Below are positions 1 through 64,000 of a DNA stretch of 64,000 nt, piece after piece; the first letter of the stretch is position 1; each line of letters begins with the position of its first letter. Both the position numbers and the translations under genes were made by a program. Source of the stretch: a virus (lineage: Duplodnaviria; Caudoviricetes); the IMG/VR virus record IMGVR_UViG_3300025939_000001, positions 1,891 through 65,890 of that record; one strand, given 5' to 3'. The notes below the pieces were generated by a model that made no database searches, was not told the origin of the DNA, and was given only the letters and a program-made list of their open reading frames with translations.

Positions 1-1
1 T

Positions 2-1810
2 GGTGCTGCGACTTCCGGTCATGCGCATGCTGGTGTCTATGATCCCGCTGGTTCGGCGTCTACCGCTCTGAGCACGGCGCTCGCGGCCATTCCAACGTCC
101 GGTGGATCAGTTGTCACGGAGACGACGTATGGGCAGTCGAGCTCCGCTGGTGCCGCTGCGACGTGGTCACGGTCTGATCATACGCATGGCACACCAGGTG
201 CTGTCGACATCAGTGGCAAGGTGACGGGACCGGCATCAGCGACCGATAACGCTGTGGTGCGATTTGACAGCACAGGCGGTAAGCTCGTACAGAACTCGTT
301 GATGTTCATCAACGACGATGGCTCAATGATTCTTACGCCGATTGGCTCACTGGCGTATGCAGCTGGTCTGCTCGCGTATGACTCTGTGAACCAGTGCCTG
401 ACATTCTTCAATGATGACACTAATGTCTCAATGCAGATTGGTCAAGAGCTCTGGCTTAAGGTTCGTAACGTCACAGGGTCAACGATCGCAAACGGCATTC
501 CAGTCTACATCTCAGGTGCGAACTCCGGTCTGCCGACGATCGCTCCCGCGAATGCCAATGCGATCGCAACGGTACCCGCGGCTGGTCTCACCACAGAATC
601 GATCGCAAACAACACCAACGGGTACGTGACAATCGCTGGTGTCGTCAATGGCGTTGACACAAGCACCTTCGCCGCTGGAGCGCAGCTGTACGTAGGTACG
701 ACTGCTGGTGCTCTTGTGACGACTGCGCCAAGCTCACCGAACTTCCGCAACCGTGTCGGTTCAGTGATGTCGGTCAACGCCACCACTGGGCAAATTCTTG
801 TGACACCTGGTGCTGCTGTTCTTGGATCTGGTTCAGCGAACCAGGTGCTCGGCATGAACTCGGGCGCGACGGCGCAGGAGTACAAGACGATCAACGGCAC
901 CACGAACCGCCTGACCGTCACCCACGGCACGAACGCGGTCACCCTCGATGTGTCGGCCACACTGATGGCGCTGTACGCGACACTGGCGGGCACGCCGACG
1001 TTCACCGGCACCCCGGCGGCGCCAACAGCGACAGCTGGTACGAACACAACGCAAATCGCAACGACCGCATTTGTCCAGACTGCGGCAGGTCTTCTCATCC
1101 CGAAATCGTTGATGACGACGAAGGGTGACATTCTTGCGGCGACAGGATCTGCGACGCCAGCACGTCTTGGTGTTGGTGCCGACGGTACGTTTCTCAAGGC
1201 AGATTCGTCGCAGGCGACTGGTCTCATCTGGGCAACTCCCACTGTCACGGGTGGCGGTGGTGGAAGCGCGACCGGTTACGAGACTGGCGTCTCCGCGAAC
1301 ACAGGTCTATGGTATCGTGCGCCTGGTGATGGCCCAGTGGGTGCGAACGTCACAGCAACGGTCGGTCGTGCGCTGTTCGTTCCGTTCATCGTCGCCACGT
1401 CAAAGACATGGGATCGCATCGGTTGTGACGTCGCAGTCGTCGCAGCTGCAACTGGTGTCGTTCGTCTTGGTATCTTTGCGAACAACGCAAACGGACAACC
1501 TGGTACACTCATTCTTGATGCTGGCACGATCGACGCCACAGGAACTGGTGGCAAGGCAGCAACGATTTCGCAGCTGCTCGCTCCGGGTTTATATTGGCTC
1601 TGTGCAGTGGGACAGGTTGCCGGAACCGCACAGCTTCGCGCCACGGTTTCAGGACAAAAGCAGACATCGTATTTCTCAGGTGCGAACATGTTCTCCGGAA
1701 CTGAGGCAGGCGTCGCTCTTGTCGCAACGGGCGTCACAGGCACTCTTGCAAGTAATCCAACCATCTCCGACAACGACCGCGGCGTCATCATCGGCATGCG
1801 CGCAGCTTAA
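2..1810 (+). CDS. Virion fibre/decoration-like protein, 5'-truncated by the window edge
   Basis: The frame of ORF 221..1810 is open back to base 2. It is G/A/T-rich with fibre-type motifs (SRSDHTH, LAGTPTFTGTPAAPTATAGTNTTQIATTAFV, KGDILAATG) and lies directly before the adaptor gene. Confidence 0.6.
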   Translation, partial: GAATSGHAHAGVYDPAGSASTALSTALAAIPTSGGSVVTETTYGQSSSAGAAATWSRSDHTHGTPGAVDISGKVTGPASATDNAVVRFDSTGGKLVQNSLMFINDDGSMILTPIGSLAYAAGLLAYDSVNQCLTFFNDDTNVSMQIGQELWLKVRNVTGSTIANGIPVYISGANSGLPTIAPANANAIATVPAAGLTTESIANNTNGYVTIAGVVNGVDTSTFAAGAQLYVGTTAGALVTTAPSSPNFRNRVGSVMSVNATTGQILVTPGAAVLGSGSANQVLGMNSGATAQEYKTINGTTNRLTVTHGTNAVTLDVSATLMALYATLAGTPTFTGTPAAPTATAGTNTTQIATTAFVQTAAGLLIPKSLMTTKGDILAATGSATPARLGVGADGTFLKADSSQATGLIWATPTVTGGGGGSATGYETGVSANTGLWYRAPGDGPVGANVTATVGRALFVPFIVATSKTWDRIGCDVAVVAAATGVVRLGIFANNANGQPGTLILDAGTIDATGTGGKAATISQLLAPGLYWLCAVGQVAGTAQLRATVSGQKQTSYFSGANMFSGTEAGVALVATGVTGTLASNPTISDNDRGVIIGMRAA

Positions 1811-1819
1811 GGAGGAAGC

Positions 1820-2908
1820 GTGACCGTCAAGCTACGTGGTTCAGCGGCCACGCTGACTGCACAGTTCTACGCCTTTGAGGGTGGACCACTCGTTGACGTG
1901 ACGCCGACGATTCTCAACGTCGTTCGTCTTAGCGACGGCGTGACCGTGTTCTCGACGACATCCTGGACCCATGCAGGTCTTGGGACGTACTCAGTCATAT
2001 GGCCCGTCAACGTCGGTACCTCACTGGGTGATTACATCGTAACGTGGACCGCCGTGCAAGGCTCCGCAGCTGAGACGATCACTGTCGTCGAGGCTGGTGC
2101 AAGCATGGGCACTGGGCCCTGCGATGTCCTTCCGGTGACCTGGGTCGCAGGCTGTCTCGATACGTTGTCGCCAGCAGTTACTGGAGCAGCGGTTCAGGCA
2201 GCATCTGAGCTAGTCTGGTCTCTTTCTGGTCGCAGATTTGGTCTCTGTACCAGCGTTCTACGGCCGTGCCGTAGAGAGTGCCAGGGGATGCCTTGGCCGG
2301 CAGGATCCGGCACGTGGCCAGCTGTCTGGGCTGGTCAAACGTACCCACTTCCATTCTGGTGGAATGGCCAGTGGCTTAACCTTACGTGTGGTGGATGCTC
2401 GACTGACTGCTCATGCTCGTCGGTGGAAGAAGTCACTCTACCCGGTGGCGTCTACCAAATCTTGCAGGTGCTCATCGATGGTCAGGAGCTTTCACCGTCG
2501 AGTTATCGTCTGGACGACAACCGACTCGTCGTCCGTACGGATGGTGGCACATGGCCACTCTGCAACGATCTGAGCAAGGACGACACAGAGATCGGGACAT
2601 ACTCGATCACCGCCCAGTGGGGCGAACCGCTGCCGGAGATTGGTAAGATTGCCGTAGGCGAGTTGGCATGCGAGTTCGGAAAGTACCTCACTGGTGTTGA
2701 CTGCAATCTTCCAGAGTCTGTCACGTCTCTGTCGCGGCAAGGTGTCTCTCTCACGTTCGCAGACCCCAACGAAGTCCTCGATCAGGGGCGGCTGGGTCTG
2801 CACTTCACCGACATGTTTCTTTCCGCATTCAACCCAGGAGGACTTAAGGCGCGGAGTCAAGTCTATTCCGTCGACGGTCCGAATCCACGTCGGGCAGGCT
2901 CGGTATGA
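1820..2908 (+). CDS. Head-to-tail adaptor with an N-terminal Ig-like extension
   Basis: Motif ASELVWSLSGRRFG-C...RPC, a Cys-rich loop and C-terminal LSRQGVS...GL...D-F, typical of actinophage adaptors. Strong RBS (aggagg). Confidence 0.75.
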   Translation: MTVKLRGSAATLTAQFYAFEGGPLVDVTPTILNVVRLSDGVTVFSTTSWTHAGLGTYSVIWPVNVGTSLGDYIVTWTAVQGSAAETITVVEAGASMGTGPCDVLPVTWVAGCLDTLSPAVTGAAVQAASELVWSLSGRRFGLCTSVLRPCRRECQGMPWPAGSGTWPAVWAGQTYPLPFWWNGQWLNLTCGGCSTDCSCSSVEEVTLPGGVYQILQVLIDGQELSPSSYRLDDNRLVVRTDGGTWPLCNDLSKDDTEIGTYSITAQWGEPLPEIGKIAVGELACEFGKYLTGVDCNLPESVTSLSRQGVSLTFADPNEVLDQGRLGLHFTDMFLSAFNPGGLKARSQVYSVDGPNPRRAGSV

Positions 2909-3420
2909 GTGGCACGTTCAGCCTAGCTCTCGAGGCGGTCTTGGCTTCGGTGCGTGGGAAGCTGACTGTGACACCCACTGGGTGGCCAGCGGAGGCGCGG
3001 GAGTACATCGTACCTGGCGCTCTCGCGTGGGACAAATGCGAGTGTGGTCTGCTCGCCATCGAATGGCAGAGCGCGAATTACACCGCCGCATTTCCCAACC
3101 CACGTCCAGCACTCGCGGATGGATGCAAGCCCTACCTTGCGCTTCAGCTGTTGGTGACGGTGTTGAGGTGCGCACCGAATCCGGGACCGCACGGCGAACC
3201 GCCATCGGCTGAGGCACTTGGCGCGGCTGCGATCATCAACCTTGATGATGTTGAGGCGCTGCTCACCGGCACATCGCAGGCCGCATCGACGCTTGAGGAC
3301 AACAACGTCATCCTGCAGTACTCACTGGGTCAGGTCTCTCCGGCTGGTCCGCAGGGTGGCTGTGTTGGTGTCACACAGACGATTCACCTTGGCTTTGCGA
3401 ATCGCTGGGGGCCATGCTAA
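2905..3420 (+). CDS. Tail terminator / connector protein
   Basis: Lies between the adaptor and the neck gene. WDKCECG and GPQGGCVG motifs fit actinophage tail terminators. Confidence 0.55.
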   Translation: MSGTFSLALEAVLASVRGKLTVTPTGWPAEAREYIVPGALAWDKCECGLLAIEWQSANYTAAFPNPRPALADGCKPYLALQLLVTVLRCAPNPGPHGEPPSAEALGAAAIINLDDVEALLTGTSQAASTLEDNNVILQYSLGQVSPAGPQGGCVGVTQTIHLGFANRWGPC

Positions 3421-3839
3421 TGGCGAAGGTGTATTTCAGATACTTTCCTGAAGCGATTCGTAAGCTCTTCAGCAATCCTGCATCCACAGGTGTGCGTAAG
3501 ATGCGTACGAAGGCTGTGAAGGTTCAAGCGCTTGCACGTAAGAATCTTCTTCGTCCACCTGGTGGGTTCGATACCGGTGCGCTCAGTGCGTCAATCGAGA
3601 TCACGCAAACGATGGTCGACGGTGCCATCGCCTTTCAGGTTGGTTCAAAGCTTCCTTATGCGCGATATGTGCATGAGGGTACAGGCATTTATGGCCCAAA
3701 GGGTCAGATGATCAAGCCTGTTCGAGCTAAGGCACTTCGTTGGCGTGGTCCTGGTGGTGATGTCATCTTCGCAAAGCAGGTTCGTGGCATTAAACCGAAT
3801 CCATTTTTGCGTGATGCTCTTATCGCTGTTCGTGATTGA
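3414..3839 (+). CDS. HK97 gp10-like neck/tail completion protein
   Basis: DTGALSASI, YARYVHEGTG and V-GIKPNPFLRDAL motifs. Confidence 0.7.
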   Translation: MLMAKVYFRYFPEAIRKLFSNPASTGVRKMRTKAVKVQALARKNLLRPPGGFDTGALSASIEITQTMVDGAIAFQVGSKLPYARYVHEGTGIYGPKGQMIKPVRAKALRWRGPGGDVIFAKQVRGIKPNPFLRDALIAVRD

Positions 3840-3908
3840 TCTTTCTAATGCAGAAGTCTCTCCCAACACGGATTACGGTAGCTGTAGCCGTTCTATGTTG
3901 GAGGATGT

Positions 3909-4349
3909 ATGGCTGAGATCGTTGAGATCATGGACTTCGCGGCTGATGATGTGATCATCGAGTTCAACGTCGGTAAAGATCACTTCATCTGTGCCCCGGA
4001 CATTCCACTCGGTATCATGCAGAAGATCGCTGGTCTCAAGAACCTTCAGGATACCGTGCAGAAAGATGGTATGGAGCCTATCCTTGCCGTCTTTGATGAG
4101 TTTCTGACTTCTACGTCTGCGGTGCTGTTTCGTGAGTGCGTCGAGGTGAAGAAGACGATCGGTCTTCGACGGATCATGCGGATTCTTCCGTGGATCATGG
4201 AGAAGTATGGGCTCCGCCCTACCCAGCCGTCCTCGCCCTCATCGACTGGGTTGAGCGACGGAGAAACTGGTATCAATTCCACGGCTGGTGTATCTCCACT
4301 GGGGTTGCCAACGTCGCCCGACTCTCCGCAGCAGACGCTCTTTCCCTAA
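3909..4349 (+). CDS. Tail assembly chaperone (G)
   Basis: Immediately upstream of the tape measure gene. Ends ...KYGLRPTQPSS..., the usual pre-frameshift pattern. Confidence 0.8.
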   Translation: MAEIVEIMDFAADDVIIEFNVGKDHFICAPDIPLGIMQKIAGLKNLQDTVQKDGMEPILAVFDEFLTSTSAVLFRECVEVKKTIGLRRIMRILPWIMEKYGLRPTQPSSPSSTGLSDGETGINSTAGVSPLGLPTSPDSPQQTLFP

Positions 4350-4564
4350 TTCACTTCTACATCGTCAAAGACATCACTGATGAAGGCGAGTATCGTAAGC
4401 TGTCGGCGCAGCTATCGGGTCCAATGCTCGTCACAGATGTAAAAAGACTTCGTAAGATCAAAGATCGCGCTCCTGATGAACCTCCAATGCCTGCATGGTG
4501 GGATGATGACGACGAAGAAGCAGCGAACACGAGCATCGCTGTTGCGCGTCAGCTTGGCTTTTAG
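4215..4564 (+). CDS. Tail assembly chaperone frameshift extension (GT), -1 frame
   Basis: Overlapping ORF 4136..4564 is in the -1 frame, has no convincing start and ends 9 nt before the tape measure. Candidate slip site CGC CCT ACC at 4215-4223. Confidence 0.7.
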
Positions 4565-4573
4565 GAGTGATCG

Positions 4574-7198
4574 ATGACGAGTCCCGTCTACGGTGAAGGC
4601 TTCATCATCATCCGACCAGACTTTGGTCGGTTTGATGATGAACTTCGCCGTGGCGTCAACCGCGTGCTTGACCAGCTCGGCGACGACTTCCAGATGTTCG
4701 AGCGTTTCGTCAGCAACATCTTCGAGGAGATCGCTGATGAGATGGTCTTTCACATGCGGTACGCAGACCGCGTTATCAGTCGCATCTTCGCTGAACTCTC
4801 ACGTGATGCTCGCATGTGCGGTCTGGCGATCGCCGAGGCGTTCGCATTTGGGTCACGAATAGCACGTGAAGAGCTAGATGATCTGGAAGATCGTGCCCAG
4901 AGGGCGTTCCGGAACATCAGGCAAGCGGCGCGTGGTTCCTCGACGTCGATGATGGGTATCTTCAGCACGCTTGGCGTTCGGCTGATGAGTCTTTTCTCAA
5001 ACCTATTCAGTTCAGGAAGTCAAGCAGGTGCTGGAGGTGCGAACGCCGCCTCTGGTATTGGCAGTTCACTGATGTCCAGTCTCAGTGGCATTGGTGGAAT
5101 GGTCAGCAGCATCGGTCTCATGGGTGCGATCATTCCACTTGCGCTTGAGATGGTCGGCGTCGTCATTAATCTCGCAGGTGCGTTGCTCGCATTGCCTGCC
5201 GCGGCTGGTGTTGCGGCCGCTGCGTTCATTCCACTTAAGATCGCCTTCAATGGTGTTGGTGAAGCACTCTCCGCGATCTGGTCTGGTGACCCAGAAAAGA
5301 TCGCTGAAGCCATGAAAGATCTCGCGCCACATGCACGCGCAGTGGTGAAAGAATTCACGGCGTTTGTTGCTCCCTTGAAGACGATGGGGAAGGCGATCCA
5401 GCAGGGTTTCTTCGTGCCACTTGAGGGCTCGATCACGAAACTGGGCAATACGATCATCCCCGTGCTCAGCAAGAACATCGCAGGTATCGGTTGGGTCTGG
5501 GGCGAGACAATCTCGCAGATCGTCGATGCGATCTCGACACCAACGTTAAGCAACGCCATCGAGGGCATCATTCTCACAGCGATGAATATCATCGCTCGAT
5601 TCGGTCCAACGCTAGCAAGCTTCTTCTCATCGATCATTGGTCTCATCAGTAAGGGTCTGCCATACGTTCAGCGATTCGCCTACTGGATCGCAAGCCTTGT
5701 CGATGCATTCTCCCAGTGGTTGACGAAATCCACCGAAAGTGGCAAGGTCACAGGCTGGCTCGATCAGGCATGGCAGGCTGGTAAGAAGCTGTATGAAGTC
5801 ATCAAGCAGCTGAGCATCTTCGTTGGCTTGATGTTTGGCTCGTTTGGTGATGAAGGACAAGACACGCTTGGTGGCATGGCGGAAAGCATTGCCAAGGTAA
5901 ACGCCTACCTTAAGTCATCTGAGGGCCAGGAATCACTGCATAACCTCGGTGTTGTCATCCACTGGGTAGGCAACGCATTCGTTCTGCTGATCGCAAGTAT
6001 GACCGGTGCGTATTACGCATTGAACACACTCTTTGACGGTGTTCGAGCTCTTGGTGGACTTTTTGTCCTCATGGGTCGAAATATGAAGAGTCAGTGGGCA
6101 CTCGCTGTCAGCTGGACGACGACCGCGTGGAATGCCATTGTTTCTTTCGTCACGACAGCATGGGGTATGCTTGTTGACTTCGTCATCATGCATTGGGATA
6201 GTCTAAAGAAAATTTTCACTGATGGCTGGGCAAGTCTGACGAGCACAGTCTCAACGTGGTATAACAACACGGTCTACTTCCTCACGAACTTCCCAAGGAT
6301 CGTGAAGGAATTTCTTGTCGACGCCGTTATGAACGCTGCATACTACATCGGCTATGCGGTGGGTCTGCTTATTGGCTCATTCATGTTGCTTCCGCAGGCT
6401 GCGAAGCAGGTTTGGTCGGCACTTGTCACGGGGTGGAACGCTGTCTTAGCGTTCTTCACGCAGACGATCCCCGCACTCGCCGCGAATGTCGGTAAGTGGT
6501 TCTCCGACATGTGGAACACAGCATACTCCACCGTGGCGAATTTCGTCACCAACACGCAGGCGAAGGCAGCTGAACTTCCCAGCAAGGTCGGCGACCAGAT
6601 CTCGCAGACTCGTCAACGGGTCATTGATCGATTCACCGAGCTGCGTGATGGCGCCATCGAACGAGTTCGTGGTCTCGTTAGTGGTGCACGTGGTGAGGCG
6701 TCGAAACTTCCTGATCAGGTCAGCAACGCCATTCGCGGTGTCATCAGCAAGACCTATGACATTGGTCGTGACATGATTTATGGCATGATCAACGGCATCA
6801 GGAGCGCTGCATCGGCGCTGTGGAATGCAGCACGTGATGTCGTGATGAACGCGTGGCAAGGCGCGAAGGATGCGTTGAAGAGCAAGTCGCCGTCCAAGAA
6901 GTGGGCTGAGCTTGGTGAAGACAGCGCCGCAGGTTATCAGGTTGGTTTCGACGGATACAACCTGACCGACTCGATCGCGACTGCTGTTAAGATGCCACTC
7001 GACGCCTTCAGTCGACGTGGAATGCAGTCACCGACGGTCAACAACTCGGTGCAGGTTGGCGGTGCTCAGCTCGTCGCGTACCTTCAGATTAGCGATGGGC
7101 AGCTTCAACCTGTTGTCGTCGCAACCCTCAAGGAAAATCCACAGGAAGTTGCTCTTGCCGCTGAGCAGGGCAGCTCACAGCTGGCACGGCGGAGGTAA
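4574..7198 (+). CDS. Tape measure protein
   Basis: 874 aa, Ala/Gly-rich and helical with periodic Trp/Phe repeats. C-terminal SKSPSK motif. Follows the chaperone genes. Confidence 0.92.
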   Translation: MTSPVYGEGFIIIRPDFGRFDDELRRGVNRVLDQLGDDFQMFERFVSNIFEEIADEMVFHMRYADRVISRIFAELSRDARMCGLAIAEAFAFGSRIAREELDDLEDRAQRAFRNIRQAARGSSTSMMGIFSTLGVRLMSLFSNLFSSGSQAGAGGANAASGIGSSLMSSLSGIGGMVSSIGLMGAIIPLALEMVGVVINLAGALLALPAAAGVAAAAFIPLKIAFNGVGEALSAIWSGDPEKIAEAMKDLAPHARAVVKEFTAFVAPLKTMGKAIQQGFFVPLEGSITKLGNTIIPVLSKNIAGIGWVWGETISQIVDAISTPTLSNAIEGIILTAMNIIARFGPTLASFFSSIIGLISKGLPYVQRFAYWIASLVDAFSQWLTKSTESGKVTGWLDQAWQAGKKLYEVIKQLSIFVGLMFGSFGDEGQDTLGGMAESIAKVNAYLKSSEGQESLHNLGVVIHWVGNAFVLLIASMTGAYYALNTLFDGVRALGGLFVLMGRNMKSQWALAVSWTTTAWNAIVSFVTTAWGMLVDFVIMHWDSLKKIFTDGWASLTSTVSTWYNNTVYFLTNFPRIVKEFLVDAVMNAAYYIGYAVGLLIGSFMLLPQAAKQVWSALVTGWNAVLAFFTQTIPALAANVGKWFSDMWNTAYSTVANFVTNTQAKAAELPSKVGDQISQTRQRVIDRFTELRDGAIERVRGLVSGARGEASKLPDQVSNAIRGVISKTYDIGRDMIYGMINGIRSAASALWNAARDVVMNAWQGAKDALKSKSPSKKWAELGEDSAAGYQVGFDGYNLTDSIATAVKMPLDAFSRRGMQSPTVNNSVQVGGAQLVAYLQISDGQLQPVVVATLKENPQEVALAAEQGSSQLARRR

Positions 7199-7200
7199 CG

Positions 7201-8799
7201 ATGAGTCGTGGCTTTGAGGGTCGTCCACTGGAGAACCCGAACAACTGCACTGACCCGTACACACCATCATTCTGGCTTGGAAAGCCAGGCGCACTGACGC
7301 AGATTAGGATGCCTGATGCGGGCATTCGTCGTGATGGTGTCGATAACTTCGCTGTGAAGAACTTGCTCGATGGACAGTCAGTCGATCGATCGCCCTATCT
7401 CTGTCGTACGTGGACATTTCAGCACCAGTGGCTTCGTCCTGAAGTCATGTCCGTGTTCATGGAGTTTGCCACTCGTCAACGCGGCATTGGGCCGTTCATC
7501 CTCATTGATCCGCAGATGAAGAATCTACTGACGCCGAATCAGGCATCCGGGACCGATGCACTGCATACCACTGAGGGATTCAAGGTCGACCCGGTGGTGT
7601 ACAGCACTGTGATCGACACTATGAGTGGCGTCGTCTCAGGCAGCTGGGGAACTGCAGACGTCACAGGGCAGTCATGGACCACAACGATCACGCCTAACGA
7701 CTACTGGAAGGATGGCACGGTTGGACAGGTTCGCCCAACTGCACTGAACAGTAATCGTCACGCATTCTTGACAAGCGATTCGTATGCCGATCGTGTCGTT
7801 CAGGCTGATCTTCAGTTCAGTGCCATCCCTGCGTCTGGTCTCGTTCGACACGGCATCATGGGTCGAAGCACAGGCACATCGAACTACTATGCCGCACTGC
7901 TTGAGGTTGGCCCCACGATGGCGCCAACCTTGACACTCGTGCGTGTCATCTCTGGCACTCCGACGATCATTGGCACAACCGCAAACGTCGGCATCACCAC
8001 CGTGTCTGTGGGTCTCTTTTACACGATTGAGATCTCATGCATCGGTAGTGCCATCAAGGCTCGTGTATGGCAAGTGAACACAACGAAGCCGCTCACCTGG
8101 CATCTTGAGGTCACCGACACAGCGCTTACCACAGGAACCATCGTTGGCACTGTGAGTCGTAACGAGACAGCCGCAACGACGCATATCGCACGATACGATA
8201 ACTTTCTTTCCACGCCGTCGGTGACGAACGCTCTTGCATCATCAGTTGATGATAAGCAACAGGGTGAACGCTCTCTGAGCTGGACGATTTCACCTCCTGT
8301 GACAGGTTCGAGTAGCCCCATGCACGTGCTGCCTCAGACGGGTCTGTACGGCTTCTGCCTACCGCCTAGCGCAGTCGTTGCGTTCTCTGGCTGGGTCAAG
8401 CTTGGATCGACATCTCTCGACCCAGTGGTGACCGTTACACCGAACCTGGTCTGGATGAACGGTGTCGGCGCTGTACAGTCGACAGTTGTCGGAACGAGTG
8501 TACTCGCTGTAACTGGATCATCCGGCGTGGGATGGCAGAAGTTCTGTGTCACAGGTATTGTCCCCACTGGGTCAGCTGGTGTCTATCTTGATCCGCAGAT
8601 CATACTGACGAACTCGTCCATCGGAGCGCTCGTTAGTGTGCTTCTTGATCAGCTGCAAGTTGAGCTGACTTCCACTGGGCAATGCACCACGTGGGAGTAT
8701 GGTCAGGGACAGCCGCTTGTTGGTGTTCGAGCCGATGGTGAATCGATTCCACGCATTCTCAGGACAGATCTTACGTACATCGCTGTGGAGGTCACATGA
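7201..8799 (+). CDS. Minor tail protein (Dit-like) with inserted beta-sandwich/carbohydrate-binding-like domains
   Basis: First gene after the tape measure. WLGKPGAL and GPFILIDP motifs. T/S/V-rich internal region. Confidence 0.65.
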   Translation: MSRGFEGRPLENPNNCTDPYTPSFWLGKPGALTQIRMPDAGIRRDGVDNFAVKNLLDGQSVDRSPYLCRTWTFQHQWLRPEVMSVFMEFATRQRGIGPFILIDPQMKNLLTPNQASGTDALHTTEGFKVDPVVYSTVIDTMSGVVSGSWGTADVTGQSWTTTITPNDYWKDGTVGQVRPTALNSNRHAFLTSDSYADRVVQADLQFSAIPASGLVRHGIMGRSTGTSNYYAALLEVGPTMAPTLTLVRVISGTPTIIGTTANVGITTVSVGLFYTIEISCIGSAIKARVWQVNTTKPLTWHLEVTDTALTTGTIVGTVSRNETAATTHIARYDNFLSTPSVTNALASSVDDKQQGERSLSWTISPPVTGSSSPMHVLPQTGLYGFCLPPSAVVAFSGWVKLGSTSLDPVVTVTPNLVWMNGVGAVQSTVVGTSVLAVTGSSGVGWQKFCVTGIVPTGSAGVYLDPQIILTNSSIGALVSVLLDQLQVELTSTGQCTTWEYGQGQPLVGVRADGESIPRILRTDLTYIAVEVT

Positions 8800-11700
8800 G
8801 ACAGGTCTCTGCGGCGCTTCGTGCTGCGATCGACGCAGGTGAGCGTGTCGTTCGATCGGTCTTCACTGTGGACTGGGACAACGATGGTGTACAAGATCTT
8901 GATGATCTGACCCACCAGATTGGTCGAGTCTCCGCCACGCAGTCGTTGGAGAGTAGCCTTCCAGCTCAGGTGCAGGTTGTGCCTGGCGTCGCCGTTGCAG
9001 AACTCACCGCATCTGTGGAGCGTGGAAACCGCTTTCGATATGACGTACCTGTGACACTGCGTGGCGTTACGTCGGCGTCAAGTGGCAGCGGAACCGTTAC
9101 GACGATCACAGTGCCTCGACCCAGTGATGCACGTGAGGGCGATATCATGCTGCTCTCCGTGTTCATCTCCGGTAATCCTGTCACTCTTGGCATCGGTGGC
9201 CAGTTCGCCTACTATGACATCACTCGTGGAACGAATGTTCCATGGGTTGTGATGTCGGTTCGCGGTGACGGGGTGAGCTTCAGTGACACGGCGTACGCAC
9301 GTGTTGAGGGCGTGTTGCTTGCACGTCGTGTGACGTCGACTGAGCCAAGCATCTACACGATCAGCGTTCCGCCTGATGGTGTCGCGGTCTTTGTCGGGTC
9401 AGCAGTTAACATTGGTGACCAGAACATTATCGGCATTACAGATTTTGACACCAAGGGAGAAGACGGAGTTGACAACCCAACCTCGGTTGTGATGCCGCCT
9501 GTCACCGTCGATCTGCCTGGATCGATGATCGTTTCGTTCTACGCTGCGTCGTCGTATCTCGTCAGTGGGTCATCCTTCTCACCAAGTACCACCGATGATG
9601 TCGAGCAGGTTGAGCTTGCGACGACGTATCCTCCCGTCAGTGGTGCAGCAAATGTTCGCATGGCTGTTATGACGACAGCGAATCCTGCCCGAGGTCGTCA
9701 GCAGAAATCAGCGATCTACACGTCGAGTGGCTCGCTGACGTCGACGGTTGGTTTCGTTGTCGTGCTTGGTCCTAAGCTTGCTGGTGACGAATCACAGCAC
9801 GCCGCGTGGATGATGAGCGAGCTGAATCCTGACTCGCCATACGCTGGTAAGATGCGCATCCGTCGTCCTGTGCGATGGGATCTCTACTTCGTCACTGAAA
9901 GTGGCTTCGAACGCGTGCCGCTTTTCACTGGCTTCACAACGACGACAAGTGGCACGTCACGGAATCGCAGTGCTGAAATTCGTGCACTCGACAACCGTGA
10001 GAACCTGCGTGGTACACGACAAGGCATGGACGTTGTCGCTGAGAGTCCCGTTGCACGTGATGAGTTCTTAGGTCTTCCATTCATGCCTGGACTTGAGTCG
10101 ACGTGGGTTGTCTCCAAGCTGCTCTTCTACGCGTTCTATCGAAGCACAACGAACGGTGTCTTCTCATTTGAGAATCAGAGCCCACTGCGAAATGGTCTTG
10201 GTTACTTCGCAAGTCCTCTAGCGAACAAGTTCTCGTTCCTTTGGGTTCCATTTCACGGATCTGCGCATCCACTGGTCGGAGACGTCTACAACGCGTACGT
10301 AGAAAGCCCTACGCTCGTCCGTAGTCGCTTCGAATTTGACCCTGGACCGTTCGTATCGGCCACCCGAGCTCTCCCCTCAGGGACGAGTCTGAACGCCACG
10401 TGGATTGGTTTCGCTGAGGGATATTCGTCGCAAACATGGCACCCAACCACTGGGCAGCTGGCTGGTCGCATTCAGCACTGGCTTAAGCGTGGCACTCGAG
10501 CAGGATACTGCTTCATCACGATCACTGACACCGTTCCGGGCAATTCGCCAACCTACACATGCATTTCACGTATCGCACCTGATGGATCGTGGTCGTTCAG
10601 GGTGACGCAGCCTGGCGGTGTCTCGCGCATTGTCGTTGGTCCTTCTGTTCCTGAAGACGACAACTGGCACTTCATTGGTGTGCACTTCAACTCCATTACA
10701 GGCTCTGTGACTTTTCGTATCGACAGCACGAACACAGTAGTCGCAATGGCAACGTGGGTCAATACCACACCAAGTGTTGGCTTTGAAAACGTCGTTACGA
10801 TGTACGTGGGTGATGGCGCATCAATCGCTGAGCTCCAGGTCGCAGGTTCGTTTGACCAGACGTCAGGGCTTCAAGTTGGCATCTCACTGACTGATGCGTG
10901 GGCAAACGACAACTTCGTTCCGACAGCCTTCATCGACAAGTCGGATAACGTTCTTGACTGCGTGCCTGTCATCGATAGCGCGATTGATGCGTTTAACGTC
11001 ATCGCCGCAATTTCAGATGCGGAGTTCTCTGCGTTCTTCTTCGATGCAGACGGGTATCCGCACTACCGGAACACCAGATCGAACGTCACCACCACTGGGC
11101 AGACTGTGCAAAAGCAAATCACAGCACGTCGCTCACTTGAAGACTTGCGATACGAATCTGGCGTGCAGCAGATCGCCAACATCATCAGCGTGAGTTGGAC
11201 GGAATTTCTTCCAGTCGTCAATGGTGAGGCATACCGCGCTAATGGTGTCATCACGATTCCAGCAGGTACTGGACTCTCGTTCACTGTTATGCTTCCAGGT
11301 CCTGTGTTTGACAACCAGGGCGTTACGTTCTCAGCGAATTCTGCGATTGACGGCACTGGCACTGATCTTTCATCGTACATATCAACGAGTATCACGTCAA
11401 CCGAGCCATACTCAGTCACGTTCACGGTAAACAACGATGGTCCTATCACTGCATTTCTCGTTGATGGATCTGGTCAGCCAGATCTCGTTGTGATTGCATC
11501 GTGGATGGCACCACAGACGAACACAAGCATGCCGGCCACATACACGGATGCCACATCGATTCGCAAGTACGGTGAACAGGCGCTGCCAACGATTGGTGCC
11601 AACGAGTGGATGCAGCGTTATGACTCAGCGGCCTCACTTGCGCTTACGCTCCTCTCTGACCTTGCCGACGCAAAGCCGGTGCTGACAAGTGTTCCTATCA

Positions 11701-11906
11701 AGGGCGACCCAACGCTGGAATTTGGTGACCTTGTGACGATCGTTGACTCGTTTGGTCTCGGCGTCAACGGTCTCTATCGCATCACAGGCAAAGATCCATC
11801 TCATACTGTGAGTGATGGCTTTTCGCAAAATCTCGTCGTTCGTCAGGCAGCGACGGTTGCATATTGGGACACCAACAGCTGGGATGATGGGACGGTGTGG
11901 GGCTGA
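8796..11906 (+). CDS. Large minor tail / baseplate hub protein
   Basis: 1036 aa. C-terminal hub-like segment (SIRKYGEQ...KGDPTLEFGDLVTIVD...YRITG) and a LamG-like WHFIGVHF region. Confidence 0.7.
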   Translation: MRQVSAALRAAIDAGERVVRSVFTVDWDNDGVQDLDDLTHQIGRVSATQSLESSLPAQVQVVPGVAVAELTASVERGNRFRYDVPVTLRGVTSASSGSGTVTTITVPRPSDAREGDIMLLSVFISGNPVTLGIGGQFAYYDITRGTNVPWVVMSVRGDGVSFSDTAYARVEGVLLARRVTSTEPSIYTISVPPDGVAVFVGSAVNIGDQNIIGITDFDTKGEDGVDNPTSVVMPPVTVDLPGSMIVSFYAASSYLVSGSSFSPSTTDDVEQVELATTYPPVSGAANVRMAVMTTANPARGRQQKSAIYTSSGSLTSTVGFVVVLGPKLAGDESQHAAWMMSELNPDSPYAGKMRIRRPVRWDLYFVTESGFERVPLFTGFTTTTSGTSRNRSAEIRALDNRENLRGTRQGMDVVAESPVARDEFLGLPFMPGLESTWVVSKLLFYAFYRSTTNGVFSFENQSPLRNGLGYFASPLANKFSFLWVPFHGSAHPLVGDVYNAYVESPTLVRSRFEFDPGPFVSATRALPSGTSLNATWIGFAEGYSSQTWHPTTGQLAGRIQHWLKRGTRAGYCFITITDTVPGNSPTYTCISRIAPDGSWSFRVTQPGGVSRIVVGPSVPEDDNWHFIGVHFNSITGSVTFRIDSTNTVVAMATWVNTTPSVGFENVVTMYVGDGASIAELQVAGSFDQTSGLQVGISLTDAWANDNFVPTAFIDKSDNVLDCVPVIDSAIDAFNVIAAISDAEFSAFFFDADGYPHYRNTRSNVTTTGQTVQKQITARRSLEDLRYESGVQQIANIISVSWTEFLPVVNGEAYRANGVITIPAGTGLSFTVMLPGPVFDNQGVTFSANSAIDGTGTDLSSYISTSITSTEPYSVTFTVNNDGPITAFLVDGSGQPDLVVIASWMAPQTNTSMPATYTDATSIRKYGEQALPTIGANEWMQRYDSAASLALTLLSDLADAKPVLTSVPIKGDPTLEFGDLVTIVDSFGLGVNGLYRITGKDPSHTVSDGFSQNLVVRQAATVAYWDTNSWDDGTVWG

Positions 11907-12412
11907 TGGTCAATCGAGTCAACATTGGCGCCAAGGGCACCAAGCTTGATTACGATAACTGGGGCGTGCCGATCACCAATGCGGTGAACGATCACGACAA
12001 CCAGCTACTCCAGATCAACGGCCCATGGTCAGTCGCGACGAACATCCAATGGACGTCATCCGGTACCCAGCCTTCACTGGGCAATGGAACATTGACGGGT
12101 CACTATAACCGGTTCGGTACGAACCGTGTGATCTTCACGTTTCAGCTGACGATCGGTAGCACCACGACGTTTGGCACAGGTACGTGGTTCATCAAGGTGC
12201 CAATTCCACCTACCGCAGATGCCATCGCTGAAACCGTTGGTGCAACGTGGATGCTTGATTTTGGTGTACTTGATAAGGTTGGCGTCATCAAGTTTGAAAA
12301 CGCGACAGACATCACCCTTGTTGCATCGAGTGGTGGTGTCGTCACGCCGACGAATCCACAGACATGGGCAGTCAACGATAAGATTCGAGGAGAGATCATC
12401 TATGCCATCTGA
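11906..12412 (+). CDS. Minor tail / fibre tip protein
   Basis: TGATG overlap with the previous gene. SLGNGTLTGHY...FGTGTWF..P motif, common in tail fibre C-termini. Confidence 0.6.
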   Translation: MVNRVNIGAKGTKLDYDNWGVPITNAVNDHDNQLLQINGPWSVATNIQWTSSGTQPSLGNGTLTGHYNRFGTNRVIFTFQLTIGSTTTFGTGTWFIKVPIPPTADAIAETVGATWMLDFGVLDKVGVIKFENATDITLVASSGGVVTPTNPQTWAVNDKIRGEIIYAI

Positions 12413-12647
12413 GTGGAGTATCGCGCGACAGGGCTACGTCATGCGTGGACACGTCGAATCCTTGCGTGAAGCTCGTGACGCAGCCGCCCAGTGGATGCGT
12501 GAGAATGGCTTCACACGCTTCGAGGCAGAGAAGGAAAGCGAGACTGCGAACGTCCAGCTTGCCTGGTGGGATGAGGCAAATGAGATGTTTACCCAAGCTG
12601 ATCATGAAGGCGCTGAACCGGTAACCGTCGTCAACATTCCAGTGTAG
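12402..12647 (+). CDS. Hypothetical protein (possible tail fibre-associated)
   Basis: ATG at 12402 within ORF 12171..12647. Overlaps the previous stop. Confidence 0.55.
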   Translation: MPSEWSIARQGYVMRGHVESLREARDAAAQWMRENGFTRFEAEKESETANVQLAWWDEANEMFTQADHEGAEPVTVVNIPV

Positions 12648-12657
12648 AATCGGTTCT

Positions 12658-13359
12658 ATGCTGGTTATTGTGCCGTCTCGTGGGCGGCCTCAGAACATCA
12701 GACGTCTCATCGATGGCTGGGTCGAGACGGACGCACAGGCCACGCTACTCGTCGCTGTTGATGACGATGACGCGCAGCTCGACAACTACAAAGACGCCAT
12801 GAAGCATGCGCCGAACGACGAGCAGTTCCAGCTGCACGTTGGTCGGCGCCTTCGTCTGGCAGGCACGCTCAACGAACTTGCAACGAATCGCGTGAATCGT
12901 GAAGGTGCAGTTGATAGTGACATCGTCGGCTTCATGGGTGACGATCATCTGCCTCGTACGTTCAAGTGGGACCTGAACATCGAAGACATCTTTGCCACGC
13001 GTGGTCTTGGCGTCGTCTATGGTAACGACCTCATTCAGGGTCCGAACCTCCCAACGGCGGTCTTCATGTCTGCTGCCATCATCAAGACGTTGGGGTACAT
13101 GGTCCCAATGGGGCTCACACACATGTACTTGGACAACACGTGGAAGGTCTGGGGCGAGGGTATGGGCCGCCTCACGTACCTTCCGAGCGTCATCATCGAA
13201 CACCTGCATCCGATCGCTGGCAAGGCAGAGTGGGACGAGCGCTACGTCGAGGTCAACGCCGGTCATCAGTACGCAAGCGACGAAGCAGCATACAAGAACT
13301 ATCTCGCATCACGGGTCAACTATGATCTCGATAAGTTGAAGGAGCTCGTCAATGGCTGA
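12658..13359 (+). CDS. Glycosyltransferase, GT-A fold (GT2-like)
   Basis: IVPSRGRP, VDDDD, GFMGDDH (DxD), HMYLDN and IEHLHP motifs. Confidence 0.85.
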   Translation: MLVIVPSRGRPQNIRRLIDGWVETDAQATLLVAVDDDDAQLDNYKDAMKHAPNDEQFQLHVGRRLRLAGTLNELATNRVNREGAVDSDIVGFMGDDHLPRTFKWDLNIEDIFATRGLGVVYGNDLIQGPNLPTAVFMSAAIIKTLGYMVPMGLTHMYLDNTWKVWGEGMGRLTYLPSVIIEHLHPIAGKAEWDERYVEVNAGHQYASDEAAYKNYLASRVNYDLDKLKELVNG

Positions 13360-13960
13360 ATGGAAGCTTTTCACGGATGACGTCGCTGGTGTCTCCACCT
13401 TCGAGTTTCACGAGCATCGTGAACGTGCTCCGCACCTTGAGCAGGGTGCGCATCAGGGTCGGCTTTATAAGGCGTATGACTTCGTCCGTGAGGCGGTGGA
13501 TCGTGTCGAGACACGGATGGAGAATCCTGCGGTCGTTGTTGATCTGGGGTGCGGCGACGGTGGACTTCTGTCACTCGTCTCTCGACTTCCGTTCATCGAG
13601 GCGAGCGGCTATGACTTCCAGCCAAGCAACTCGCAGGGATGGCGTGAACGAAACGTCAAGGGCACCCCACTGAACTTTGTCGATGAATTCGACAAGGTGT
13701 GGAACGCCGACGTCTACGTGATGACGGAGGTTCTCGAGCATCTCACAGATCCGCATGGCTTCGTGAAGAAGATCGCAGAACGGAAGTCGCAGCTCGTCGC
13801 GTCCTCGCCGTTCACCGAGCACAGTGGATCACATGACGAATGCCACGCGTGGGCATGGGATGAGGAAGGCTACAAGCAGCTCATGTGGCAGGCAGGTTTC
13901 AAGGTCGTTCGTCATGAGACGACTGGCATGTTCCAAGTGATTCACGCGGTACTCGCATGA
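13352..13960 (+). CDS. SAM-dependent methyltransferase
   Basis: VVDLGCGDGG motif I and TEVLEHL. Confidence 0.85.
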   Translation: MAEWKLFTDDVAGVSTFEFHEHRERAPHLEQGAHQGRLYKAYDFVREAVDRVETRMENPAVVVDLGCGDGGLLSLVSRLPFIEASGYDFQPSNSQGWRERNVKGTPLNFVDEFDKVWNADVYVMTEVLEHLTDPHGFVKKIAERKSQLVASSPFTEHSGSHDECHAWAWDEEGYKQLMWQAGFKVVRHETTGMFQVIHAVLA

Positions 13961-14517
13961 GAATTCGACTACGTGAGAAGCATACGCCTGAGATGCTCGC
14001 TGAGCTCTATGATGGTGTGTACGATCACAGGAAGTGGGCTGAACACGTCGCGCGTGTGGACTGGACGATTCGTCGTCTGCAGCACTTCATCGATCTGCGA
14101 CCGGAGATCACGCGTGTGGTCGATCTGTCGTGTGGTGATGGTGCGATCCTCAACGGGCTCAACGTGCCCAACAAGGTGTTTGGCGATATCGTCCCCGCGG
14201 ATCATCTGACAATCGCGCCCATTGCAGCTGAGATCGCTGTGCGGTACATGACCGGAGACCTGCTGATCTGCTCTGAGACGCTCGAGCATCTCGATGACCC
14301 AGACCAGTTTCTTCGTGATGCACAGGAGAACTTCAAGTTCATTGCCATCACCACCCCACTGGGTGAGTCAGATCCCGAAAAGAACTACGAGCACTACTGG
14401 GGTTGGGATCTCATCGGCGTGAACAAGATGCTTCGAATCACCCAGTGGTATCCTCTTGTTGAGGAGACTCTTCCACTCGACTATTACACGTATCAGTTCT
14501 GGATCGCGAGGTCGTAG
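13957..14517 (+). CDS. SAM-dependent methyltransferase
   Basis: VVDLSCGDG, SETLEHLDDP and EHYWGW motifs. Confidence 0.8.
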   Translation: MRIRLREKHTPEMLAELYDGVYDHRKWAEHVARVDWTIRRLQHFIDLRPEITRVVDLSCGDGAILNGLNVPNKVFGDIVPADHLTIAPIAAEIAVRYMTGDLLICSETLEHLDDPDQFLRDAQENFKFIAITTPLGESDPEKNYEHYWGWDLIGVNKMLRITQWYPLVEETLPLDYYTYQFWIARS

Positions 14518-15107
14518 TGCTGAAACCTGGAATCACAGTCGCGATCGCGACCATCCCTCCGAGAGTGGGGCTACTGCAACGCGCGGTGGCCTCTGTTCTC
14601 TCGCAGACGCACCCTGCAGCAGGTCTGGCAGTTGCCGTTGACTACGCGAAACAGGGTGCTCCAGCGACGAGACAGCGCGCGTTGGACATGGTGGATACTC
14701 AGTGGGTTGCGTTCCTGGATGATGATGATGAATTCATGCCGCAGCATCTTGCCACTCTTTGGGATGCAGCTCACGCTTACCAAGCGGACTACGTGTATTC
14801 GTGGTTTGAGACGATCCCATATGGCAGTGACCCTTTTCCCATCGGACATTACGTGCAACCCTGGTCCAACGCGGAGCCTCGCCAGACGACAATTACAACG
14901 CTGGTTCGGACTCAGCTCGCTCGTCAAGTTGGATTCGCACGCTTTGAGGAGACGGGCGAACTCGTTGATGGGCAGAGGTTCGGTGAGGATTGGGCATTCA
15001 CACTCGGATGTATGGACGCCGGTGCGAAGATTCACCACGTGGTCGCCAAGACGTGGTACTGGCATCACGACAGCGGGAACACGAGTGGAAGGCCTGATCG
15101 CTGGTGA
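14517..15107 (+). CDS. Glycosyltransferase, GT2 family
   Basis: VAIATIPPR, VAFLDDDD and GEDW motifs. Confidence 0.85.
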   Translation: MLKPGITVAIATIPPRVGLLQRAVASVLSQTHPAAGLAVAVDYAKQGAPATRQRALDMVDTQWVAFLDDDDEFMPQHLATLWDAAHAYQADYVYSWFETIPYGSDPFPIGHYVQPWSNAEPRQTTITTLVRTQLARQVGFARFEETGELVDGQRFGEDWAFTLGCMDAGAKIHHVVAKTWYWHHDSGNTSGRPDRW

Positions 15108-16177
15108 AGATCGGAATCTTTCCCGCTGACCTGTATGGCTGTGGATATTACAGGCTCATCTGGCCCGCGATGGTACTTCAACAGCAGGGCTATGACATTG
15201 ACATCATCAGTCCTGCGGATCGCACAGCTGCGTTTGCTGCCGAGGTAGGTGATGATGGTAACATCACTGGTAAGCACATCCGCTTCCCACGCCAGTACGA
15301 CATCATCATCATGCAGCGCATCACGCACAAATACCTTGCGCAGGCTGTGCCGTACATCCGAGCTGAAGGTCATGCTGTGATCATCGATGTTGACGATGAT
15401 CTCGAAAGCATCTCGCCAACGAACCCGATGTACGCCGCACTGCATCCGAAGAAGCGAGCAAACGCAACGTCGCAGGATCACTCATGGGAGTGGGCTCGCT
15501 ACGCATGCGAGAACGCGACGATGGTACAGACGACGACGCAGGCGCTTGTGGATCGATATGCCAGGCGCACCACTGGGCGAGTCATCCCGAACTACGTGCC
15601 GGAAAACGCTCTCGAGGTGGACCATGAAGACTCCCCTATCTTTGGTTGGGGCGGAGGTATCCACTCGCACGGCGAGGATGTCCCAGTCGTCGGCAACGCA
15701 GTACATCGCCTCGTTCAGGAGGGGCATCGGTTCCGAATCATCGGTCCTGACATCGGTATACGTCAGGCGTTCCGTCTTCCGTCACGGGAGAGCTTTGAGG
15801 CAACTGGTCCGATTGAACTTCCGTACTGGATCGCAGCTCTCGCGCTCTTGGGTGTCGGCATCGCGCCGCTTGCAGCCTCGACGTTCAACCGCAGCAAGTC
15901 GTGGCTCAAACCGATGGAGTACGCTGCCGCCGGGGTACCAAGTGTGGTTTCCCCATCACCTGCGTATCGAGAGCTCAATCGCCTTTATGGCATTGGTGAC
16001 ATCGCTGAGAAGCCCAAGGACTGGTACAGACTCCTCCGTAGACTCATCACTGATGATGCCTACCGTATCGACCGCGGCGAGCAATCTCGAGCGGCAGCGA
16101 GAGAACTGACGATTGAAAAACACGCATGGCGCTGGATGGAGGCCTGGGAGGAGGCCTTGCGCATCCAGCGCCAGTAA
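15104..16177 (+). CDS. Glycosyltransferase, GT-B fold (GT4-like)
   Basis: GCGYYRL, IIDVDDDL, GIAPL...FNRSKSWLKPMEYAAAGVPSVVS motifs. Confidence 0.85.
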   Translation: MKIGIFPADLYGCGYYRLIWPAMVLQQQGYDIDIISPADRTAAFAAEVGDDGNITGKHIRFPRQYDIIIMQRITHKYLAQAVPYIRAEGHAVIIDVDDDLESISPTNPMYAALHPKKRANATSQDHSWEWARYACENATMVQTTTQALVDRYARRTTGRVIPNYVPENALEVDHEDSPIFGWGGGIHSHGEDVPVVGNAVHRLVQEGHRFRIIGPDIGIRQAFRLPSRESFEATGPIELPYWIAALALLGVGIAPLAASTFNRSKSWLKPMEYAAAGVPSVVSPSPAYRELNRLYGIGDIAEKPKDWYRLLRRLITDDAYRIDRGEQSRAAARELTIEKHAWRWMEAWEEALRIQRQ

Positions 16178-16181
16178 GCGC

Positions 16182-16517
16182 TTAGATCTTCCAGGACAGC
16201 CCGCAGCTGAGACACGTCTCAGAGGCGGGCTCATCCATGATTGCCTCACTTCGACAACCGGGACATCGAAGGCGTACCGCAGGACGCTTAAGTGCTCGTC
16301 GCTGTTTAGGCGTCATTCCGCCCCAGACGCCATACTCTTCATTGATTTTCATCGCCCAGTCGAGGCAGTCGATCGCAATGGGACAGCGATGACAGATGGC
16401 GAGAACTGCTGGATCAGCGTGGGTTGCACGATCATTTTCAAAGAACTGCTCTGTGTCTGTGCCGATGCATTCGGCAAACTCCCAGTTTGGGAGCTGGTCA
16501 CTTCGTTTCTTTGTCAT
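16182..16517 (-). CDS. whiB: WhiB family transcription factor with a C-terminal Zn ribbon
   Basis: C-x..-C-x2-C-x5-C spacing, GVWGG turn and C-terminal CPGC...CLSC. Confidence 0.92.
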   Translation of the reverse strand: MTKKRSDQLPNWEFAECIGTDTEQFFENDRATHADPAVLAICHRCPIAIDCLDWAMKINEEYGVWGGMTPKQRRALKRPAVRLRCPGCRSEAIMDEPASETCLSCGLSWKI

Positions 16518-16884
16518 TGGTCTGCTTTAGTTGCGGGAATGAATGCAACGTGATCATGTACCGAAGCAGATCGTTGTTCGCGGCGGTACCATACATCGTC
16601 GCCTGCTGGATGTACCACTGATTCAGTGCGACCTGTGTCTTCCAGCCGGGATCAGCGCTTGCGGCCTTGCTCGTCAGGAAGTCAATCTCGCCGCTGATGT
16701 CACGGCCCTTCCAAAACGCACGCTGCGCGGCAACCTTGATGAAGATGTCTCGTCGCACGCGATCCTTAATGGCACGCTTGATGCGATCTGCGTTTTGCTC
16801 AGCTTCCTTCGCGAGACGAAGAAACTTCTCCATCTCCTGCTGGTTTGTCAATCCAGTCGGACGGGCTGTCGGTTCCGTTGTCAT
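16498..16884 (-). CDS. Hypothetical protein
   Basis: ORF 16498..16938 with a probable start at ATG 16884 (MTTEPTARP). Confidence 0.55.
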   Translation of the reverse strand: MTTEPTARPTGLTNQQEMEKFLRLAKEAEQNADRIKRAIKDRVRRDIFIKVAAQRAFWKGRDISGEIDFLTSKAASADPGWKTQVALNQWYIQQATMYGTAANNDLLRYMITLHSFPQLKQTNDKETK

Positions 16885-17071
16885 TGAAGTTCTTCTCCTT
16901 TTTATATTTCTCTGCCTCCTGTGAGAAGGCGTCTGCAATCACCACAGCGATGGTGCGGCCGGTTACTGAGTCGGCCTTGTCTGCCTCGGTGAGCCACTCG
17001 GACTGCGCGTCCAACAGCGCAGTTCGGATGATGCGCTTTTCGTACTCGTCCATCGTGTCGATTTGACTCAT
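16799..17071 (-). CDS. Hypothetical protein
   Basis: TAATG coupling with the upstream gene and a GGAGG RBS. Confidence 0.5.
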   Translation of the reverse strand: MSQIDTMDEYEKRIIRTALLDAQSEWLTEADKADSVTGRTIAVVIADAFSQEAEKYKKEKNFNDNGTDSPSDWIDKPAGDGEVSSSREGS

Positions 17072-17256
17072 TAGTCCTCCAAGTTCATGAGCAGGTTGAG
17101 CAGCTCGTGCTGACCGAGGATACCGTGTGCGCCACAGGCCATGCATTCGATCTCGCCACTGAGGGTGTTGACCTCAACCTCGGCAACAGCGCCACATTCA
17201 GCGCAAGGCTCGATGACCACGATTGCGTTTGCGAACTGCATCTTGTCCTCCATCAA
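17071..17256 (-). CDS. Small Zn-ribbon protein
   Basis: CAECG...CMACG. GGAGG RBS with a promoter just upstream. Confidence 0.7.
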   Translation of the reverse strand: MMEDKMQFANAIVVIEPCAECGAVAEVEVNTLSGEIECMACGAHGILGQHELLNLLMNLED

Positions 17257-17271
17257 TTCGTCGATAAGACA

Positions 17272-17300
17272 ACTATATCAAGACTTAAGTCATTCGCAAA
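17272..17300 (-). promoter_or_regulatory. SigA/HrdB-type promoter
   Basis: TTTGCG-17 nt-TATAGT on the minus strand. Confidence 0.6.
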
Positions 17301-17335
17301 TAGCAAAGTGGGAGGATCCCGAAGAATCCTCCCAC
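17301..17335 (-). terminator. Intrinsic terminator after DUF932
   Basis: GTGGGAGGAT/ATCCTCCCAC 10-bp stem followed by TTTGCTA on the minus strand. Confidence 0.75.
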
Positions 17336-17345
17336 TGGGTGAGTG

Positions 17346-18356
17346 CTATTTCTCCATACGAAGCAGGTGCACGGCAGCCTTGTTGATCGACTTGTGCGTG
17401 ATGCCCTGCATCGCGTTCAGGAACTTCGACTCCGACGTGCCGGCGGGACGCCAGTCGAGCCACTCGCTGATCGCGTTGACGAGTCCCCAGCCGGTGCCGT
17501 GCCACCCGACGTATGGCGAGGAGTGCATCTTGTCGAGGATGAGGTTCGTGACCTCGTCCTTCTTCTTGGTGTGGTTCGGGATGACGTACCCGAGGACAAG
17601 CTTTGCCTTCTCGTCGTTGATTTTGATCGCAGCGAGCCGAGTGGCGAGCTCGTTGTATCGCTTCGTGTAGGCTTCTGCCTTGCCCAGTGAGGACTTCATG
17701 TCACCGAGCTTCGCGGTCATCGTCGACGTGTGCCGCACCGACCACTTGTGCGGGACGTTTGCGGAGAACGAGGCGAGCGTCAGCTGGTTCATACAGAGTC
17801 CGCGAAGCGGCATCATCATGACCTCGACGGCCTTCGTGAGGTCCATACTCGTCCGCAGAACGGCGAACATCTCGTGCGGGTCGCCGCCATCGAGCACGTT
17901 GACCTGCATGTGCTGCGGAAGACGCATGACCATGAAGCCCTGTTTGCCACCCTTAAGTGCACCAGCGGCGACGTAACGTGCACCTTCGCCCTTCACAGCC
18001 TCGTCCATGAAGTCGAATGCCTCCGGGTACTGGAGGATCGGATAGTCTGACGAGACGATACTGAGCGGCTCCAGCGTGTCGTCACGAACGATGATCTTGC
18101 GGTTCGTCATCTTGCGAAGGCACTCAGGAGACGTGTTATCTTCTACCGTCTCCGTATCACCCTCTTTGAAGAACGTCTCGTCGCAAGTGAAGTACACGTT
18201 TCGAGCCGAGACCGTGAAGTCCAGGCCGCCCTGCTTCGCCGCTTCCGCCGCCGTGAGCGGATTGTCGACGACCTTGCCGAGCTTCATCCACGGGACCATA
18301 CGATCCGTGAATTGGACGTTCTCCCCGCCCTCAGCGAGCGTAACGCTCTGCGTCAT
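17346..18356 (-). CDS. DUF932 family phage/plasmid protein
   Basis: VPWMKLG, IIVRDDTLEPLSIVSSDY..LQ..EAFDF, AGAL.GG, P.R..C.NQL, HT and GT.WGLVNA.EW.DW motifs. Confidence 0.85.
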   Translation of the reverse strand: MTQSVTLAEGGENVQFTDRMVPWMKLGKVVDNPLTAAEAAKQGGLDFTVSARNVYFTCDETFFKEGDTETVEDNTSPECLRKMTNRKIIVRDDTLEPLSIVSSDYPILQYPEAFDFMDEAVKGEGARYVAAGALKGGKQGFMVMRLPQHMQVNVLDGGDPHEMFAVLRTSMDLTKAVEVMMMPLRGLCMNQLTLASFSANVPHKWSVRHTSTMTAKLGDMKSSLGKAEAYTKRYNELATRLAAIKINDEKAKLVLGYVIPNHTKKKDEVTNLILDKMHSSPYVGWHGTGWGLVNAISEWLDWRPAGTSESKFLNAMQGITHKSINKAAVHLLRMEK

Positions 18357-18389
18357 GGTCTTGTCCTTTCGTCTGGCGCGACTTGCGCG

Positions 18390-18482
18390 TGGACCGGGCA
18401 GGATTCGAACCTGCATGCATCTTCCCCACTAAGGGTGCTCCTCCTGCCAGTGGCAGGCGCTCTACCAATGAGCTACCGATCT
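18390..18482 (-). ncRNA. tRNA-like element with a 5-nt anticodon loop and long variable arm
   Basis: Acceptor AGATCGG/CCGGTCC, D-arm GCTC-ATTGGTA-GAGC, anticodon arm CCTGC-CACTG-GCAGG, T-arm GCAGG-TTCGAAT-CCTGC. Confidence 0.7.
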
Positions 18483-18510
18483 GTGGTGGGATACGCTCCC
18501 ACGGGGCGTG

Positions 18511-18792
18511 TTACCGTTCGGTAATCTCGACGGGGTTCTCATCCACCGGCTCGAAGTCACCGAGATCTAGGCTGTAGTTGTCGCCGTAGCCCATGCCGCA
18601 GCATGAAGCACAGAGACTCGGCATGCCCTGCTCGCTGAATGCCTTGTCTTCAGCAACCTCAACGATGTCGTCCACCGTGAGTTCACTGACGGGCTTCTCG
18701 AGGTCCTTCGCGATGCGATCGAGCGTTTCGTCGTCGAGCTCGACGTAAACCGTCGCACTCGCCCAGGCTTGCGCGTGAACCACAACCTTCAT
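18511..18792 (-). CDS. Hypothetical acidic protein (C-x2-CC motif)
   Basis: GGAGG RBS with its own promoter upstream. Confidence 0.7.
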   Translation of the reverse strand: MKVVVHAQAWASATVYVELDDETLDRIAKDLEKPVSELTVDDIVEVAEDKAFSEQGMPSLCASCCGMGYGDNYSLDLGDFEPVDENPVEITER

Positions 18793-18830
18793 TGTATCCT
18801 CCATCTTGCCGTTGTTCCGGCGTTGAGATA

Positions 18831-18860
18831 ACTATAACAGGACCCGTGGCCCAGTGTAAA
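18831..18860 (-). promoter_or_regulatory. SigA/HrdB-type early promoter
   Basis: TTTACA-18 nt-TATAGT followed by the leader TATCTCAACGCCGGAACAAC. Confidence 0.7.
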
Positions 18861-18868
18861 TAGGAATC

Positions 18869-19450
18869 TTACGCCGGCACAGCGATGCAGTGAACCACAC
18901 CCGTTCCGATGGTGAGCAGCGCGCTGTTCGTCACGAGAAGGGTGCAGCCTGTTAACGTCTTTGATGCATCGGCTTTGATTGCATACGTGTAGTTGCCGAG
19001 GAGGATGTTGTCTGTGAGAAACTTGACAGCGTAGTTCAGTGTGGGCAGTGTCTCTCCCCACGTAAAAGGAATCTCACGCGTTTGCGGTCCGCCCAGTGTA
19101 AGACCAGCGACCGACACGCTTCGACCAGCGAGGAAGCTATTTAAACCAGCTGGACCGGTGGCGCCTGTCGCTCCCGTTGCACCCTGCGATCCGGTCGCTC
19201 CAGTCGCCCCGGTGGCACCAACAGATCCAGTGGGGCCAGCAATACCCTGCGGACCTTGCGCTCCTGTATCGCCCTTTGGACCTTGTGGTCCAGCTGCTGC
19301 TGGATGCGCTTGCATGTACCCTGACACGGCTCCGGTGACCATCGGCATGCACGTGTCCATCGTCACTTGCGCGGCGTCGGTGTGTTGGCGACGCCACAGT
19401 TCCCAGTCGATGTAGTTGATGGGGGATTCTGGAACGGCGGGATCCGTCAT
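18869..19450 (-). CDS. Collagen-like (Gly-X-Y) repeat protein
   Basis: [52 protein letters not shown] at 19450 lies 6 nt after TATGAT (possibly leaderless). Confidence 0.75.
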
Positions 19451-19586
19451 AGTGCAATCATACCTGACAGGATCGAAATAGGCAATCTGTCCCCAGCAGT
19501 TACTATTCGGAGATGTAGAAAGTGTCTCTACGGGTGTTCTGGAGATCACTGTTGCAGGAACAAACTGGTACAGATCTGGACACTGA

Positions 19587-19619
19587 AACGCCCAGTGGTG
19601 TTGGCAACCACTGGGCGTT
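19587..19619. terminator. Hairpin/terminator after the lysis genes
   Basis: 12-bp stem AACGCCCAGTGG/CCACTGGGCGTT. Confidence 0.7.
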
Positions 19620-19636
19620 CTTTACGTGCGTCTGTC

Positions 19637-19981
19637 TTACGGAGCTTCCTCCGACGGCACGGATGCGACGACCTGCGGACGATACCACAGTGCTGCAGCC
19701 GTAGCGACGAGCGTCAGCACGAGACCCTGCGTCTCAGGAGTCAGGTGCAGGCCGAACGAGATGGCGACGGCGATGACGGCCTTGATGAGACCAACGATCG
19801 CAGGCACGAGCTTCTCCTTGGCGAGCAGTGCCGCCGTGATGAAGCCGAAGAGTGCGACGACAACTGCGTTGAGCACTCCCTGCTGCTCATCCGTCAGTGG
19901 GAAGATGAGCGCGCTGATGACCGCGATCATCGAGGAGATGAAAGCGAGTACAAGCGCTGGCTCGCGTCCAAAGATCTTCAT
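19637..19981 (-). CDS. Holin
   Basis: 114 aa with about 4 hydrophobic segments. Begins KIFGREPAL, an actinophage holin pattern. Confidence 0.75.
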   Translation of the reverse strand: MKIFGREPALVLAFISSMIAVISALIFPLTDEQQGVLNAVVVALFGFITAALLAKEKLVPAIVGLIKAVIAVAISFGLHLTPETQGLVLTLVATAAALWYRPQVVASVPSEEAP

Positions 19982-20346
19982 GATTCACTCCTTACAGGAG
20001 GTGGTGCCTCAGGTGCGTCCCACACTGGGTGACGTTTGCGACGTACGTCACGCTGCGCTCGAAGGAGAATGACCAGCCAGCGAAGCATGACAGTGCCAAC
20101 GATCGTACAGATGATCGTACGTGCGGGCATCGTTGACGCGTATTCTGTCGGTGGACGGATGAAGAAAACCGTCACCGCCCAGTAGTCCAGGATCAGCGCA
20201 AGTGACATCTTCGTCAGCATGAACTGACGCCCGACCTGTGACTGCTCGAATCTGGTGAAGAATGCATACACCAAGACAAGCCCGGTGGTCACTACGGCTG
20301 CGTACCCGAGTGTCACCGTGCTTATGATGATCCAAGTTCGTTCCAC
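19978..20346 (-). CDS. Membrane protein (lysis cassette)
   Basis: Three predicted TM segments. Coupled to its neighbours. Confidence 0.7.
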   Translation of the reverse strand: MERTWIIISTVTLGYAAVVTTGLVLVYAFFTRFEQSQVGRQFMLTKMSLALILDYWAVTVFFIRPPTEYASTMPARTIICTIVGTVMLRWLVILLRAQRDVRRKRHPVWDAPEAPPPVRSES

Positions 20347-20531
20347 TAACGTGTACTCCGTAGCACTTGCTCGAGTAGAGGCGCGAGTCCATTCGGCTTG
20401 CGAACATTCTCACGCAGTGATGTAGTTACCTCGTCAACTTCTTCTCGCTGTGCGATGACTTCGCGGTGCGCGCACTGCGCTTCCTCGAGATCCTCTGATG
20501 GCCCCCGTCGCAGCAGTCTCCACAAGCTCAT
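20346..20531 (-). CDS. Small protein (lysis cassette)
   Basis: Coupled overlaps on both sides. Confidence 0.6.
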   Translation of the reverse strand: MSLWRLLRRGPSEDLEEAQCAHREVIAQREEVDEVTTSLRENVRKPNGLAPLLEQVLRSTR

Positions 20532-20785
20532 TGGCTCTCGGTCTCTCTTTGGGCGACCTGTCGAAGGGCCCTGAAGGTATCGTCCGCAACACGTGACGAC
20601 TCGAGCAGCTTGCTGTTTTGTGCGAGGGCTTCCTCAGCGACTTTCTTCCACTCATCTCGCTGCGCGCGTACGTCATCGTACGTTGGCTTTGGGATGAGAC
20701 GTCCAACTAGGATGAAGAGGACACAGAGTGCAAGGAGCCCAGTGGGACCCCACTTGGCGAGCAACAGCTCCAGTGGGAGATCCAC
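20528..20785 (-). CDS. Single-TM holin-like/accessory lysis protein
   Basis: N-terminal TM followed by a coiled coil (QRDEWK). Directly after the endolysin. Confidence 0.65.
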   Translation of the reverse strand: MDLPLELLLAKWGPTGLLALCVLFILVGRLIPKPTYDDVRAQRDEWKKVAEEALAQNSKLLESSRVADDTFRALRQVAQRETESQ

Positions 20786-20788
20786 GTG

Positions 20789-21598
20789 TTACTCGGACTC
20801 AGCCCGCTGAGCTGCGTTGAACATCAGGTCGCCAAAGATGCGAGCAACCTCGGGATCGAGCAGTGCCTGCTTGACAGCGGCGACGAGCTGGTCCTGCGTC
20901 ACACCGCCGACGGCGAGTGCGTCGACACTCTTCTGGAGCTTCTTGATGGGGTTCGGAAAACCCTCTGGCGGCATGCCAGAGTTTGGCCAGTCGTTGTCAA
21001 ACTTGATGCGATCAGTGTTTGCAACGATGGCAGTGACGCCTCGTTCGGCGTTGGCGATGAGCTGAGAGTCACCCACGGAGTAGCCGCCTTTCATGCGAGC
21101 GATGGGATCGTACCCATCTGCACGAGTGTCATTATCGATGTCGGATCGACCACTGGCGTGGATGTGTCCGTCATCAGAGCTTGGACGTGTGGTGTGTTTG
21201 AGAGGATTGCTGGCGTCGGTCCAGCGGACCTGCTGGCAATTCCCCTTCTCGTCCGTCCAGTTGATGTACTTGATCCACATGGCGCCTGGGTAACCAGCGT
21301 CACGATCCTTGATCATCTGGCGAGCAATGTCTGCGTTTTCTTTCTTCGCAGCGGCTGTGCCGTTACGCGGCATGATGTCGATCGCACGTGCCACGTACTT
21401 TGCGTTCGTCCCTGGCCAGCCCGTCACAGAGTACGGTGTGTGGTCTTCAGGGGTGTTGGCCTTCTGATGTTCCTCGTTTGGGTAGTCGTACACCGTCAGC
21501 CCATATGCGCGAAGCGACTTCTGCGTCTGCGCGAGTGGACGTGCAAGCGTGTATGGTTGACCGACCTTGACCCACGTTGTGTATGCTGCCGTTGCCAT
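20789..21598 (-). CDS. Endolysin, Zn-peptidase (M15-like) type
   Basis: H...DH...AIDIM...HIHAS motif pattern. Upstream of the membrane genes. ATG 21598 has a GGAGG RBS. Confidence 0.65.
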   Translation of the reverse strand: MATAAYTTWVKVGQPYTLARPLAQTQKSLRAYGLTVYDYPNEEHQKANTPEDHTPYSVTGWPGTNAKYVARAIDIMPRNGTAAAKKENADIARQMIKDRDAGYPGAMWIKYINWTDEKGNCQQVRWTDASNPLKHTTRPSSDDGHIHASGRSDIDNDTRADGYDPIARMKGGYSVGDSQLIANAERGVTAIVANTDRIKFDNDWPNSGMPPEGFPNPIKKLQKSVDALAVGGVTQDQLVAAVKQALLDPEVARIFGDLMFNAAQRAESE

Positions 21599-21721
21599 CT
21601 GCCCTCCCCACTGGGTGGTTACGACAGATTCTAGCAAGTCTAGACATAGCACGCCGGGAGGCACCAAGGGGGTCAATCCTGGTACCTCCCGGCGGAGGGC
21701 GATCAAGCTCTCTGTCTCACC

Positions 21722-22126
21722 TCAGAGAGCGACCGTCTCCTCGACTGGAGCGTCGGTCTGCTCGACGGAGGTAGGCGCCTCCGCGGGGCTCGGAGCATTA
21801 CCGGCGATCCAACGTGCAGCGCCGCCACCAGCGTTGGTCTTGTAGACCTTGCCGTCACGCTTGAGGCGCCACAGCGACAGGTACACCTTGTTCGGCGCGA
21901 GGTCGAGCGCGGTGGCGATCTCTTCCTTGGTCTTGCCGGCGACGACGTCTTCGACGTTCGCCGACAGGTACTCGAGAACCTTGGCGTCCTGGTCGATGGT
22001 CGCCTGCGGACGCGGGCGACCGCTGCCAGACTTGGTGTTGGCGACGGCGTTCTCGAGGCTGGCGGCCTCATCGACCGGCACAGCGGTCTCGTCGACGGGA
22101 GCCTCAGGGGCGGTCGGGTCGGTCAT
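21722..22126 (-). CDS. Winged-HTH DNA-binding protein (probable internal start inside the methyltransferase ORF)
   Basis: AAGGAC then ATG at 22126. TKEEIATALDLAPNKVYLSLWRLKRDGKV is a wHTH. Codon usage shifts to high GC3. Confidence 0.55.
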   Translation of the reverse strand: MTDPTAPEAPVDETAVPVDEAASLENAVANTKSGSGRPRPQATIDQDAKVLEYLSANVEDVVAGKTKEEIATALDLAPNKVYLSLWRLKRDGKVYKTNAGGGAARWIAGNAPSPAEAPTSVEQTDAPVEETVAL

Positions 22127-23389
22127 GGTCAGTCCTTGTCCTTGAAGAAGTTTACGGAACTTTTTGAGCGTCGAATTCGACTGTACCACATCTGAAGTCG
22201 AAGCGTTCGTCGTGTCGATTAAATGTTCCCGCTCGCCGATCTTGACTCCCGTGAAGGAGCCTGGATTCTCCTCTAGAGCGGCTCGAATCCAACCGCCGAT
22301 CCAGTTGCCACAGTCGACTGTAATACCTTTACCCCAGGTGGCTGGGAGACCCGGAACGCTACGTAGAGGTTCAATCAGCCAGCTGTCTGGGAAGCCGAGG
22401 ATCCGCGCAACCTCACGATGTGTCAACATCCGAGGTTTTCTTGGGTGCAGTGTGATGACGGGGCCTGCGCCGGTGATTACTCTCGCTGGATCACTCGCTC
22501 GCCAGCGAACTGGTGTGTTGAATCCCATGTTGAACCCTCGGGCGACCACCTTCTCCTCAAAGGACGCCCATGAATTGGGCAGTCGTCCGTGGGTGTCGTA
22601 GTAACGCTTGGCAACTCGAGCAAGGTGGTCACCCTCTGGCCACTCCACACCCGACAAAAGGTCAACCACTCTATGAACGATTGGAGAACGAACCGACATG
22701 TGCCCGTCCACGAGCCCGTCGTCACGTGTGCGAGGCGTGGCCCACCAGGAAGGAGGCGTGTCACCCACAGGCTGCGGTAGCCAGGTTTCGGGGAGATGCT
22801 CCAAGTCGCCGATAGCGTCGTCCAACACAGGCAGTCGACTTGGGCGAGGCCACTCGATCCCAAAAGGAACCCTTGCGGCGACCCAAAAATACCGTCGCCG
22901 ATGCGCGACTCCACCGACTGCGTATGCGTCGTGTAGAACGTGAAAGAGCGTCCAATTCTCATTCGTCAGTTCCTCCAACCGTTCACGCAGTGCTCGCATG
23001 AGCGCGAGACCATCCGGCCGCGTGAAGGCGAGCTGTACCGACTCAAAGACTGCGACTTGCGGCTTTACTTTCGCGGCATACTCAACGAATGACCACATGC
23101 ACTGGTTGATCGGAGAATTCGCACCACGGAAGTGCTTCGCTGACATACCAGAGAAACCCGAGCACGGTGGATTGCCGGCAACCACATCACTCTCCACGAC
23201 GCTCCACTGGGTAGCGTCCACGGCTTCTGCTTTCCATCCTGCACCAAGTAGGTGGCGGTTCGCTTCGCAATTCGCGACACCGAAACCTCCCTTCATCTCT
23301 CGCTTACCGACGAGCTCGAAGCCCGCCTGGACCATCCCTAAGGTAAAGCCACCAGCGAACCCGAGCACGTCGACAAAGCGAAAGGTCAT
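21722..23389 (-). CDS. C5-cytosine DNA methyltransferase, in frame with a C-terminal winged HTH
   Basis: Motif I FVDVLGFAGG, IV GNPPCSGFS, VI FESV, VIII RRRYFW, IX/X R.LT.RE.ARI.GFPD..GKGI. Confidence 0.85.
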   Translation of the reverse strand: MTFRFVDVLGFAGGFTLGMVQAGFELVGKREMKGGFGVANCEANRHLLGAGWKAEAVDATQWSVVESDVVAGNPPCSGFSGMSAKHFRGANSPINQCMWSFVEYAAKVKPQVAVFESVQLAFTRPDGLALMRALRERLEELTNENWTLFHVLHDAYAVGGVAHRRRYFWVAARVPFGIEWPRPSRLPVLDDAIGDLEHLPETWLPQPVGDTPPSWWATPRTRDDGLVDGHMSVRSPIVHRVVDLLSGVEWPEGDHLARVAKRYYDTHGRLPNSWASFEEKVVARGFNMGFNTPVRWRASDPARVITGAGPVITLHPRKPRMLTHREVARILGFPDSWLIEPLRSVPGLPATWGKGITVDCGNWIGGWIRAALEENPGSFTGVKIGEREHLIDTTNASTSDVVQSNSTLKKFRKLLQGQGLTMTDPTAPEAPVDETAVPVDEAASLENAVANTKSGSGRPRPQATIDQDAKVLEYLSANVEDVVAGKTKEEIATALDLAPNKVYLSLWRLKRDGKVYKTNAGGGAARWIAGNAPSPAEAPTSVEQTDAPVEETVAL

Positions 23390-23410
23390 GTATCTATCTT
23401 ACTAGGAACA

Positions 23411-23776
23411 TCACCCAGTGGGGCTGATGTAGCCGTTGTCCTCGCGGTCGTGATTGATACCGTTCTTGCGAAGGTACTCGTTGAAGAACTCATCCGCGGA
23501 GATGTTGGCGACCAGTAGCAGGTTCATGAAGAAGTGCCAGGCGTCGACCATCTCGGCGAGATAGCTTTCACGGTTGATGCCACGGATGACGTGGTTACTC
23601 CACGGCTTCCACGCTGTCTCACGGAGTGCTTCGTGCAGCTCATCCTCGGTGGCGAGCACCATGGTGCGGATGAAGTCCATTCGCGCCGTGCCGCCCAGGT
23701 CACTGGGCGCAACACCACTGTACTTGATCTGCAGTGCTTCCTGCATTCGCAGCATTTCCTCGAGACGATCCATCAT
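23411..23776 (-). CDS. All-alpha NTP pyrophosphohydrolase (dCTPase/dUTPase, MazG-like)
   Basis: EDELHEAL...WKPW...EMVDAWHFFMNL...EYLRKN..N..R motifs. Confidence 0.85.
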   Translation of the reverse strand: MMDRLEEMLRMQEALQIKYSGVAPSDLGGTARMDFIRTMVLATEDELHEALRETAWKPWSNHVIRGINRESYLAEMVDAWHFFMNLLLVANISADEFFNEYLRKNGINHDREDNGYISPTG

Positions 23777-24768
23777 CCTTCGAGCTCCTTCTTAACTTGA
23801 TCGTAGATCCACGCGTACGTCTTCATAATACCAGCTGTGAGATCGATCTGCGGCTCCCAACCACCCGTGACTTCCCTTAGCAGTGTGTTGTCCGAATTGC
23901 GACCGTGGACACCCTGTGGCTTGTCGAGCTGGTAGTTGCGCTGGAGGACACCAACTCGTCCGTACGCCACCTCCTCAACGGCGGTCACAAGCTGGTTCAC
24001 AGTCACCCAGGACGAGGTACCGAGGTTCACCGGCGCCTGCATGCCGCTTTCCATGATGCGACGAATGCCCTCGACGTTGTCGTCAATGTACATGAACGAC
24101 CGCGTCCTCGAGCCATCACCCCAGATGTCGATCTGCGGGATGTCGCTTAGCTTCGCCATGGCGACCTTGCGACAGATGGCGGCAGGTGCCTTCTCGCGGC
24201 CGTCCCTCCACGAACCAAGTGGACCATACGAGTTGTGGAATCGGACGACACGCACGTCGAGACCACGCTCGATGCGGTGATACTCCATGAGCTTTTCAGC
24301 ATACAGCTTCTCCCAGCCATAGCCTGGCTCCGGATCCGCGGGGTGCGCCATGTCTTCGCGCAGCGGAACCGGCTCATGCATGTATCGATCGCTCTGCCAG
24401 TTGCGTGAGTAAGCGCACGCCGACGAACTGAAGAACACGCGCTGACCCTCGTGACAGGCGTTGAGCAGGTTCACCGTCGTGGTGATGGATGACGCACACT
24501 CGACGAGATGCGTCTCGATGAACCCGATGCCGCCCATGTTCTCTGCGAGATGGTACACGTCATCTGCCTGCATGAGGGCGTACTGGAAGTACTGTGGCTG
24601 TCCCGCATCGGTACGCTCGCGGTTGTTCGCCTCGTCATGGATCTGCCACCACTCCGCGAACGGCTTGATGTCGATGGCAACGACCTTGTTACCTTCCTCG
24701 AGCAGTCGCTTGACGAGATGGCCGCCGATGAAGCCACCGGCTCCTGTGACCAACACATTACGAGACAT
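23773..24768 (-). CDS. NAD-dependent epimerase, GDP-mannose 3,5-epimerase-like
   Basis: TGAGGFIG, HLAENMGG.GFI, SSACAY, YGWEK, GREKAPAA.CRKV, DG..TRSF.YIDD.VEGI, P.GV.GRNSDN, all characteristic of the GME family. Confidence 0.85.
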   Translation of the reverse strand: MSRNVLVTGAGGFIGGHLVKRLLEEGNKVVAIDIKPFAEWWQIHDEANNRERTDAGQPQYFQYALMQADDVYHLAENMGGIGFIETHLVECASSITTTVNLLNACHEGQRVFFSSSACAYSRNWQSDRYMHEPVPLREDMAHPADPEPGYGWEKLYAEKLMEYHRIERGLDVRVVRFHNSYGPLGSWRDGREKAPAAICRKVAMAKLSDIPQIDIWGDGSRTRSFMYIDDNVEGIRRIMESGMQAPVNLGTSSWVTVNQLVTAVEEVAYGRVGVLQRNYQLDKPQGVHGRNSDNTLLREVTGGWEPQIDLTAGIMKTYAWIYDQVKKELEG

Positions 24769-26044
24769 TGTCGAGCCTTTCTTCGATCATGCGGAGATAC
24801 CGCTTCTCTTTCATGGCATTGTCGAAGTGCTCACGCTGCTTGGTGATGATCCAGCGGAACGCCTCTGGATTTGCAGCGATCGCTGCGAGACGAAGCTTGA
24901 GTTCGCGTGGAGTCTTCACACGAAGCCAGTCGTGAAGTCCCGGATGCGCGTCCTTCAGGATGTGGTTCTGCGTGTCGTACTCGGGGTGGAAAAAGCAGAC
25001 GGTGCCGGCGGCGAACGCCTCCCACGGCTTCGTTGTTGCCCAGCCACTGCCACTGGACGGTGTCGTGAAGGTGCACCGCGTGGAGTTGAGCAGGGGGAAG
25101 TACTGGTCCCATGGCGCGGGCTTGATTTCACGACCGACTTGCCGCTGACCCTCATTGCTCCACGCGCCATGAATCCAGTCTGGAGCCATCGGGTTTACCC
25201 AGTGGTTGATCGCGTCGACCCGGCTCAACCCCTTCTTGACACCGTTCGCACGTGCCTCGTTGATGAACAGTCCGAATCGATGCGGACGATCAAACGACGA
25301 GTTGAACGTGATGAGATCACCAAATGGCGTCCCAGGCGCGAGCGCGTTGATCTCTAGCCGCGAGTACACGTTTTCAACGACAGATGTCCTGATCTGGAAT
25401 GTCTCAGGATTATACTGTTCATGCTTGAGACCATGCTTGAAGTCGAACTGCGTCAGCACTGGATGGTTCAGCGGATGCTTGAGATCACGCATCTTGTGTC
25501 GGTTTCGCGCGTCAGCGTTGAGCCAGATGGCATCATGCGTGTGCGCTCGTCCATGACGGAACTGGTTCACACCGTCGAGGATGTAACCCGCGTAGAACGC
25601 GCACCAGTCCTGTGGCTTCGTCCACTGGGTATGGTCGTCGACTTTCGGGATGGACATGTTACTGGAGCCATGCTGTCCAGTCCAGATGACGAGGCCGTCA
25701 AGACTGCTCCAGATGTCTCCCATGATATTACGGAAGATCTTGGTGATCTGCTTGTGCTGCTCGACAGTCAGGTTGCCCTTGATGTTCGCCTTGGCGAGTG
25801 CGCTGCGAAGTTGGCCGCGCCACCTATCTTCCGTCCATGGATTGAACACGTTCTCTGGCAGCCCAACACTTTGTGTGTTTTCACCAGAGTTTCGGCCAAC
25901 GAGAACGAAGTGATCATCTGGGTGCCGAAGCGCCAGCTCGTTGATGACCGCGTACTTCTCCACATCACCACCAAGCGTGCCACACTTAGCGAGGCTCAAT
26001 GGCATGCTTCGACCCAGTGTGGCGTAACCGATCAGTCTTCCCAC
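24758..26044 (-). CDS. DNA base glycosyltransferase, T4 beta-glucosyltransferase-like (GT-B)
   Basis: The C-terminus ATTKPWEAFAAGTVCFFHPEYDTQNHIL resembles T4 BGT ITLRVWETMASDAVMLIDEEFDTKHRII (recalled). GTG 26044 has a GGAG RBS. Confidence 0.7.
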   Translation of the reverse strand: MGRLIGYATLGRSMPLSLAKCGTLGGDVEKYAVINELALRHPDDHFVLVGRNSGENTQSVGLPENVFNPWTEDRWRGQLRSALAKANIKGNLTVEQHKQITKIFRNIMGDIWSSLDGLVIWTGQHGSSNMSIPKVDDHTQWTKPQDWCAFYAGYILDGVNQFRHGRAHTHDAIWLNADARNRHKMRDLKHPLNHPVLTQFDFKHGLKHEQYNPETFQIRTSVVENVYSRLEINALAPGTPFGDLITFNSSFDRPHRFGLFINEARANGVKKGLSRVDAINHWVNPMAPDWIHGAWSNEGQRQVGREIKPAPWDQYFPLLNSTRCTFTTPSSGSGWATTKPWEAFAAGTVCFFHPEYDTQNHILKDAHPGLHDWLRVKTPRELKLRLAAIAANPEAFRWIITKQREHFDNAMKEKRYLRMIEERLDNVS

Positions 26045-27084
26045 TTGAGCGTCTCCAAATCCTGCTGCCACGCGGCAAAAGCGTGCGTCAACTGTGGAGG
26101 AATGATTTCGTCGTGCCACGTCAGCATCGCATGCACGTGCTGCATCGCACTGGTGATCGTGGACTGCTTACTCAGGTCAATCTCACGGAGGATCTCACAC
26201 AGCCGTGGCGTCCATCGCATGCCGTGAATCTCGGCCTCGATGTCCTTCGTCAGATCGTGTTCGTTGCGATCCTGATGCACCACTGGGTGACCATAGTACA
26301 CGCCGTAGCCGAAGTGGTCCATCACCTTGCGAGCGAGATAGCTGGCCCAGATGTCGTCGTAGCGACCAACACCCGGCCACACCATCATGAGAGGTGCCAG
26401 CTCTGCGCGATACATCGTTGCCTGCGAGTTGAACGGACCCCAGGTGCCAGGAGTCAGGACGAACGGTTGGTCGGTGATGGACTCAACAAGCGGTCCATTG
26501 ACGAGTCGATCCACCCCATCGATGTCCGGGTCACCGGTCCAAAACATGGCACCGACGCCGATCTTGCATTCCGCAGCCTGATTCCTATACGTGCGCACAC
26601 CGCGCTGGTTGAGAGGGAAGCCACGATGAACGATTTCGTTATGATCGTAATCATACACTCCCCAACACGGATTCTCCCAACCAGTATTGGTTGCGACCCA
26701 CTTGATGTCGTCGTTGTACACGGTCATCCGGTTGCGAAGCACACCGATCTGGTTGTCCATGGTGGGAATGTTGTCGTCGTCCACAGTGAGGATGTACTGC
26801 GGGTTGAGCTTCATTGCCTCGAGCAGTGCGATGTTTCGTCGCTGGATGGAGTTCCAGCCGATGGCTTCGCTGCTTGCCCACGCAATCTGGTCGTCGGGGT
26901 GTAGGTAACGCGTGGTGATGCCATGCGTCAGCGTGATAACGTCAAGCACGTCGATGATCTCGTCGTGCGGAGATTTCTTGTCACCGGCGACGATGATGAC
27001 GTCATCGACGGTGAGACCCTTTGCCCACTTGGCGAGCACGTGTGGCACGTTGATCGTTGTGGTGATCAAGACGGTGTGAGTCAT
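26032..27084 (-). CDS. RGP/UDP-arabinopyranose mutase (GT75)/STELLO-like protein
   Basis: VDDDN, HRGFP, W.G.PDID, GRYDDIW.SY and H.RN.HD...D..AE motifs. Confidence 0.7.
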   Translation of the reverse strand: MTHTVLITTTINVPHVLAKWAKGLTVDDVIIVAGDKKSPHDEIIDVLDVITLTHGITTRYLHPDDQIAWASSEAIGWNSIQRRNIALLEAMKLNPQYILTVDDDNIPTMDNQIGVLRNRMTVYNDDIKWVATNTGWENPCWGVYDYDHNEIVHRGFPLNQRGVRTYRNQAAECKIGVGAMFWTGDPDIDGVDRLVNGPLVESITDQPFVLTPGTWGPFNSQATMYRAELAPLMMVWPGVGRYDDIWASYLARKVMDHFGYGVYYGHPVVHQDRNEHDLTKDIEAEIHGMRWTPRLCEILREIDLSKQSTITSAMQHVHAMLTWHDEIIPPQLTHAFAAWQQDLETLKWED

Positions 27085-27100
27085 GCTTCTCCTCTCATAC

Positions 27101-27139
27101 AAAAAGGCGACCAGCAGACCCTTAATCTGCTGGTCGCCT
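27101..27139 (-). terminator. Intrinsic terminator after the SSB gene
   Basis: AGGCGACCAGCAGA/TCTGCTGGTCGCCT stem followed by a T5 tract on the minus strand. Confidence 0.8.
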
Positions 27140-27192
27140 CGTTGTCGACTATACCATAAGTCGTCGCTGGTTAGTCGTTGATCACCATCTAC

Positions 27193-27840
27193 TTAGATGG
27201 GCAGTGCAGGCGGCGAGTCCGGCGCGTTCGGCCCCGCGACGGCGCCCGTGACGCCACCGATCGTCGCCGGGTTGATGTCCGGCTCCGGCGTCAACGGAGT
27301 CGGCTTGGCCGTCGGCAGACCCGCCACCGGAGTAGCGGTAGAAGTCGGCGTAGCACTCGTCGGGAGGACTGGACCAGGCGCGCCGATAACCGTACCTGGA
27401 GCGACCGGGCCAGCCGCTCCAGGGAGACCAGAGGCTCCACCGAGCTGCGTCAGCCAGCCCTGAACCTCGTTACGGTCGACACCCTGCCACGCCTTGTGAC
27501 CGACCTTCACTCGAGCCGGACGGTTCAGCATCGCACTGGCGACCTGCTCCGGAGTCGGGTTCTGCGCGAAGAAGTTCGCGTCGAGACCGACGTTCTCCAT
27601 GTTCCGGAAGAAAATGGCGAGCGCCATCGGGTTGTCCGTGGAGACGACCAGGTTCGTCGGGATGCGGCGCTTGATGTTCGGGCCATCGGTGATCTCCACC
27701 TTGACCTTGAACATCAGTGCACCAGTGGACGCCTTCGTCGCATCAGCAGCGATGATCTTGACGTTGTAGTCGCCATCAGGCACCAGGTCAAGCTGACCCT
27801 TGGACTGCTGAAGCAACTCGCTGAATGAGAACTCAGCCAC
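27193..27840 (-). CDS. ssDNA-binding protein (DUF669-like)
   Basis: VPDGDYNVKII.A..TKASTG..M.KV...I..GP motif with a Pro/Ala-rich tail. Adjacent to the AAA ATPase. Confidence 0.75.
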   Translation of the reverse strand: MAEFSFSELLQQSKGQLDLVPDGDYNVKIIAADATKASTGALMFKVKVEITDGPNIKRRIPTNLVVSTDNPMALAIFFRNMENVGLDANFFAQNPTPEQVASAMLNRPARVKVGHKAWQGVDRNEVQGWLTQLGGASGLPGAAGPVAPGTVIGAPGPVLPTSATPTSTATPVAGLPTAKPTPLTPEPDINPATIGGVTGAVAGPNAPDSPPALPI

Positions 27841-28588
27841 GGTTGACCTCCATCATGTTGACGTTCTCGAAGATGGTCTTCATCATCGAGTCGATGTTGG
27901 GCTCGGTGACGACGTCACCAAGCGTTCCCTGTACACGCTCGCCGGTCTCGAACTGCGGATGTGAGCCGATCCACAGCTTGCGAACCTTCTTCGTCGGCTG
28001 CCCGTTTTCATCAGGAGCCATGTCGACGTAGAGGTACCCACAGATGTCGACGAGGTACGGCAGTGAGATACCGATCTGCCCCTGCATGTAGGGTTCCCAC
28101 TTGCCGGTCTTTCCATTCTGTCGGGTCTCTGCGATCATAACGACACACTGGATAGGACCAGGCAGCATCGTCATGTCGCGGAAGGCGCGAATCGTCGAGT
28201 CCATTTGCGTCAGCAGCTGACCCCAGTCCTGCATCTGCATCGCCTCGGTGCCCTTGAGGTTGGCCTTGAGGCGTCGCTGGATCTCGGTGATGGAGTCGAT
28301 GACCACAGAGCAGAAGTCGTGCTCGACCTGCGTGAGGTGTCGGAAGACCTGCTGCACGTGCACCCACTGGGTGATCGTGACGATGCAGGCGTCCCAGGTT
28401 CCGTCATGTCGTGGGATCGGCTCAGTCATCGGATCCCAGTGAATCTTGCGCGTCCTGATGAAACGCCAGGATCCCTCCGCGTCTAGCACCAGCACAGGTG
28501 GCGGTGCAGACGACGATAGTGTCGACTTACCCACCTTCGCGCCAGCGTGGACGAGCATCGAGAGGACTTCGATTTTATTCGTCGCCAT
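27833..28588 (-). CDS. AAA ATPase (Sak4-like recombinase)
   Basis: Walker A AGAKVGKST, Walker B VVIDSIT and QDWG motif. Confidence 0.8.
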   Translation of the reverse strand: MATNKIEVLSMLVHAGAKVGKSTLSSSAPPPVLVLDAEGSWRFIRTRKIHWDPMTEPIPRHDGTWDACIVTITQWVHVQQVFRHLTQVEHDFCSVVIDSITEIQRRLKANLKGTEAMQMQDWGQLLTQMDSTIRAFRDMTMLPGPIQCVVMIAETRQNGKTGKWEPYMQGQIGISLPYLVDICGYLYVDMAPDENGQPTKKVRKLWIGSHPQFETGERVQGTLGDVVTEPNIDSMMKTIFENVNMMEVNRG

Positions 28589-28688
28589 GCGTCGCCTTCT
28601 TCGCCGAGCTGGCGATGAACGCAACGATACAGACAGCACCAGTGGTGCCGACGATACAGATGCCAAGCAGTGCGGTTGGCCAGTCCAT
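28575..28688 (-). CDS. Small membrane peptide (37 aa)
   Basis: MDWPTALLGICIVGTTGAVCIVAFIASSAKKATHGDE. TAATG coupling upstream. Confidence 0.5.
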   Translation of the reverse strand: MDWPTALLGICIVGTTGAVCIVAFIASSAKKATHGDE

Positions 28689-29107
28689 TATCGTTTCACA
28701 CATCCTTCACATACGTAGTCACTGTGTTTCTGATAAGCCATCATTTCTCCTGGACGGCGAATGAGAAACAGCGGCTCATCTGGTTGAACGATTCGACGGC
28801 ATCGATAACAATTATGTTCGCTATGGGCATCCCAAACACCCGAGATGATATCACCACCTTCCCAGTTACGAAGCCATGGAATCAAGTCGAAAAGACTTGT
28901 GCGTGGACAATACTCGTGCACAACAATTTTACCCAATCGGCTTCCGTAACATGCGTTTTGACCGACAGTTACCTGAAGACCACAGTCAGCGCATCGATTC
29001 TCGTACTTTGCGATGAAACTTCCGCTCGTACGAAATACGTTTCCATGCTGCCACTGATCAGCAAGCGCAAGAAGCACTGACTTCGCACGGACAAGCTTAC
29101 GTGTCAT
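28688..29107 (-). CDS. Hypothetical Cys-rich protein
   Basis: CADCG, HEYC, CYRC and CEGC motifs. Fills the gap with coupled overlaps. Confidence 0.55.
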   Translation of the reverse strand: MTRKLVRAKSVLLALADQWQHGNVFRTSGSFIAKYENRCADCGLQVTVGQNACYGSRLGKIVVHEYCPRTSLFDLIPWLRNWEGGDIISGVWDAHSEHNCYRCRRIVQPDEPLFLIRRPGEMMAYQKHSDYVCEGCVKR

Positions 29108-30167
29108 CTTTTATCACCTCGTCTCGATAGTAATACGCAAGCGGATCGCCTGCTGTGTAGAAATTCTTGAGCATGTCCTCAACACGGCTACCATCGTTGA
29201 AGAGTGGACAGACCATGCGATAATCGCAGTCCCACGTGCAGTTTGGATTCGGCGTGGGGTATGCGACCTGGTGGTGGTTTGCTCCATCGTCGAGGCGACC
29301 TTCGAGCTGTAGTACATCTTGAATCGTACCATACAGCTGGTGATAGAACGACTCGATCTGGAGTCGATTGTGCAGAATTTCTTGACGCTGATAGAAGGGC
29401 GGATTCGCCTTCGCCGTACGCTTGACACGTCGGATCATGTTGTAGATCGCACCACCAGATCGCTCACCCAGTTGGGTATTCGTCAGGATCTCGATCAGGT
29501 CGTACCAGAGCATTTGCTCGTCGATGGCAAGGAGCATAGTCTTGCTTGCAAAATCGGCGACAGTTTTGTGGTCCATGTATCTAAGAACACCATCACTACG
29601 TCGGCGCACTTTTGCATCCAACTTAGCAATGATGTACACAGGGACACCACCGCGTCCAGTAAGACCTGACATAACTGCGTCTTCGTAGCGTTCCGAGGCA
29701 AGTACTTCATAATCGGCGTCTGCTCCCGTCTCCTCGAGCCACTGAACATAACCGGAGACCATGGCTCTCTCCAGGTCATCATCTTTCTTCATCTTAAGCA
29801 ATATACCAGTCAGTCCTTCGTCGTCCTTGAAGGTGACTAGAACGGCTTCGGTGTCGGCCTTGATGAGGCTCTCGAGCGCAGCCTGCGGTTCAGTTCGTGC
29901 GGATCCGTCAGGTACGTACCACTGGGCAAGTGCGCGGTGAACTCGGTCTCCGATGGCTCGTGGTCCTGTAGGGCTTTCTCGAGCAAATCGAAGCCCACGA
30001 TACCAGGCGAGCCACCACTTGCGGCGGCATCGCTTGAACGTCGCGATTTCACTGTGAGAGATGAGTCGAGCGTCGTGGCGGAGCGTGATTTGCGTTGCAC
30101 GGTCTTGATAATGAGAAAACGGATTGAGCTCCGTTTGCGGTGTCGACCCTTCGCTCCCACTGGTCAC
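29097..30167 (-). CDS. Cas4/RecB-like PD-(D/E)xK exonuclease
   Basis: S.S.I.TFKRC.RKW, LD..V......DHKT, C.WDC.YRMVC. Confidence 0.85.
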   Translation of the reverse strand: MTSGSEGSTPQTELNPFSHYQDRATQITLRHDARLISHSEIATFKRCRRKWWLAWYRGLRFARESPTGPRAIGDRVHRALAQWYVPDGSARTEPQAALESLIKADTEAVLVTFKDDEGLTGILLKMKKDDDLERAMVSGYVQWLEETGADADYEVLASERYEDAVMSGLTGRGGVPVYIIAKLDAKVRRRSDGVLRYMDHKTVADFASKTMLLAIDEQMLWYDLIEILTNTQLGERSGGAIYNMIRRVKRTAKANPPFYQRQEILHNRLQIESFYHQLYGTIQDVLQLEGRLDDGANHHQVAYPTPNPNCTWDCDYRMVCPLFNDGSRVEDMLKNFYTAGDPLAYYYRDEVIKDDT

Positions 30168-32023
30168 TCCGGTTCCCCAAGAAATGAATTCATGATTTTG
30201 TTCTCTTCATCGTCCAGGTGCATGACTGTCTTGCCAGCAGCCAAGAGTGTTGCGCGATCACGGGTGATCTCTTCAAGACGCTTCTGCTTTTCATACAAGC
30301 GTAGAACCTGCGTCTCTTCCACCGTGTCAGCTGTGATGATGTCGATGATGTTGATCGACTGGTGGATCTCAGAGCCGATGCGGTGAACACGATCCTCACC
30401 CTGCATGTTGTCGATTAGTGACCACGACCGTTGCAGACGGATCATCGTGTCTGCCGCTGTCATCGTCAGTCCTGTGCCACCAGCTTTGAGGGTGAATAGC
30501 AGAACGCGAAGCTTTCCCGCTTGGAAATCCTCGAGCGCGCGCTGACGGTCGTAAGCATCCACTGCGCCTGTGATGAGACCGTGGCTGACATTGGCCTTAG
30601 TAAGTCGCGCAGCGGCGAGCTCAATGATCTTACGTTGCTCGGCGGCGACCACAACTGGACGGTCACCAAGTTCATCAAGGACGACCATGAGTTCGTCGAT
30701 CTTTGGAGATGGCTCGGCGAGAAGAACAGTCCAGTCGCGGGGATCATCTGACCCGTTGTAATCCACGGTGCAGTACGAAGATGCCAGCTGCAACAGTCGA
30801 ATCTGAGCAGTGAGATCGGACTTAGCCACCAGGATAGTTCCGTCATCGAGACGGGTAAGAAGACGGCTTTGGACTTCATCATACGCCTTTTTCTGCTTTG
30901 GAGTCATTTCAACGAGGCGAGTCTGACGGATCTTTGGCGGCAACTGCGTGAGAACAAGTGCCTTAGGCATCCGACGAAACCGCGGATCGAAGATCTTGAA
31001 GAACTCTTCCTTCGTCGTTGGGTTGATGCCTACGACGTCGAGTCCTCCGTGACTGTTCCACGCTTGGAGGCAGTAGCGGTCGACGAACTTGGACTTCGTC
31101 GGATATTCATTCGGTGCGACGAAATGCATGATCGACCAGAGATCGGAAGGGTCGTTCGCCAGTGGAGTCCCCGTGAGGGCCCAACGGCGAGCCACCGTGG
31201 ATCCCGACCCAAGCGCCCATGTTGCTCGAGTCTGTTTCGCCTTAGGATCCTTGATACGGTGCGCCTCATCAACGACCACCGTGCGGAATGTGATCTGGTT
31301 GAGCGGTCGTGGATGGACTTCACACGCCGCTGGCTTGATGTCGAGGCCATATTGCTTATCGCATTCCTTGCACCGGATGAGGCGGATTGAGCCATAGCCA
31401 GCGAGCCTGCTGAGCCTGAACGTCGACTCGAAGTTGGTAACCACAAGCGCAGTCGGATCCTGTGCAGCGGCGGCTATCAACTTTGCCTTGACGGAAGCTG
31501 ACCCAGTGAGCACGTACGGAGTGGCCATCGGCAACCACGTCGCTGCCTCCTTCGCCCAGTTCATCTTCACGGAGTTCGGAGCGATCACAAGCGCTGGCAG
31601 TGAGTCTTCACCGATCTGTCGCATCGCGGTGAGAACTTGAATGGTCTTGCCTGTACCCATCTCGTCACCGAGAAGACCAGAGCCAGCGGTGAGAAGCCAT
31701 GCAACGCCCATGGTCTGAAACGGGTAAAGACGTGGATCGAAGTGGAATGCGCCATCGTTGTCTTCAAAACGCGAACGAAGCGCGAGAGACAGCTTCACAC
31801 GATGATTGAACTGGTCCCAAATCCACTGGGTGAGCTGCGGTCCTACCTCAAGATGATCACCGAACGAGCCCTTAAGCTGTGAACATGCGGGCATCGTCAG
31901 TGGGATAGTCCATTCCTTGTCTGTGGCGTTCCACCGCGAACCAGGGATGGCCTTCACAAGTTCTTTCTCGTTCCAGGACGTCGCAACGACAATGCGATCG
32001 TCCTTCAATTCAACCACAGGCAT
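30164..32023 (-). CDS. SNF2-family helicase
   Basis: GDEMGTGKT, DEAH, LTGTP..N, GGTGLT, QGEDRVHRIG. Confidence 0.92.
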   Translation of the reverse strand: MPVVELKDDRIVVATSWNEKELVKAIPGSRWNATDKEWTIPLTMPACSQLKGSFGDHLEVGPQLTQWIWDQFNHRVKLSLALRSRFEDNDGAFHFDPRLYPFQTMGVAWLLTAGSGLLGDEMGTGKTIQVLTAMRQIGEDSLPALVIAPNSVKMNWAKEAATWLPMATPYVLTGSASVKAKLIAAAAQDPTALVVTNFESTFRLSRLAGYGSIRLIRCKECDKQYGLDIKPAACEVHPRPLNQITFRTVVVDEAHRIKDPKAKQTRATWALGSGSTVARRWALTGTPLANDPSDLWSIMHFVAPNEYPTKSKFVDRYCLQAWNSHGGLDVVGINPTTKEEFFKIFDPRFRRMPKALVLTQLPPKIRQTRLVEMTPKQKKAYDEVQSRLLTRLDDGTILVAKSDLTAQIRLLQLASSYCTVDYNGSDDPRDWTVLLAEPSPKIDELMVVLDELGDRPVVVAAEQRKIIELAAARLTKANVSHGLITGAVDAYDRQRALEDFQAGKLRVLLFTLKAGGTGLTMTAADTMIRLQRSWSLIDNMQGEDRVHRIGSEIHQSINIIDIITADTVEETQVLRLYEKQKRLEEITRDRATLLAAGKTVMHLDDEENKIMNSFLGEPE

Positions 32024-32065
32024 TCGTCTTACGTCCCTTCATCCTCGATCAGTAGTTTGATTGTA

Positions 32066-32608
32066 TCACGAGGTTAGCTGCAACCACAGGTCAGGTCGAG
32101 TGGAAAATAGCATGAAACCTGCGTGGCGTGCGGCATCGTTGGCGTGACCGTCTTTCGTCTTCTTGTACCATCCGAGCTTCCGCAGCACAGCATCAGTCAC
32201 AAGCTTCTTGACCTCAGCGCGGGGTTGTAGCACAAATGTTACGTCACGCTGTGAAGAGAGCCAGTCTAGGGCTCCATTGCACATGATGGCATCCAACTGC
32301 GCGGTCACGACAGAGCGCCCAGTGGGGATCGTGTACCGCTCTGAGCCAATCCGAACACGCGATGCCTCCGGTGGTCGGCACCAACGCTCTGCATACGACA
32401 CTACGTCGTGCCACGGCATCTCACTGGACGACAGGTTCGCACTCCACCCTACCTCCAACGTGGAGATGGTTAGTACGGCGATGCCGGCCATCAGACCTGG
32501 GTCCACGCCGATGCAGTGTAGTTGCTCAACCGGTCCAGTCAATCTTGGCGCCCCAGCGATCACCAGTGGCGATGCCAGCGGTGATGGGGACAGAGAGGAG
32601 CTTGTCAT
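32066..32608 (-). CDS. RuvC-like Holliday junction resolvase
   Basis: IGVDPG, SERY and HANDAARH motifs. Confidence 0.7.
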   Translation of the reverse strand: MTSSSLSPSPLASPLVIAGAPRLTGPVEQLHCIGVDPGLMAGIAVLTISTLEVGWSANLSSSEMPWHDVVSYAERWCRPPEASRVRIGSERYTIPTGRSVVTAQLDAIMCNGALDWLSSQRDVTFVLQPRAEVKKLVTDAVLRKLGWYKKTKDGHANDAARHAGFMLFSTRPDLWLQLTS

Positions 32609-34316
32609 CGTTCATCACGTCTTTCAGTGTTGTGAGGACATCGGAGAGGTTCTCGTTCGGTACATCCATGATGACCTCATCGTGCACAGGTAGGATCATG
32701 AACTTCTCGAGGCCGGCGTTGGAGAGCTCGACGAGCTTCATCTTGAACATCTCTGCCGCCAGCCCCTGAACAAGATAATTGACAAGAGCATATTCCTTTC
32801 CTGAGTCGCTCGGATGGCGTCGGTTAGTAAGAGGCGACCGAACATATCCGACTCCCTCGGTCGCTTTACGCTCCAACGCAACGCGCTGAACTCGATTCTG
32901 GAAAGCTCGTACCCCAGGGAACGACGCGTCGAACGCATGCATTGCAGCGGCCGCCTGCTCTTCGCTGATTCGAGCAGTGAGGGCCAACTTCGCGATCCCC
33001 GCCCCGTAAATCTTGCCGTAACCCACGTTCTTGACGACCTGACGACGAGGATCCTTCTTGGACTCGATCGATGGATCATTGAACACGCTCCTTGCGAGCA
33101 CGATGAAGAAGTCATCCGGTGCGAGGAATGCCGCACGAAGTCCGAGATCCTGCGACATATGCGCCAGACCACGCATCTCGATCTGGTCGAAGTCACAGAA
33201 GACCATGCGGCCGTCGTCACCGTAGCGGGTGGTGTAGCAGTTCCGTACAGTAGTTGCCGCAGAATTCTTTTCTGATGCTCTGGGGAGGTTCTGGAGGTTC
33301 GGACCGCTCATCGACATCCGACTGGTCCGAGCACCCAGTGGGTTGATGGACGGATGCATCAGGTCGTTGGCGTCTGCGTCACCAACGATGTGCGAGAGAT
33401 AGGTTGATCCCACCTTTTGCAGTTTGCGGCGGGAAAGCACAGCTGCCGCGAGTGGATGATCGATGGAGGCCAATACATCCGCATCCAATGCGTCGGCGCC
33501 GGATTTCGTCCGCTTGACGAAGTCGAATCCTTCCGCTTTCAGTACGTCGATGATCGCCTGGTTTGACCCCGGACTGACGCTGTACTTCTCCTGCACCCAC
33601 TGGGCAACCTCCTTGCAGTATTGCTCATACTTTGTGAGATACTCTGCGGCGTAAGCACGATCGACGTGTGCGCCGTTGATCTCCATCTGTCGAACTACCC
33701 ACGCGGCGCCAAGCTCAACTTCATATGCTCGCTGGGATCCGTCTCGTTCGAGCTGCTCCTTGAGGTACTGATACAGACGAAGTGTGATGACCGGGTCGAG
33801 CGCGCCGTATGTCCAGTACGGCTGGTACTCAATCGGCACCGTGGCCCATGTCCAACCGCCCTTAGAACCGATCGACTCATCGAGCGTGTCCTGCATCGCC
33901 TTCGCTCGAGGGTCAACATGCTTCGCAGCGAGGTTCTTGAGCGCCGTGGAGTACGTTGGGTCGAGAATATGCGCAATAGGACGAGTGTCGTGCAACCGAT
34001 CACGAGGTATAGATACCCCAACGCGGTCCAGAAATGTCCAGTCAAAGCTAACGAAGTTGTGACCGACATACCATCCCTTGTACTTTCGCACGACCTCACG
34101 GACGACGCCTCCCCAGTCCTCCCAGGGGATGGCCCAACCGTTGTCTGCATCGCCGATCTGGACGAGACGAACACGATCGTTCCACTTGTCGAGACCGCTG
34201 GACTCGATGTCGATTCCGATGGTGTCTTCCCAGCGGGTTTGACCGAGCCACTCCATGAGAGCGAACGCCTCATCGACCGAATCGACGAGCCGAAGCTTTA
34301 CGTTATCCAGTGACAT
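32526..34316 (-). CDS. polA: DNA polymerase, family A (3'-5' exonuclease + polymerase)
   Basis: DIESSGL exonuclease motif, motif A DFDQIEMR, motif B KNVGYGKIYG (Tyr at the 762-equivalent position), motif C VHDE. Confidence 0.95.
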   Translation of the reverse strand: MSLDNVKLRLVDSVDEAFALMEWLGQTRWEDTIGIDIESSGLDKWNDRVRLVQIGDADNGWAIPWEDWGGVVREVVRKYKGWYVGHNFVSFDWTFLDRVGVSIPRDRLHDTRPIAHILDPTYSTALKNLAAKHVDPRAKAMQDTLDESIGSKGGWTWATVPIEYQPYWTYGALDPVITLRLYQYLKEQLERDGSQRAYEVELGAAWVVRQMEINGAHVDRAYAAEYLTKYEQYCKEVAQWVQEKYSVSPGSNQAIIDVLKAEGFDFVKRTKSGADALDADVLASIDHPLAAAVLSRRKLQKVGSTYLSHIVGDADANDLMHPSINPLGARTSRMSMSGPNLQNLPRASEKNSAATTVRNCYTTRYGDDGRMVFCDFDQIEMRGLAHMSQDLGLRAAFLAPDDFFIVLARSVFNDPSIESKKDPRRQVVKNVGYGKIYGAGIAKLALTARISEEQAAAAMHAFDASFPGVRAFQNRVQRVALERKATEGVGYVRSPLTNRRHPSDSGKEYALVNYLVQGLAAEMFKMKLVELSNAGLEKFMILPVHDEVIMDVPNENLSDVLTTLKDVMNDDKLLSVPITAGIATGDRWGAKIDWTG

Positions 34317-34932
34317 CTGTGATTACCGTGATCCCACATCGCTCGAGGAATGAGTATGACTTGTCGAGATTCCGGTGCGTGATGTTGACGTTTTTCCACT
34401 GGTGATCCACGACAACCATCGCAAGACCAGAGTTCGCGATGAGCTTTGCGCAACCAAAGCATACGCCGCTTGTTACGTAGATCGTACCACCTTCGCGGGC
34501 ACTTCGATCACCTCGCATGAGCGCATTTGCCTCAGCGTGCAGAGACGGGCAATCGGAGTAATCCTTCTCCAGCTCGAAGATCGGTTCAAAACCCATCTTC
34601 TTCATATTCTCATCCGATGCGAGAACGCGTTTACTGCTTGGTGCAACAACGTAGATCCTGCCGCTCACCGTTTCCATTGATAGATCTGGTGAACCAGCCG
34701 TCGTACGCCAGCCAGTAGGCTCCGGATTCGCTCTGAGGCACCATTCGGTACATGGCTGTAGATCTGTCTGGAACCCACTGGGTGGACCGTTGTAGCCCGT
34801 CTCGAGGAGGCGGTTTGTTGCACTGACAACCACCGCGCCGACCTGGTCACGAGAACAAAGCGAGCGCCGCGCGACGGTGCGCGCGACGCTCAGCCATGTC
34901 TCATCCCAGCTAGGCCGCGGTGCCGCGTCCAT
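34303..34932 (-). CDS. dCMP deaminase-like protein
   Basis: C.R.QVGAV, GYNG, HAEANAL and C..CAK Zn-binding motifs. Confidence 0.85.
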   Translation of the reverse strand: MDAAPRPSWDETWLSVARTVARRSLCSRDQVGAVVVSATNRLLETGYNGPPSGFQTDLQPCTEWCLRANPEPTGWRTTAGSPDLSMETVSGRIYVVAPSSKRVLASDENMKKMGFEPIFELEKDYSDCPSLHAEANALMRGDRSAREGGTIYVTSGVCFGCAKLIANSGLAMVVVDHQWKNVNITHRNLDKSYSFLERCGITVITDVTG

Positions 34933-35779
34933 GGAGCTGGTCACGGTACCACACCTCCGATGCTGTTTCGTTTTCGAAAGACTCGTTACGAAGAATCATA
35001 TGAGCACGATCCATGATCGTGCCAAACGAATCGCCGACACGACCGAAGCCATCCGGCTGCCACTTTGAGTGATACGCCTCGGTGACTTCAGCCATCTTGA
35101 TGTTATACAGCTCAAGCATGGCTTGTGCGGCGAGCTGATCACGTGTGTAAAGATGTAGTGACAGTGCGGTGTGACGGTAGATCCCAGGTGTCGTGTTCAT
35201 TGCCCGTGCCATGCTCGCCTGGAGCTGGGTGAATTGGAAGACGTCGTAGGGCAGCCCGAGCCAGACGTCGTTGCTTCGCATGATGACGTTCATATCCAGC
35301 AGTCCATCTCGAATAGAGAACTGCAGCGCGATCGTACACGGGTAGTCCTTCTTACCCTTGACGTTGTCCATCCACGGATCCCACAACGTAACGATCGCCT
35401 GGCGAGTGTCCAGATCAGTCATCAGCTTGTTGATCGCGTTGTACGCTTGGAGCTTGATGCGTTCGCCGTACGCTCCCCAGAAGAACGGGTCGCCGTGTTC
35501 CTTGTCCAGATACCGTCCGAACTGCGGGGCGACCTTGAGGACGAGATTAGGATCGGAAACTGCGGCGACAAGCTGCGCCGCCTCCACCGCTCCGATCGCT
35601 GGCTTGAGGTTTCGACCAAGACCAAGTGGAAGACCCCCACGCTGATTGAGCAGTACGATGGACATGAAGCCCAGGTCGAGCGTCTCCTGACCCCGCGGGG
35701 CCCGCCGCTCTCCATACTGGAGAACGCGGCGGAGCACCAGGGGGTACTGCCCCATGTCGTGCAGTACCATTTCAGACAT
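34910..35779 (-). CDS. Thymidylate synthase homologue, predicted dCMP hydroxymethylase/modifier
   Basis: PRG, YG.R, DTRQA, catalytic YPCT, RSND..LGLPYD, SLHLY. Asp replaces the dUMP-specifying Asn. Confidence 0.8.
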   Translation of the reverse strand: MSEMVLHDMGQYPLVLRRVLQYGERRAPRGQETLDLGFMSIVLLNQRGGLPLGLGRNLKPAIGAVEAAQLVAAVSDPNLVLKVAPQFGRYLDKEHGDPFFWGAYGERIKLQAYNAINKLMTDLDTRQAIVTLWDPWMDNVKGKKDYPCTIALQFSIRDGLLDMNVIMRSNDVWLGLPYDVFQFTQLQASMARAMNTTPGIYRHTALSLHLYTRDQLAAQAMLELYNIKMAEVTEAYHSKWQPDGFGRVGDSFGTIMDRAHMILRNESFENETASEVWYRDQLHGRGTAA

Positions 35780-35780
35780 A

Positions 35781-36290
35781 TCAGAAGACCTGCTTAAGTG
35801 CGCGTGCCTGCCACACAGTTGCGTCACCCTGGGAGAGCCATGCGACGAACTGTTCCCAGGTGAAGCCGCGTGCGGTGTCACTGCCGTTCGTGTTGGCGTT
35901 GACGAGTCGACCGGTGAGGTAGAACTTGCCAGCGACCTTGACGACGCCATAGGCGAACGAGCGGCGGCTACCCGTACGGTACCGCATGTCCACCTTCAGC
36001 ACATCGCCGTTCTTGAACGGATCGGCACCGTACTTCTCTCGCTCCGCGACGATCTTCTCGAGGCGGTCAGCCTCGGCGCGCAGCTCTTCTGCCTGCGTGA
36101 GGATGTCCTGATCATTCTGCACTGCTGTCTCCTTCGTCGGGAACTGGATTCCGCCTCGAGTGACGCGGATCTCTGGCATCATACGGTAGTGCTCTCGTGG
36201 AATTGCCGCGCCAAGAGCACGGTGATCGGTTGTAGGTGGAAAGATGTTGTTCGTCACACCATAAATGTCTGCTTCGAACTCGTCATACAT
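35781..36290 (-). CDS. Hypothetical protein
   Basis: TGATG coupling. Coiled coil followed by a small beta domain. Confidence 0.65.
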   Translation of the reverse strand: MYDEFEADIYGVTNNIFPPTTDHRALGAAIPREHYRMMPEIRVTRGGIQFPTKETAVQNDQDILTQAEELRAEADRLEKIVAEREKYGADPFKNGDVLKVDMRYRTGSRRSFAYGVVKVAGKFYLTGRLVNANTNGSDTARGFTWEQFVAWLSQGDATVWQARALKQVF

Positions 36291-37183
36291 CAGCTCATTG
36301 CCTCCTTGATGATCTCGCCGTACGACTCCATCGCAGTGTAGGCAAATCGCCGCATCCACTGCGGGTGTTTGGCGTCGGTAGCGATGGTAGGCCAGTCACC
36401 ACCATGTGCGTAGTTCCACTGTCGCCGTGCGTTGACACCAAGTGTGACGATCGGTGGCTTACCGAGTCCCCACCACTGATCAAAGACAATGCCAGGATCG
36501 GTTTCACAGGCGTTCATGATACCGACCTTCATGTGGTCAACACCAGCAGCGTGCATTGCTCCCATGAGCCAGTGACCACTCGAGGCACGCTCTGGCACAA
36601 ACGGGAACATGAATCGACGATCGTTTCGCTGGTCACCGAGCAGAAGCACCTCGGGATTTGCAGGACCAATATATCGTCCAGCACGTGCCGCATGCATCGG
36701 TGCATCGGCTCGATCAAAGATCTTATCTGATGTCCGTTCAACCCAGTGGGGACGGGTCTTAAAGATCGTCTCATATCCATCAAAGATGGTTTTGAGATCA
36801 TCTCGCTTAATCAACGTGTCACCACGAAGATCGTAGCGCTGCTCAAGGACCTCGAGCGGAGCCTTGACATACTCGAACGAGCAGCCGAAGGTCTGCAACA
36901 CCATGTCGATGTAATCCGCCTGCTGCTCCGTCAGGAGACTTTTATCGCGGAGTAGAGGACCATACACCAGCTCACCCATATGCCAGCGATCCAGCACGAG
37001 ATGCGTGGACGTCGTTGTCAGCAGATAAAGACGATCGTTGATCGGACCGAGATACTGATCAAGAATTGAGCCAGCGCGTGGTGGACCCTTACGAAGGAGA
37101 GCACGTGGCGGCCTACCGGTCATCAGTCGCTGGGCGATTGATGTCTTACCGGCGAGATCTGGTCCCTCGAGAACCGTGATCAC
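36290..37183 (-). CDS. dNMP kinase fused to a UDG-like domain
   Basis: EGPDLAGKTS and LDRW..GE.VYGP kinase motifs. C-terminal VLLLGD...PF....SG..L...N...IVTLG..A...HP pattern. Confidence 0.75.
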   Translation of the reverse strand: MITVLEGPDLAGKTSIAQRLMTGRPPRALLRKGPPRAGSILDQYLGPINDRLYLLTTTSTHLVLDRWHMGELVYGPLLRDKSLLTEQQADYIDMVLQTFGCSFEYVKAPLEVLEQRYDLRGDTLIKRDDLKTIFDGYETIFKTRPHWVERTSDKIFDRADAPMHAARAGRYIGPANPEVLLLGDQRNDRRFMFPFVPERASSGHWLMGAMHAAGVDHMKVGIMNACETDPGIVFDQWWGLGKPPIVTLGVNARRQWNYAHGGDWPTIATDAKHPQWMRRFAYTAMESYGEIIKEAMS

Positions 37184-37298
37184 TTCGTCTCCTTCGTCGG
37201 TCTTTTATCGTGTAGATGAACTGGATCGTCATAGCGGTGAAGAATCCGACGATCGCCGAAACGATCAAAAGCAAGATGAGAAATCCACCGCCTACCAA
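37146..37298 (-). CDS. Small membrane protein
   Basis: Hydrophobic stretch FLILLLIVSAIVGFFTAMTIQFIY. TTG start overlaps the upstream stop. Confidence 0.4.
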   Translation of the reverse strand: MVGGGFLILLLIVSAIVGFFTAMTIQFIYTIKDRRRRRSDHGSRGTRSRR

Positions 37299-37771
37299 GA
37301 CTGTACCAAACCGTTCGTCATGTATCCTCGCACGATACGAGTGGTGAGCTGGTCCTTCGGCTTGCGAGCGAAGAGGTATTCCGCCGTGGGCGTCTCGAGG
37401 ATGGCGATGCGAACATTGCCCAGTGGGGGCATCCAGTCGCTGGGAACAGGAAGATGGCGAACGGGCGAGTCGGCACCGCGACGACCGTACGACTCCCACG
37501 TCTCGATGGTGCCGTCGAGAATGATGGTGCTGTCATCCTCGTCAACGGTGTTGTCATCACGGTACCGACGCGGCTTGTACTCGGCAGTTAGAACACCCTC
37601 TGAGTGCGAGATCTGCTCTGGCTGGATAGACCAGTAGGTATCTGGTCCAGAGTGTCTACGGACGAGCTGAGGGCTTGGTTTACCGGTGATCAGGAGACCG
37701 ATCCCTACCAGCACGAGCGCGGCAAGCAAGCTGGTTGGAATGGCAACGACCATCGCAATGGTGTCGGACAT
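37292..37771 (-). CDS. N-terminally membrane-anchored hypothetical protein
   Basis: GGAGG RBS and an N-terminal TM segment. Confidence 0.65.
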   Translation of the reverse strand: MSDTIAMVVAIPTSLLAALVLVGIGLLITGKPSPQLVRRHSGPDTYWSIQPEQISHSEGVLTAEYKPRRYRDDNTVDEDDSTIILDGTIETWESYGRRGADSPVRHLPVPSDWMPPLGNVRIAILETPTAEYLFARKPKDQLTTRIVRGYMTNGLVQSW

Positions 37772-37798
37772 GTCTTCCTCCACTGGGTAACTGCTGAA

Positions 37799-37845
37799 GC
37801 TCCCCCGCCGGGATTCGAACCCGGCACTTGCGCCGATCGGGGGAG
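37799..37845 (-). ncRNA. Mini tRNA-like element (acceptor stem + T-arm, no anticodon arm)
   Basis: CTCCCCC/GGGGGAG 7-bp acceptor and GCCGGG-TTCGAAT-CCCGGC T-arm, joined by only 13 nt. Confidence 0.65.
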
Positions 37846-37851
37846 ATCTTG

Positions 37852-38391
37852 CTATGAGACGGTGAAGCCTACGGCGCAGCCACCGGCAGGCGCGATCTGG
37901 TAGTCAACGATCTGACCCTCATGATACAGCGTGCACATCGACCATGAGTTCTTGTTGATCGGAAACCACGTGAAACCGATCACCTGACCGTTGATCACGG
38001 AAACCGTCTTCGTCCAGTTGCCGTGATACTTGTTGTCACGACCCTTTGTGGGCTGCGGCGCGGGCACCGTCTGCGCACCAACTGGGCCATTCACCGTGTA
38101 CTCGATCGAACCCGCACGCTCATCCTGCCAGATGAGAACGAACACAGCGGATTTCGGATCCTGGTACGGACCCGGGTCAGCGGGCGGGGGCGCAGGCTGC
38201 TGAAGACCCTCAGGTGCGCCTGGGTTCGGTACCTTGTGCTTGTTTGTGGGTACGGGACCGCGTGGTTTCGGGTCCTCAAAACCTGGGCGGCCACTCCCTG
38301 AATCCACGCCACCGCCCTGCTCGCACTTACCTGCCTGGGTGAGCGGGAGGGCGATGCAGAGCAGTGCCACCGCGATTTTACGTCGATTCAT
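37852..38391 (-). CDS. Secreted/lipoprotein-like protein
   Basis: Signal peptide MNRRKIAVALLCIALPLTQAGKC, a Pro-rich linker and a small beta domain. Confidence 0.65.
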   Translation of the reverse strand: MNRRKIAVALLCIALPLTQAGKCEQGGGVDSGSGRPGFEDPKPRGPVPTNKHKVPNPGAPEGLQQPAPPPADPGPYQDPKSAVFVLIWQDERAGSIEYTVNGPVGAQTVPAPQPTKGRDNKYHGNWTKTVSVINGQVIGFTWFPINKNSWSMCTLYHEGQIVDYQIAPAGGCAVGFTVS

Positions 38392-38416
38392 CGTGATCCT
38401 TTCGACAGAGACTGAT

Positions 38417-38444
38417 GGGAGGCGAAGGGGCTGCTTCGCCTCCC
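38417..38444. terminator. Hairpin terminator
   Basis: GGGAGGCGAAG/CTTCGCCTCCC 11-bp stem. Confidence 0.65.
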
Positions 38445-38550
38445 GAGGCGGACTTCTTACGTCGACGACGTCGCCGGCGGTCTTCTCATTTCATCAGGTC
38501 CAGTCGGTGCCGCGGGTCATATGAGTCACCTCCTCTTGGTCTTTTCTACG

Positions 38551-38615
38551 AGGGGACGAGAGGAATCGAACCTCCACCTGACCGTCGTCAGTATCTCTCC
38601 ACCGAGATCATCCCC
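38551..38615 (-). ncRNA. tRNA-like element with a 4-nt anticodon loop
   Basis: Acceptor GGGGATG/CGTCCCC, D-arm ATCTC-GGTGGA-GAGAT, CTGAC-GACG-GTCAG, T-arm GGAGG-TTCGATT-CCTCT. Confidence 0.65.
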
Positions 38616-38721
38616 ACAACCGCCGACGCTTGCTGAGGCGCCGACGGCTTCTATGCGGTGTTTCCTTGTTGCCGTTGAGAATATTCTATCAGGACTTATG
38701 TTATCCTGACGGTTTTTCTCG

Positions 38722-38961
38722 TTAGTACTTGCCGCCAGGTTTCCGCGCGGCGTTGGCGATCTTGCGCCAGTGGCGATCGATACGCTCGAGGTTGTCCAGT
38801 GAGAGCGCGCGATCGGAGCTGCTCTTGAACTTGTTCATCCACGCGCTCTTGATCTCGCGGCTCGTCATACCACGATAGTCAATATGACCGGTGGAGTGCT
38901 GCGTGTTGATGCCGAGCGCCTCGCGCTCCGTGGAGCTCGTCTTCTGCTGTGCGCGTGCCAT
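38722..38961 (-). CDS. Small basic hypothetical protein
   Basis: TGATG coupling and high-expression codon usage. Confidence 0.7.
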   Translation of the reverse strand: MARAQQKTSSTEREALGINTQHSTGHIDYRGMTSREIKSAWMNKFKSSSDRALSLDNLERIDRHWRKIANAARKPGGKY

Positions 38962-39617
38962 CAGCTTGCGGTTCCCTTCAGTGCGGCCTGGATGATGTCG
39001 TACTGCCGTGCCTTGGCGAGAATCTGCGGGTCGATGACCGCCTCGGGACGCTCACTGCAGATCTGCGCCTGTCGCATGTAGCCGATGAACACCTTCTGGA
39101 ACTCGTCGGTGGCGTCCTGCATCGCATTGAACGCGATGATGACTCGCTGTGCCTGCTTGGCGAGATCATCGTCGCCAACCACTGACTTCGACGGCTCGCC
39201 GCGAGTGACGCGATGACCGTTGCCAACGCCGCCGACCTCACTGGGCGTCTGAAGCTGCCTCGTCTTGCGAGTCTCTTGACCCTTCTTAGCACCGGCGGAG
39301 TAGTTCGCCTTCTTGCGCGCCTTCTCTGCCTCGACCTCCGCGAGCTGGGCGGCGAGTTCATCAACCTTCTCGTTAGCGCGCTTTGCCATCATACGGTCAG
39401 AGTGCGATCGCTGATGCGACATGACCCCACCCATAACGGCGTTGGTGTACTCGCAGTTAACGGCATTCTTGTGCACGCAGTGGAAGACGATGCGGTCATC
39501 CGCGAGCAGAAGCTGCTCGACCGACTGGATCTCTGCGCCCTCACCGACAGAACCAGGTGCTCCGACGGCCTTCTGACGAGCGACGATTTCAACGCCGTCA
39601 ACGTGTGTCATTGTCAT
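38961..39617 (-). CDS. Hypothetical protein (C-x..-C-x..-H-x3-H motif, coiled coil)
   Basis: Downstream of the promoter at 39665-39693. Phage-like codon usage. Confidence 0.7.
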   Translation of the reverse strand: MTMTHVDGVEIVARQKAVGAPGSVGEGAEIQSVEQLLLADDRIVFHCVHKNAVNCEYTNAVMGGVMSHQRSHSDRMMAKRANEKVDELAAQLAEVEAEKARKKANYSAGAKKGQETRKTRQLQTPSEVGGVGNGHRVTRGEPSKSVVGDDDLAKQAQRVIIAFNAMQDATDEFQKVFIGYMRQAQICSERPEAVIDPQILAKARQYDIIQAALKGTAS

Positions 39618-39664
39618 CTTTCTTCATCCGTTCGTCTGTGCCGCTCGTTTGCGGCGATGTAGTT

Positions 39665-39693
39665 AACTTAACAGGATTGGTACGACTTGTAAA
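39665..39693 (-). promoter_or_regulatory. SigA/HrdB-type promoter
   Basis: TTTACA-17 nt-TAAGTT. Confidence 0.6.
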
Positions 39694-39700
39694 TAGGATC

Positions 39701-40225
39701 TTACGCCACAGCGCGGTTCACGTACGCGTTCTCGATCCGACCGTCGACGTCGCTCGCCATGGCGAGAGCGCGGGCGTGAGACGCGGGAAGGAACGGCGTC
39801 GCACGGTCGCCCTTACGAACGGTGCAGAGTTCCATGACCTCATGACCGCTCGAGGCGAAGCGGGCGTTGGCGAACGTCTTCTCACCGCGCACGATGCTCG
39901 GTCCGAGCGTGTATACGAGGTAGTTGCCACCGACCGGACCGTCGCCCGCTTCCACGCGGAAGATGTAGATCTCCGACCACCGGCACGCGGTGCAGCGAGT
40001 GTTTCGGCCCTGAGCGGCGACGCCAGGCTCAGCGTTCTCGAAACCCACGGATGAGATGACGTGACTGTGCTCGGTTCGCTGACTCGTCGCGAAGCCAAGC
40101 AAGATACCAGTGATCTGGATGAAGCCGTCACGGGTCTCAAGCTGCCACACACTGGTCTCTCGTCCAGCAGGTGCGTCGCCACCGAGGAATTCGTAGTTCT
40201 CTGGTCCCATTCTGATGCGGTACAT
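39701..40225 (-). CDS. Hypothetical protein
   Basis: GAAAGGA RBS with TATAGT upstream. First gene of the leftward arm. Confidence 0.75.
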   Translation of the reverse strand: MYRIRMGPENYEFLGGDAPAGRETSVWQLETRDGFIQITGILLGFATSQRTEHSHVISSVGFENAEPGVAAQGRNTRCTACRWSEIYIFRVEAGDGPVGGNYLVYTLGPSIVRGEKTFANARFASSGHEVMELCTVRKGDRATPFLPASHARALAMASDVDGRIENAYVNRAVA

Positions 40226-40363
40226 CGTTGTCCTTTCGTCCTTCGTCGGTTGTGCTGTCGAGTACGACTATACCAGGACTGGACCTGGTGTGACTGTTGA
40301 TGTCTCCGAACTGGGAGATCAAGAAGTCAGCGGCGGGTGAGTTACTTGATATACAATAGTTGT

Positions 40364-40543
40364 ATGCCCACGCAAATGACTGATATGCCTGGTGGACGCC
40401 ATGCGTATATGCTTAAGACACCGTTTGCGCTACGTGAGCGGGTGCTGCAGGTTGCTCGAAAGTACGACATCTCGTACAACGCGGCGCTCAATATTCTACT
40501 CGCGGAGGCGCTCGACGCTCGCGAGATCCCAAAAGACAACTAA
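40364..40543 (+). CDS. Ribbon-helix-helix (Arc-like) DNA-binding protein
   Basis: AYMLKTPFALRERV...A.K.D.S.NAAL..LLAEAL. ATG 6 nt after TACAAT (leaderless). Confidence 0.75.
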   Translation: MPTQMTDMPGGRHAYMLKTPFALRERVLQVARKYDISYNAALNILLAEALDAREIPKDN

Positions 40544-40576
40544 GCCCGCCAGGTTTCGGGACCGGGCGGGCTTTGT
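40543..40576 (+). terminator. Intrinsic terminator
   Basis: AGCCCGCC/GGCGGGCT stem followed by TTGTTG. Confidence 0.65.
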
Positions 40577-40618
40577 TGCTCCTCGGGGAAGGAACGGACA
40601 AATGCATTGGAGCGCGGT

Positions 40619-41659
40619 ATGTCCAGTTTGAATATACCAGAACGGGTTCGTATCGGTCAGCGATACATTGAACTCGGCTGGCCAATTTTTGTGCTTGGTG
40701 AGGGTAAGGTACCGATCAGGAACTGTCCGCGGTGTGATGCACGGCGACCAGACACTTTTGTTCGGCACAACGCCGATGATTGCAGCTGTATCACGTGCCA
40801 TGGATTCTACGCCGCAACACTGGATGTGAATCGCTTTGAGCAGATGCTGGCGGTTCGACCGAACGGGCTGACAGCGGTACGCACCGGTGGCTCGAGTCGC
40901 CTGCTGGTCGTCGACGCAGAGGCGAGTGGAGTTGCCATCGACGGTGATGATGTCACTGGTCTGGATGTCCTTGACAGCTGGGAGCAGTGGGTCAATGGTG
41001 GTTGGTCGCTGCCACAGACATTGCGACAGCGAACAGCGGGCGGTGGGATTCATATGGTGTACCGATTGCCCAGTGGGGTAGCTGTGCCGGGACATAACCG
41101 CATCCTGCCGCAGGTCGACATCAAAGCAGACTTTGGGTACATCCTCGTCGCAGACGGCATGGAGCCGAAACGCCACTGGATGGACTCAATCGACACGCTC
41201 GCCTACGCGCCGCTTGCGCTTATCAACTGGGTGCAGGAGTCACGTGGTAAGTCAGGTGGAGTAGGCGGCGGAGGCGGTGGTCTACTCGCGGACGAACCGT
41301 ATACGTTGGCACTCCGGGAAGGTGCACGCGCGGGTGAGCGTGAGCCGTTCTTTGCGAGATTGTCGTTTGAGCTGCGACGTAAGGGAACTCCGGAGCACGA
41401 GGTCATCGAGATCATGTACGCGCATTGGGAAGCGTGCGAGCAGGTTAACGATGACTTTCCATGGTCGTACGTCGAGTACAAGATCGAGCGTGACCGAGGT
41501 ATTCGTCCCGACAAGCAGGTAAGCGCATCACTTAAGCAGTGGGCAGCACAGGCAACACTGGGTGCAGGTGAAAAGGTGGGTGAACAGATGGATGAATCAT
41601 CTGGCAACACATATCGTAAAAGTGGACGCATCACGCTGGCCTCGAGGTCGCACAAGTGA
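40619..41659 (+). CDS. Bifunctional DNA primase/polymerase (Prim-Pol)
   Basis: GWPIFVL...K.P, CHGFYAAT, LVVDAE, TAGGG.H..Y and DIKAD.GY motifs. Confidence 0.88.
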   Translation: MSSLNIPERVRIGQRYIELGWPIFVLGEGKVPIRNCPRCDARRPDTFVRHNADDCSCITCHGFYAATLDVNRFEQMLAVRPNGLTAVRTGGSSRLLVVDAEASGVAIDGDDVTGLDVLDSWEQWVNGGWSLPQTLRQRTAGGGIHMVYRLPSGVAVPGHNRILPQVDIKADFGYILVADGMEPKRHWMDSIDTLAYAPLALINWVQESRGKSGGVGGGGGGLLADEPYTLALREGARAGEREPFFARLSFELRRKGTPEHEVIEIMYAHWEACEQVNDDFPWSYVEYKIERDRGIRPDKQVSASLKQWAAQATLGAGEKVGEQMDESSGNTYRKSGRITLASRSHK

Positions 41660-43170
41660 CTCACCCAGTGGATGATACAGCAGCTGGGGTGACACTCACC
41701 GTCGATCAGCTCATTGCGATGAATGACGCGGATGAGATCCTGTTCACCGACGCGGGTGACGGCCGTCGGTATGCGAATCTGTACGCTGAGCACGTCCGCT
41801 ACGTCATCGAGACGGACAGCTGGCTAGTCTGGAACGGCAACTGCTGGGAACCCGATACGGGTGGACTGAAGGTTCTGGGACTGGCCGCTGGCGTCACGCG
41901 ACAACTACGGGAGCAGGCGACCGATGAATCCGGTGAGGAACCAGAAGGCGGTGGGTTGTCGCCTCGAGAGCGGATGCTCCGCCATGCGTTCGGCACCGAG
42001 TCGCTGGATGCACGGAAGCGGATGGTGAAAACCGCCTCACTGCAGCCCGTGGTGCAAGTCCTTGAGGAACAGCTGGATTCGGACAAGAACACGCTCGTTG
42101 CCACGGGGTGTACCATCGATCTGCTCACGGGCGAGTGTCGTAAGACAAAGGCAGCAGATCTTAACACACGAATCGTGACGGTGAAATATGATCCGGATGC
42201 GACATCGCCGCTACTCATGCAGTACCTGGAGACATTCATCCCAGAAAAGGAAGACCAGGACGTCGTCTTCGCGGTGCTAGGCAACGCACTACGTGGTGGA
42301 AATGTTGGACGGTTGCTCCCGATGCTGATCGGTGCCACAACGAGTGGGAAGTCGCAGCTCGTCGAGGCGATCGAGAAGTTGCTTGGGCGATACTCATGCT
42401 CCATCGGCTCGAGCGTCTTCCGTGGCAACCTGGACGACAAACCGCGACCCGACCTGGTGAAGGCGATGTACACACGTGTGGCGATCGCGGTTGAGGCATC
42501 AAAGGTCTGGGAACTGCACGCGGACCAGATCAAGCGGTTGACGGGTGGAGATCGGATTCCGTATCGGCAGCTGTATCAAGGCGTCGCCGAGGCCGTGCCG
42601 CGCTTCACGCCGGTCATCGTGTCGAACGATATGCCGCGCATCAAGGGTGCGGACGCGGCGCTTAAGCGACGTATCATCGTCATGCGATTCGATCATACTG
42701 TTCCCGTGGGTCAAGAGGACACGCGCATCAAGGAGCGGTTCGTTAACGATGAGCGGACGCTTCAGGCGATCCTCGCGCGGCTGGTGCGTGGGGCTAGGTC
42801 GGAGATGGTGCGTGATGGTCTTCGCTGGGATCTCATCCCGCAGAAGTTTGCGGTCGCCACGGTTGACGCCATCGGCGAAATGAGTCACATCGATGAGTGG
42901 TTGCAGTGGATGCGGGAGGAGGGTCACCTGCAGGATGACCGTAGCGACATTGCGGTGTCGGCGATGGCGAAGGCATCTGACCTGCACAAGCACTACTCCG
43001 CGTGGGTTAAGGCGCACGGTGACAAGGCTGATAAGCAAGAAGAGCTCAGCTTGAAGGACCTCAACATCGCTCTACGAGAACGCGGCTGGGAGTCGAAACC
43101 GAGCGCTGGTGTTCGTTGGGTAGGTAAGTTTCTGCCATCAAGCACGGTCATGTGGAACATGGGATTGTAA
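41656..43170 (+). CDS. SF3 (D5/P4-like) DNA helicase
   Basis: D5_N-type WLVWNG.CWE, Walker A G.TTSGKS, IK.LTGGD and SND.P motifs. Confidence 0.9.
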   Translation: MTHPVDDTAAGVTLTVDQLIAMNDADEILFTDAGDGRRYANLYAEHVRYVIETDSWLVWNGNCWEPDTGGLKVLGLAAGVTRQLREQATDESGEEPEGGGLSPRERMLRHAFGTESLDARKRMVKTASLQPVVQVLEEQLDSDKNTLVATGCTIDLLTGECRKTKAADLNTRIVTVKYDPDATSPLLMQYLETFIPEKEDQDVVFAVLGNALRGGNVGRLLPMLIGATTSGKSQLVEAIEKLLGRYSCSIGSSVFRGNLDDKPRPDLVKAMYTRVAIAVEASKVWELHADQIKRLTGGDRIPYRQLYQGVAEAVPRFTPVIVSNDMPRIKGADAALKRRIIVMRFDHTVPVGQEDTRIKERFVNDERTLQAILARLVRGARSEMVRDGLRWDLIPQKFAVATVDAIGEMSHIDEWLQWMREEGHLQDDRSDIAVSAMAKASDLHKHYSAWVKAHGDKADKQEELSLKDLNIALRERGWESKPSAGVRWVGKFLPSSTVMWNMGL

Positions 43171-43440
43171 CGAGGTTGCTTACGGACAGCTTACAGGCTG
43201 CTTATAAGAGAGACAGAGAGAAACGAAGACGAATGAAAACTCAACTCTCTTGTAACGTAGAAGCTAGCTTGTAAGCGGCCTGTAAGCAGCCTGCTTACAG
43301 GATTTGATCTTCACATGTCCAGGTAGACTATTTTATCCTATTCTTTTTGAAGTCTTGTAAGGAGTAGGGTGGAAAAATTACTCTACGTACGTCTGTATAC
43401 GTCGCGAGCGCGCGCGTCGCGAGGACAGATTTTTTCCGGG
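43171..43440. other. Putative replication origin (iteron-like and inverted repeats, AT-rich)
   Basis: Non-coding gap after the helicase. Repeated CTTAC/TGTAAG elements, an inverted repeat, and an AT-rich ctattttatcctattctttttga tract. Confidence 0.55.
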
Positions 43441-43488
43441 CCACCTGGCTTCAGGCTTCAAACACTGCGATAGAAAGAACGAGGAGTA

Positions 43489-43737
43489 ATGATTCATCCT
43501 GTTGTGATTAAGGGTTGGCCGTTCCCGTGGAGCGTAACGAATCTCGAGGCGCAGAAAGAACATATTGCCTTTGTTCATCTGATGGCCGATCGGTTGTATG
43601 GCGGTGGAGTCGTGAAGGACGACGTTCCCGCTGAGATCTTTGACCGTGAGGCTGATGTGTTTGTGTGGACGTGGGAAGTGCAATTTGATCATGATCCGCG
43701 TTATCCGGCAGTGGAAGACTGGCAGGTGAGTACGTGA
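43489..43737 (+). CDS. Hypothetical protein
   Basis: GAGGAG RBS. Coupled to the next gene. Confidence 0.6.
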   Translation: MIHPVVIKGWPFPWSVTNLEAQKEHIAFVHLMADRLYGGGVVKDDVPAEIFDREADVFVWTWEVQFDHDPRYPAVEDWQVST

Positions 43738-44456
43738 GCACTGTGGATCTTCCTGACTCGCGCGTAACGACGTTAGTTGACAAGCTGAACCGCTGGCAGC
43801 AGCACGCCTACTTTATGGCAGAGGATCAGTGGGGTCTGTGTAAGCGAGGCGAGGAAAGTCTCGGGTGCACGGCGGTCTACAAGGTTGGGAAGCACGCGGG
43901 TAGGAAATGCTTGAGCAAACCGGGCAAGGGCACCGATCACGTTGGATGGGGACCGTGTGTCGCGCACGGTGGGGCCAAGAAAGAAGGACGAGCATGGGCG
44001 GGGTGGCTGATGGCACATAAGTTTGCGGAGGAACTGGACGTAAGTCCGTGGGAAGCACTGCTGATGGTGATCCGCATCACGGCGGGACGGGTGCGGTATT
44101 GCGAGGCGGTGCTCGGGAGTGCGGTCGATGACCGTGAGCTGGAGGGACGGGCGAGTGTTGAGGGGGAGCCGACAGGAGTAAGTGCTGACGGCGACCTCAC
44201 CACTGGGCGGAACCTGAGCTGGTGGGTGGACACATCGGAGCGGGAGCGGGACCGGCTGGCGAAGGTCTCGAAGGCGGCCATCGACGCGGGCGTGGCGCAG
44301 CTGCTCATCGAAAAGGAGCTGCGTGCGGGTGAGGAGTTGGCGGGGACGTTCGTGAAGGTGCTGACGGCGATGGAGGAGGCGGGCGTACAGGGCGAGATGC
44401 TGGAGATCGCCCGCGCGGTGATGCGGAAGGAGCTGCAGCTCGCGCTCGAATCGTAA
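43734..44456 (+). CDS. Terminase small subunit
   Basis: C.A.......G..C....G.GT.H.G.GPC..HGG motif, typical of actinophage TerS. Upstream of TerL. Confidence 0.65.
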   Translation: MSTVDLPDSRVTTLVDKLNRWQQHAYFMAEDQWGLCKRGEESLGCTAVYKVGKHAGRKCLSKPGKGTDHVGWGPCVAHGGAKKEGRAWAGWLMAHKFAEELDVSPWEALLMVIRITAGRVRYCEAVLGSAVDDRELEGRASVEGEPTGVSADGDLTTGRNLSWWVDTSERERDRLAKVSKAAIDAGVAQLLIEKELRAGEELAGTFVKVLTAMEEAGVQGEMLEIARAVMRKELQLALES

Positions 44457-44531
44457 TGCGGGCGGGCGCGAGCGCGCGCATGCGTACGTAACGCGCGTAT
44501 ACGCGTAGAAATGGAGTGATGAGGAGGCAAG

Positions 44532-44777
44532 ATGAAGGCAGAACGGCGACGACAATGGCGGAATGTCCCGGTCGGCTGGGAGGTGCAGTGGCGCGGTGAC
44601 TGGTGGATCATCGATCCACCTCACTTCCGTGGATCGGTGAAGTACCGGTGGTTCCGCGTGGAGAACGAAGAAGGACGTGGTGTGCGTTGGGGCGGCGGTC
44701 CGGTGGAGCCACGCGGCTACGTTGAGTGCCGGCCAACGGCGCGGTGGGCGGGTGAGCGGACATACGTGCATACGTGA
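44532..44777 (+). CDS. Hypothetical Trp/Arg-rich protein
   Basis: GAGGAGG RBS. Confidence 0.55.
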   Translation: MKAERRRQWRNVPVGWEVQWRGDWWIIDPPHFRGSVKYRWFRVENEEGRGVRWGGGPVEPRGYVECRPTARWAGERTYVHT

Positions 44778-44801
44778 GCTCACCGTTGTAGAATCATCAA
44801 C

Positions 44802-44939
44802 ATGAAAACATTTCGCGTTAGGCTTGTTGATTGGGCGGTGGATGCGGTCGTCTGGCTTGCGGTGCTGGCGATCGCCTCCCCACTGGGTATGCTGGTGGAG
44901 GCTGTCGTCGACACCATCCGGTACGGCCACCTGAGGTAG
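44802..44939 (+). CDS. Small membrane protein
   Basis: 45 aa with a hydrophobic core. TAGAAT upstream. Confidence 0.4.
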   Translation: MKTFRVRLVDWAVDAVVWLAVLAIASPLGMLVEAVVDTIRYGHLR

Positions 44940-45069
44940 CGAATACGGGTCTCCGAGTCTCTTCTGAGGCGGAGACTGACGCTAGTTCCGTAGTTGCTGT
45001 TGCAGGAGATCTGACAGAGCGTAGAGAGGGAGCTGGGGATGAAAAGCAACATCGCGCCCCACTGGGCAA

Positions 45070-46746
45070 ATGGCCGGCCGTAAGATCGTCGGTGTCGAGG
45101 GCATCTCCCAGGAGCGGCTGAACGAGCTACTTCTCGCACCAGGCGGGATGAAAGCGGCGGCGAAAGCGGGTGCAGCGTCCCGCGCTCTTGATATGTTTGA
45201 CCTGGGCGGGCGCAACTACAAGAAGGACCCTTGGCGCTGGGCGAAGGAGCGGGCTGGTGTCGAGCTGTGGAGTAAGCAGAAGCACATCATTGAGAGCGTT
45301 CGAGATCACCCACAGACGGCCGTTCATTCGTGTCACGCTATCGGAAAGTCGTTTGTGGCTGCGACTACGGTGGCGTGGTGGCTGGACGTGCATCCAGTGG
45401 GAGAGGCGTTCGTCGTCACAACCGCTCCTACGGACAAGCAGGTTAAGGCCGTTCTTTGGCGGGAGATTAACCGTCTTCATACGCGGGCGGGTCTGGCTGG
45501 AAGGACGAATCTGAGTGAGTGGTACATCGGCAAGGAGCTTGTGGCGTTTGGTCGCAAACCGGCGGACCAGGATCCGACGGCTTTCCAGGGCATCCACGCC
45601 CGCTACGTCCTGCTGGTTCTTGACGAGGCATGTGGTATCCCAAAGGAGCTGTGGGATGCTGGAAGCTCGATTGTCTCGAATGAGCACAGCCGAACACTGG
45701 CGATTGGTAATCCAGATGACCCGTTTGGCGAGTTCGCGGCGAACTGCCGCCCGGGTAATGGGTGGAACATCATCCACGTTGGGTACAAGCACACGCCGAA
45801 CTTCACGGGTGAGCCGGTTGCGGAGATCGTCAAGGATTCGCTGATCGCTCCCCGCTGGGTGGAGGAGCGCGCAAAGAAATGGGGACGCGGTAGTGCCATC
45901 TTCACAAGCAAGTGCGAGGGACACTTCCCACTTGAGGGAACCTCAGGAACGATTCCCTACGCCTGGGCCACTGCCTGCCGTACCCTTGACCTACCCAGTG
46001 TTGTCGGAGAGGTGGTGGAAGCAGGCATTGACGTTGGTGCAGGGGGAGACCGCACGGTCATCCGTGAACGACGAGGACTCCGAGCCGGGCGTGAAGAGGT
46101 GTTCGTCGACGCAGATCCCATGCGGACCGTCGGACGGCTCATCGAGAAGATTCTTGAGTGGGGAGTGACCCGTGTCAAGGTGGACAACATCGGGATCGGT
46201 TGGGCCCTCACGGGGCGACTCCGCGAACTCAGCTCGATACACAACACTGCTGGAGCTCTGGCTGGAGATACATCTCATTCTGCTGAGGTGGTGGGTGTCA
46301 ACTTTGGAGAGCGCCCTACAGAGGGCAGAGAGAAGCAGTATCTCAATAAGCGCGCTGAGGTTTACTGGACCGTTGGGCGTGAGCGATCCCGCCTACGACA
46401 GTGGGACCTTGGTGCCGTTGACGACGATGTCATCGCAGAGCTCACCGTATCTACGTATGAGATCGTAGACTCGTTCGGTAAGATCAAGATTGAGCCCAAG
46501 GACAAGATCATTGAGCGACTTGGCGAGTCGCCAGACCGGGCGGAGGCGCTGCTGCTGGCGTTCTACGACCCCTACACTCTTGTCAGCACCCCGCAGCAGA
46601 ACATGCAGGTAGATCTATTGAGGGGCAACGCCGGCCCCGCTGTGGGTGGCTACGGGGGCGGGATCAACCCGTCCCGTGCAAGCATCTTTGGTGTCAGTGG
46701 CGGTGCATCACTGTACGGTGGTGGCCCACTTGGTGGAGGACGATGA
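45070..46746 (+). CDS. terL: Terminase large subunit
   Basis: SCHAIGKS Walker A, LVLDEA Walker B, IGNP, nuclease GIDVGAGG-D, VKVD..GIG, SPDRAEA. Confidence 0.95.
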   Translation: MAGRKIVGVEGISQERLNELLLAPGGMKAAAKAGAASRALDMFDLGGRNYKKDPWRWAKERAGVELWSKQKHIIESVRDHPQTAVHSCHAIGKSFVAATTVAWWLDVHPVGEAFVVTTAPTDKQVKAVLWREINRLHTRAGLAGRTNLSEWYIGKELVAFGRKPADQDPTAFQGIHARYVLLVLDEACGIPKELWDAGSSIVSNEHSRTLAIGNPDDPFGEFAANCRPGNGWNIIHVGYKHTPNFTGEPVAEIVKDSLIAPRWVEERAKKWGRGSAIFTSKCEGHFPLEGTSGTIPYAWATACRTLDLPSVVGEVVEAGIDVGAGGDRTVIRERRGLRAGREEVFVDADPMRTVGRLIEKILEWGVTRVKVDNIGIGWALTGRLRELSSIHNTAGALAGDTSHSAEVVGVNFGERPTEGREKQYLNKRAEVYWTVGRERSRLRQWDLGAVDDDVIAELTVSTYEIVDSFGKIKIEPKDKIIERLGESPDRAEALLLAFYDPYTLVSTPQQNMQVDLLRGNAGPAVGGYGGGINPSRASIFGVSGGASLYGGGPLGGGR

Positions 46747-47090
46747 TACATATGGGCATCCGATGGAAAGACCGCGTCGACATGGCGCGAGAGTCCGGTG
46801 AGTACGATGAGTATCGTGATCAGCTCGCGCGGCTCATTGACGAGCAGCATACCCGTGACGAGATTCGCGTCATTATGGGGTGGACCTCGTTCAAGGTGGA
46901 CATCGCCATTCCGGCTCTTGGTCTTCAGTCGCGGAACGGACGGCGACGTCTGCGACGTGACGAGCGTAAGATGATGTCCGATGTGACGACAATCAAGGCT
47001 CTCGCTGAACAGCGTGCACAGGAACACCACTGGGTGAAGGTGTTCCGTGATTCGTACGGTCCGATCGGGCGCGGGTTCTCCACCGCGTGA
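46743..47090 (+). CDS. Hypothetical protein, possible HTH
   Basis: TRDEIRVIMGWTSFKVD. Coupled to terL. Confidence 0.6.
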   Translation: MIHMGIRWKDRVDMARESGEYDEYRDQLARLIDEQHTRDEIRVIMGWTSFKVDIAIPALGLQSRNGRRRLRRDERKMMSDVTTIKALAEQRAQEHHWVKVFRDSYGPIGRGFSTA

Positions 47091-47099
47091 GACTCGTGG

Positions 47100-47128
47100 T
47101 TTACACGCAACCTGAGTCCTGTTATAGT
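47100..47128 (+). promoter_or_regulatory. SigA/HrdB-type early promoter
   Basis: TTTACA-17 nt-TATAGT. Confidence 0.7.
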
Positions 47129-47144
47129 TATCGTAGCACACCAA

Positions 47145-47282
47145 ATGGACACAGCGGATGAGATGACGGAGGATGAGATGGACGGACTTGGTTGCGCCGC
47201 GGTGGTGATCGCGGTTTTGTTCGTCGTCGGATTCTTCCTCTGGGACAGCTCCGCGGCAGACGAAACGACGAAGGAGAACTGA
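47145..47282 (+). CDS. Small membrane protein
   Basis: Acidic N-terminus plus a TM (LGCAAVVIAVLFVVGFFLW). TGATG coupling. Confidence 0.5.
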   Translation: MDTADEMTEDEMDGLGCAAVVIAVLFVVGFFLWDSSAADETTKEN

Positions 47283-47584
47283 TGGATCTCACGTACGTGG
47301 GTAAGAGTGCGGGTGACTACTTCGACCTCTTTCACTTCCTCGCCGATGGTAATCGCCCGGTGCTCGAGGTGCTGGTCGACCCGGAGGACACCATCTGGAT
47401 CTGCGGTGTCAACGGGCTCTCCATCCCGCAGGAAACGAAGGGTAAGGCGCACCGCCACGAGATCGTGGAGGGCGTGGAGGGTGTCATCTGCCTCAAGGCC
47501 GTCGCAACCTACGTGATTCCGCGTGCACCTGCACTCATGGCGCGGGTCTACTGCCCGATCGAGACGAAGCAGGAGCAAGAGTGA
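47282..47584 (+). CDS. Hypothetical protein
   Basis: AAGGAG RBS, ATG 47282. Confidence 0.65.
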   Translation: MDLTYVGKSAGDYFDLFHFLADGNRPVLEVLVDPEDTIWICGVNGLSIPQETKGKAHRHEIVEGVEGVICLKAVATYVIPRAPALMARVYCPIETKQEQE

Positions 47585-47952
47585 GCATGAAACGAGCACT
47601 GATGATCACGGCATTCCTGGTGGTGCTTCCACTGGGTGCCGCGGCGGAGTGCAAGGAGGGCGATTCCACGCCGACTCCGCGGCCGTCGAAGTCGTCGTTC
47701 GACCCGAACTTCCGAAACGGGTGGGACCAGCGTAAGACGATTCAGCAGTGCGACCGGTTCTTCTACGCGAACAAGCAGGGCAAGCTTCAGGATCCGTCGA
47801 CACGAAACGTCATTCTCACGAAGAATGAGGATGAGGGTATCCGACTTGAGGTGCGACAGGAGATTCAGCGGTACTACATCACGCCGACCGAGCCGCATGT
47901 GAAGTTCGTGCTCGAGGTCTGCGATGGGAGTGAGTGGAACGCTCCTGGTTAG
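47581..47952 (+). CDS. Secreted/lipoprotein-like protein
   Basis: Signal peptide ending LGAAAEC and a Pro-rich linker. Confidence 0.6.
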   Translation: MSMKRALMITAFLVVLPLGAAAECKEGDSTPTPRPSKSSFDPNFRNGWDQRKTIQQCDRFFYANKQGKLQDPSTRNVILTKNEDEGIRLEVRQEIQRYYITPTEPHVKFVLEVCDGSEWNAPG

Positions 47953-47985
47953 ACAAAACTCGTCATAAGAATTATGCAGGAGCCG

Positions 47986-48014
47986 TGGCAATTAGTCACG
48001 GCTCCTGGTACTAT
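47986..48014 (+). promoter_or_regulatory. SigA/HrdB-type early promoter
   Basis: TGGCAA-17 nt-TACTAT followed by the leader TATCTCAACAGCAAAAC. Confidence 0.6.
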
Positions 48015-48056
48015 TATCTCAACAGCAAAACAACAGACAAAATGACGGAGGACATC

Positions 48057-48236
48057 ATGGCCCGCTTGATCGAGCTGGACGACGACGAGCTGGAGAGCAT
48101 CACCGAGATGCTCCGCGAGTACAAGGCAAGCATTCAGCGTGGGTACGTCGGTATGTTCCCCGATGGTGACGACGTCGAGATCGCGGCGGCCACGAAGCAC
48201 ATCGTGAAGTTCGAGCGGGAACTGCGGCACCGATGA
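48057..48236 (+). CDS. Small hypothetical protein
   Basis: GGAGG RBS. Confidence 0.65.
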   Translation: MARLIELDDDELESITEMLREYKASIQRGYVGMFPDGDDVEIAAATKHIVKFERELRHR

Positions 48237-48376
48237 TCACCATCCAGCACAGCAACGGCGAGACGTACGAGGGCGAGGTCGTCCGCGAGGACGGCCTCCG
48301 GGTCTGGGTCCAGATCTCAACGGGTAAGATTCTCTGCATCTGGAAGAGCGACATCAGGGAGATGAAGACATCATGA
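48233..48376 (+). CDS. Small hypothetical protein (47 aa)
   Basis: ATGA overlaps at both ends. Confidence 0.6.
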   Translation: MITIQHSNGETYEGEVVREDGLRVWVQISTGKILCIWKSDIREMKTS

Positions 48377-48558
48377 AGATTTTGTTCATCCTCGGCAACA
48401 CCACCTGGTTCTGGGTGTGGAACGACAACTTCGCAATGTGGGACGCATGGATCGAGCGTGAGGGCGAGGTTGCAGAGCGCCGTCCCGCAAACGACTTCGG
48501 CAGATTTGAGGACGTGCAGGAGCACGTGAAGTGGCTGTTCATCAATAGAAACATCTGA
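48373..48558 (+). CDS. Small Trp-rich hypothetical protein
   Basis: ATGA overlap. Confidence 0.6.
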   Translation: MKILFILGNTTWFWVWNDNFAMWDAWIEREGEVAERRPANDFGRFEDVQEHVKWLFINRNI

Positions 48559-48586
48559 ATGACTTGAGTGAATGAGCACGAACCTG

Positions 48587-48615
48587 TTGCTCATTCACTC
48601 AAGTCTTGTTACAAT
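48587..48615 (+). promoter_or_regulatory. SigA/HrdB-type early promoter
   Basis: TTGCTC-17 nt-TACAAT followed by the leader TATCTTAACAGCAAAAC. Confidence 0.65.
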
Positions 48616-48653
48616 TATCTTAACAGCAAAACAGACAAACGATGGAGGACGAA

Positions 48654-48779
48654 ATGACGATCGACGAGATCATCGCGCAGCACAAGGCAGACGAGATCAA
48701 AATCGTGATCATGTACCCGGTGCTCGAGGACGTGAACGGCGAGTACTACATCAAGGACGGCGAGCGAATCGATCTCTGA
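48654..48779 (+). CDS. Small hypothetical protein (41 aa)
   Basis: GGAGG RBS after the promoter. Confidence 0.6.
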   Translation: MTIDEIIAQHKADEIKIVIMYPVLEDVNGEYYIKDGERIDL

Positions 48780-48847
48780 TGGTGTTCGGTGACCACCCAC
48801 TGGGTGGTTCGCCGTGGATTATCAGATGAAGAGATGAGGAGAGCACG

Positions 48848-49549
48848 ATGATCGTAGGAACCCACTTCGGACTGTTCATGCCCGCGCTCCGTCCCAACTG
48901 GGCGACGCTCGAGCCGGGCGAGCCCGAGCTTCAGGTGCGGTCGCGCCGCAAGATTGACCTGCTCAATTTGAAGAAGTTCATGGAGGACGCTGGTCTCGTC
49001 CTGGGGGAGCCGTTCCGCATTCCCAACACGGACTACCAGTGGCGAGCGTACTGCACCCGCGAGGCGTGGGGCTTCGCGCTTCTGCAGATCGCCCAGGACA
49101 TGGACTACACGAAGTTCAAGGACACGCCGCAGAAGTATCACGGCGACACCAAGCTGACCAACGCATACGGGAAGATCTGGAACGCAACGCTCAACTCGTT
49201 CCCCACTGGGTCGAGCTACGACCACCGCTCAAATGGACGTCGTCAGTCGCCGACACCGTGGCACACACAGCCTGAAAACCGTCGTGATGAGACGGTTGTT
49301 CGGCGAGGCGGCAAGGACTGGGTGATGGCTGGCAGCAATCCAGAGCAGCTCGCCGCACTGATGCGGGAGATCGACGCGGCGACCGTTCCGGTGCCCACCG
49401 ATGCGGCCATTCAGGAAATGCTCGACATCGAGCTTGGACACGCTGGTCCCACGGAGGTCAACGGGCACTTGGATCACACCAAGTGCGCGCACAGTGACTC
49501 AGCGAATGCTCGTCGGAAGTGCCGCAAGCGGTTTTACGGAAGTCATTAG
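48848..49549 (+). CDS. Hypothetical protein
   Basis: GAGGAG RBS. LQVR.RR..DL and DY.WRA motifs. Confidence 0.75.
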   Translation: MIVGTHFGLFMPALRPNWATLEPGEPELQVRSRRKIDLLNLKKFMEDAGLVLGEPFRIPNTDYQWRAYCTREAWGFALLQIAQDMDYTKFKDTPQKYHGDTKLTNAYGKIWNATLNSFPTGSSYDHRSNGRRQSPTPWHTQPENRRDETVVRRGGKDWVMAGSNPEQLAALMREIDAATVPVPTDAAIQEMLDIELGHAGPTEVNGHLDHTKCAHSDSANARRKCRKRFYGSH

Positions 49550-49561
49550 TCCTGATACAAT
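49533..49561 (+). promoter_or_regulatory. SigA/HrdB-type early promoter
   Basis: TTTACG-17 nt-TACAAT. Confidence 0.65.
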
Positions 49562-49590
49562 TAACTTAACGGCAAACGATGGAGGATGCA

Positions 49591-49758
49591 ATGAAAAACC
49601 CGAGTGGTCCGAAGGACCTCACGAATGAAGAGCTGCTCAGCGAGTACCAGAGCGCGATCTGGATTGACGCGGTGAACGAGGCGGAGGAGATGTCCCCTCG
49701 CACGGTGGAGACGAAAAACGAAATTCTCCGTCGCATGGCTGCTGGACATCCCGACTGA
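49591..49758 (+). CDS. Small hypothetical protein (55 aa)
   Basis: GGAGG RBS after the promoter. Confidence 0.6.
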   Translation: MKNPSGPKDLTNEELLSEYQSAIWIDAVNEAEEMSPRTVETKNEILRRMAAGHPD

Positions 49759-49826
49759 CCTGGTACGATAGCTGTACGAGCGGGGCCTGACGAATTTCAA
49801 GCTGATGTGTTCCCCGCTCGTACCAA

Positions 49827-49902
49827 GAGGGAGTAGAGGAGTTCGGTCGTCCTCGCCGGCCTCATAAGCCGGAAATCGGTGGTTCAAATCCGCCCTCCCC
49901 CA
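49827..49902 (+). tRNA. tRNA-Met (CAT), or lysidine-type Ile2
   Basis: Cloverleaf: GAGGGAG/CTCCCCC (one mismatch), GAGG/CCTC, CCGGC-CTCATAA-GCCGG, GGTGG-TTCAAAT-CCGCC. Confidence 0.85.
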
Positions 49903-50044
49903 CAAGGTCTTCGCATCATACTCCTAGGCAGAGGTGCGGGATCGGGTGCAGTGTTGATGTAGGGACCGGCAAGGCTCGTCACCAGCCACCGAGAATGCGT
50001 CACGACTGGGTCACTCCCTTAGGGACGTTCATCCACTGCATTTC

Positions 50045-50116
50045 GCTTGGGTAGCTCAATGGCAGAGCGGGCGATTCTAAATCGCTTGGTTGGGGGTTCG
50101 AGTCCCTCCCCTTGCA
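50045..50116 (+). tRNA. tRNA with a CTA anticodon (amber suppressor-like)
   Basis: GCTC-AATGGCA-GAGC, GGCGA-TTCTAAA-TCGCT, GGGGG-TTCGAGT-CCCTC. The acceptor GCTTGGG/CCCTTGC has two U-U mismatches. Confidence 0.75.
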
Positions 50117-50334
50117 CGCTAGGGACCCACAGGTCGGGTATGGGATGGGCGCTGAAAGGCTCCATGTGGGTGCGTTGCCTTCGGGTGATAGGAGATCCCG
50201 ACCCTTATGGAAAGACAAGTCCTGGAACACCTAGGTGGAGACGCTTGAACCTCTTCTCGTCGTGAACGCTGCGATGGGCTGATGAGGGAGTCATAGAAGC
50301 CCATGATGGTTAGTACAGGCACATGAAATGAAAC

Positions 50335-50374
50335 GGGAAAGGACCCCAGTTGCGAGGGGGTCCTTTCCTGTTTA
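50335..50374 (+). terminator. Intrinsic terminator after the RNA cluster
   Basis: GGAAAGGACCCC/GGGGTCCTTTCC stem followed by TGTTT. Confidence 0.75.
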
Positions 50375-50399
50375 CACTGTTCATAAGTCCTGTTACAAT
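50371..50399 (+). promoter_or_regulatory. SigA/HrdB-type early promoter
   Basis: TTTACA-17 nt-TACAAT followed by the leader TATCTCAACAGCAAAAC. Confidence 0.75.
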
Positions 50400-50439
50400 T
50401 ATCTCAACAGCAAAACAGATAAATGACGAAGGATTGATG

Positions 50440-50721
50440 ATGATGAACATTCTCGAAATTTTTGCCGATCTGGCAGACAAGATCACCGCTCACCTGGGCA
50501 TCAAGGTTCGCTACTCGGTTCAGGCAAAGGGCAAGAATGGTTGGTACGACCTGAACCAGACGTGGGACGGTGCCAAGAAGGCGCGTTACAGCGTCACTCG
50601 CACCGTCGCCGACGCCCGCATCTGGGAGAAGCGCTACCAAGCCGCGTTGGTCCGGAACTTTGGCCCGGTCACCGAGACGCGCATCGTTCGCCAGGTCACC
50701 CAGTTCGACGTGGTTGCGTAG
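50440..50721 (+). CDS. Hypothetical protein
   Basis: GAAGGA RBS after the promoter. Confidence 0.65.
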   Translation: MMNILEIFADLADKITAHLGIKVRYSVQAKGKNGWYDLNQTWDGAKKARYSVTRTVADARIWEKRYQAALVRNFGPVTETRIVRQVTQFDVVA

Positions 50722-50750
50722 TTGCACTGCTCATAAGTCTTTGATACAAT
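50722..50750 (+). promoter_or_regulatory. SigA/HrdB-type early promoter
   Basis: TTGCAC-17 nt-TACAAT. Confidence 0.7.
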
Positions 50751-50800
50751 TGAGTTAACGCCGGAACAACCGGTACAGACGAAGAGATAGGACAGGGACG

Positions 50801-51154
50801 ATGGCTAGCTTCGCCCAGTTGAACGCACAGGCCGCTTCACTCGCCGAGGGTTTCTACGCGGTGATGGGGCAGGACGGCAACCCGCGATTCTTCGAGATCG
50901 CGAAGGTCAAGGGTTCACACCGCCTCTACCGCCTCGAGGGTTCGCCCGGTGACTACAAGCGCCACACGCTGAACATCAAGTGGCAGACTTACGTGCTGCA
51001 CGTTCTCACGAAGGACCCGGCCGCTGGCTTCGCCCTCTATGGCAAGCACGCTCGCTGGTGCGGCGTCTGCAAGACGGCGGCACTGACGAACCCGAAGAGC
51101 CTGGCACGGGGCATTGGTCCGGTCTGCTGGGACAAGGTGCACGGGCACGCCTGA
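50801..51154 (+). CDS. Hypothetical protein with a C-terminal Zn-finger (DUF6011-like)
   Basis: CGVC...LTNPKSLARGIGPVC. Confidence 0.75.
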   Translation: MASFAQLNAQAASLAEGFYAVMGQDGNPRFFEIAKVKGSHRLYRLEGSPGDYKRHTLNIKWQTYVLHVLTKDPAAGFALYGKHARWCGVCKTAALTNPKSLARGIGPVCWDKVHGHA

Positions 51155-51276
51155 TGGGCTACTACGACTGCGGGTGCGAGTATGGTACCTGTCCGGTTCG
51201 TGATGGCGAACCGGACGGGTACTGCCTCGATGAAGATGAAGAGCGAGACGTAGAGGATCAGGAGAAAACGAAATGA
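51154..51276 (+). CDS. Small Cys-rich acidic peptide
   Basis: MGYYDCGCEYGTCP...YC. TGATG coupling. Confidence 0.5.
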   Translation: MGYYDCGCEYGTCPVRDGEPDGYCLDEDEERDVEDQEKTK

Positions 51277-51440
51277 AGCGACTGCGGCGAGTCCCTGCAC
51301 GTGATGGCTGGAAGATCACCAGCAACCACGGCTGGTTTTTCCTGGGTCTCGGCACTGATATCTACATGTTTCATCTTTCACTCGGCAAGTTCAGCATTTG
51401 TTACGAGGCCAGCTGGCCGAAGGAGAAGAAAACGAAATGA
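51273..51440 (+). CDS. Small hypothetical protein
   Basis: AGGAG RBS and ATGA overlaps. Confidence 0.5.
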   Translation: MKRLRRVPARDGWKITSNHGWFFLGLGTDIYMFHLSLGKFSICYEASWPKEKKTK

Positions 51441-51610
51441 CGAAGGATGAGTTCCGCCGTTTTGCGCGTGAGGCGATCGGCACCGCAGACACTGAGCGAC
51501 AAGCCATTGATCGCATTACTGATCAGTGGGAGTCCGACGTGAACGACGCTCGAATCGCCGGTCAGGATGAAGCCATCGCAAACTCGAGCGCATATCACGA
51601 CCTCTCGTAA
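51437..51610 (+). CDS. Small hypothetical protein
   Basis: AAGGAG RBS. Followed by a terminator. Confidence 0.6.
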   Translation: MTKDEFRRFAREAIGTADTERQAIDRITDQWESDVNDARIAGQDEAIANSSAYHDLS

Positions 51611-51635
51611 TGGAGAGAATCTAGACAACACCGAC

Positions 51636-51674
51636 AAACCGCCCCGCTGCTCTCGCAGTGTGGGCGGTTTTTCG
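51636..51674 (+). terminator. Intrinsic terminator
   Basis: AAACCGCCC/GGGCGGTTT stem followed by a T tract. Confidence 0.75.
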
Positions 51675-51743
51675 TGTCCTCTCTCCCAATGTTGTACTGT
51701 TCGATCAGCTTCAAGTAACATTCGCGGCAACCTGGGAGAGACT

Positions 51744-52163
51744 GTGGGAGCACCTCCGCACTGGATGACGGTGCTACTCGTATGTCTTGCGACGTACCGA
51801 CTGACCCGCTTCATCACAAAGGACGCGTTCCCGCTCATCGCCGGTCCACGCCGGTGGGTTGATACCCAGTGGAATCCATTCCCTGATGAAAACGTCTGGC
51901 AGTCGTATAAGCAGTCACCGCCCGCAGCGAAGGTGATCGTCATTGAGAACCTTCGTAAGACCGGTGTCCGGTTCAAACCGAACGGGTTTCTTCGATCCAT
52001 CGCCTACCTCATCGGCTGCGCGTGGTGCACGTCGATCTGGGTCGCTGGCGGTGTCGTCATCCTTGTTGCACTGTTCACGCCAACCCACTGGGTGACTGGC
52101 ATCTTGCTCTGGCTGACCGCCTCGGCCGTCACCGGACTGATCTCTCAGAGGGAGCCTGAGTGA
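51744..52163 (+). CDS. DUF1360-like membrane protein
   Basis: LATYRLTRFIT.D.FP...PR...L.GC.WC.S.W. Directly before the portal gene. Confidence 0.75.
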   Translation: MGAPPHWMTVLLVCLATYRLTRFITKDAFPLIAGPRRWVDTQWNPFPDENVWQSYKQSPPAAKVIVIENLRKTGVRFKPNGFLRSIAYLIGCAWCTSIWVAGGVVILVALFTPTHWVTGILLWLTASAVTGLISQREPE

Positions 52164-53863
52164 GCGACTACCGTCGCAGTGCCAGCCCGTATGGCCTGCC
52201 GAAGCAGATCGACGCGAACGCACTGGTTGCGAGCGCGCGTCTGCTGACCGGTGCTGGCGACCCGATCATCCAGAAGCGGGAATGGCAGCGAGAAGGCTGG
52301 GACTTCTACGATGCCATGGGGGAGTTCTGGTATGGAATTACCTGGCTCTCCAACGCGATGTCCAGGGTGAGACTGGTGGCCGCGAAACTCTCCCCTGGTG
52401 GGGACGAACCGGAGATTTTGCGGGACGACAAGCTTGGCGATCCTGGCGAGGACGCAGTTGAAGAGGACGACGAAAACTTCACCAGTGAACCAGCTTCGAC
52501 GATCACTCCGCAGGAGCGTGAGATCGTCAAGATCGTGGAGCAGTTCGGTGGTGGCATCGGTGGACAGAGTGCGATCCTCAAGGCACTCACTGTGCAGGTC
52601 TCGGTTCCTGGTGAGGGTTTTGTCGTAGGTGAGCAGAAGGTGCTCGACGAGGCGTCCAATCAGCTCTCTGCGCCGATGTGGACTGTGAAGTCTCCGGATG
52701 AAATTCGCCGTAGAGAATTCTCCAACCGGAGTAAGAAGCAGCCACGCCTGCTGGATCGCATTGGTCCTGGTGTTCCTCGAGCGGAGTCGTCGTATGAGAT
52801 CCAAGTTGAGGAGAACCAGTGGATTCCACTGAGTGGTGAGTCGGTCGTCTGCCGTGTCTGGCAGCCGCACCCGCGCTACTCGTGGCGTGCGACCAGCGCG
52901 ACGCTTCCGGCTCTTCCAATCCTTCGTGAGATCGATCTCTACAATCGTCGCATCATCGCCGACCTCGTCTCACGTCTTGCCTCGAATGGCATCCTCATCA
53001 TGCCGCAGGAGGCGACGTTCGTTGTCAATCCCAACTTCAAGGATGCTCCCGATCCCTTCGTTGCCGAACTCATCGAGACCGCCTCGCAGGCCATTAAGAA
53101 CCCGGGCTCTGCGAGTGCGGCGATCCCGATCCCCATTAAGGTTCCGGCGGAGCTCGTTGACAAGTTCATCCACCTGACGTTTGCCGCCGCGTTCGACGCA
53201 GGTATTCTGGACGCGCGCGATAGGGCGATCAAGCGTCTTGCGACGACTCTCGCTATGCCGGAGGAAGTTCTCACCGGCGTCCAGAACGTGAACCACTGGA
53301 CGGCGTGGCAGATCGACGAGTCTGGCATCAAGCTTCACATCTCGCCGATCGCTGAGATCATCGTTGACGCGCTTACCCGTGGTTACCTCGAGCCGATGCT
53401 TGAGGCGTCTAAGCTTCCTCTTGTCGGTGAAGATGGCTCTCGTTATGTGATCTGGTACGATGTGAGTGAGCTGACGGCGAAGCCTGACCTAGGCGATGCC
53501 GCAGACTCCGCGCATGCTAGCGCGACGATCTCTGACGCCGCATATCGTCGTGAGAAGGGCTTCACCGAGGACGACGCACCGGATGAGAAGGAACTTCAGG
53601 CGCAGGTCATGCGCGCACTTGCGCTGACGGGCAACACGCAGGCGATTGGTGTTCTCTTCCCCGATCTCAAGGAGGCGATGGCGCCGCCGCCGCCTCCTGG
53701 CTTTGATGAAGAGGGTCGTCCGCTTGCGCCACCGGACAGCACAGTGACGGAGACCACGGAGGAAGAGATTCCTGATCAGACGACGACCACAGTAACCACG
53801 CCTGCTCCGCCCAGTGGTTCGGCTGGTCGTGGTGCTCCGACGACGAAGAAGCCTGGTGCGTAA
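52160..53863 (+). CDS. Portal protein
   Basis: WQREGWDFYD.MGE..Y...W.SNA.SRVRL, RVW.PHPR, L....P.E.L.G....NHW motifs. Confidence 0.9.
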   Translation: MSDYRRSASPYGLPKQIDANALVASARLLTGAGDPIIQKREWQREGWDFYDAMGEFWYGITWLSNAMSRVRLVAAKLSPGGDEPEILRDDKLGDPGEDAVEEDDENFTSEPASTITPQEREIVKIVEQFGGGIGGQSAILKALTVQVSVPGEGFVVGEQKVLDEASNQLSAPMWTVKSPDEIRRREFSNRSKKQPRLLDRIGPGVPRAESSYEIQVEENQWIPLSGESVVCRVWQPHPRYSWRATSATLPALPILREIDLYNRRIIADLVSRLASNGILIMPQEATFVVNPNFKDAPDPFVAELIETASQAIKNPGSASAAIPIPIKVPAELVDKFIHLTFAAAFDAGILDARDRAIKRLATTLAMPEEVLTGVQNVNHWTAWQIDESGIKLHISPIAEIIVDALTRGYLEPMLEASKLPLVGEDGSRYVIWYDVSELTAKPDLGDAADSAHASATISDAAYRREKGFTEDDAPDEKELQAQVMRALALTGNTQAIGVLFPDLKEAMAPPPPPGFDEEGRPLAPPDSTVTETTEEEIPDQTTTTVTTPAPPSGSAGRGAPTTKKPGA

Positions 53864-56800
53864 TGGAGTTGACGGGACTCACTGAGGCGCAGGTCGACGA
53901 GTACGTCGACGCATTCGCAGCGCTTATGCGTCAGCGGACTCGAGCGGCATTTACGCTCGCCGCGCAGTCGATGACTGTGAATTCCGAGGTTGTCGTTGCC
54001 TCGCCGATCGACGCGCTTGGCGAGATCATCGGTTCGTGGAAGACGAGCGTCAAGACGGACTTGATGCCGTACCTGTCGAAGCTGTTCGCCAAGGCAGGTA
54101 AGGCAGTTTCCACCCCACTGGGTATCGCGGCACATCTCGACACCATCGCACCTGTGCTGGGCAGTGTCGAAGAGAGTCTCACTGCCTATGCGAATGACCT
54201 CTACGATGCAGGTCATCTTGCCGTGATGGTTGGCTGGCAAGACGGCGAGACTGTCATGGCAATGTCTGATCGTCTACAGTCTGTGCCGAAGCAGAAGGAA
54301 GACAAGGCGCACTCTGTTGCGCAGACGCTTGTCACCGCTGTGGTGAATGGTGGTGAGTGGGAGCAGCTTCTCGCCATTTCGGCAAAGTTTGGTAACATCA
54401 CGCTGAAAGAGTGGATGGCGACACAGGATAGTCACACTCGCTTCACGCATGAGGCAGCTGATGGCCAGACTGTGCCACTCGAGCAGAAGTTCGTTGTTGG
54501 CGACACGCTTCTGGACTTCCCCGGTGATCCGTTTGGTGATCTTGATGAGATCATCAACTGCCGTTGCACGACGAGGTATCATTCGGAGCCTGTCTCCCAA
54601 AACTCAACCACTCAGACCTCCCCTGATGCACTTTCAGCCGACTCTTCGGTAGATACTACGGAGCAGATTTCGGCATCTGCGGCAACGAACTCAAACTGGA
54701 AAGAGTCAGATCACCCGCGTGGAAAAAACGGCAAGTTCATCAAGAAGGGTACAAGCACTTACGTAGCGGTCACAAAGCTTGCTAAGAACGGGAAGAACTT
54801 TTCTTCTTGGACGAAGTCTGAGCAGTCGAGCTTCCTGAATGAGATTCCAATCATCACGAACGAGCAGTGGAATAATCTCACCACCGACCAGAAGCACGAT
54901 ATTGAGACTGCGGTAAGTGACGCACTCGATGAAGGTATCTCTGGTGCAGCAGACGCGCAATCTCACTTGGATGAGCTTGGTAGTGCAGAGGTCTTTGACG
55001 ATGCTGATCTCAACGTCTTTGATCCTGACACTGCTCTACCCGATAACGCACCATCTGGTGGTGTTGCACCTAGTGGTGTGTCTGCACAGGCGCAAGAAGC
55101 TGCTGATAAAGGCTTCATCACGCATCAGCAGGCAAGTGATCTCATGGATGCACTCGCGCTCGATGAGATCTCTGAGGATGAAGCAAAGCTAAAGCTTGCG
55201 GGAATGCTAACGCCGGCACCAACCGCAGCGGTTGAATATGCAAACGTAAACAATGACATCTACGAGGCATTCGTCCAAGACGAGATCTCGCTTAGTCAGT
55301 ATGAAAAGCTTTCATCTGATCTTGTGAATGGCGTCTCACCCAGTGATGTTGTCAAGTCGCTGAAGAAGATGCAGGGTGAGAACAAAGCAGCCGCTGCGGC
55401 TGCTCCCTCACCGGACACCGACATCGATGCTGCGTATGAGCACAACACCATCACGCAGTCGCAGCATTATGAGCTTAGCAAACTAAGCAAGACCGCAAGT
55501 GCCGCTGAGCTTCAACAGGCGCTTGATAAGGCAACGAGCGAGACGACAGAGGCTAAGAAGAAGCTTAAGGGCAAAATCAACAGTGCGCATGCGAATGGCA
55601 TGATTGATGATGCACAGCATGCTGAACTGCTGAATCAAGTCGATAAGTACAACGATCCTAATGGCGTTGAGAAGACACTTAACAACGTCATCGCGAAAAA
55701 CGCTGCGGAAGCTTCCGAACCAGACGTCGCACCAATCACCACTGGGTCGCCAAAGCCGATTAAGATCACTCACGGTCTTATTCACGCAAAGTATGCGCCC
55801 GGTACGACTGTTGCCGTGGATGAAAAAGGCAATAAGATCGTCTGGAATGGTTCGTCGTATGACATCATTGGACCAAATGGTGATCCTGTTGCGACGGGTA
55901 TTAAGAAGAGTAAGCTGTATGCTCTTCTCAACACCTACAATGCCGATGCCCAGTGGCATGAGCCTGGGAACCAGCCTGTTGCGGTAACGCACGCTGCGCC
56001 GCTCGACGCGGCTCCTACGCCCAACCCTGTTCCACACCCTGTATCGTTCCCAGCACCATCTGCGGTCGATTCTGCACTTGATGACGCGTTCGGTCCGACG
56101 AATACAGGACTTGCATCGCCATCCACACCTGCCGTCGCGCAGGGCATGGACATGTCCAAGTGGAAGATGGTTGGCGGACAGGCGGGTTCAAATAAGGGTG
56201 CGCTCTTTGAGGCGCCTGATGGAAAGCGTTATTACGTCAAGTCACTGAAGTCGAAGGAGCATGCGCAGAACGAGGTTCTTGCTGCGGCTCTTTATCGTGC
56301 GGCGGGTATCAACGTCCCTGAGGTTCGGCATGTCACCGAGGGCGCGCCTCCCGGGTGGTCAAATGTCATCGCGTCGCCGATCGTTCCCAATGCGAAAAGT
56401 AACAAGAAGGGTCTAACGACACCTGGTGCATTCCAGGAGCAGGCGCAGCAGACGTACGCTGTGAATGCGTGGCTTGCGAACTTCGACGTTGTTGGTCTCA
56501 CGCATGACAATATGATTGAGTCTGACGGTCAAGTGCACCTCATCGACGTTGGTGGGTCGATGGGTTATCGTGCGCAGGGTAATAAGAAGAAGGCAAGTGA
56601 CTGGAACGAAGACCCTACGAGTGCACTGGAAGGCTTGAGGAATCCGAACCTCAATCCATCCGCGGCCTCAGTCTTTGGCTCGATGACCTACGAGCAGCAG
56701 CGTGAATCCGCAAAGGCGCTGCTTGGCATCACTGATGCGCAGATCGATCAGATGGTGAAGGACGCTGGCCTTCCGGCGAAGCAAGCTGCGATTCTCAAGG

Positions 56801-58953
56801 CGCGTCGTGACGCCATCTTGAAGCTGTACGGTCTCGATGCGAATAACAACTCGACTTTGAATGTGCCTGCGCCTACGCCTACGGCAGCACCGACCGTTTC
56901 GCCAACACCAGTTGATCCGCTTTCACTGGGCGAACTCCCAACTGGAACACCTGGTGAAATCGTTGACAGTCTCAACAAGTTGCACGCTGTTGGTGATCTT
57001 ACTGATCAGGATCATCAAGCATTGGTGAAGGGCGTTACCAACGGTAAGACCTTCATGGGCAAGATGGTTGTTGGAGCGCACAACACCAAGGTGAAAGCGG
57101 CGAATTACACCCCGCCTCCGGCTGATCCTGGTGGTTTCGGTGCGATTCATAATCCTGATCTTGATACGCCTACGGCAATGCCAGTTGGTACTTCGGTTTC
57201 AGCGATTGACATCATTGATGGTGTTGGTGGTTTCGCGTATGGCGAAGTGCATGGATCTGGATCGAACGAGTGGGGTGAGTCGTGGAGTGTTGCTCCAGGT
57301 CTCAGTGGAACTGTGCTCGTACAGATGGACGGTGCCAATGGCGCAACCGTAATGACATACCCAGACTTTGTCGCGTACACGGCGGACAACAACATTCAGT
57401 GGGAATCGAACGATGGAAGTACATCGATCTTCCCCAAGACGAACATGCCCGCAAAGAAGGCCACGGCACCCGTCTCCACGCTGACGCCAGCACCAGCAGT
57501 GGTGTCTACGACGCCGTCTGTGACGACTGCAGACGACATTCCGGGTAATAAGCAATATGACTTCTACCAGCACTTTAAGGCGGAGAATGTTTCGCCTGCG
57601 TGGTCTGGTGCAAAGATTTACAAGAGTATGCAAGCCGCTAAGCTGAAGATGGCTGGCGATCCGCAGTTCGCCAACATCTCAGATGCTGAGCTGCTTAAGA
57701 TTCTTGATAAGCAGCATAACATTGCCAAGGCGACCAACGTCAAGGCATACAGCACGAAGACTCGTGCGTGGCTTAAGACGCCGCAGGGACAAAAGGCGTT
57801 TAAGGAGCTCAACTCTGGCATTGCCACGCCGCCGCCAGGCATTGCGAAGAAGGTTGCGCCTTCTGCGTCACCAGCAGTCCCAACGACGCCGAATGTTTCA
57901 CTTGACACTTCACCAACACTTTCGCCTGACGCAAAGGTGGAGGTGTATGGAAAGTTCAAGGGGTCGACCTATGGTAAGTACTACAAAGATCCTGCTGCTG
58001 ACATTTACTGGAATGCTGTTCAGCAGGCAAAGCTTCAAGGAACGACACCTGGTGCTGTTCTTGCGGCTGTTGATGAAGAGGGTTCAAAGAAGTTCGGTGT
58101 CGCGAATGCTGGTGTGTATCAAGCCAAGGTCAACGACTGGCTGAAGACACCATCTGGTCAGGCGCTTGCAAAGCAGATCGACGCTGGAACATATGCTCCT
58201 GGTACGAGTGTCGTCGGTGCGAAAAAGGCACCTGCGAAGAAGGCGAAGAAGGTTTCAGCGTACGGTGGTGGATACGGATCAAGTATCGCAGGTCCGGCGA
58301 CGCATCCTGCGTCGACGCCGCTGAACCAGAAGGTTCAGGACGTATCGCAGAACGTTCCGCCGTTCGATGAAAGTAAGACTGCCGCAGACTTCCCCGTCAT
58401 CAACAACACGCAGGCTGCCGCTCTGTGGGATGACATGGTCGAGCAGAGTGGTGAGCCGTTCCAGGCAAAGCAAAAGGCGTCGTTGAAGTACTACACAACG
58501 AATCCTGGCTACAAAGCCATGAACAATTACCTGCGTGGACAGCAGGGTGCAACAGATGCGACACAGCAGCACATCAACAACGCACAAGCCGGTATGCGCC
58601 CAACCACGCGTGATATCGTGCTTCACCGTGGAAACAGCTCGTTCACCGACGGTGCAGGTCGCCACTGGGGTTCGTACGAAGAAATTTCACAGTACGTCGG
58701 CACTGATCTGCATCAGGAAGCGTTTTTCTCTGCGAGTGTTGGTGGTAAAGCTGACTTTGGCGGCTCCATCATGATGGAGATTGAGGTTCCAAAGGGCACG
58801 CCTGCGGCGTACGTCAAGGCGTTCAGCGCCTATAAGAACAGTGAAAGTGAAATGCTTCTTGCTGCGAATCTTCGGTATCGCATCGTGAAGGTAGAGAAAA
58901 AGGGATACACGACGGTGGTTCGCATGCGTGTCGTTGCGAAGGATGAGGCGTAA
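53863..58953 (+). CDS. MuF-like minor head protein fused to PI3/4K/HipA-like kinase and VIP2-like ADP-ribosyltransferase domains
   Basis: KEW.AT.D..TR.TH..ADGQ...F.VG...L.FPGDP......INCRC (MuF). GGQAGSN.G...YYVK...NEVLA...W..N.D....DN...IDVGGS (kinase). YT...Y...N.YLR..HRG..SAS..ESE.LL (ART). Confidence 0.85.
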   Translation: MELTGLTEAQVDEYVDAFAALMRQRTRAAFTLAAQSMTVNSEVVVASPIDALGEIIGSWKTSVKTDLMPYLSKLFAKAGKAVSTPLGIAAHLDTIAPVLGSVEESLTAYANDLYDAGHLAVMVGWQDGETVMAMSDRLQSVPKQKEDKAHSVAQTLVTAVVNGGEWEQLLAISAKFGNITLKEWMATQDSHTRFTHEAADGQTVPLEQKFVVGDTLLDFPGDPFGDLDEIINCRCTTRYHSEPVSQNSTTQTSPDALSADSSVDTTEQISASAATNSNWKESDHPRGKNGKFIKKGTSTYVAVTKLAKNGKNFSSWTKSEQSSFLNEIPIITNEQWNNLTTDQKHDIETAVSDALDEGISGAADAQSHLDELGSAEVFDDADLNVFDPDTALPDNAPSGGVAPSGVSAQAQEAADKGFITHQQASDLMDALALDEISEDEAKLKLAGMLTPAPTAAVEYANVNNDIYEAFVQDEISLSQYEKLSSDLVNGVSPSDVVKSLKKMQGENKAAAAAAPSPDTDIDAAYEHNTITQSQHYELSKLSKTASAAELQQALDKATSETTEAKKKLKGKINSAHANGMIDDAQHAELLNQVDKYNDPNGVEKTLNNVIAKNAAEASEPDVAPITTGSPKPIKITHGLIHAKYAPGTTVAVDEKGNKIVWNGSSYDIIGPNGDPVATGIKKSKLYALLNTYNADAQWHEPGNQPVAVTHAAPLDAAPTPNPVPHPVSFPAPSAVDSALDDAFGPTNTGLASPSTPAVAQGMDMSKWKMVGGQAGSNKGALFEAPDGKRYYVKSLKSKEHAQNEVLAAALYRAAGINVPEVRHVTEGAPPGWSNVIASPIVPNAKSNKKGLTTPGAFQEQAQQTYAVNAWLANFDVVGLTHDNMIESDGQVHLIDVGGSMGYRAQGNKKKASDWNEDPTSALEGLRNPNLNPSAASVFGSMTYEQQRESAKALLGITDAQIDQMVKDAGLPAKQAAILKARRDAILKLYGLDANNNSTLNVPAPTPTAAPTVSPTPVDPLSLGELPTGTPGEIVDSLNKLHAVGDLTDQDHQALVKGVTNGKTFMGKMVVGAHNTKVKAANYTPPPADPGGFGAIHNPDLDTPTAMPVGTSVSAIDIIDGVGGFAYGEVHGSGSNEWGESWSVAPGLSGTVLVQMDGANGATVMTYPDFVAYTADNNIQWESNDGSTSIFPKTNMPAKKATAPVSTLTPAPAVVSTTPSVTTADDIPGNKQYDFYQHFKAENVSPAWSGAKIYKSMQAAKLKMAGDPQFANISDAELLKILDKQHNIAKATNVKAYSTKTRAWLKTPQGQKAFKELNSGIATPPPGIAKKVAPSASPAVPTTPNVSLDTSPTLSPDAKVEVYGKFKGSTYGKYYKDPAADIYWNAVQQAKLQGTTPGAVLAAVDEEGSKKFGVANAGVYQAKVNDWLKTPSGQALAKQIDAGTYAPGTSVVGAKKAPAKKAKKVSAYGGGYGSSIAGPATHPASTPLNQKVQDVSQNVPPFDESKTAADFPVINNTQAAALWDDMVEQSGEPFQAKQKASLKYYTTNPGYKAMNNYLRGQQGATDATQQHINNAQAGMRPTTRDIVLHRGNSSFTDGAGRHWGSYEEISQYVGTDLHQEAFFSASVGGKADFGGSIMMEIEVPKGTPAAYVKAFSAYKNSESEMLLAANLRYRIVKVEKKGYTTVVRMRVVAKDEA

Positions 58954-58954
58954 C

Positions 58955-61924
58955 ATGACATTCCCTTGGAGCGACGGCTCGGACATTGCATTCGCGCCAG
59001 TCGGTACTGCCAAGACTCAGGTCTGTATGCTCGACAGCGAAGTCGAGGCGGGTGGTGACCCCACACTGCCTAATGATGCACCTGAGGAAGATGACGACGA
59101 GTCAGAGCTGACTGACGAAGAAGTCGATCAGCTGCTGAATGGAGACTTCACCCCACTGGGTTTGACCGCTGCGGCAGAGACTTCAGAGCACACTGGAGCT
59201 ATGATCGCGCTCCTCCCAACGATTGCTGATCAAGAGCGCCTTGCGGTGCCTGGAGGTGAAGACGAAGAGGAGCTTCACCTAACGTTGTTCTACCTTGGCG
59301 ACGCGAACAAGATTCCGCCAGGCATGCGTGATCACATTGTCATGAACATGCAGGACATCGCACGCAACACATCGATCGTTGACGCGGATGGATTTAGTGT
59401 CAACATCTTCAATCCACGTAAGACAGACGATTCTTGTGTCGTTCTGGGTTGCAGTGGTGATGAACTTGCTCGTCTGCATAGGCGTGTCAGTGACATGCTA
59501 TCACATATTGATGAGATGCCAGATCAGTACGCACCGTGGATTCCACATGTCACTCTTGCATACTCAAACGACTCTTCACTCCCTGGTCAACTGACGAACC
59601 GGACTGGTCCGATTCGCTTTGACGTTCTCCGAGTTGTCTTCGCTGGACAAGCTACTGACTTTCCGTTGTACGATGGTACAGCGACGAGTCACCCAGTGGA
59701 AGATGCAGGGACGGCTGAGTCAGTAGTCGCTGCTGGTGGGAAAGAAAGCGACGTAAATAAGAAGGGTGGAAACCACAACCTCAAGGACTACTGGGTCCGA
59801 GGTGCAGGTGCCGCAAAGATTGGTTGGGGCACGGACGGTTCGTTTGCTCGATGTGTAGCTCAGCTCGGAAAGCATGTCAAGAACCCGCAGGGCTTGTGCG
59901 CGGAGTATCACCACGCAGCCACCGGTGAGTGGCCCGCTGAAAAGGGAGTTGAGTCTGCGGTGGAGATCGCTGTGACGGCTGACGCAGCCGCCGACGATTC
60001 TGAGTACGACGGTGGCTGGGAAGGCGTCCTCATGGTTGAGGACAGTGACACCGGTGATGGTCGTAGGTTCGCTGGTGGTTCTGTCACGTGGGGTGATACT
60101 GAGACGACGATTCACCCCTTCCAGTGGGCACCTGCGAACATGGGTGAGCACAAGGGTTCGGTGACCGCGGGTCGGATCACGAACATCTGGCGTGATCCGA
60201 CGAATCCTCGTGTCATCCGTGGTAAGGGCACGTTCAACCTGAACGATGAGGATGGCGTTCGCGCCTTCAATCAGGTGAAGGATGGATACGCCGGCGGCGT
60301 CTCCGTCGATCCTGACCAGATCGCTGACGCAGACGTCGAGCTGGAGTTCGCCAGTGAGCCGGCGAACCCCATCGATGCGATGCAGCAGAAGCCGACCAAG
60401 ACAATTTTCCACGCTGGTCGGATTCGCGGCGCCACACTTGTTGCGTTCCCCGCGCTGGTCGAGGCATCGATCAAGCTGACCAAGAAGAGCGATTCTCCGG
60501 CTCTTGTCGCTGCGTCGACTGATCCGTGGAAGGCCGTCGAGCATGAGATGCGATTCAGCGACGAGATCGATGGTCTCACCGCTTCCGTCGCATTCGCGTA
60601 CGTGCGTGATCTCGATGACATCGTCGATCGTCGGCAGTGTCGCTTCCTGCATCACGAGATCAACGAGGACGGTACCCCTGGGCTACCGAATCTCACCGCA
60701 TGCGCAAGTCACATCGGAGCGATCAACGCGGGTCGGACGTTCGGTCTTCAGCTGGATGAACTACGTGACGCATACGCGCACATGGCGCAGCACTTCACCG
60801 ATGCTGGCATGACGCCTCCCGCGTTTGCCGGCAAGGTCTCCGACGCCATTGTCGCATCCATCACTCCGGCACCGCCGCTTGAGTGGTTCGGTAACCCGAA
60901 CCTGTCGGGTCCGACGCCAGTGAGTGTTACCGACGACGGCCGGGTGTTTGGTCATGCAGCTGCGTGGAACTCCTGCCACACGGGGTTCGCCGACACCTGC
61001 GTCTCCCCTCCGTTTGAGAATGACTACTCGTACTTCACCACCGGTGAGGTGCTCACAGCGGAAGGGCACCGTGTCGCGGTCGGTCAGATCACTCTTGGAA
61101 CGTCGCATGCGCCGACTCGTGGTGTATCTCTTGCCAAGGCGATTGATCACTATGGAGACACGGGCACGGCGGTTGCTGATGTCACGGCTGGCGTGGATGA
61201 CCATGGAATCTGGATTGCTGGTGCTGTACGTCCTGGCGCCAGTGTGGAGCAGCTTCACGCACTCCGCGCCAGTGCTCTTAGTGGTGACTGGCGTCGGATT
61301 GGTGGGAATCTCCGCATGGTGGCTCTTCTCGCTGTGAACGTCCCCGGCTTCCCGATTCCACGGCTGTCCACCGCGGTTAACAGTGGTAAGCAGCTGTCAC
61401 TTGTCGCATCCGGCATCGTTCAGAACGATGGCACGGGTAACGGCTTCTCTGCTGAGCTCGCACTACTCGCTGATTCCTGCGGCATTCCACTGGGTGATGC
61501 ACCTAGTGAGCTGGATCTGCTCATGAGTGAGGTGTTCGACATCGTCGACGCGCATGGTAACAAGCACAGTGAGCGAAACGGTAAGTTTACTGGTCACGTT
61601 GGCAAGGGTGGCGGTAAGGGCGGCAAGTCTGGCGGTGGCAAGAGCGACGCTGATCGTCTCGATGAACTTGAGCGGAAGGTGGAGCGAAGCCAGCGTAAGG
61701 GTGGCAAGCAGATCAGCAAGGACGAAGACAACGAGCTGAATCGTCTCCGCAACAAGGTGTATGGCGGCGGTGACGACAAGGACAGTGACGGCGGTAAGAA
61801 GAGTGATGAAGACCGCCTCCAGGAACTCGAAGACAAGGTCGAGAACAGTAAGGGTGGCAAGGCCATCTCCAAGGAAGAGGACGAGGAACTCAATCGTCTT
61901 CGGAACAAGATCTACGGATCGTAA
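58955..61924 (+). CDS. Capsid maturation protease-like protein with an N-terminal 2H phosphoesterase domain
   Basis: HLTL and HVTL 2H motifs, L..YW..G.G..KI.WGT.G.F.RC module, protease-region GATLV..PAL..A, GH.A.W..CH, ..LSGDWR. Between the MuF gene and the capsid gene. Confidence 0.75.
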   Translation: MTFPWSDGSDIAFAPVGTAKTQVCMLDSEVEAGGDPTLPNDAPEEDDDESELTDEEVDQLLNGDFTPLGLTAAAETSEHTGAMIALLPTIADQERLAVPGGEDEEELHLTLFYLGDANKIPPGMRDHIVMNMQDIARNTSIVDADGFSVNIFNPRKTDDSCVVLGCSGDELARLHRRVSDMLSHIDEMPDQYAPWIPHVTLAYSNDSSLPGQLTNRTGPIRFDVLRVVFAGQATDFPLYDGTATSHPVEDAGTAESVVAAGGKESDVNKKGGNHNLKDYWVRGAGAAKIGWGTDGSFARCVAQLGKHVKNPQGLCAEYHHAATGEWPAEKGVESAVEIAVTADAAADDSEYDGGWEGVLMVEDSDTGDGRRFAGGSVTWGDTETTIHPFQWAPANMGEHKGSVTAGRITNIWRDPTNPRVIRGKGTFNLNDEDGVRAFNQVKDGYAGGVSVDPDQIADADVELEFASEPANPIDAMQQKPTKTIFHAGRIRGATLVAFPALVEASIKLTKKSDSPALVAASTDPWKAVEHEMRFSDEIDGLTASVAFAYVRDLDDIVDRRQCRFLHHEINEDGTPGLPNLTACASHIGAINAGRTFGLQLDELRDAYAHMAQHFTDAGMTPPAFAGKVSDAIVASITPAPPLEWFGNPNLSGPTPVSVTDDGRVFGHAAAWNSCHTGFADTCVSPPFENDYSYFTTGEVLTAEGHRVAVGQITLGTSHAPTRGVSLAKAIDHYGDTGTAVADVTAGVDDHGIWIAGAVRPGASVEQLHALRASALSGDWRRIGGNLRMVALLAVNVPGFPIPRLSTAVNSGKQLSLVASGIVQNDGTGNGFSAELALLADSCGIPLGDAPSELDLLMSEVFDIVDAHGNKHSERNGKFTGHVGKGGGKGGKSGGGKSDADRLDELERKVERSQRKGGKQISKDEDNELNRLRNKVYGGGDDKDSDGGKKSDEDRLQELEDKVENSKGGKAISKEEDEELNRLRNKIYGS

Positions 61925-61933
61925 GGAGTCATC

Positions 61934-62104
61934 ATGGGTTGTGGATGCGGTGGGGCAAAGATCGAGGCCCTGACGACCAACCAGGCACAGGAACTCATCA
62001 ACGCTGCTCGTCAGCAGGCGCTGCTGACTGAGCAGGAAGCGATGATTGCGTCGATCGCGCAGGCGTCGCAGAATGCGAACTCGAACGCATCTGCACAGCG
62101 GTAA
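61934..62104 (+). CDS. Small MGCGCG-type protein (56 aa)
   Basis: AAGGAG RBS and MGCGCGG start. Typical of actinophage head clusters. Confidence 0.65.
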   Translation: MGCGCGGAKIEALTTNQAQELINAARQQALLTEQEAMIASIAQASQNANSNASAQR

Positions 62105-62181
62105 TTCTCACGGTTTGCTACTGCTTCAGAGATCGAATACTATGGCCCTAGGCAACAATTCCTACGCAGTGAGGTTCATCA

Positions 62182-63852
62182 ATGGGTGACAAGAACAAGG
62201 GAGTGTCCTTCCCTGAGGATGTGACCTCTCTGTCGGATGCGGAGCTTTCTGAGCTTCGCGACGCCGCCGTTTCCGAATTCCAGGCGCTGTCTGCGGATGA
62301 GGTCGACGAAGAGAAGATGTCCACGCTGCGTACTCTGGCGGCTGGCATCAAGACCGTTCGCAAGACCATCCAGACGCGCAGTGATGCCGCTGCAAAGCTC
62401 GCCGCTGAGCATGCCTCGATGAAGGATCTCGCCGCTGAGCTTGAAGCGGAGAACGAGAACAAGGACGACAAGGGTGAGAAGGAAGCCGTCACGGCCGGCG
62501 CTGGTGTTGGCGGTGCTCGTACGAACGAGCGCACCCCTGGTGTTCGTGGTCTGAACGTTCCGCTCAGTGAGGTTTCCGCGCGACAGGCTGACAAGCCGAA
62601 GATTCTCGGTAAGCGCCGTGAGTCTGTCCTCGTCGCTTCGGCGGATATCCCCAACCACGCCACTGGGTCGACTCTCGACGACATGGAGCACCTCGTCGCT
62701 GCGATGCAGTCGCGGGCACGCTCCCTACCGATCCTGAGCCGTGGTGACGACACCACGCGGTACCCGATCGCGTCGCTGCAGCGGGACTTCCGCTACACGC
62801 TCGACCCGAACGCGTCGCCGGAACAGATCAATGACGTTCTCACCGCTGCCGCTGACCCCGACGCACTCGTCGCGGCTGGTGGCTGGTGTTCCCCGTCTGA
62901 GATCAACTACGACTTCTACAACATCGTCGCCGTCGACGGTATCCTCGACCTCCCGACCGTCGGCATCAACCGTGGTGGTATGCGCTGGCCGGTCTCGCCG
63001 TCCTTCGGTGACCTCGTCGGCAACGCCGCCATGTGGTCCTGGTCTGAGACGCAGGACATCGCAGCCGTCACCGGTACCGCACAGTCCGGCACCAAGACCT
63101 GTGCGCGCGTCCCTTGCCCGTCGTTCCTCGAGGAACGGCTCGGCTGTGACGGTCTCTGCCTCACGGTCGGCAACCTCACCGAGGATGCCTACCCTGAGCT
63201 GATCGCCAACCACACTCGACTGCTGTTCGCCGCGCACGCGCACAAGATGAACGCGAAGCGCATCCTCCAGCTGTACGCGGGTTCCGCGAGCGTTACCGGT
63301 ACCTTTGGTTCCGCCGGCGCTGGTGTCGTCAACCCCGTTCTCGGTGCTCTCGAGGTCAGCGCGATCGACTACCGCGAGAAGTACGCCATGGCTGATGGCG
63401 CTGTTCTCGAGGTCATTCTGCCTCGCTGGCTTCGGGCCGTCATGCGCGCCGACCTCCGCAAGCGTACTCGTGAGAACACGAGCATGCTCGCGATGACTGA
63501 CGCCGCGCTCATGCAGCTGTTCGATAACATCGGTGTTCGCATCCAGTGGGTGGGTGACTGGCAGACTCGTACGACTGGTCTGTTTGGCACGACCACCGTG
63601 CTGACCGCGTGGCCGACGACCGTTCAGTTCATGATGTACGCGCCTGGTACGTGGGTGATGGGTCAGGGCCTCCGCCTTGACCTCGGTATCATCCGCGACT
63701 CCGTGCTCAACGCCACCAACGACCACACGGCCGAGTGGATGGAAGAGTGCTGGCTGATCGCCAAGGTCGGTCACGAGTCGCGTCGTGGCACCATCAACAT
63801 CTGCCCGGACGGTACCGTCGGCGCGGCCGACCTCGTCGCCTGCGACATCTAA
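62182..63852 (+). CDS. Major capsid protein with an N-terminal scaffold/delta domain
   Basis: Coiled-coil N-terminus, ALVAAGGWCSPSE..YD and RGG motifs, highly biased codon usage. Confidence 0.9.
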   Translation: MGDKNKGVSFPEDVTSLSDAELSELRDAAVSEFQALSADEVDEEKMSTLRTLAAGIKTVRKTIQTRSDAAAKLAAEHASMKDLAAELEAENENKDDKGEKEAVTAGAGVGGARTNERTPGVRGLNVPLSEVSARQADKPKILGKRRESVLVASADIPNHATGSTLDDMEHLVAAMQSRARSLPILSRGDDTTRYPIASLQRDFRYTLDPNASPEQINDVLTAAADPDALVAAGGWCSPSEINYDFYNIVAVDGILDLPTVGINRGGMRWPVSPSFGDLVGNAAMWSWSETQDIAAVTGTAQSGTKTCARVPCPSFLEERLGCDGLCLTVGNLTEDAYPELIANHTRLLFAAHAHKMNAKRILQLYAGSASVTGTFGSAGAGVVNPVLGALEVSAIDYREKYAMADGAVLEVILPRWLRAVMRADLRKRTRENTSMLAMTDAALMQLFDNIGVRIQWVGDWQTRTTGLFGTTTVLTAWPTTVQFMMYAPGTWVMGQGLRLDLGIIRDSVLNATNDHTAEWMEECWLIAKVGHESRRGTINICPDGTVGAADLVACDI

Positions 63853-63901
63853 GCCTGATGTCCCCACTGGGTAGGTCCACGAGTAGCCGAGGAGGTCAGT
63901 A

Positions 63902-64000
63902 ATGCCTGTGTCAAATCGTCCTCTTCGGATGCTCGTGGACCCTCCACGGCGTCAGCCGATGCCGTTCGGCATTTTCACAGTCGTTGATCAGCGAAATGTC
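63902..64000 (+). CDS. Second capsid-associated protein (pentamer/minor capsid-like), 3'-truncated
   Basis: GAGGAGG RBS. Begins MPVSNRPLRMLVDPPRRQPMPFGIFTV. Confidence 0.5.
   Translation, partial: MPVSNRPLRMLVDPPRRQPMPFGIFTVVDQRNV

Follow-up and report, generated by a model that had tools for sequence, protein, structure and literature searches.

Short words comparable to CCACTGGGY are found in other phages and include TGTGGGCA, ATATT, and GAACCAA. Cluster A mycobacteriophages carry stoperators (the L5 gp71 sites), dozens of asymmetric sites that are dispersed through genes in lineage-specific variants. Localized interruptions of the DNA are found in T5, phiKMV-like phages, and LUZ24-like phages (tf and Rembedalsseter), and the nick words are the sole experimentally documented class of phage-owned, asymmetric, enriched word of approximately 9 bp with dialects. 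The nick word of tf, 5'-TACT/RTGMC-3', occurs in 14 copies; PaP3 and LUZ24 carry TACTATGAC instead, which was interpreted as coevolution of nickase and site (PMC3517423). The Rembedalsseter word, WACTRTGAC, has approximately 9 net copies versus 0.7 expected in 61 phages, with 88% within genes (PMC11780129). Chi is a host word that is enriched in the host chromosome, and it is the most common octamer in phages LLS (23 sites, 1 per 1.86 kb, 20 of them in one orientation) and P1 (50 sites, 1 per 1.9 kb) (PMC12315714). Primases also read template words, such as the GTC-based sites of T7 gp4 and, for the NrS-1 PrimPol, GTG. The NrS-1 PrimPol also reads the 8-nt word 5'-TTTGGTTA-3' (PMC8718748).

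The genome of an uncultured actinobacteria phage (G000) carries CCACTGGGY, which resembles each of these systems in part. Similar to the LUZ24-like nick motif, it is a phage-owned, asymmetric, and enriched 9-bp word that is mostly intragenic and independent of gene expression signals, with dialects among relatives (PMC3517423, PMC11780129). The known LUZ24-like and T5 nick words, however, lie on one strand in 4 to 14 copies that are clustered toward one end, whereas the 55 copies of CCACTGGGY are split 35:20 between the strands and are evenly distributed. In density (approximately 1 per 1.9 kb), orientation bias, and rank as the most frequent oligomer, it is like Chi in LLS and P1 (PMC12315714); on the other hand, it is not enriched in the candidate hosts tested, and G000 has a Rec module (AAA_24, DUF669, and exonuclease), whereas the Chi-rich lambdoid phages lack one of their own. 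As expected for primase sites, the word is mainly on the strand that should be exposed as template, with Okazaki-like spacing, and G000 encodes an AEP-type PrimPol, for which the 8-nt NrS-1 site is a precedent (PMC8718748); relatives of G000 with homologous PrimPols nevertheless lack any such word. Stoperators are likewise dozens of dispersed asymmetric sites with lineage-specific variants in actinobacteriophages, but their orientation tracks transcription and they need the immunity repressor of a temperate phage, whereas CCACTGGGY ignores gene direction; neither a repressor nor an integrase was found among the scanned ORFs of G000.

Copy number, positions, and symmetry of the word

The window, i.e., the whole 64,000-nt stretch analyzed, corresponds to bases 1891 to 65890 of an IMG/VR contig of 65,890 bp whose ends overlap by 99 bp. 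An exact search found 34 copies of CCACTGGGT in the window (25 on the + strand and 9 on the - strand), versus 0.49 ± 0.72 (maximum, 3) in dinucleotide shuffles, an enrichment stronger than that claimed in the initial annotation, which had already placed the motif far above chance. One further copy lies on the contig beyond the window. The + copies are at 2975-2983, 5959-5967, 8564-8572, 14356-14364, 17332-17340 (intergenic), 21608-21616, 23204-23212, 25622-25630, 26280-26288, 28364-28372, 31823-31831, 34775-34783, 37780-37788 (at a gene start), 44880-44888, 47027-47035, 47629-47637, 48797-48805, 49203-49211, 52085-52093, 54115-54123, 55739-55747, 59153-59161, 61487-61495, 62660-62668, and 63864-63872 (directly 3' of the capsid gene), and the - copies are at 8420-8428, 14440-14448, 23413-23421 (overlapping a stop codon), 25197-25205, 33333-33341, 36741-36749, 41663-41671, 51864-51872, and 59691-59699. 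Every coordinate listed earlier is correct, but the copies at 8420 (-), 47027 (+), and 47629 (+) had been missed.

The last letter of the 58 copies of CCACTGGG is T in 35, C in 20, and another base in only 3. CCACTGGGY is the full form of the word and occurs 55 times in the complete 65.9-kb genome; each of the other one-letter variants occurs at most 9 times. The C-ending form, CCACTGGGC, is at 783-791, 8672-8680, 10447-10455, 11092-11100, 15570-15578, 29919-29927, 33597-33605, 44200-44208, and 45059-45067 (shortly upstream of the terminase start) on the + strand and at 1332-1340, 2612-2620, 12486-12494 (intergenic), 20737-20745, 32317-32325 (intergenic), 37418-37426, 41068-41076, 53809-53817, and 55948-55956 on the - strand. 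Two more copies form an inverted pair in a spacer (19590-19616; 19590-19598 on the - strand and 19608-19616 on the + strand), which is the core of a hairpin with a 14-bp stem (-27.9 kcal/mol, z = -5.1). G001 and G412 have this arrangement as well, and G002 has an equivalent inverted pair made of its own dialect.

The excess survives a codon-aware null, in which synonymous codons were permuted within each gene: 35 copies of the T-ending word were observed versus 9.35 ± 1.76 (maximum, 15), and 55 copies of CCACTGGGY versus 16.0 ± 2.0 (maximum, 22). Each of the six frame/strand classes contains copies, and spacers or gene borders hold 10 of the 55, which bears out the proposal of a frame-independent signal at the DNA level. 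Word sites often sit on conserved Trp/Gly codons at which the neighboring residues are changed, e.g., (T/A)-Q-W versus x-x-W in relatives. It is highly improbable that the word has no function and is a by-product of codon and peptide preferences or of biased repair or gene conversion, such as the very-short-patch-like processes that have been proposed for HIP1 or CCWGG. The phage does have a C5 methyltransferase, and protein sequence locks in part of the excess, as the synonymous-shuffle mean of 9.35 compared with 0.5 from base composition indicates; a mutational drive, however, would not be expected to space the copies evenly, favor one strand, or conserve positions, the word is found in every frame and in spacers and is not palindromic, and methyltransferase presence does not track it.

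The description of the motif as near-palindromic holds for the CCASTGG core, but not for the flanks, which are asymmetric (CCACTGGG occurs 58 times, CCCACTGG 32 times, and both flanks together in 26 copies), and the word is not a true palindrome. The 17-bp perfect palindrome ACCACCCACTGGGTGGT at 48792-48808 (+, intergenic), which contains the copy at 48797-48805, is real but is an exception among the copies. A dimeric protein on a palindrome, as first suggested, is not supported by a word that is intrinsically asymmetric and strand-polar.

Spacing, strand polarity, and possible nicking

The + strand copies are underdispersed (spacing CV = 0.60 to 0.62, P = 0.001 to 0.004), as are the ten T-ending copies on the - strand (CV = 0.41, P = 0.003) and those on the major strand of G002 (CV = 0.42 to 0.50, P < 0.001), whereas G003 has neither even spacing nor strand skew. 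The periodogram contained no phase-coherent period; thus, the roughly 3-kb spacing noted in the initial annotation is more even than chance but is not a fixed period. Each strand is covered evenly, at an interval close to the length of an Okazaki fragment.

One strand carries approximately 65% of the copies regardless of the direction of the genes, with +:- counts of 23:12 where gene blocks run rightward and 12:8 where the block runs leftward, which agrees with the earlier view that orientation is independent of transcription, unlike that of L5 stoperators. The major strand is opposite the PolA coding strand in all four lineages (pooled copies, 117:62). At four-fold sites, it is G-rich in G000, G001, and G002 whichever way the genes point (strand components of +0.067, -0.085, and +0.055, respectively), as expected from one-way replication with the major strand as the exposed template.

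A phage-encoded activity that nicks one strand within the word and leaves single-strand interruptions in the packaged DNA, by analogy with the systems described above, is possible but unlikely. One-letter variants at background level give the word the sharp specificity of an enzyme site, and nickless T5 mutants are viable; a dispensable nicking trait would fit the patchy distribution of the word among relatives. The known nick words nevertheless differ in number, strand, and clustering, and nicking of both members of the inverted pairs, which are 17 to 18 bp apart (19590/19608 and those in G001, G412, and G002), would produce staggered double-strand breaks. No nuclease gene restricted to word-bearing genomes was found.

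Relatives, candidate host genomes, and candidate readers

Close relatives share the word and 28 to 54% of its positions. The word is kept at 8 of 29, 6 of 13, 7 of 13, and 7 of 13 orthologous sites, versus approximately 9% for background 9-mers, so that its positions are partly conserved. The copy at 23204 is kept in G001, L009, L010, and L029, and those at 23413 and 28364 in all four close relatives. More distant relatives have the dialects CCCCCTGGGT, CCGCTGGGY/RCTGGGT, and CGCTGGAY. G004, G005, and most family members lack the word, as do PrimPol-bearing phages outside the family, and no phage gene tracks its presence, the C5 methyltransferase included.

Four Dactylosporangium genomes (11 to 13.6 Mb) have 35 to 50 copies of the word per strand versus 85 to 119 of the reversed-word control, and no enrichment was found in any of 401 Actinomycetota genomes; polarity of the word is likewise lacking in the genomes sampled. 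This makes a host Chi or an uptake word unlikely and upholds the assignment of the word to the phage. CCACTGGGY is a cis-acting, phage-owned word, and selection keeps its density, its even per-strand coverage, and its polarity rather than exact positions. A selected word that is not enriched in the candidate host genomes and has dialects in related phages points to a phage enzyme as the reader.

In a Chi-like role, a translocating helicase-nuclease would recognize the word on one strand and cease degradation in favor of a mode that is harmless or recombinogenic, so that phage DNA would be marked as self. The enzyme would be host AdnAB/RecBCD or the pair encoded by the adjoining phage genes for a Cas4-like PD-(D/E)XK nuclease and an SNF2 helicase (29097-32023, - strand). 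In favor, the word combines asymmetry, sharp specificity, polarity, and even distribution, its density and bias are similar to those in LLS and P1, and some dialects include GCTGG, as does proteobacterial Chi. This reading is nonetheless quite unlikely: host DNA should be rich in a host Chi, but in the 4 Dactylosporangium and 401 Actinomycetota genomes the word is at or below the control, Chi-rich lambdoid phages lack the Rec module that is present here, the nuclease/helicase pair is equally found in wordless relatives, and the orientation bias is just approximately 65%.

The wHTH at 21722-22126 that was named as a candidate binder is the C-terminal domain (residues ~470 to 540) of a C5 methyltransferase-like protein (21722-23389, - strand; PF00145). 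Sites for a DNA-binding protein, for example this domain, that directs (hyper)modification or organizes the chromosome would be consistent with a modification gene set (C5-MTase-like, dUTPase_2, epimerase, TS-like, dCMP deaminase, and kinase-like proteins), the conserved putative recognition helix VYLSL[WY]RL, and a copy number similar to that of L5 stoperators; an Atlas search with the domain returned weakly wHTH families (scores of 0.86 to 0.89), which is a lead only. Such a role is improbable, since the word has no dyad, protein binding accounts for neither strand polarity nor even spacing, and word-bearing and wordless relatives alike have the domain, L018 and L019 included. The methyltransferase-like protein is itself disfavored as the reader, and the suggested link to it is not supported: word-bearing G003 has a dialect without the PF00145 gene, whereas G004 and G005 have the gene without the word. 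WhiB, another proposed binder, had no family match in approximately 50 ORFs scanned with Pfam.

The word and the primase-polymerase as a possible reader

Our best guess, held with low confidence (a probability of roughly 0.3), is that the phage replisome uses the word as strand-specific start sites, through PrimPol priming; we infer replication as the process and PrimPol as the reader. Programmed nicking and a Chi-like signal are its chief competitors. The candidate reader is a primase-polymerase (40607-41659, + strand; PF09250, E = 1.4e-16) with invariant Cys40, Cys43, His54, and His65, and its partner is a D5_N/SF3-type helicase (41656-43170, + strand; PF08706, E = 6e-21). Together, they would begin new strands at the word on exposed single-stranded DNA. 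If forks travel mainly one way round the genome, the + strand would usually be the lagging-strand or displaced template, so that a site would be needed every 1 to 2 kb, and the fewer sites on the other strand may serve forks of the opposite direction.

We know of no primase site that is enriched genome-wide or 9 to 10 nt long and of no experiment in which a primase was tied to a word with such enrichment. Several observations also argue against the PrimPol reading. Homologous PrimPol and helicase are found in wordless G004 (PrimPol 40% identical), G005, and most of the family, and wordless phages outside the family have PrimPols; the PrimPols of G000 and G001 are only 52% identical, yet the word is common to both. 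The helicase of G410 is 60% identical to that of G000 (that of G001 is 49%), yet the G410 dialect differs, and the uneven, unskewed sites of G003 do not fit. G002 and G003 have a fused primase-helicase, with PrimPols 31 to 36% identical, and both phages retain the CTGGGT core.

A nine-letter word under selection

In the window, 34 copies of CCACTGGGT were counted where 0.49 would be expected, and the enrichment claimed in the initial annotation, in which three of these copies were overlooked, therefore holds. Counts of one-letter variants across the whole genome (G000) define the full word as CCACTGGGY, with 35 copies ending in T and 20 ending in C (55 in all); the specificity is sharp, as counts at the other one-letter positions drop off steeply. 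CCACTGGG is present in 58 copies and the mirror extension CCCACTGG in 32, and both flanks are found in 26 copies, so that the near-palindrome originally described is seen in this subset, whereas the word itself is asymmetric. When synonymous codons were shuffled within genes, 9.35 ± 1.76 copies of the T form were obtained vs. 35 observed, and 16 ± 2 copies of both forms vs. 55, and the excess thus survives a codon-preserving null.

The copies use six of the six frame/strand classes, and 10 of them lie in spacers. Word sites often coincide with a conserved codon for Trp or Gly beside which the neighboring residues are altered, e.g., (T/A)-Q-W in G000 in place of D-W, A-W, or E-W in distant relatives; these altered neighbors indicate that selection on the DNA word is strong enough to mold protein sequence. 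That the word is a non-functional by-product is considered very unlikely. No paper describing CCACTGGGY or its altered forms in related phages (dialects) was found in the literature. Phage-owned, genome-wide asymmetric words are already known, but the word of G000 stands apart from them in that it is evenly spaced on two strands, is present in many copies, and varies by lineage in dialects with a CTGG core. Genome-wide words that are maintained by selection are a sign of a machine that reads the whole chromosome. The bacterial words Chi, KOPS, and the uptake sequences each opened the way to a mechanism; to our knowledge, few phage words are understood, and the long-known nick motifs are still without a known function.

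Genome organization and probable host

The 65,890-bp contig, of which the window covers bases 1891-65890, has a 99-bp end overlap, which indicates a complete genome assembled as a circle. A rightward structural block starts with the large terminase gene (45070-46746, + strand) and contains the capsid gene (62182-63852, +) after the portal and a MuF/ADP-ribosyltransferase fusion; it runs on across the circle junction into the tail genes and stops near 17 kb. The fusion (53863-58953, +) is a 1696-aa head protein in which a Mu-F-like domain is joined to a C-terminal ADP-ribosyltransferase exoenzyme domain, and it is probably an ejected effector. The leftward block (17.3-40.2 kb, - strand) carries lysis, nucleotide-modification, and replication genes, including those for a C5-methyltransferase-like protein (21722-23389), dUTPase_2, an epimerase, AAA_24, DUF669, a PD-(D/E)XK nuclease and SNF2 helicase pair (29097-32023), PolA, a dCMP deaminase, a thymidylate-synthase-like protein, and a kinase-like protein. 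From 40.6 kb the genes point rightward again (+), with a primase-polymerase (PrimPol, PF09250; 40607-41659) followed by a D5_N helicase (41656-43170), both assigned by Pfam.

The base-modification genes at 21722-26119 and 34303-37183 (-) encode the C5-methyltransferase-like protein with a wHTH-like tail, dUTPase_2, an NAD-epimerase, a 453-aa unknown protein, the dCMP deaminase, the thymidylate-synthase-like protein, and a dNMP-kinase-like protein. Their order resembles that of the methyltransferase-MazG-glycosyltransferase cluster in Micrococcus phage Kurnik, and this parallel suggests that the DNA of G000 is probably hypermodified. Kurnik has its replication and modification gene order in common with G000 but is without such a word. 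A spacer at 49758-50350 contains a tRNA whose anticodon, CUA, reads amber (50045-50117, +), possibly with a suppressor role, beside a tRNA-Met (49827-49903, +); the genes of G000 read through normally in code 11. The 12-mer AACAGCAAAACA is found three times in the small-gene region (48021, 48622, and 50406, +) against 0.16 expected; the repeat could have a promoter or regulatory function.

The homologues of the capsid and PolA among cultured phages belong exclusively to actinobacteriophages, and the phage collection gave no nucleotide match to a cultured relative. A 305-aa protein (20789-21706, -) that adjoins the holin, and is likely the endolysin, is 62-66% identical to chromosomal proteins of Dactylosporangium; it has no Pfam or PHROG match and is missing from the closest complete relative, G001. 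Based on these two lines of homology, the host is very probably an actinobacterium and perhaps a member of the Micromonosporaceae, the clue to Dactylosporangium being this one endolysin-like gene and the other host evidence being the capsid hits limited to actinophages. The scan of approximately 50 ORFs gave no match to an integrase or repressor family, and many small ORFs have no match of any kind.

Spacing, strand polarity, and a proposed role of the word

The copies on the + strand are more evenly spaced than random (CV 0.60-0.62, P 0.001-0.004), as are the T-form copies on the - strand (CV 0.41, P 0.003). The widest gap among all 55 copies is 3.3 kb vs. 5.5 kb expected, and each strand is covered evenly by one copy every 1.9-3.3 kb. 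The spacing of often about 3 kb reported in the initial annotation reflects this evenness, and G000 has no significant coherent period that would point to a fixed lattice; an obligate pairing of opposite-strand copies was tested and was not significant.

The + strand carries 35 copies and the - strand 20, each far above chance, and the ratio for the T form alone is 25:10. Copies in the + orientation are in the majority where genes point rightward (23:12) and also where they point leftward (12:8), which indicates that the polarity follows the genome and not transcription. The independence from transcription asserted earlier, in contrast to the L5 stoperators, is confirmed; Cluster A stoperators, which work with a cognate immunity repressor in temperate phages, are oriented with transcription, whereas sense and antisense copies of the word number 26:19. 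Four-fold degenerate sites show an excess of G on the + strand whichever way the genes point (+0.063 and +0.071), which, judged from base composition, is a signature of one-way strand asymmetry such as might arise from unidirectional replication. In G000 and its relatives G001, G002, and G003, most copies are on the strand that is not the coding strand of PolA (pooled 117:62; P ~4e-5 by our own arithmetic), and this strand is the G-rich one in three of the four genomes. Two inverted word copies at 19580-19635 form a hairpin with a 14-bp stem (-27.9 kcal/mol, z -5.1). The hairpin is in a spacer, downstream of a leftward gene (19637-19981), and is without a strong U-tract. The arrangement is kept in the relatives G001 and G412, and the G002 version is built from its own dialect.

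The word most likely behaves as a density-dependent, polar, phage-owned signal. The even coverage of each strand, together with the majority of copies on the template strand marked by skew, led us to rank replication start sites primed by PrimPol first, tentatively and with a probability of about 0.3. The majority strand would be the exposed template, as marked by the neutral-site skew, in lagging-strand or displaced-strand priming. Both the PF09250 PrimPol and the D5_N helicase are encoded. Confidence in priming is kept low because there are relatives with PrimPol but without the word.

Three documented precedents come close, namely, nick-associated 9-mers, Chi-rich phages, and the template words of PrimPols, of which the 8-nt word of the NrS-1 PrimPol is an example (PMC8718748). 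The tf/LUZ24-like phages have nick-associated 9-mers with dialects, the function of which is not known (PMC3517423, PMC11780129). Nick sites are ranked second and are a doubtful explanation: such motifs are likewise phage-specific, enriched, asymmetric, and varied in dialect among relatives, but those of LUZ24-like phages (also T5 and phiKMV-like phages) are on one strand only, few, and clustered, whereas the word of G000 is evenly spaced on both strands (35 + and 20 -), and its inverted pairs 17-18 bp apart would lead to double-strand breaks if both copies were nicked.

A role as a Chi-like regulator of a nuclease, either of the host or of the phage, is ranked third. The word is, like Chi, short, asymmetric, and biased in its orientation within the phage genome (35:20; pooled 117:62), and the Chi-rich phages LLS and P1 have the same density with a biased orientation (PMC12315714). 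These phages, however, are without their own recombination module, whereas G000 has one composed of AAA_24 (Sak4-like), DUF669, and the PD-(D/E)XK exonuclease. The chromosome of the host is also enriched in Chi, in a polar manner, whereas the word is at or below its reversed control in four Dactylosporangium genomes (35-50 vs. 85-119 per strand). It was enriched in none of 401 Actinomycetota genomes, a result independent of the 15 unpublished ones among them (G129, G010, G183, G400, G235, G057, G248, G027, G345, G157, G091, G277, G327, G352, and G097). With no hyper-abundance in these two sets, a host Chi and a host uptake or 'self' word (DUS, USS) were rejected, and a Chi-like role in general is regarded as unlikely.

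Dialects and candidate readers of the word

The family of uncultured phages was gathered from IMG/VR by PolA, terminase, and PrimPol searches. CCACTGGGY is common to all of the closest relatives (G001 and G411-G414; PolA 73-81% identical), and 28-54% of the orthologous sites still carry it vs. approximately 9% for background 9-mers; the conservation on which the initial annotation had made its proposal depend is therefore observed. G414 has CCGCTGGGY in addition, G410 (PolA 63%) has the weaker CGCTGGAY, and G003 (PolA 47%) has 46 copies of CCGCTGGGY/RCTGGGT. In G002 (PolA 48%), CCCCCTGGGT is found in 35 copies vs. 2.6 after shuffling, with a major-strand CV of 0.42-0.50, and weak versions are found in G426 and G424. 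No frame-independent word was detected in G004, which is very near G003, in G005, or in most other members (GC 0.62-0.69). The core proteins of G003 (IMGVR_UViG_3300044821_000052) and G004 (3300025939_000009) are 62-71% identical, and the primase-helicase type is exchanged, with a single fused protein of 852 aa in G003 and split genes in G004. The GC content is 0.52 in G003 vs. 0.615 in G004, a word is present only in G003, and no other contrast has so far been as informative as this pair. The family is a clean natural experiment, with at least four dialects that share a CTGG core, loss of the word in close relatives, polarity tied to the genome map, and evidence of proteins bent toward the sites.

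The search for a protein family present in every word-bearing lineage and missing from G004 and G005 returned none by tblastn and six-frame phmmer. PrimPols are 52-58% identical within one dialect and 40% identical in word-less relatives; a homologous PrimPol is also encoded by G004, G005, and most relatives, none of which has the word. The word does not track the primase across phages, and beyond the family, approximately 50 loci that encode relatives of PrimPol gave no CTGG-type word. In these comparisons, PrimPol is a poor predictor of the word. The D5 helicase is probably not the reader, as that of G410 is closer to that of G000 than that of G001 is, yet the dialect of G410 differs; in a G002-like phage, the likely ori iterons are CCGAACAC, a word other than the dialect. 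Two further candidates were rejected: an 83-aa possible accessory reader also matches G004, and a DUF6011 protein (50801-51154), promising at first, also occurs in word-less genomes.

A binding or modification target is ranked fourth and is thought improbable. An iterated word linked to a methyltransferase (HIP1-like or VSP drive) is at odds with the asymmetry of CCACTGGG and CCCACTGG, and the word does not co-occur with the C5 methyltransferase PF00145, which is absent from the word-bearing G003 (a genome approximately 74% complete) and present in the word-less G004 and G005. The wHTH-like C-terminal domain of the methyltransferase (21725-22186) occurs in genomes with and without the word and gave nothing meaningful against solved structures; the Asn at the start of its wHTH helix does not track the word, as L018 has the Asn without the word.

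The word and its dialects could conceivably represent a new phage-owned 'self' word, evenly spaced and strand-polar, that is read by a phage-encoded translocating enzyme and whose specificity drifts fast between lineages, distinct from nick motifs, host Chi sites, and ordinary primase sites alike; this reading is rather doubtful. Such an enzyme might tame a nuclease or license many start points on a modified genome. Once identified, the reader would reveal the means by which these actinophages, whose DNA is probably base-modified, carry out replication or protect their genomes, and it could be a new sequence-specific enzyme (a primase, nickase, or nuclease regulator) with a specificity legible from genomes.

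Other repeated words were observed among the records compared. L131 (IMGVR_UViG_3300038996_000001) has two dense arrays of the octamer CCGAACAC with approximately 27 copies each (4627-5057 and 5647-6045), 4-5 kb upstream of the terminase gene; the arrays look like replication-origin iterons and are absent from the other genomes examined. Two other PrimPol-bearing records have different words, dispersed and in excess of the codon-aware null, with CAAGATCA found 33 times in 14 kb in L160 (IMGVR_UViG_3300005937_000029; z 12.5) and CACTCGTC in 9 copies vs. 0.4 in L146 (IMGVR_UViG_3300043595_000031). In L017 and L018, which are 92-103-kb relatives, TCACGTGA / CACGTGA, which we take to be the core of the parS palindrome of actinobacteria, shows a mild enrichment (6 vs. 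0.7 and 20 vs. 5.8).

Follow-up and report, generated by a model that had tools for sequence, protein, structure and literature searches.

A non-decoding tRNA-shaped element between two phage genes as a candidate signal for message processing

mascRNA, a tRNA-like fold at the 3' end of MALAT1, reportedly serves as an RNase P/Z processing signal at the close of a longer transcript. In plant mitochondria, t-elements direct RNase P and RNase Z cuts at mRNA ends (Forner et al. 2007, PMC1920247, excerpted text). A tRNA-like module of the YrlA RNA of Mycobacterium smegmatis, which has a 7-bp acceptor stem, is described in excerpts of Chen et al. 2014 (PMC4201824) as being cut by RNase P and CCA-tailed. 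[quoted passage not shown]

Here we describe a tRNA-derived RNA without decoding ability which lies between two genes of a phage and may act in the processing of their message. A search of the full-text literature, with most subscription journals outside its scope, yielded no description of non-decoding tRNA-likes as punctuation of phage messages.

Anatomy and loss of decoding

The window analysed is a stretch of 64,000 nt, taken from an IMG/VR record of 65,890 bases that has direct terminal repeats. On its minus strand lies a 93-nt tRNA-shaped element (Table 1), which scored 46.5 bits against the Rfam tRNA family RF00005 (gathering score 29; E 9e-7 for the whole window) and was called by ARAGORN at 18389..18482(-) under the name 'tRNA-Ser (act)'. 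The acceptor stem, AGAUCGG/CCGGUCC, has standard pairs at six of seven positions, with an A1.C72 mismatch and a U4.G69 wobble. U8 and A9 are present between the acceptor and the D arm (GCUC-AUUGGUA-GAGC), and the T arm (GCAGG-UUCGAAU-CCUGC) includes GGTTCGAATCC at 18411..18401, which matches the T-arm motif GGTTCRANYCC. The conserved U8, A14, G18G19 and T-loop UUCRA are all kept and the discriminator is A; acceptor, D and T arms are thus intact apart from the single A1.C72 mismatch. The anticodon arm, CCUGC-CACUG-GCAGG, folds as a 6-bp stem with the loop ACU (a 5-nt loop that is effectively 3-nt) and is followed by a variable region of 28 nt containing an interrupted 7-bp hairpin. Every detail that the original prediction had given of this shape (canonical D, T and acceptor arms, the CCTGC-CACTG-GCAGG arm and a variable arm of ~28 nt) was confirmed by ARAGORN, Rfam and a base-by-base parse, and the ~33 nt that it had placed between the element and the start of the DUF932 gene are exactly 33 nt to the ATG.

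Table 1. Position and basis of the features discussed, in window coordinates
Feature	Coordinates	Strand	Basis or remark
Promoter-like site TTTACA-18-TATAGT, TG-extended, ahead of orf97	18831..18860	-	Consensus scan, 10/12 matches
orf97, upstream cistron of 97 codons	18511..18804	-	ORF
Hairpin 1, GUGGGA-GCGUA-UCCCAC	18486..18502	-	Fold in context; single copy in window
tRNA-shaped non-decoding element	18390..18482	-	ARAGORN, Rfam, fold, base-by-base parse
Acceptor, 5' strand	18482-18476	-
D arm	18473-18459	-
Anticodon hairpin	18457-18443	-
Variable insert	18442-18415	-
T arm	18414-18398	-
Acceptor, 3' strand	18397-18391	-
Discriminator	18390	-
Hairpin 2, GCGC-AAGUC-GCGC	18376..18388	-	MFE fold in context
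Shine-Dalgarno-like GAAAGGA inside conserved GACGAAGGA block	18364..18370	-	Sequence
DUF932 (PF06067) gene	17346..18356	-	Pfam E 4e-34; ATG at 18356
Terminator-like hairpin, 13 bp, T-rich tail, 3' of DUF932	17307..17336	-	Consensus match
WhiB-like gene	16182..16517
Second non-decoding tRNA-like, 4-nt 'anticodon' loop	38551..38615	-	26.4 bits, Rfam tRNA
Third mimic, acceptor + T-arm minihelix only	37801..37844	-	Rfam search

Folding energy alone is unremarkable, as the MFE of the element (-37.3 kcal/mol, z -1.49) was equalled in stability by 16 of 200 shuffled sequences. What places the tRNA shape above chance is its covariance-model score and the tertiary nucleotides that it conserves, rather than energy.

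The element is tRNA-shaped but very probably unable to read codons. Neither U33 nor a purine at 37 is present in its anticodon loop, and there is no 7-nt loop on a 5-bp stem. Every single deletion within the 43 nt from position 26 to the T stem was enumerated against four criteria (at least four pairs, a 7-nt loop, U33 and R37), and none restored a canonical anticodon arm. Since neither RtcB nor an Rnl-type ligase was found in the phage genome, an intron-containing tRNA was rejected on both counts; group I introns are, moreover, larger than the insert. That an exotic or intron-containing tRNA still decodes is very hard to credit, even though ARAGORN assigns the anticodon (act) here and reads the 8-nt loop of a related element (L087) as a 4-base anticodon: the crippled loop, the failure of all excisions and the lack of a ligase gene all oppose it, as does the absence of G3:U70 despite an Ala-like body. 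It had also been proposed that the element is a decoy for anticodon nucleases or ribosome-dependent uncharged-tRNA sensors. This is unlikely because the anticodon loop that such proteins would require is precisely what the element lacks.

The body of the element resembles that of cellular tRNAs. When bacterial genomes were scanned with a pattern consisting of the 3' half of the D arm, CCUGC, 7 nt and GCAGGAGG, at least 157 matches were obtained in at least 120 loci, and among the matches listed the anticodons were those of Ala (128), Pro (22) and Val (7). Judged by sequence, the body looks like a class-I tRNA of Ala/Pro/Val type, and the whole looks like an Ala-type class-I tRNA whose anticodon loop would have shrunk by two bases, from 7 nt to 5, and whose variable loop would have acquired a hairpin. 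A class-II tRNA, as implied by ARAGORN's label of Ser, was rejected since the Ala/Pro/Val type is evident in both D arm and anticodon stem. A sequence error or simple 2-nt slip was likewise dismissed, because the 28-nt insert is also present and relatives show other, unrelated deformations. Nor is the element an attP site or integration remnant, as the cloverleaf is whole and has a 5' half of its own, the record has direct terminal repeats and there are three such elements. The anticodon hairpin matches the over-represented 8-mer CCCAGTGG (57 copies) at only seven of eight positions, which we estimate to be expected by chance, and a link between the two was discarded.

The operon and its flanking hairpins

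The 154-nt gap between orf97 and DUF932 is occupied by the element, and the consensus scan predicted neither promoter nor terminator between the two genes, including the interval from the element to DUF932. Promoter, orf97, element, DUF932 and terminator are predicted to form one unit, the promoter and terminator calls being consensus pattern matches only. orf97 had no Pfam or PHROG match; homologues of it are found upstream of DUF932 in three related contigs (L006, L008 and L011).

Unconstrained folding of the 177-nt intergenic stretch gave three structures in order, namely hairpin 1, the cloverleaf and hairpin 2. The two hairpins closely frame the element, hairpin 1 ending 3 nt ahead of its 5' end and hairpin 2 beginning 2 nt past the discriminator. 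A T-box-like switch had been offered as one explanation of such a leader, and it finds no support here: no T-box was among the seven Rfam matches obtained at E up to 5, and there is no alternative terminator/antiterminator. T-boxes bind tRNAs and are unlike tRNAs in shape. The element is neither a T-box nor a tmRNA.

The AlphaFold model of DUF932 has a pLDDT of 77.5. Comparisons of the protein were uninformative (PDB profile search, best E 0.38; Foldseek, best E 0.021; VIA-align, best Z 6.3, which is inside the method's stated noise), and a link of the element to DUF932 function was sought by these three routes and none was found. The host is likely to be an actinobacterium because a WhiB-like gene lies nearby in the window. 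Matches to DUF932 in cultured phages (n = 450) are mostly from actinophages, all with < 60% identity.

Two further tRNA-shaped elements occur in the same genome (Table 1). The original prediction had counted three non-decoding mimics, each 5' of an RBS, and this count stands, with both additional mimics lying ~30 nt ahead of an AGGAGG-type RBS. The second mimic is preceded by a hairpin and by a promoter-like site, TAGAAT. The third gave 24.7 bits with the mascRNA family RF01684, below the cut-off of 42.5.

Occupants of the slot in related phages

DUF932 relatives were gathered from IMG/VR and JGI metagenomes, and the comparison set comprised ten distinct contigs (the window, L002, L003, L004, L006, L008, L009, L011, L013 and L014) with DUF932 ≥ 55% identical and upstream DNA present. 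Duplicates (L005, L007, L012, L107, L109, L117-L120 and L122) and contigs missing the upstream region (L010 and L019) were left out. The slot is conserved across this set. A tRNA or tRNA-like was found ≤ 250 nt from the DUF932 start in eight of the ten contigs, and in L008 a tRNA lies farther upstream in the same leader, before the small ORF rather than between the cistrons, which brings the DUF932 operons with such an element to 9/10. The remaining contig, L011, has neither tRNA nor tRNA-like.

Three contigs (L002, L008 and L013) carry a canonical tRNA-Glu(CUC) of 63.5-66.5 bits, in which the loop CUCUCAA is constant and the anticodon stem covaries. Its acceptor, D stem and anticodon stem are all unlike those of the window element, of which it is therefore not an orthologue. 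According to the original prediction, an intact 7-nt loop in relatives would have pointed to a simple decayed tRNA or a sequence error. Such loops do exist in 3/10 contigs, but in tRNAs that are not orthologous, and other relatives have other non-decoders.

In six of the ten contigs all occupants are non-decoders, and the deformation, though always in one region, takes a different form in each. L003 and L004 share an 82-nt element with a 16-nt loop. L003 has an additional element of 150 nt (24.3 bits), in which ~98 nt replace the anticodon and variable regions, and L009 has one of 104 nt with a 6-nt loop and two extra hairpins. Weaker T-arm-bearing folds are found in L006 and L014, and L013 has a mini element besides its tRNA-Glu. 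Rfam at E up to 5 did not report the elements of L004, L006, L009 and L014 or the L013 mini element, whose tRNA-likeness rests on manual parse and MFE folds and appears weakest for L006, L014 and the L013 mini element.

The element seems to be confined to the closer relatives of this DUF932. ARAGORN genes were found in only 3/60 DUF932 loci (L008, L013 and L048), and a T-loop motif ≤ 250 nt from the DUF932 start in 0/23 more distant loci and in 1/35 of another set, suggesting that more distant DUF932 genes are without the element. No match to the exact 19-nt anticodon-arm pattern was found in IMG/VR, and the window element had no near or distant match in the phage collection; no close orthologue was thus found. 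Eleven further DUF932 proteins are 77-86% identical (P0003-P0014 without P0005).

One relative, P0005 (81% identical), is known as a protein call of 422 amino acids only. Its N-terminal extension translates hairpin 1 (PVGAYPT) and a T arm (WVRFP), the gene caller having absorbed the tRNA-like element into the DUF932 call; the implied element, at ~70 nt, is shorter.

Non-decoders can be under strong constraint, to judge from L003 and L004, whose 82-nt elements are identical at 80/82 positions (97.6%) next to DUF932 genes identical at 776/1086 (71.5%). Throughout the non-decoders damage is restricted to the anticodon and variable regions, and the acceptor and T stems are still paired. In nine non-decoders of the phage group, 105/108 acceptor/T-stem positions are paired, compared with 43-57/108 for slid partners, a count made partly circular by the use of structure-aware tools to find most of the elements. 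In the four elements most alike (window, L087, L003B and L009), double changes occur in 6/12 pairs, and the D arm and 'AUG' before the T stem are shared. The MAFFT alignment of 16 elements is poor at the 5' ends.

This pattern bears on whether the element is simply a tRNA gene in decay, in which case the slot would be a tRNA-gene site and its occupant in the window a dead, functionless tRNA of Ala type that had not been deleted. Decay would readily account for canonical tRNA-Glu(CUC) in the operons of L002, L008 and L013, for a 5' half and anticodon stem that match cellular tRNAs (with Ala/Pro/Val anticodons among the matches listed) and for total loss of the element in L011. We nevertheless regard it as unlikely. 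The top-half stems and conserved tertiary nucleotides are all intact, with damage in the window element limited to the anticodon loop and variable region, and the 28-nt insert folds as a hairpin that leaves the shape undisturbed. Decay would not be expected to leave 6/10 contigs with non-decoders alone, all altered in one region and each in its own way, nor to preserve one of them far better than the adjacent gene. In addition, useless DNA is usually removed fast from phage genomes. Against a processing role, the slot may simply be a tRNA-gene site with decaying or swapped occupants, given the tRNA-Glu(CUC) of three relatives.

The flanking hairpins are also retained. Hairpin 1 is directly before a tRNA or tRNA-like in six contigs (window, L004, L006, L013, L014 and L100), and L011 has a compensated variant, GUGGGC...GCCCAC. 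A hairpin of the form GCGC...GCGC or GUAGC...GCUAC is found at the position of hairpin 2 in 8/8 aligned trailers; its covariation is not countable, since six trailers have an invariant GCGC stem and L013 and L014 a different hairpin in shifted register. An uncleaved cis-regulatory leader of DUF932, acting as an insulator or a protein-binding platform that tunes translation, would make hairpins 1 and 2 the real operators. It would explain why hairpin 2 and the GACGAAGGA block exceed the tRNA-like in sequence conservation, and why the exact 17-mer of hairpin 1, present in 16 IMG/VR stretches, belongs in eight of them to an unrelated phage group in which no tRNA-like follows. It leaves unexplained why a complete tRNA top half has been retained, and in the MFE fold there is no alternative pairing with the RBS, nor did Rfam at E up to 5 match any cis-regulatory family; an uncleaved leader is, on balance, improbable.

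The inserts of the window, L009, L014 and L003B range from 28 to ~98 nt and vary fast, as would be expected in a conflict. Once released and given a CCA tail, the RNA might work in trans by sequestering, like a decoy or sponge, a host protein that recognises the acceptor end, elbow or a long variable arm; alternatively, it might be a scaffold displaying the variable hairpin as payload. AbiEii is related to MenT, and possible targets in the actinobacterial host group include nucleotidyltransferase toxins of this MenT/AbiEii (DUF1814) kind that act in abortive infection. An Ala-type body joined to a long variable arm would suit such a target, as MenT3 prefers a long variable loop and accepts tRNA-Ala with that loop (PMC11162799, excerpted text). 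The long variable arm is missing, however, from the mimics at 38.6 kb and 37.8 kb and from L003A/L004A; CCA is not encoded by the element, and searches of the phage genome for a CCA-adding enzyme, RtcB and Rnl ligase gave nothing. A role in trans is accordingly rather doubtful. Its most specific form is a purpose-built decoy, with a tRNA-Ala body and long variable arm, released by RNase P/Z and CCA-tailed by the host, that would absorb acceptor-end toxins of the MenT/AbiEii (DUF1814) type in actinobacteria; to this we attach very little weight, the link of the element to a toxin being conjecture. Were it true, the fast-changing inserts would follow an arms race, and under the broader decoy or scaffold idea phages may express and stabilise small RNA payloads on tRNA scaffolds.

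A possible processing signal and its described counterparts

We favour, though tentatively and at somewhat less than an even chance, the reading that the element would do in a phage what t-elements do in plant mitochondria: acting in cis, it would mark cutting sites for RNase P and RNase Z of the host, and its flanking hairpins would protect the new ends. What has been kept is the stack of acceptor stem (7 bp) and T stem (5 bp), together with the T loop and D loop. RNase P, RNase Z and the CCA-adding enzyme recognise acceptor, T and D features of this kind, and a punctuation signal is favoured because the features kept are those that tRNA end-processing enzymes read. Of the functions first proposed for the element, a leader for RNase P/Z processing or stability is the one that best fits the anatomy and the comparative data. 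The sequences show the shape, the lost decoding capacity, the framing hairpins and the conserved slot; that the genes are co-transcribed, that both cuts take place and that the hairpins protect the ends is inferred.

The element would be transcribed within a two-gene message, orf97 - element - DUF932. Cleavage by host RNase P at its 5' end would leave an orf97 message ending in hairpin 1, and cleavage by host RNase Z past the discriminator would leave a DUF932 message beginning with hairpin 2, just before the RBS. The outcome would be two mRNAs stabilised separately and a free tRNA-like by-product, possibly a CCA acceptor. Hairpins at ends protect against exonucleases and 5'-end-dependent decay. 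tRNA genes without encoded CCA go with RNase Z processing, and the Streptomyces tRNA-Ala genes among the matches listed are without encoded CCA, in keeping with processing by RNase Z in hosts of this kind. Two points weigh against cleavage or its necessity. A1.C72 and C at -1 are an unfavoured context for RNase P, and a cut between the two genes would appear to be dispensable because the tRNA of L008 precedes orf97 and L011 has none.

If the processing reading is true, control of the stability and dosage of a single gene within an operon would be possible independently of a promoter. It would also explain part of the 'odd tRNAs' or 'pseudo-tRNAs' that phage annotation pipelines report or hide. 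The module of hairpin, tRNA top half, hairpin and RBS would be a compact candidate for a natural insulator part.

Several described RNAs share some of these properties. The chimera accepted by MenT3 likewise joins an Ala-type body to a long variable arm, but it is an engineered RNA whose anticodon loop is normal and which ends in CCA (PMC11162799, excerpted text); the phage arm is longer (28 nt), and the anticodon loop of the phage element is crippled. 'tRNA-Other' of Bacillus cereus also has the shape of a tRNA but no function in translation; as set out in excerpts of its description (PMC3399842), it differs in being a stand-alone chromosomal gene with a regulatory phenotype and in not lying between cistrons. 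mascRNA is eukaryotic and nuclear, unlike the phage element, which has no RF01684 match.

YrlA resembles the phage element in its actinobacterial context and in having acceptor, T and D arms without decoding. It differs, according to excerpts of the report (PMC4201824), in being a Ro60 partner encoded beside rsr, with its tRNA-like part embedded in the Ro-binding stem. Identity with YrlA was rejected, as the 65.9-kb genome has no match to TROVE (PF05731) and the window none to RF02553 at E up to 5; a weak YrlA match in L003 (E 2.2) corresponds to two tandem tRNA-likes.

The t-elements are, like the phage element, non-canonical cloverleaves that keep GGTTCRANYCC and lie beside a coding sequence on the same strand; stem-loops are involved, and both are proposed to generate mRNA ends by guiding cleavage by RNase P and RNase Z, which in mitochondria has partly been shown (PMC1920247, excerpted text). 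The phage element differs in belonging to an actinobacterial phage rather than an organelle, in its tightly placed flanking hairpins and in a slot that is held by a real tRNA in some relatives. If the likeness extends to function, dead tRNAs would serve phages, as they do organelles, to punctuate messages.

Helices of the tRNA-shaped element and its overlap with the DUF932 reading frame

The tRNA-shaped element upstream of the DUF932 gene uses one 5-bp helix sequence, CCUGC/GCAGG, twice (window 18398-18457, -), once for its anticodon stem and once for its T stem, so the two arms could exchange partners. Despite this shared helix, the cloverleaf comprises 59% of the predicted ensemble. An in-frame ATG (18416, -) lies inside the variable insert, 2 nt 5' of the T arm, and a start there lengthens the DUF932 ORF to 356 aa, reading through the T arm. 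In one DUF932 relative (P0005), a 422-aa gene call spans the entire tRNA-like element. ORF over-extension can conceal tRNA-like elements of this kind.

Recurrent hairpins and an over-represented 8-mer

The 17-nt hairpin immediately 5' of the window's element (hairpin 1, GTGGGAGCGTATCCCAC) recurs as an exact copy approximately 90 nt 5' of a gene start in eight contigs of an unrelated phage group (L098, L099, L101, L103, L104, L105, L110 and L111), and no tRNA-like follows it on the 3' side in any of these eight. Hairpin 1 may be a more widespread RNA or DNA signal. A second set, leader hairpins with a common AGCAAGC loop and covarying stems, is found directly 5' of tRNAs or tRNA-likes downstream of promoters.

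The 8-mer CCCAGTGG is present in 57 copies across the whole window, on both strands and mostly within genes, compared with an estimated chance expectation of about 2-3 copies. In the window (17339), the 5' stem of the terminator after DUF932 overlaps with this 8-mer, and so does hairpin 1 in contigs L004 and L011.

tRNAs and tRNA-likes in the window and other contigs

Locations of tRNAs, tRNA-likes and AGCAAGC-loop leader hairpins
Feature	Location	Strand	Score (bits)	Remark
tRNA, anticodon CUA	window 50045-50117	+	60.3	amber-suppressor type; ARAGORN 'Pyl'
tRNA-Met(CAU)	window 49827-49903			neighbour of tRNA(CUA); A2.C71 mismatch
82-nt tRNA-like	L003 2733-2814; L004 2883-2964			16-nt 'anticodon' loop
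'tRNA-Ala (cgc)' (ARAGORN)	L004 2265-2337		44.8	
94-nt relative of window's element	L087 1500-1594 (= G002 23218-23310)	-		T arm same as window's element
Leader hairpin	L002 2790-2845			
Leader hairpin	L003 2690-2740			
Leader hairpin	L008 2520-2560			
Leader hairpin	window 38625-38655	-		

The acceptor stem of the window's tRNA(CUA) contains two neighbouring non-standard pairs (U.U). The 82-nt tRNA-likes of L003 and L004 are identical at 80 of 82 positions, in two phages whose neighbouring DUF932 genes share 71.5% identity. The sequence of the loop seems to be under constraint in its own right. The 'tRNA-Ala (cgc)' of L004 is without a real anticodon stem. As it starts approximately 6 nt 3' of a promoter-like site (TTGACT-17-TATAAT), it would form the extreme 5' end of a transcript.

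The L087 relative was parsed by ARAGORN with an 8-nt loop and a 4-base anticodon, and by Rfam with a 30-nt insert within a 4-bp anticodon stem. It is placed behind an early promoter, the same place that holds the 38.6-kb tRNA-like, a second non-decoding mimic, in the window.

Surroundings of the 38.6-kb tRNA-like

The 38.6-kb tRNA-like has no normal gene behind it. Instead, the stretch on its 3' side (window 38400-38520, -) contains a strong AGGAGG, then mini-ORFs of 8 and 10 codons, which overlap as TGAAATGA, and, after these, a GC-rich 11-bp hairpin. This arrangement looks like a leader-peptide or attenuator layout behind an early promoter.

Follow-up and report, generated by a model that had tools for sequence, protein, structure and literature searches.

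A predicted two-stage route to glycosylated hydroxymethylcytosine, with a swappable sugar cassette, in an uncultured actinophage

The most likely reading of the gene module described here is that an uncultured phage replaces cytosine by hydroxymethylcytosine and then adds a rare sugar, which, if true, would extend a known means of hiding DNA from host nucleases to a new sugar. The window (the whole stretch analysed, 64,000 nucleotides) comes from a complete phage genome of 65.9 kb in IMG/VR that carries a WhiB gene and an actinophage-like PolA; this is a phage of actinobacteria. On balance we favour a T4-style cytosine route in two stages. In the first, before replication, to which the family signatures point, a T4 gp42-type thymidylate synthase (TS) homologue would turn dCMP into 5-hydroxymethyl-dCMP, a P-loop kinase would phosphorylate it and PolA would incorporate 5hm-dCTP; a gp56-like pyrophosphatase would clear dCTP and dUTP from the pool, and a dCMP deaminase would supply dUMP to the host thymidylate synthase. 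In the second, on DNA, suggested by fold and gene context, a BGT-like GT-B glycosyltransferase (GT) would add to the hydroxymethyl group a sugar derived from host GDP-mannose by the epimerase and mutase whose genes flank that of the GT. The predicted product is L-galactofuranosyl-5-hydroxymethylcytosine.

Module layout and the hydroxymethylation step

The genes of the modification module all lie on the minus strand between 21722 and 37183:
21722-23389, minus: C5 cytosine DNA methyltransferase with a C-terminal extension (PF00145, E 1.9e-18)
23411-23776, minus: all-alpha NTP pyrophosphatase, homologue of T4 gp56 (dCTPase/dUTPase)
23773-24768, minus: GDP-mannose 3,5-epimerase-type SDR
24758-26044, minus: GT-B glycosyltransferase, T4 BGT-like by structure model; predicted DNA 5hmC glycosyltransferase
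26032-27084, minus: GT75 (RGP) protein, MtdL-like; predicted GDP-L-galactopyranose to furanose mutase
27104-27140, minus: terminator-like hairpin (17-pair stem and T-run)
32526-34316, minus: PolA, family A DNA polymerase with 3'-5' exonuclease (PF00476, E 1e-64; PF01612)
34303-34944, minus: dCMP deaminase (PF00383, E 2.7e-13; phrog_174)
34910-35779, minus: TS homologue of the T4 gp42 type (PF00303); predicted dCMP hydroxymethylase (5hm-dCMP synthase)
36290-37183, minus: dNMP-kinase-like P-loop domain fused to a UDG-fold domain

Every gene named in the first-pass annotation is present, with boundaries that agree exactly or to within a few codons. Overlaps of 13, 11 and 4 nt link the genes for the mutase, GT, epimerase and pyrophosphatase, in that order, into what reads as one operon; the hairpin upstream divides it from recombination genes located farther upstream. 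PolA has actinophages as its closest named phages, at no more than 40% identity. A further GT2, a GT-B and two methyltransferases are found at the tail-arm end of the same genome. The pathway had been called complete, with its own sugar supply; its genes are there, but the wording is too strong, as no nucleotidyltransferase, ThyX or true thymidylate synthase was found in the phage genome, and GDP-mannose and dTMP must therefore be supplied by the host.

Substrate and product of TS homologues are set by ThyA positions 143, 147, 165, 168, 169 and 177: Asp at the N177 position selects dCMP instead of dUMP, an acidic residue at L143 admits water and yields a hydroxymethyl instead of a methyl group, and D169N is the mark of 5-hydroxy-dCMP synthases (PMC13326640). 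The Asp first noticed at the specificity site is N177D, and it forms part of the full T4 gp42 signature (ThyA numbering: L143D, C146, H147T, Q165M, C168N, D169 kept, N177D). This signature is invariant or nearly so among 120 relatives, all of which have C146 and N177D as well as L143D and the retained D169, and it recurs in phages DSL-LC01 and GodonK and in one distant contig. It thus marks the homologue and its relatives as the 5hm-dCMP synthase type; L143D and N177D argue against a dTMP synthase, and the retained D169 against a 5-hydroxy-dCMP synthase. The best PDB match is the CMP hydroxymethylase MilA. We infer that the enzyme would convert dCMP, with methylene-tetrahydrofolate, to 5hm-dCMP, and consider it highly probable that 5hmC is made.

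The kinase has the P-loop fold expected of a dNMP kinase (residues 1-150), but homology to T4 gp1 was rejected. The protein matches SPbeta YorR (2axp, E 3e-7), and Foldseek returned YorR, deoxynucleoside kinases and thymidylate kinases, together with the family-4 UDGs 1l9g, UdgX and 1ui1; it instead combines a YorR/TMPK-like kinase with a fused UDG-fold domain (residues about 165-297), with conserved motifs in both domains across 13 relatives. The assignment of the all-alpha dNTP pyrophosphatase was borne out: it belongs to PF08761 (E 2e-12), as does T4 gp56 itself, and aligns end to end with gp56 (BLASTP, E 2e-12, 29% identity over 142 columns). The enzyme is homologous to gp56, with dCTP and dUTP as its predicted substrates.

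The C5 methyltransferase and residual cytosine

The role of the C5 methyltransferase is unexplained, since complete replacement of cytosine would leave this conserved enzyme without a substrate. Its motifs FAGG, PPCSGFS, ESV and RRR are intact, and the enzyme is apparently active, judging by sequence; at 55-75% identity in relatives, its gene is better conserved than any other in the module, and a C5 methyltransferase also accompanies the distant GT homologues. These features would suit a partial or site-limited replacement, giving a mosaic of C/5mC and glycosyl-5hmC, which modifies the main explanation without replacing it. GGCC is depleted in the phage genome (O/E 0.60), a bias that the relatives do not show but that hints at some cytosines staying exposed, and dUTP could be the main substrate of the gp56-like enzyme. 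However, the module has a conserved gp56 homologue, C-containing 4-bp palindromes are as frequent as expected across relatives, and the phage genome holds no TET/JBP dioxygenase able to act on 5mC. A mosaic of this kind appears rather unlikely.

The glycosyltransferase, its acceptor and its sugar donor

No Pfam family matches the GT, including PF09198, the T4 beta-glucosyltransferase family (CAZy GT63), on which T4 BGT itself, as a control, scores 325 bits. The structure model (pLDDT 87) has the two-domain GT-B fold, and two aligners agree on T4 BGT as its best fold match and nearest solved structure, in line with the first reading, albeit with a lead of only about 3 Z units over the GT-B family ranked next. 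An hhalign comparison of the GT family with T4 BGT covered only the C-terminal 53 columns, at a non-significant probability of 24%. The modelled GT-B fold does not by itself determine the acceptor; fold and gene context together suggest that the enzyme probably acts on 5hmC in DNA.

A survey of the neighbourhood in related phages, proposed in the first-pass annotation, covered 48 contigs, in which the GT is constant and the adjoining sugar genes differ: the slot beside it may contain another SDR, the mutase alone, or an APH-type kinase with a nucleotidyltransferase. In this phage lineage, the sugar genes are a swappable cassette beside a constant GT. The kinase, TS homologue, deaminase and PolA lie upstream of the GT at all related loci with a long enough flank (22/22), although such lineage-wide synteny is not independent evidence. 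Distant GT homologues (31% and 25% identity, in different gene orders) adjoin a TS homologue, a deaminase, a nucleotidyltransferase and a C5 methylase; the gp42-type signature was checked in the contig with the 25% homologue only, not in that with the 31% one, which also carries a separate ThyX.

A further possibility is that 5hmC is made but the cassette and the GT serve to glycosylate virion proteins, the host envelope or some other non-DNA target (compare the glycosylated virions of mycobacteriophages). Actinophage GTs have been reported and taken to glycosylate capsids (PMC11256854), and a non-DNA target would agree with the GT and methyltransferase genes at the tail-arm end, with the GT75 homologues of cyanophage S-T4, which belong to a general sugar cluster lacking a neighbouring TS homologue, with the view of the DSL-LC01 authors that its mutase is a cell-wall auxiliary gene, and with a fold that does not fix the acceptor. 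Nevertheless, the GT and sugar genes are located within the replication and nucleotide module, away from structural genes, and show translational coupling with the gene of the gp56-like pyrophosphatase. Across deep divergence and varied gene orders, the GT family accompanies TS homologues (gp42-type where checked), the tail-arm GT2/GT-B pair stays constant whatever cassette stands beside the BGT-like GT, and the best structural match of the latter is T4 BGT. We regard a non-DNA target as improbable.

For glycosylation of DNA, the donor would be shaped by the two enzymes encoded on either side of the GT. The SDR matches the GDP-mannose 3,5-epimerase (GM35E) structures 8sg0 and 2c59 (E 1e-63, residues 5-328) and contains the motifs SSAC (S143/C145), YGWEK (Y174/K178), FHN (N203), GREK (K217), TRSF (R243) and GRNSDN (R306). 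All eight key GM35E residues are found, at S116, C118, Y150, K154, N179, K193, R223 and R290 in the same order. GM35E combines an S/Y/K triad with the Cys145/Lys217 acid-base pair and Arg306, whereas GMER has His/Lys in place of Cys/Lys and GalE is without the pair (PMC8787198). The Cys/Lys/Arg set kept in the SDR thus separates it from GalE and GDP-fucose synthase and upholds its original identification. Its nearest cellular homologues are from Streptomyces and Aeromicrobium (about 51-54% identity).

The second enzyme, first described as RGP/UDP-arabinopyranose-mutase-like, does belong to the RGP family (PF03214) but resembles plant UDP-arabinopyranose mutase less than it does MtdL, the bacterial GDP-L-galactose mutase (7yua/7xpr; E 1.7e-29, or 4.2e-56 from a family profile). 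In MtdL, Arg159 is the proposed nucleophile, Asp260 the base and His287 a Mn2+ ligand (PMC9937993). The phage protein keeps DDD, R159, D195, S228/Q229, R257 and D260 (MtdL numbering), sugar-binding residues included, which vary little or not at all among about 30 phage relatives, and His292 of the NEHD motif is kept in the phage family. His287 is replaced there by an invariant Gln (Q272 of the alignment), and Asp87 is Ile in the phage protein. At the GDP-specificity sites Thr13, Asn42 and Ser86, the phage protein retains Thr13 and Ser86 and has Lys in place of Asn42; position 13 is Pro in some phage relatives, as in plant UDP enzymes. The protein is predicted to be an MtdL-type GDP-L-galactose/fucose pyranose-furanose mutase, which would fit the early guess of an L-galactose-type sugar, possibly a furanose. 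Naming the attached sugar as L-galactofuranose, made from host GDP-mannose, is tentative and falls a little short of an even chance.

The same residues can be weighed for a role of the GT75 protein as a second glycosyltransferase, of GT-A type, in which case the sugar on DNA would be L-galactose or L-gulose in the pyranose form, perhaps as part of a disaccharide. GT75 proteins include a GT-A domain and glycosylate themselves (PMC9937993), phage DNA glycosylation clusters commonly contain serial GTs (bioRxiv 2023.12.21.572611), and the exchange of the Mn ligand for Gln and the loss of Asp87 would be consistent with such a role. Conservation of Arg159, Asp260, Asp195, Ser228/Gln229, Arg257 and DDD across the phage family points instead to a mutase, as does DSL-LC01, in which a flavin UDP-galactopyranose mutase (UGM) occupies the slot that the GT75 gene takes in many relatives, arguing that the job of this slot is furanose formation. 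There is only a small chance that the GT75 protein is a glycosyltransferase. Hardly credible is a reading without cytosine modification, in which a deaminase, a thymidylate synthase and a thymidylate kinase simply provide thymidylate, as the names thymidylate synthase and thymidylate kinase in source databases and record annotations would suggest: Asp replaces both the dUMP-specifying Asn177 and Leu143 exactly as in T4 gp42, the TS homologue scores far under the cut-off of every NCBIfam thymidylate synthase equivalog model, and the contig of a distant relative has ThyX besides its TS homologue.

Taken to its full extent, the preferred route to glycosylated 5hmC would place 5-(L-galactofuranosyl-oxymethyl)cytosine in virion DNA: the first DNA base to bear an L-sugar, the first supplied by a GDP-sugar donor and the first to involve a metal-dependent GT75 mutase. 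Its bearers would be actinophages of soil and fresh water, a widespread clade in which sugar cassettes are swapped next to a single, unchanging DNA glycosyltransferase, and C5 methylation of unreplaced cytosines would coexist with it. This full picture is possible but speculative.

Comparison with known systems

The general scheme (TS homologue, GT and phage-made NDP-sugar) is already described in other phages. The initial claim of a modification matching no described one therefore stands for the sugar and the donor, both predicted, and not for the kind of system. With the glucosyl-hmC pathway of T4 (gp42, gp1, gp56, Cd, BGT), the module shares the gp42-type signature, a gp56 homologue, a dCMP deaminase, a kinase step and a GT-B enzyme whose nearest solved structure is BGT. 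It differs in its actinobacterial host, in the 66-kb genome with PolA, in a kinase that is YorR/TMPK-like with a UDG-fold domain and not gp1-like, in a GT without significant sequence similarity to BGT or a PF09198 match, and in a C5 methyltransferase that belongs to the phage module; the donor is host UDP-glucose in T4 and a predicted phage-tailored GDP-sugar here.

RB69 and DLP3 make arabinosyl-5-hydroxycytosine, and Rhizobium phage RL38JI galactosyl/glucosyl-5-hydroxycytosine (Lee et al., NAR 2026, PMC13326640). Common to these systems and the present one are a TS homologue, a kinase, DNA GTs and a phage-made NDP-sugar, and furanose sugars are used there (Araf, and UDP-Galf via a phage mutase in RL38JI) and predicted here (L-galactofuranose). 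Their TS homologues carry D169N and form 5-hydroxy-dCMP, whereas D169 is kept here, as in the hydroxymethyl type; their mutase is a flavin UGM and their donors are UDP-sugars (PMC13326640), instead of the metal-dependent GT75 enzyme and GDP-sugar start predicted here. Metagenomic phage clusters of C5-MT, TET (5mYOX) and GT share the combination of a GT, a sugar epimerase and a C5 methyltransferase, and GT-B pathways often adjoin TS homologues, but no mutase or GDP-sugar route is described for them (bioRxiv 2023.12.21.572611). Unlike these clusters, the phage has no TET/JBP dioxygenase, and its 5hmC would arise before replication via the TS homologue.

Actinomycetia phage DSL-LC01 (OQ999401) has the same gene order (kinase, gp42-type TS, deaminase, PolA, helicase, nuclease, AAA_24, DUF669, GT, mutase, dUTPase_2), but its GT is unrelated and the UGM directly downstream is a non-orthologous replacement with only the pyranose-to-furanose activity in common. 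Gordonia phage GodonK (NC_048176) shares the kinase, gp42-type TS, deaminase and PolA and has no GT at this position; neither phage is described as having modified DNA. The closest parallel for the sugar genes comes from the A201A/hygromycin A route of actinomycetes, with the same pair of GDP-mannose 3,5-epimerase (MtdM) and GT75 mutase (MtdL, Hyg20) (PMC9937993). The A201A MtdL differs from the phage protein, whose activity is predicted, at His287 (Gln) and Asp87 (Ile), and the pair resides in an antibiotic cluster, whereas here it is encoded on either side of a DNA-GT-like enzyme, within the replication module of a phage.

Genome and gene order

The window covers bases 1891-65890 of a 65,890-bp IMG/VR virus that has direct terminal repeats and is rated complete. 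The genome is read as that of an uncultured actinophage because it contains a WhiB gene, its PolA is nearest to the polymerases of Microbacterium, Arthrobacter, Gordonia and Mycobacterium phages (identity <=40%), and Streptomyces and Aeromicrobium provide the nearest cellular homologues of the epimerase. Megablast of the cassette DNA against named phage genomes gave no match, so no close named relative can be assigned; no public sequencing runs containing the cassette are listed. The genes named in the first-pass annotation are all present on the minus strand at the positions assigned there, within the following arrangement:

21722-23389, minus strand, C5 DNA methyltransferase
23411-23776, minus strand, all-alpha pyrophosphatase of the dUTPase_2 type, 121 residues
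23773-24768, minus strand, extended SDR (the epimerase)
24758-26044, minus strand, GT-B glycosyltransferase (GT), 428 residues, without a Pfam family
26032-27084, minus strand, RGP/GT75 protein (the putative mutase)
27104-27140, minus strand, strong terminator-like hairpin, a stem of 17 pairs followed by a T-run, between the DUF669 and mutase genes
between the RGP/GT75 and PolA genes, minus strand, DUF669, AAA_24, PD-(D/E)XK nuclease and SNF2 helicase genes
32526-34316, minus strand, PolA
34303-34944, minus strand, dCMP deaminase
34910-35779, minus strand, thymidylate synthase (TS) homologue
36290-37183, minus strand, kinase-like protein, 297 residues

Successive overlaps of 13, 11 and 4 nt join the mutase, GT, SDR and pyrophosphatase genes. 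The hairpin forms the upstream border of the variable sugar cassette, parting it from the upstream recombination genes. The kinase and TS genes, adjacent in relatives, are separated here by ~510 bp (35780-36289, minus strand); an ORF in this interval (35781-36359, <=192 aa) has no more than a weak PHROG match (phrog_1342, E 2e-4).

Nucleotide enzymes and the predicted hydroxymethylcytosine

The solved structure closest to the TS homologue is the CMP hydroxymethylase MilA, and the protein scores far under the cut-offs of every NCBIfam thymidylate synthase model. The window protein and 119 relatives were aligned with E. coli ThyA and T4 gp42, taken from annotated records. The window protein is identical to gp42 at each ThyA position that governs substrate and product (L143D, C146, H147T, Q165M, C168N, D169 and N177D), and all of these positions bar 168 are invariant in the 120 sequences, including the Asp previously noticed at the specificity site (N177D). 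N177D specifies dCMP as the substrate and an acidic residue at 143 a non-methyl product, while D169N is the hallmark of the flavin-dependent 5-hydroxy-dCMP synthases in RB69, DLP3 and RL38JI (Lee et al., PMC13326640). By these criteria, retention of D169 places the TS homologue, as judged from its sequence, in the hydroxymethyl type. It is also the sole ThyA-family gene of the genome, in which no ThyX was found, so an enzyme of this type would leave dTMP to be made by the host; host thymidylate synthase would be supplied by the phage dCMP deaminase, as in T4.

The pyrophosphatase aligns over its full length with the T4 dCTPase/dUTPase gp56 (29% identity, pairwise E 2e-12), and both are members of PF08761, in agreement with the all-alpha dNTP pyrophosphatase of the first-pass annotation. 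The dNMP kinase proposed there within a T4-like logic stands as a P-loop enzyme but lacks homology to T4 gp1. Its sequence contains a GxxxxGKT loop, and SPbeta YorR is a match (E 3e-7); in a structural model (pLDDT 82), the N-terminal half resembles YorR, deoxynucleoside kinases and thymidylate kinases, and the C-terminal half family-4 uracil-DNA glycosylases (1l9g, UdgX, 1ui1). Given the match to YorR and the UDG-fold half, the kinase step is analogous, not homologous, to that of gp1, and the fusion is a distinct feature. It is kept in 13 relatives and also in DSL-LC01-sized homologues. The motifs of the UDG-fold domain (residues about 165-297), likewise kept in the 13 relatives, differ from those of known UDGs (GD(V/Q)RN instead of GE(A/G)PG, and PHPQxxRRF instead of HPS); the domain may serve nucleotide binding or have glycosylase activity.

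The C5 methyltransferase is hard to reconcile with complete cytosine replacement. The enzyme has intact catalytic motifs and is extended by about 150 residues at the C-terminus; no other gene of the module is as well conserved (55-75% identity). The C5 position is blocked in 5-hydroxymethylcytosine (5hmC), and the genome encodes no TET/JBP dioxygenase, the sign of a post-replicative MT-TET-GT route, so the enzyme has no evident substrate if every cytosine is replaced. Partial replacement is the simplest reading. Restriction-site avoidance was considered as a proxy for blanket protection. GGCC is depleted in the window genome (146 observed, 242 expected, O/E 0.60, z -6.2), where the remaining C-containing 4-bp palindromes show no more than a mild deficit; in relatives GGCC is not depleted and C-containing 4-mers occur as expected. 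This proxy is too weak either way and was given zero weight.

The glycosyltransferase and its sugar cassette

GT has more than 600 homologues, almost all from metagenomic contigs, many of 60-67 kb. Searches with its sequence against PDB, Pfam, PHROGs and NCBIfam gave no match, and tblastn against named phages returned a single weak one (Pseudoalteromonas phage XG4, 24% identity). In Foldseek, a model computed from 40 homologues (pLDDT 87, pTM 0.86) ranks T4 beta-glucosyltransferase (BGT) first (E 2e-8), as the first-pass annotation had anticipated, and the second-best match among predicted viral structures is annotated as a DNA beta-glucosyltransferase. As the sequence similarity of the family to T4 BGT is not significant in hhalign, GT is BGT-like by its modelled fold and lies outside PF09198; a role as DNA glycosyltransferase is predicted.

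The survey of related phages that had been proposed covered 48 IMG/VR loci encoding GT. All 22 loci with a long enough flank have the kinase, the TS homologue, the deaminase and PolA upstream of GT, and GT is flanked by DUF669, the pyrophosphatase and the C5 methyltransferase. The genes from DUF669 to the pyrophosphatase form the variable part. The SDR of the GDP-mannose 3,5-epimerase (GM35E) type is confined to the window and its closest sisters (74-88% identity, contigs of about 63-67 kb); as a single query the epimerase found no relative among the IMG/VR loci, but the protein database did give the sister copies. Other relatives encode a different, 4-epimerase-like SDR, some have the mutase without an SDR, and some lack both and carry an APH-type kinase and a nucleotidyltransferase instead. 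Because lineage-wide synteny is not independent evidence, more distant GT homologues were examined. Two of these (31% and 25% identity), in different gene orders, adjoin a TS homologue, dCMP deaminase, nucleotidyltransferase and C5 methylase; the gp42-type signature was confirmed on the 25% contig, and the 31% contig additionally encodes ThyX. The C5 methyltransferase is thus linked to distant GT homologues as well.

The published metagenome-assembled Actinomycetia phage DSL-LC01 (OQ999401.1, 10973-23497) has the same module but differs in its GT, which is unrelated to the present family (hhalign), in the flavin UDP-galactopyranose mutase next after it and in a 329-aa unknown protein. The authors who described this phage interpreted the mutase as an auxiliary gene for the cell wall and did not remark on the gp42-type signature of its 'thymidylate synthase'. 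Thus, two unrelated enzymes that have only pyranose-to-furanose activity in common fill one slot in DSL-LC01 and the window lineage. The cultured Gordonia phage GodonK (NC_048176.1, 8013-12825) encodes a thymidylate kinase, a gp42-type TS homologue (gene 192), dCMP deaminase and PolA, with no GT at the corresponding position, and its DNA may contain plain 5hmC. Gordonia phages Forza and GMA2 likewise encode a gp42-type TS.

Over its whole length, the SDR aligns with structures of plant GDP-mannose 3,5-epimerase (E 1e-63), as first proposed, and it retains all eight residues (S143, C145, Y174, K178, N203, K217, R243 and R306) that distinguish GM35E from GalE and GDP-fucose synthase (review PMC8787198). 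The RGP/UDP-arabinopyranose mutase-like enzyme does belong to the RGP/GT75 family, but it is far nearer to MtdL (E 1.7e-29; 4.2e-56 when a profile built on 22 phage sequences is used) than to plant UDP-arabinopyranose mutase (E 5e-6). MtdL is the GDP-L-galactose/L-fucose pyranose-furanose mutase of A201A biosynthesis (PMC9937993, whose numbering is used here). The phage family retains the DDD motif, Arg159, Asp195, Ser228/Gln229, Arg257 and Asp260; the Mn ligand His287 is replaced by an invariant Gln and, in the window protein, Asp87 by Ile. Of three putative GDP-specificity residues, the window protein keeps Thr13 and Ser86, and Asn42 is changed to Lys. By analogy, epimerase and mutase are the pair that yields GDP-L-galactofuranose in actinomycetes, an activity predicted for the phage. 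No sugar nucleotidyltransferase was found in the genome, so the starting GDP-mannose would be drawn from the host. GT75 homologues (35% identity) also occur in cyanophages S-T4, Sf-CH5 and Sf-CH8; that of S-T4 (NC_048049.1, 6007-6915) sits within a large heptose/GT/epimerase cluster.

The main rival explanation is that the sugar cassette and GT act on a target other than DNA. Virions of actinophages can be glycosylated (PMC11256854), and the tail-arm end of the genome carries a second set of glycosylation genes (13352-16177):

13352-13960 and 13957-14517, plus strand, SAM methyltransferases
14517-15107, plus strand, GT2
15104-16177, plus strand, GT-B

However, this set, whose probable role is to decorate the virion with methylated sugars, does not change within the clade whichever cassette adjoins the BGT-like GT, whereas the variable cassette shows translational coupling to that GT and the gp56 homologue. 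A further possibility, allowed by the change of His287 to Gln, is that the GT75 protein is a second transferase instead of a mutase; its retained catalytic residues and the flavin mutase that takes its place in DSL-LC01 speak against this. That the nucleotide genes form an ordinary thymidylate module is very unlikely, given the active-site signature of the TS homologue.

Significance and comparison with known systems

Glycosylated cytosines determine which restriction, CRISPR and type IV defences a phage evades or sets off, and phages that carry them are a source of enzymes for 5hmC mapping. To our knowledge, the known cytosine sugars are glucose, arabinose, galactose/glucose and a few hexose, HexNAc and HexA adducts, nearly all in phages of Gram-negative hosts. 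The number of GT homologues, above 600 on contigs of about 60-66 kb, indicates a large uncultured actinophage lineage in which one DNA-GT-like enzyme is combined with interchangeable sugar-activating cassettes. One of these is a GDP-L-galactofuranose route whose other known setting is the biosynthesis of nucleoside antibiotics. If confirmed, the system would provide a new base, a DNA GT family with a presumably broad donor range and a puzzle, the conserved C5 methyltransferase in a cytosine-replacing phage. The first step is open to culture testing through named relatives (DSL-LC01, Gordonia phage GodonK and kin).

The earlier view that the modification matches no described base applies to the sugar and its donor route, if confirmed, but not to the kind of system. 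Systems of the same kind include the glucosyl-5hmC of T-even phages, arabinosyl-5-hydroxycytosine with phage-made UDP-arabinose, RL38JI with its flavin UGM (all three in PMC13326640) and MT/TET/GT clusters with partner epimerases (bioRxiv 2023.12.21.572611). A literature search gave no description of any such feature for actinophages. If confirmed, the system would be new in its host group and GT family, in the donor route that leads from GDP-mannose to GDP-L-galactofuranose via a GT75 mutase, in its swappable cassette, and in having the kinase-UDG fusion and a linked C5 methyltransferase. Taken together, the genes lend good support to the prediction that a known anti-restriction strategy occurs here in a variant with a new sugar.
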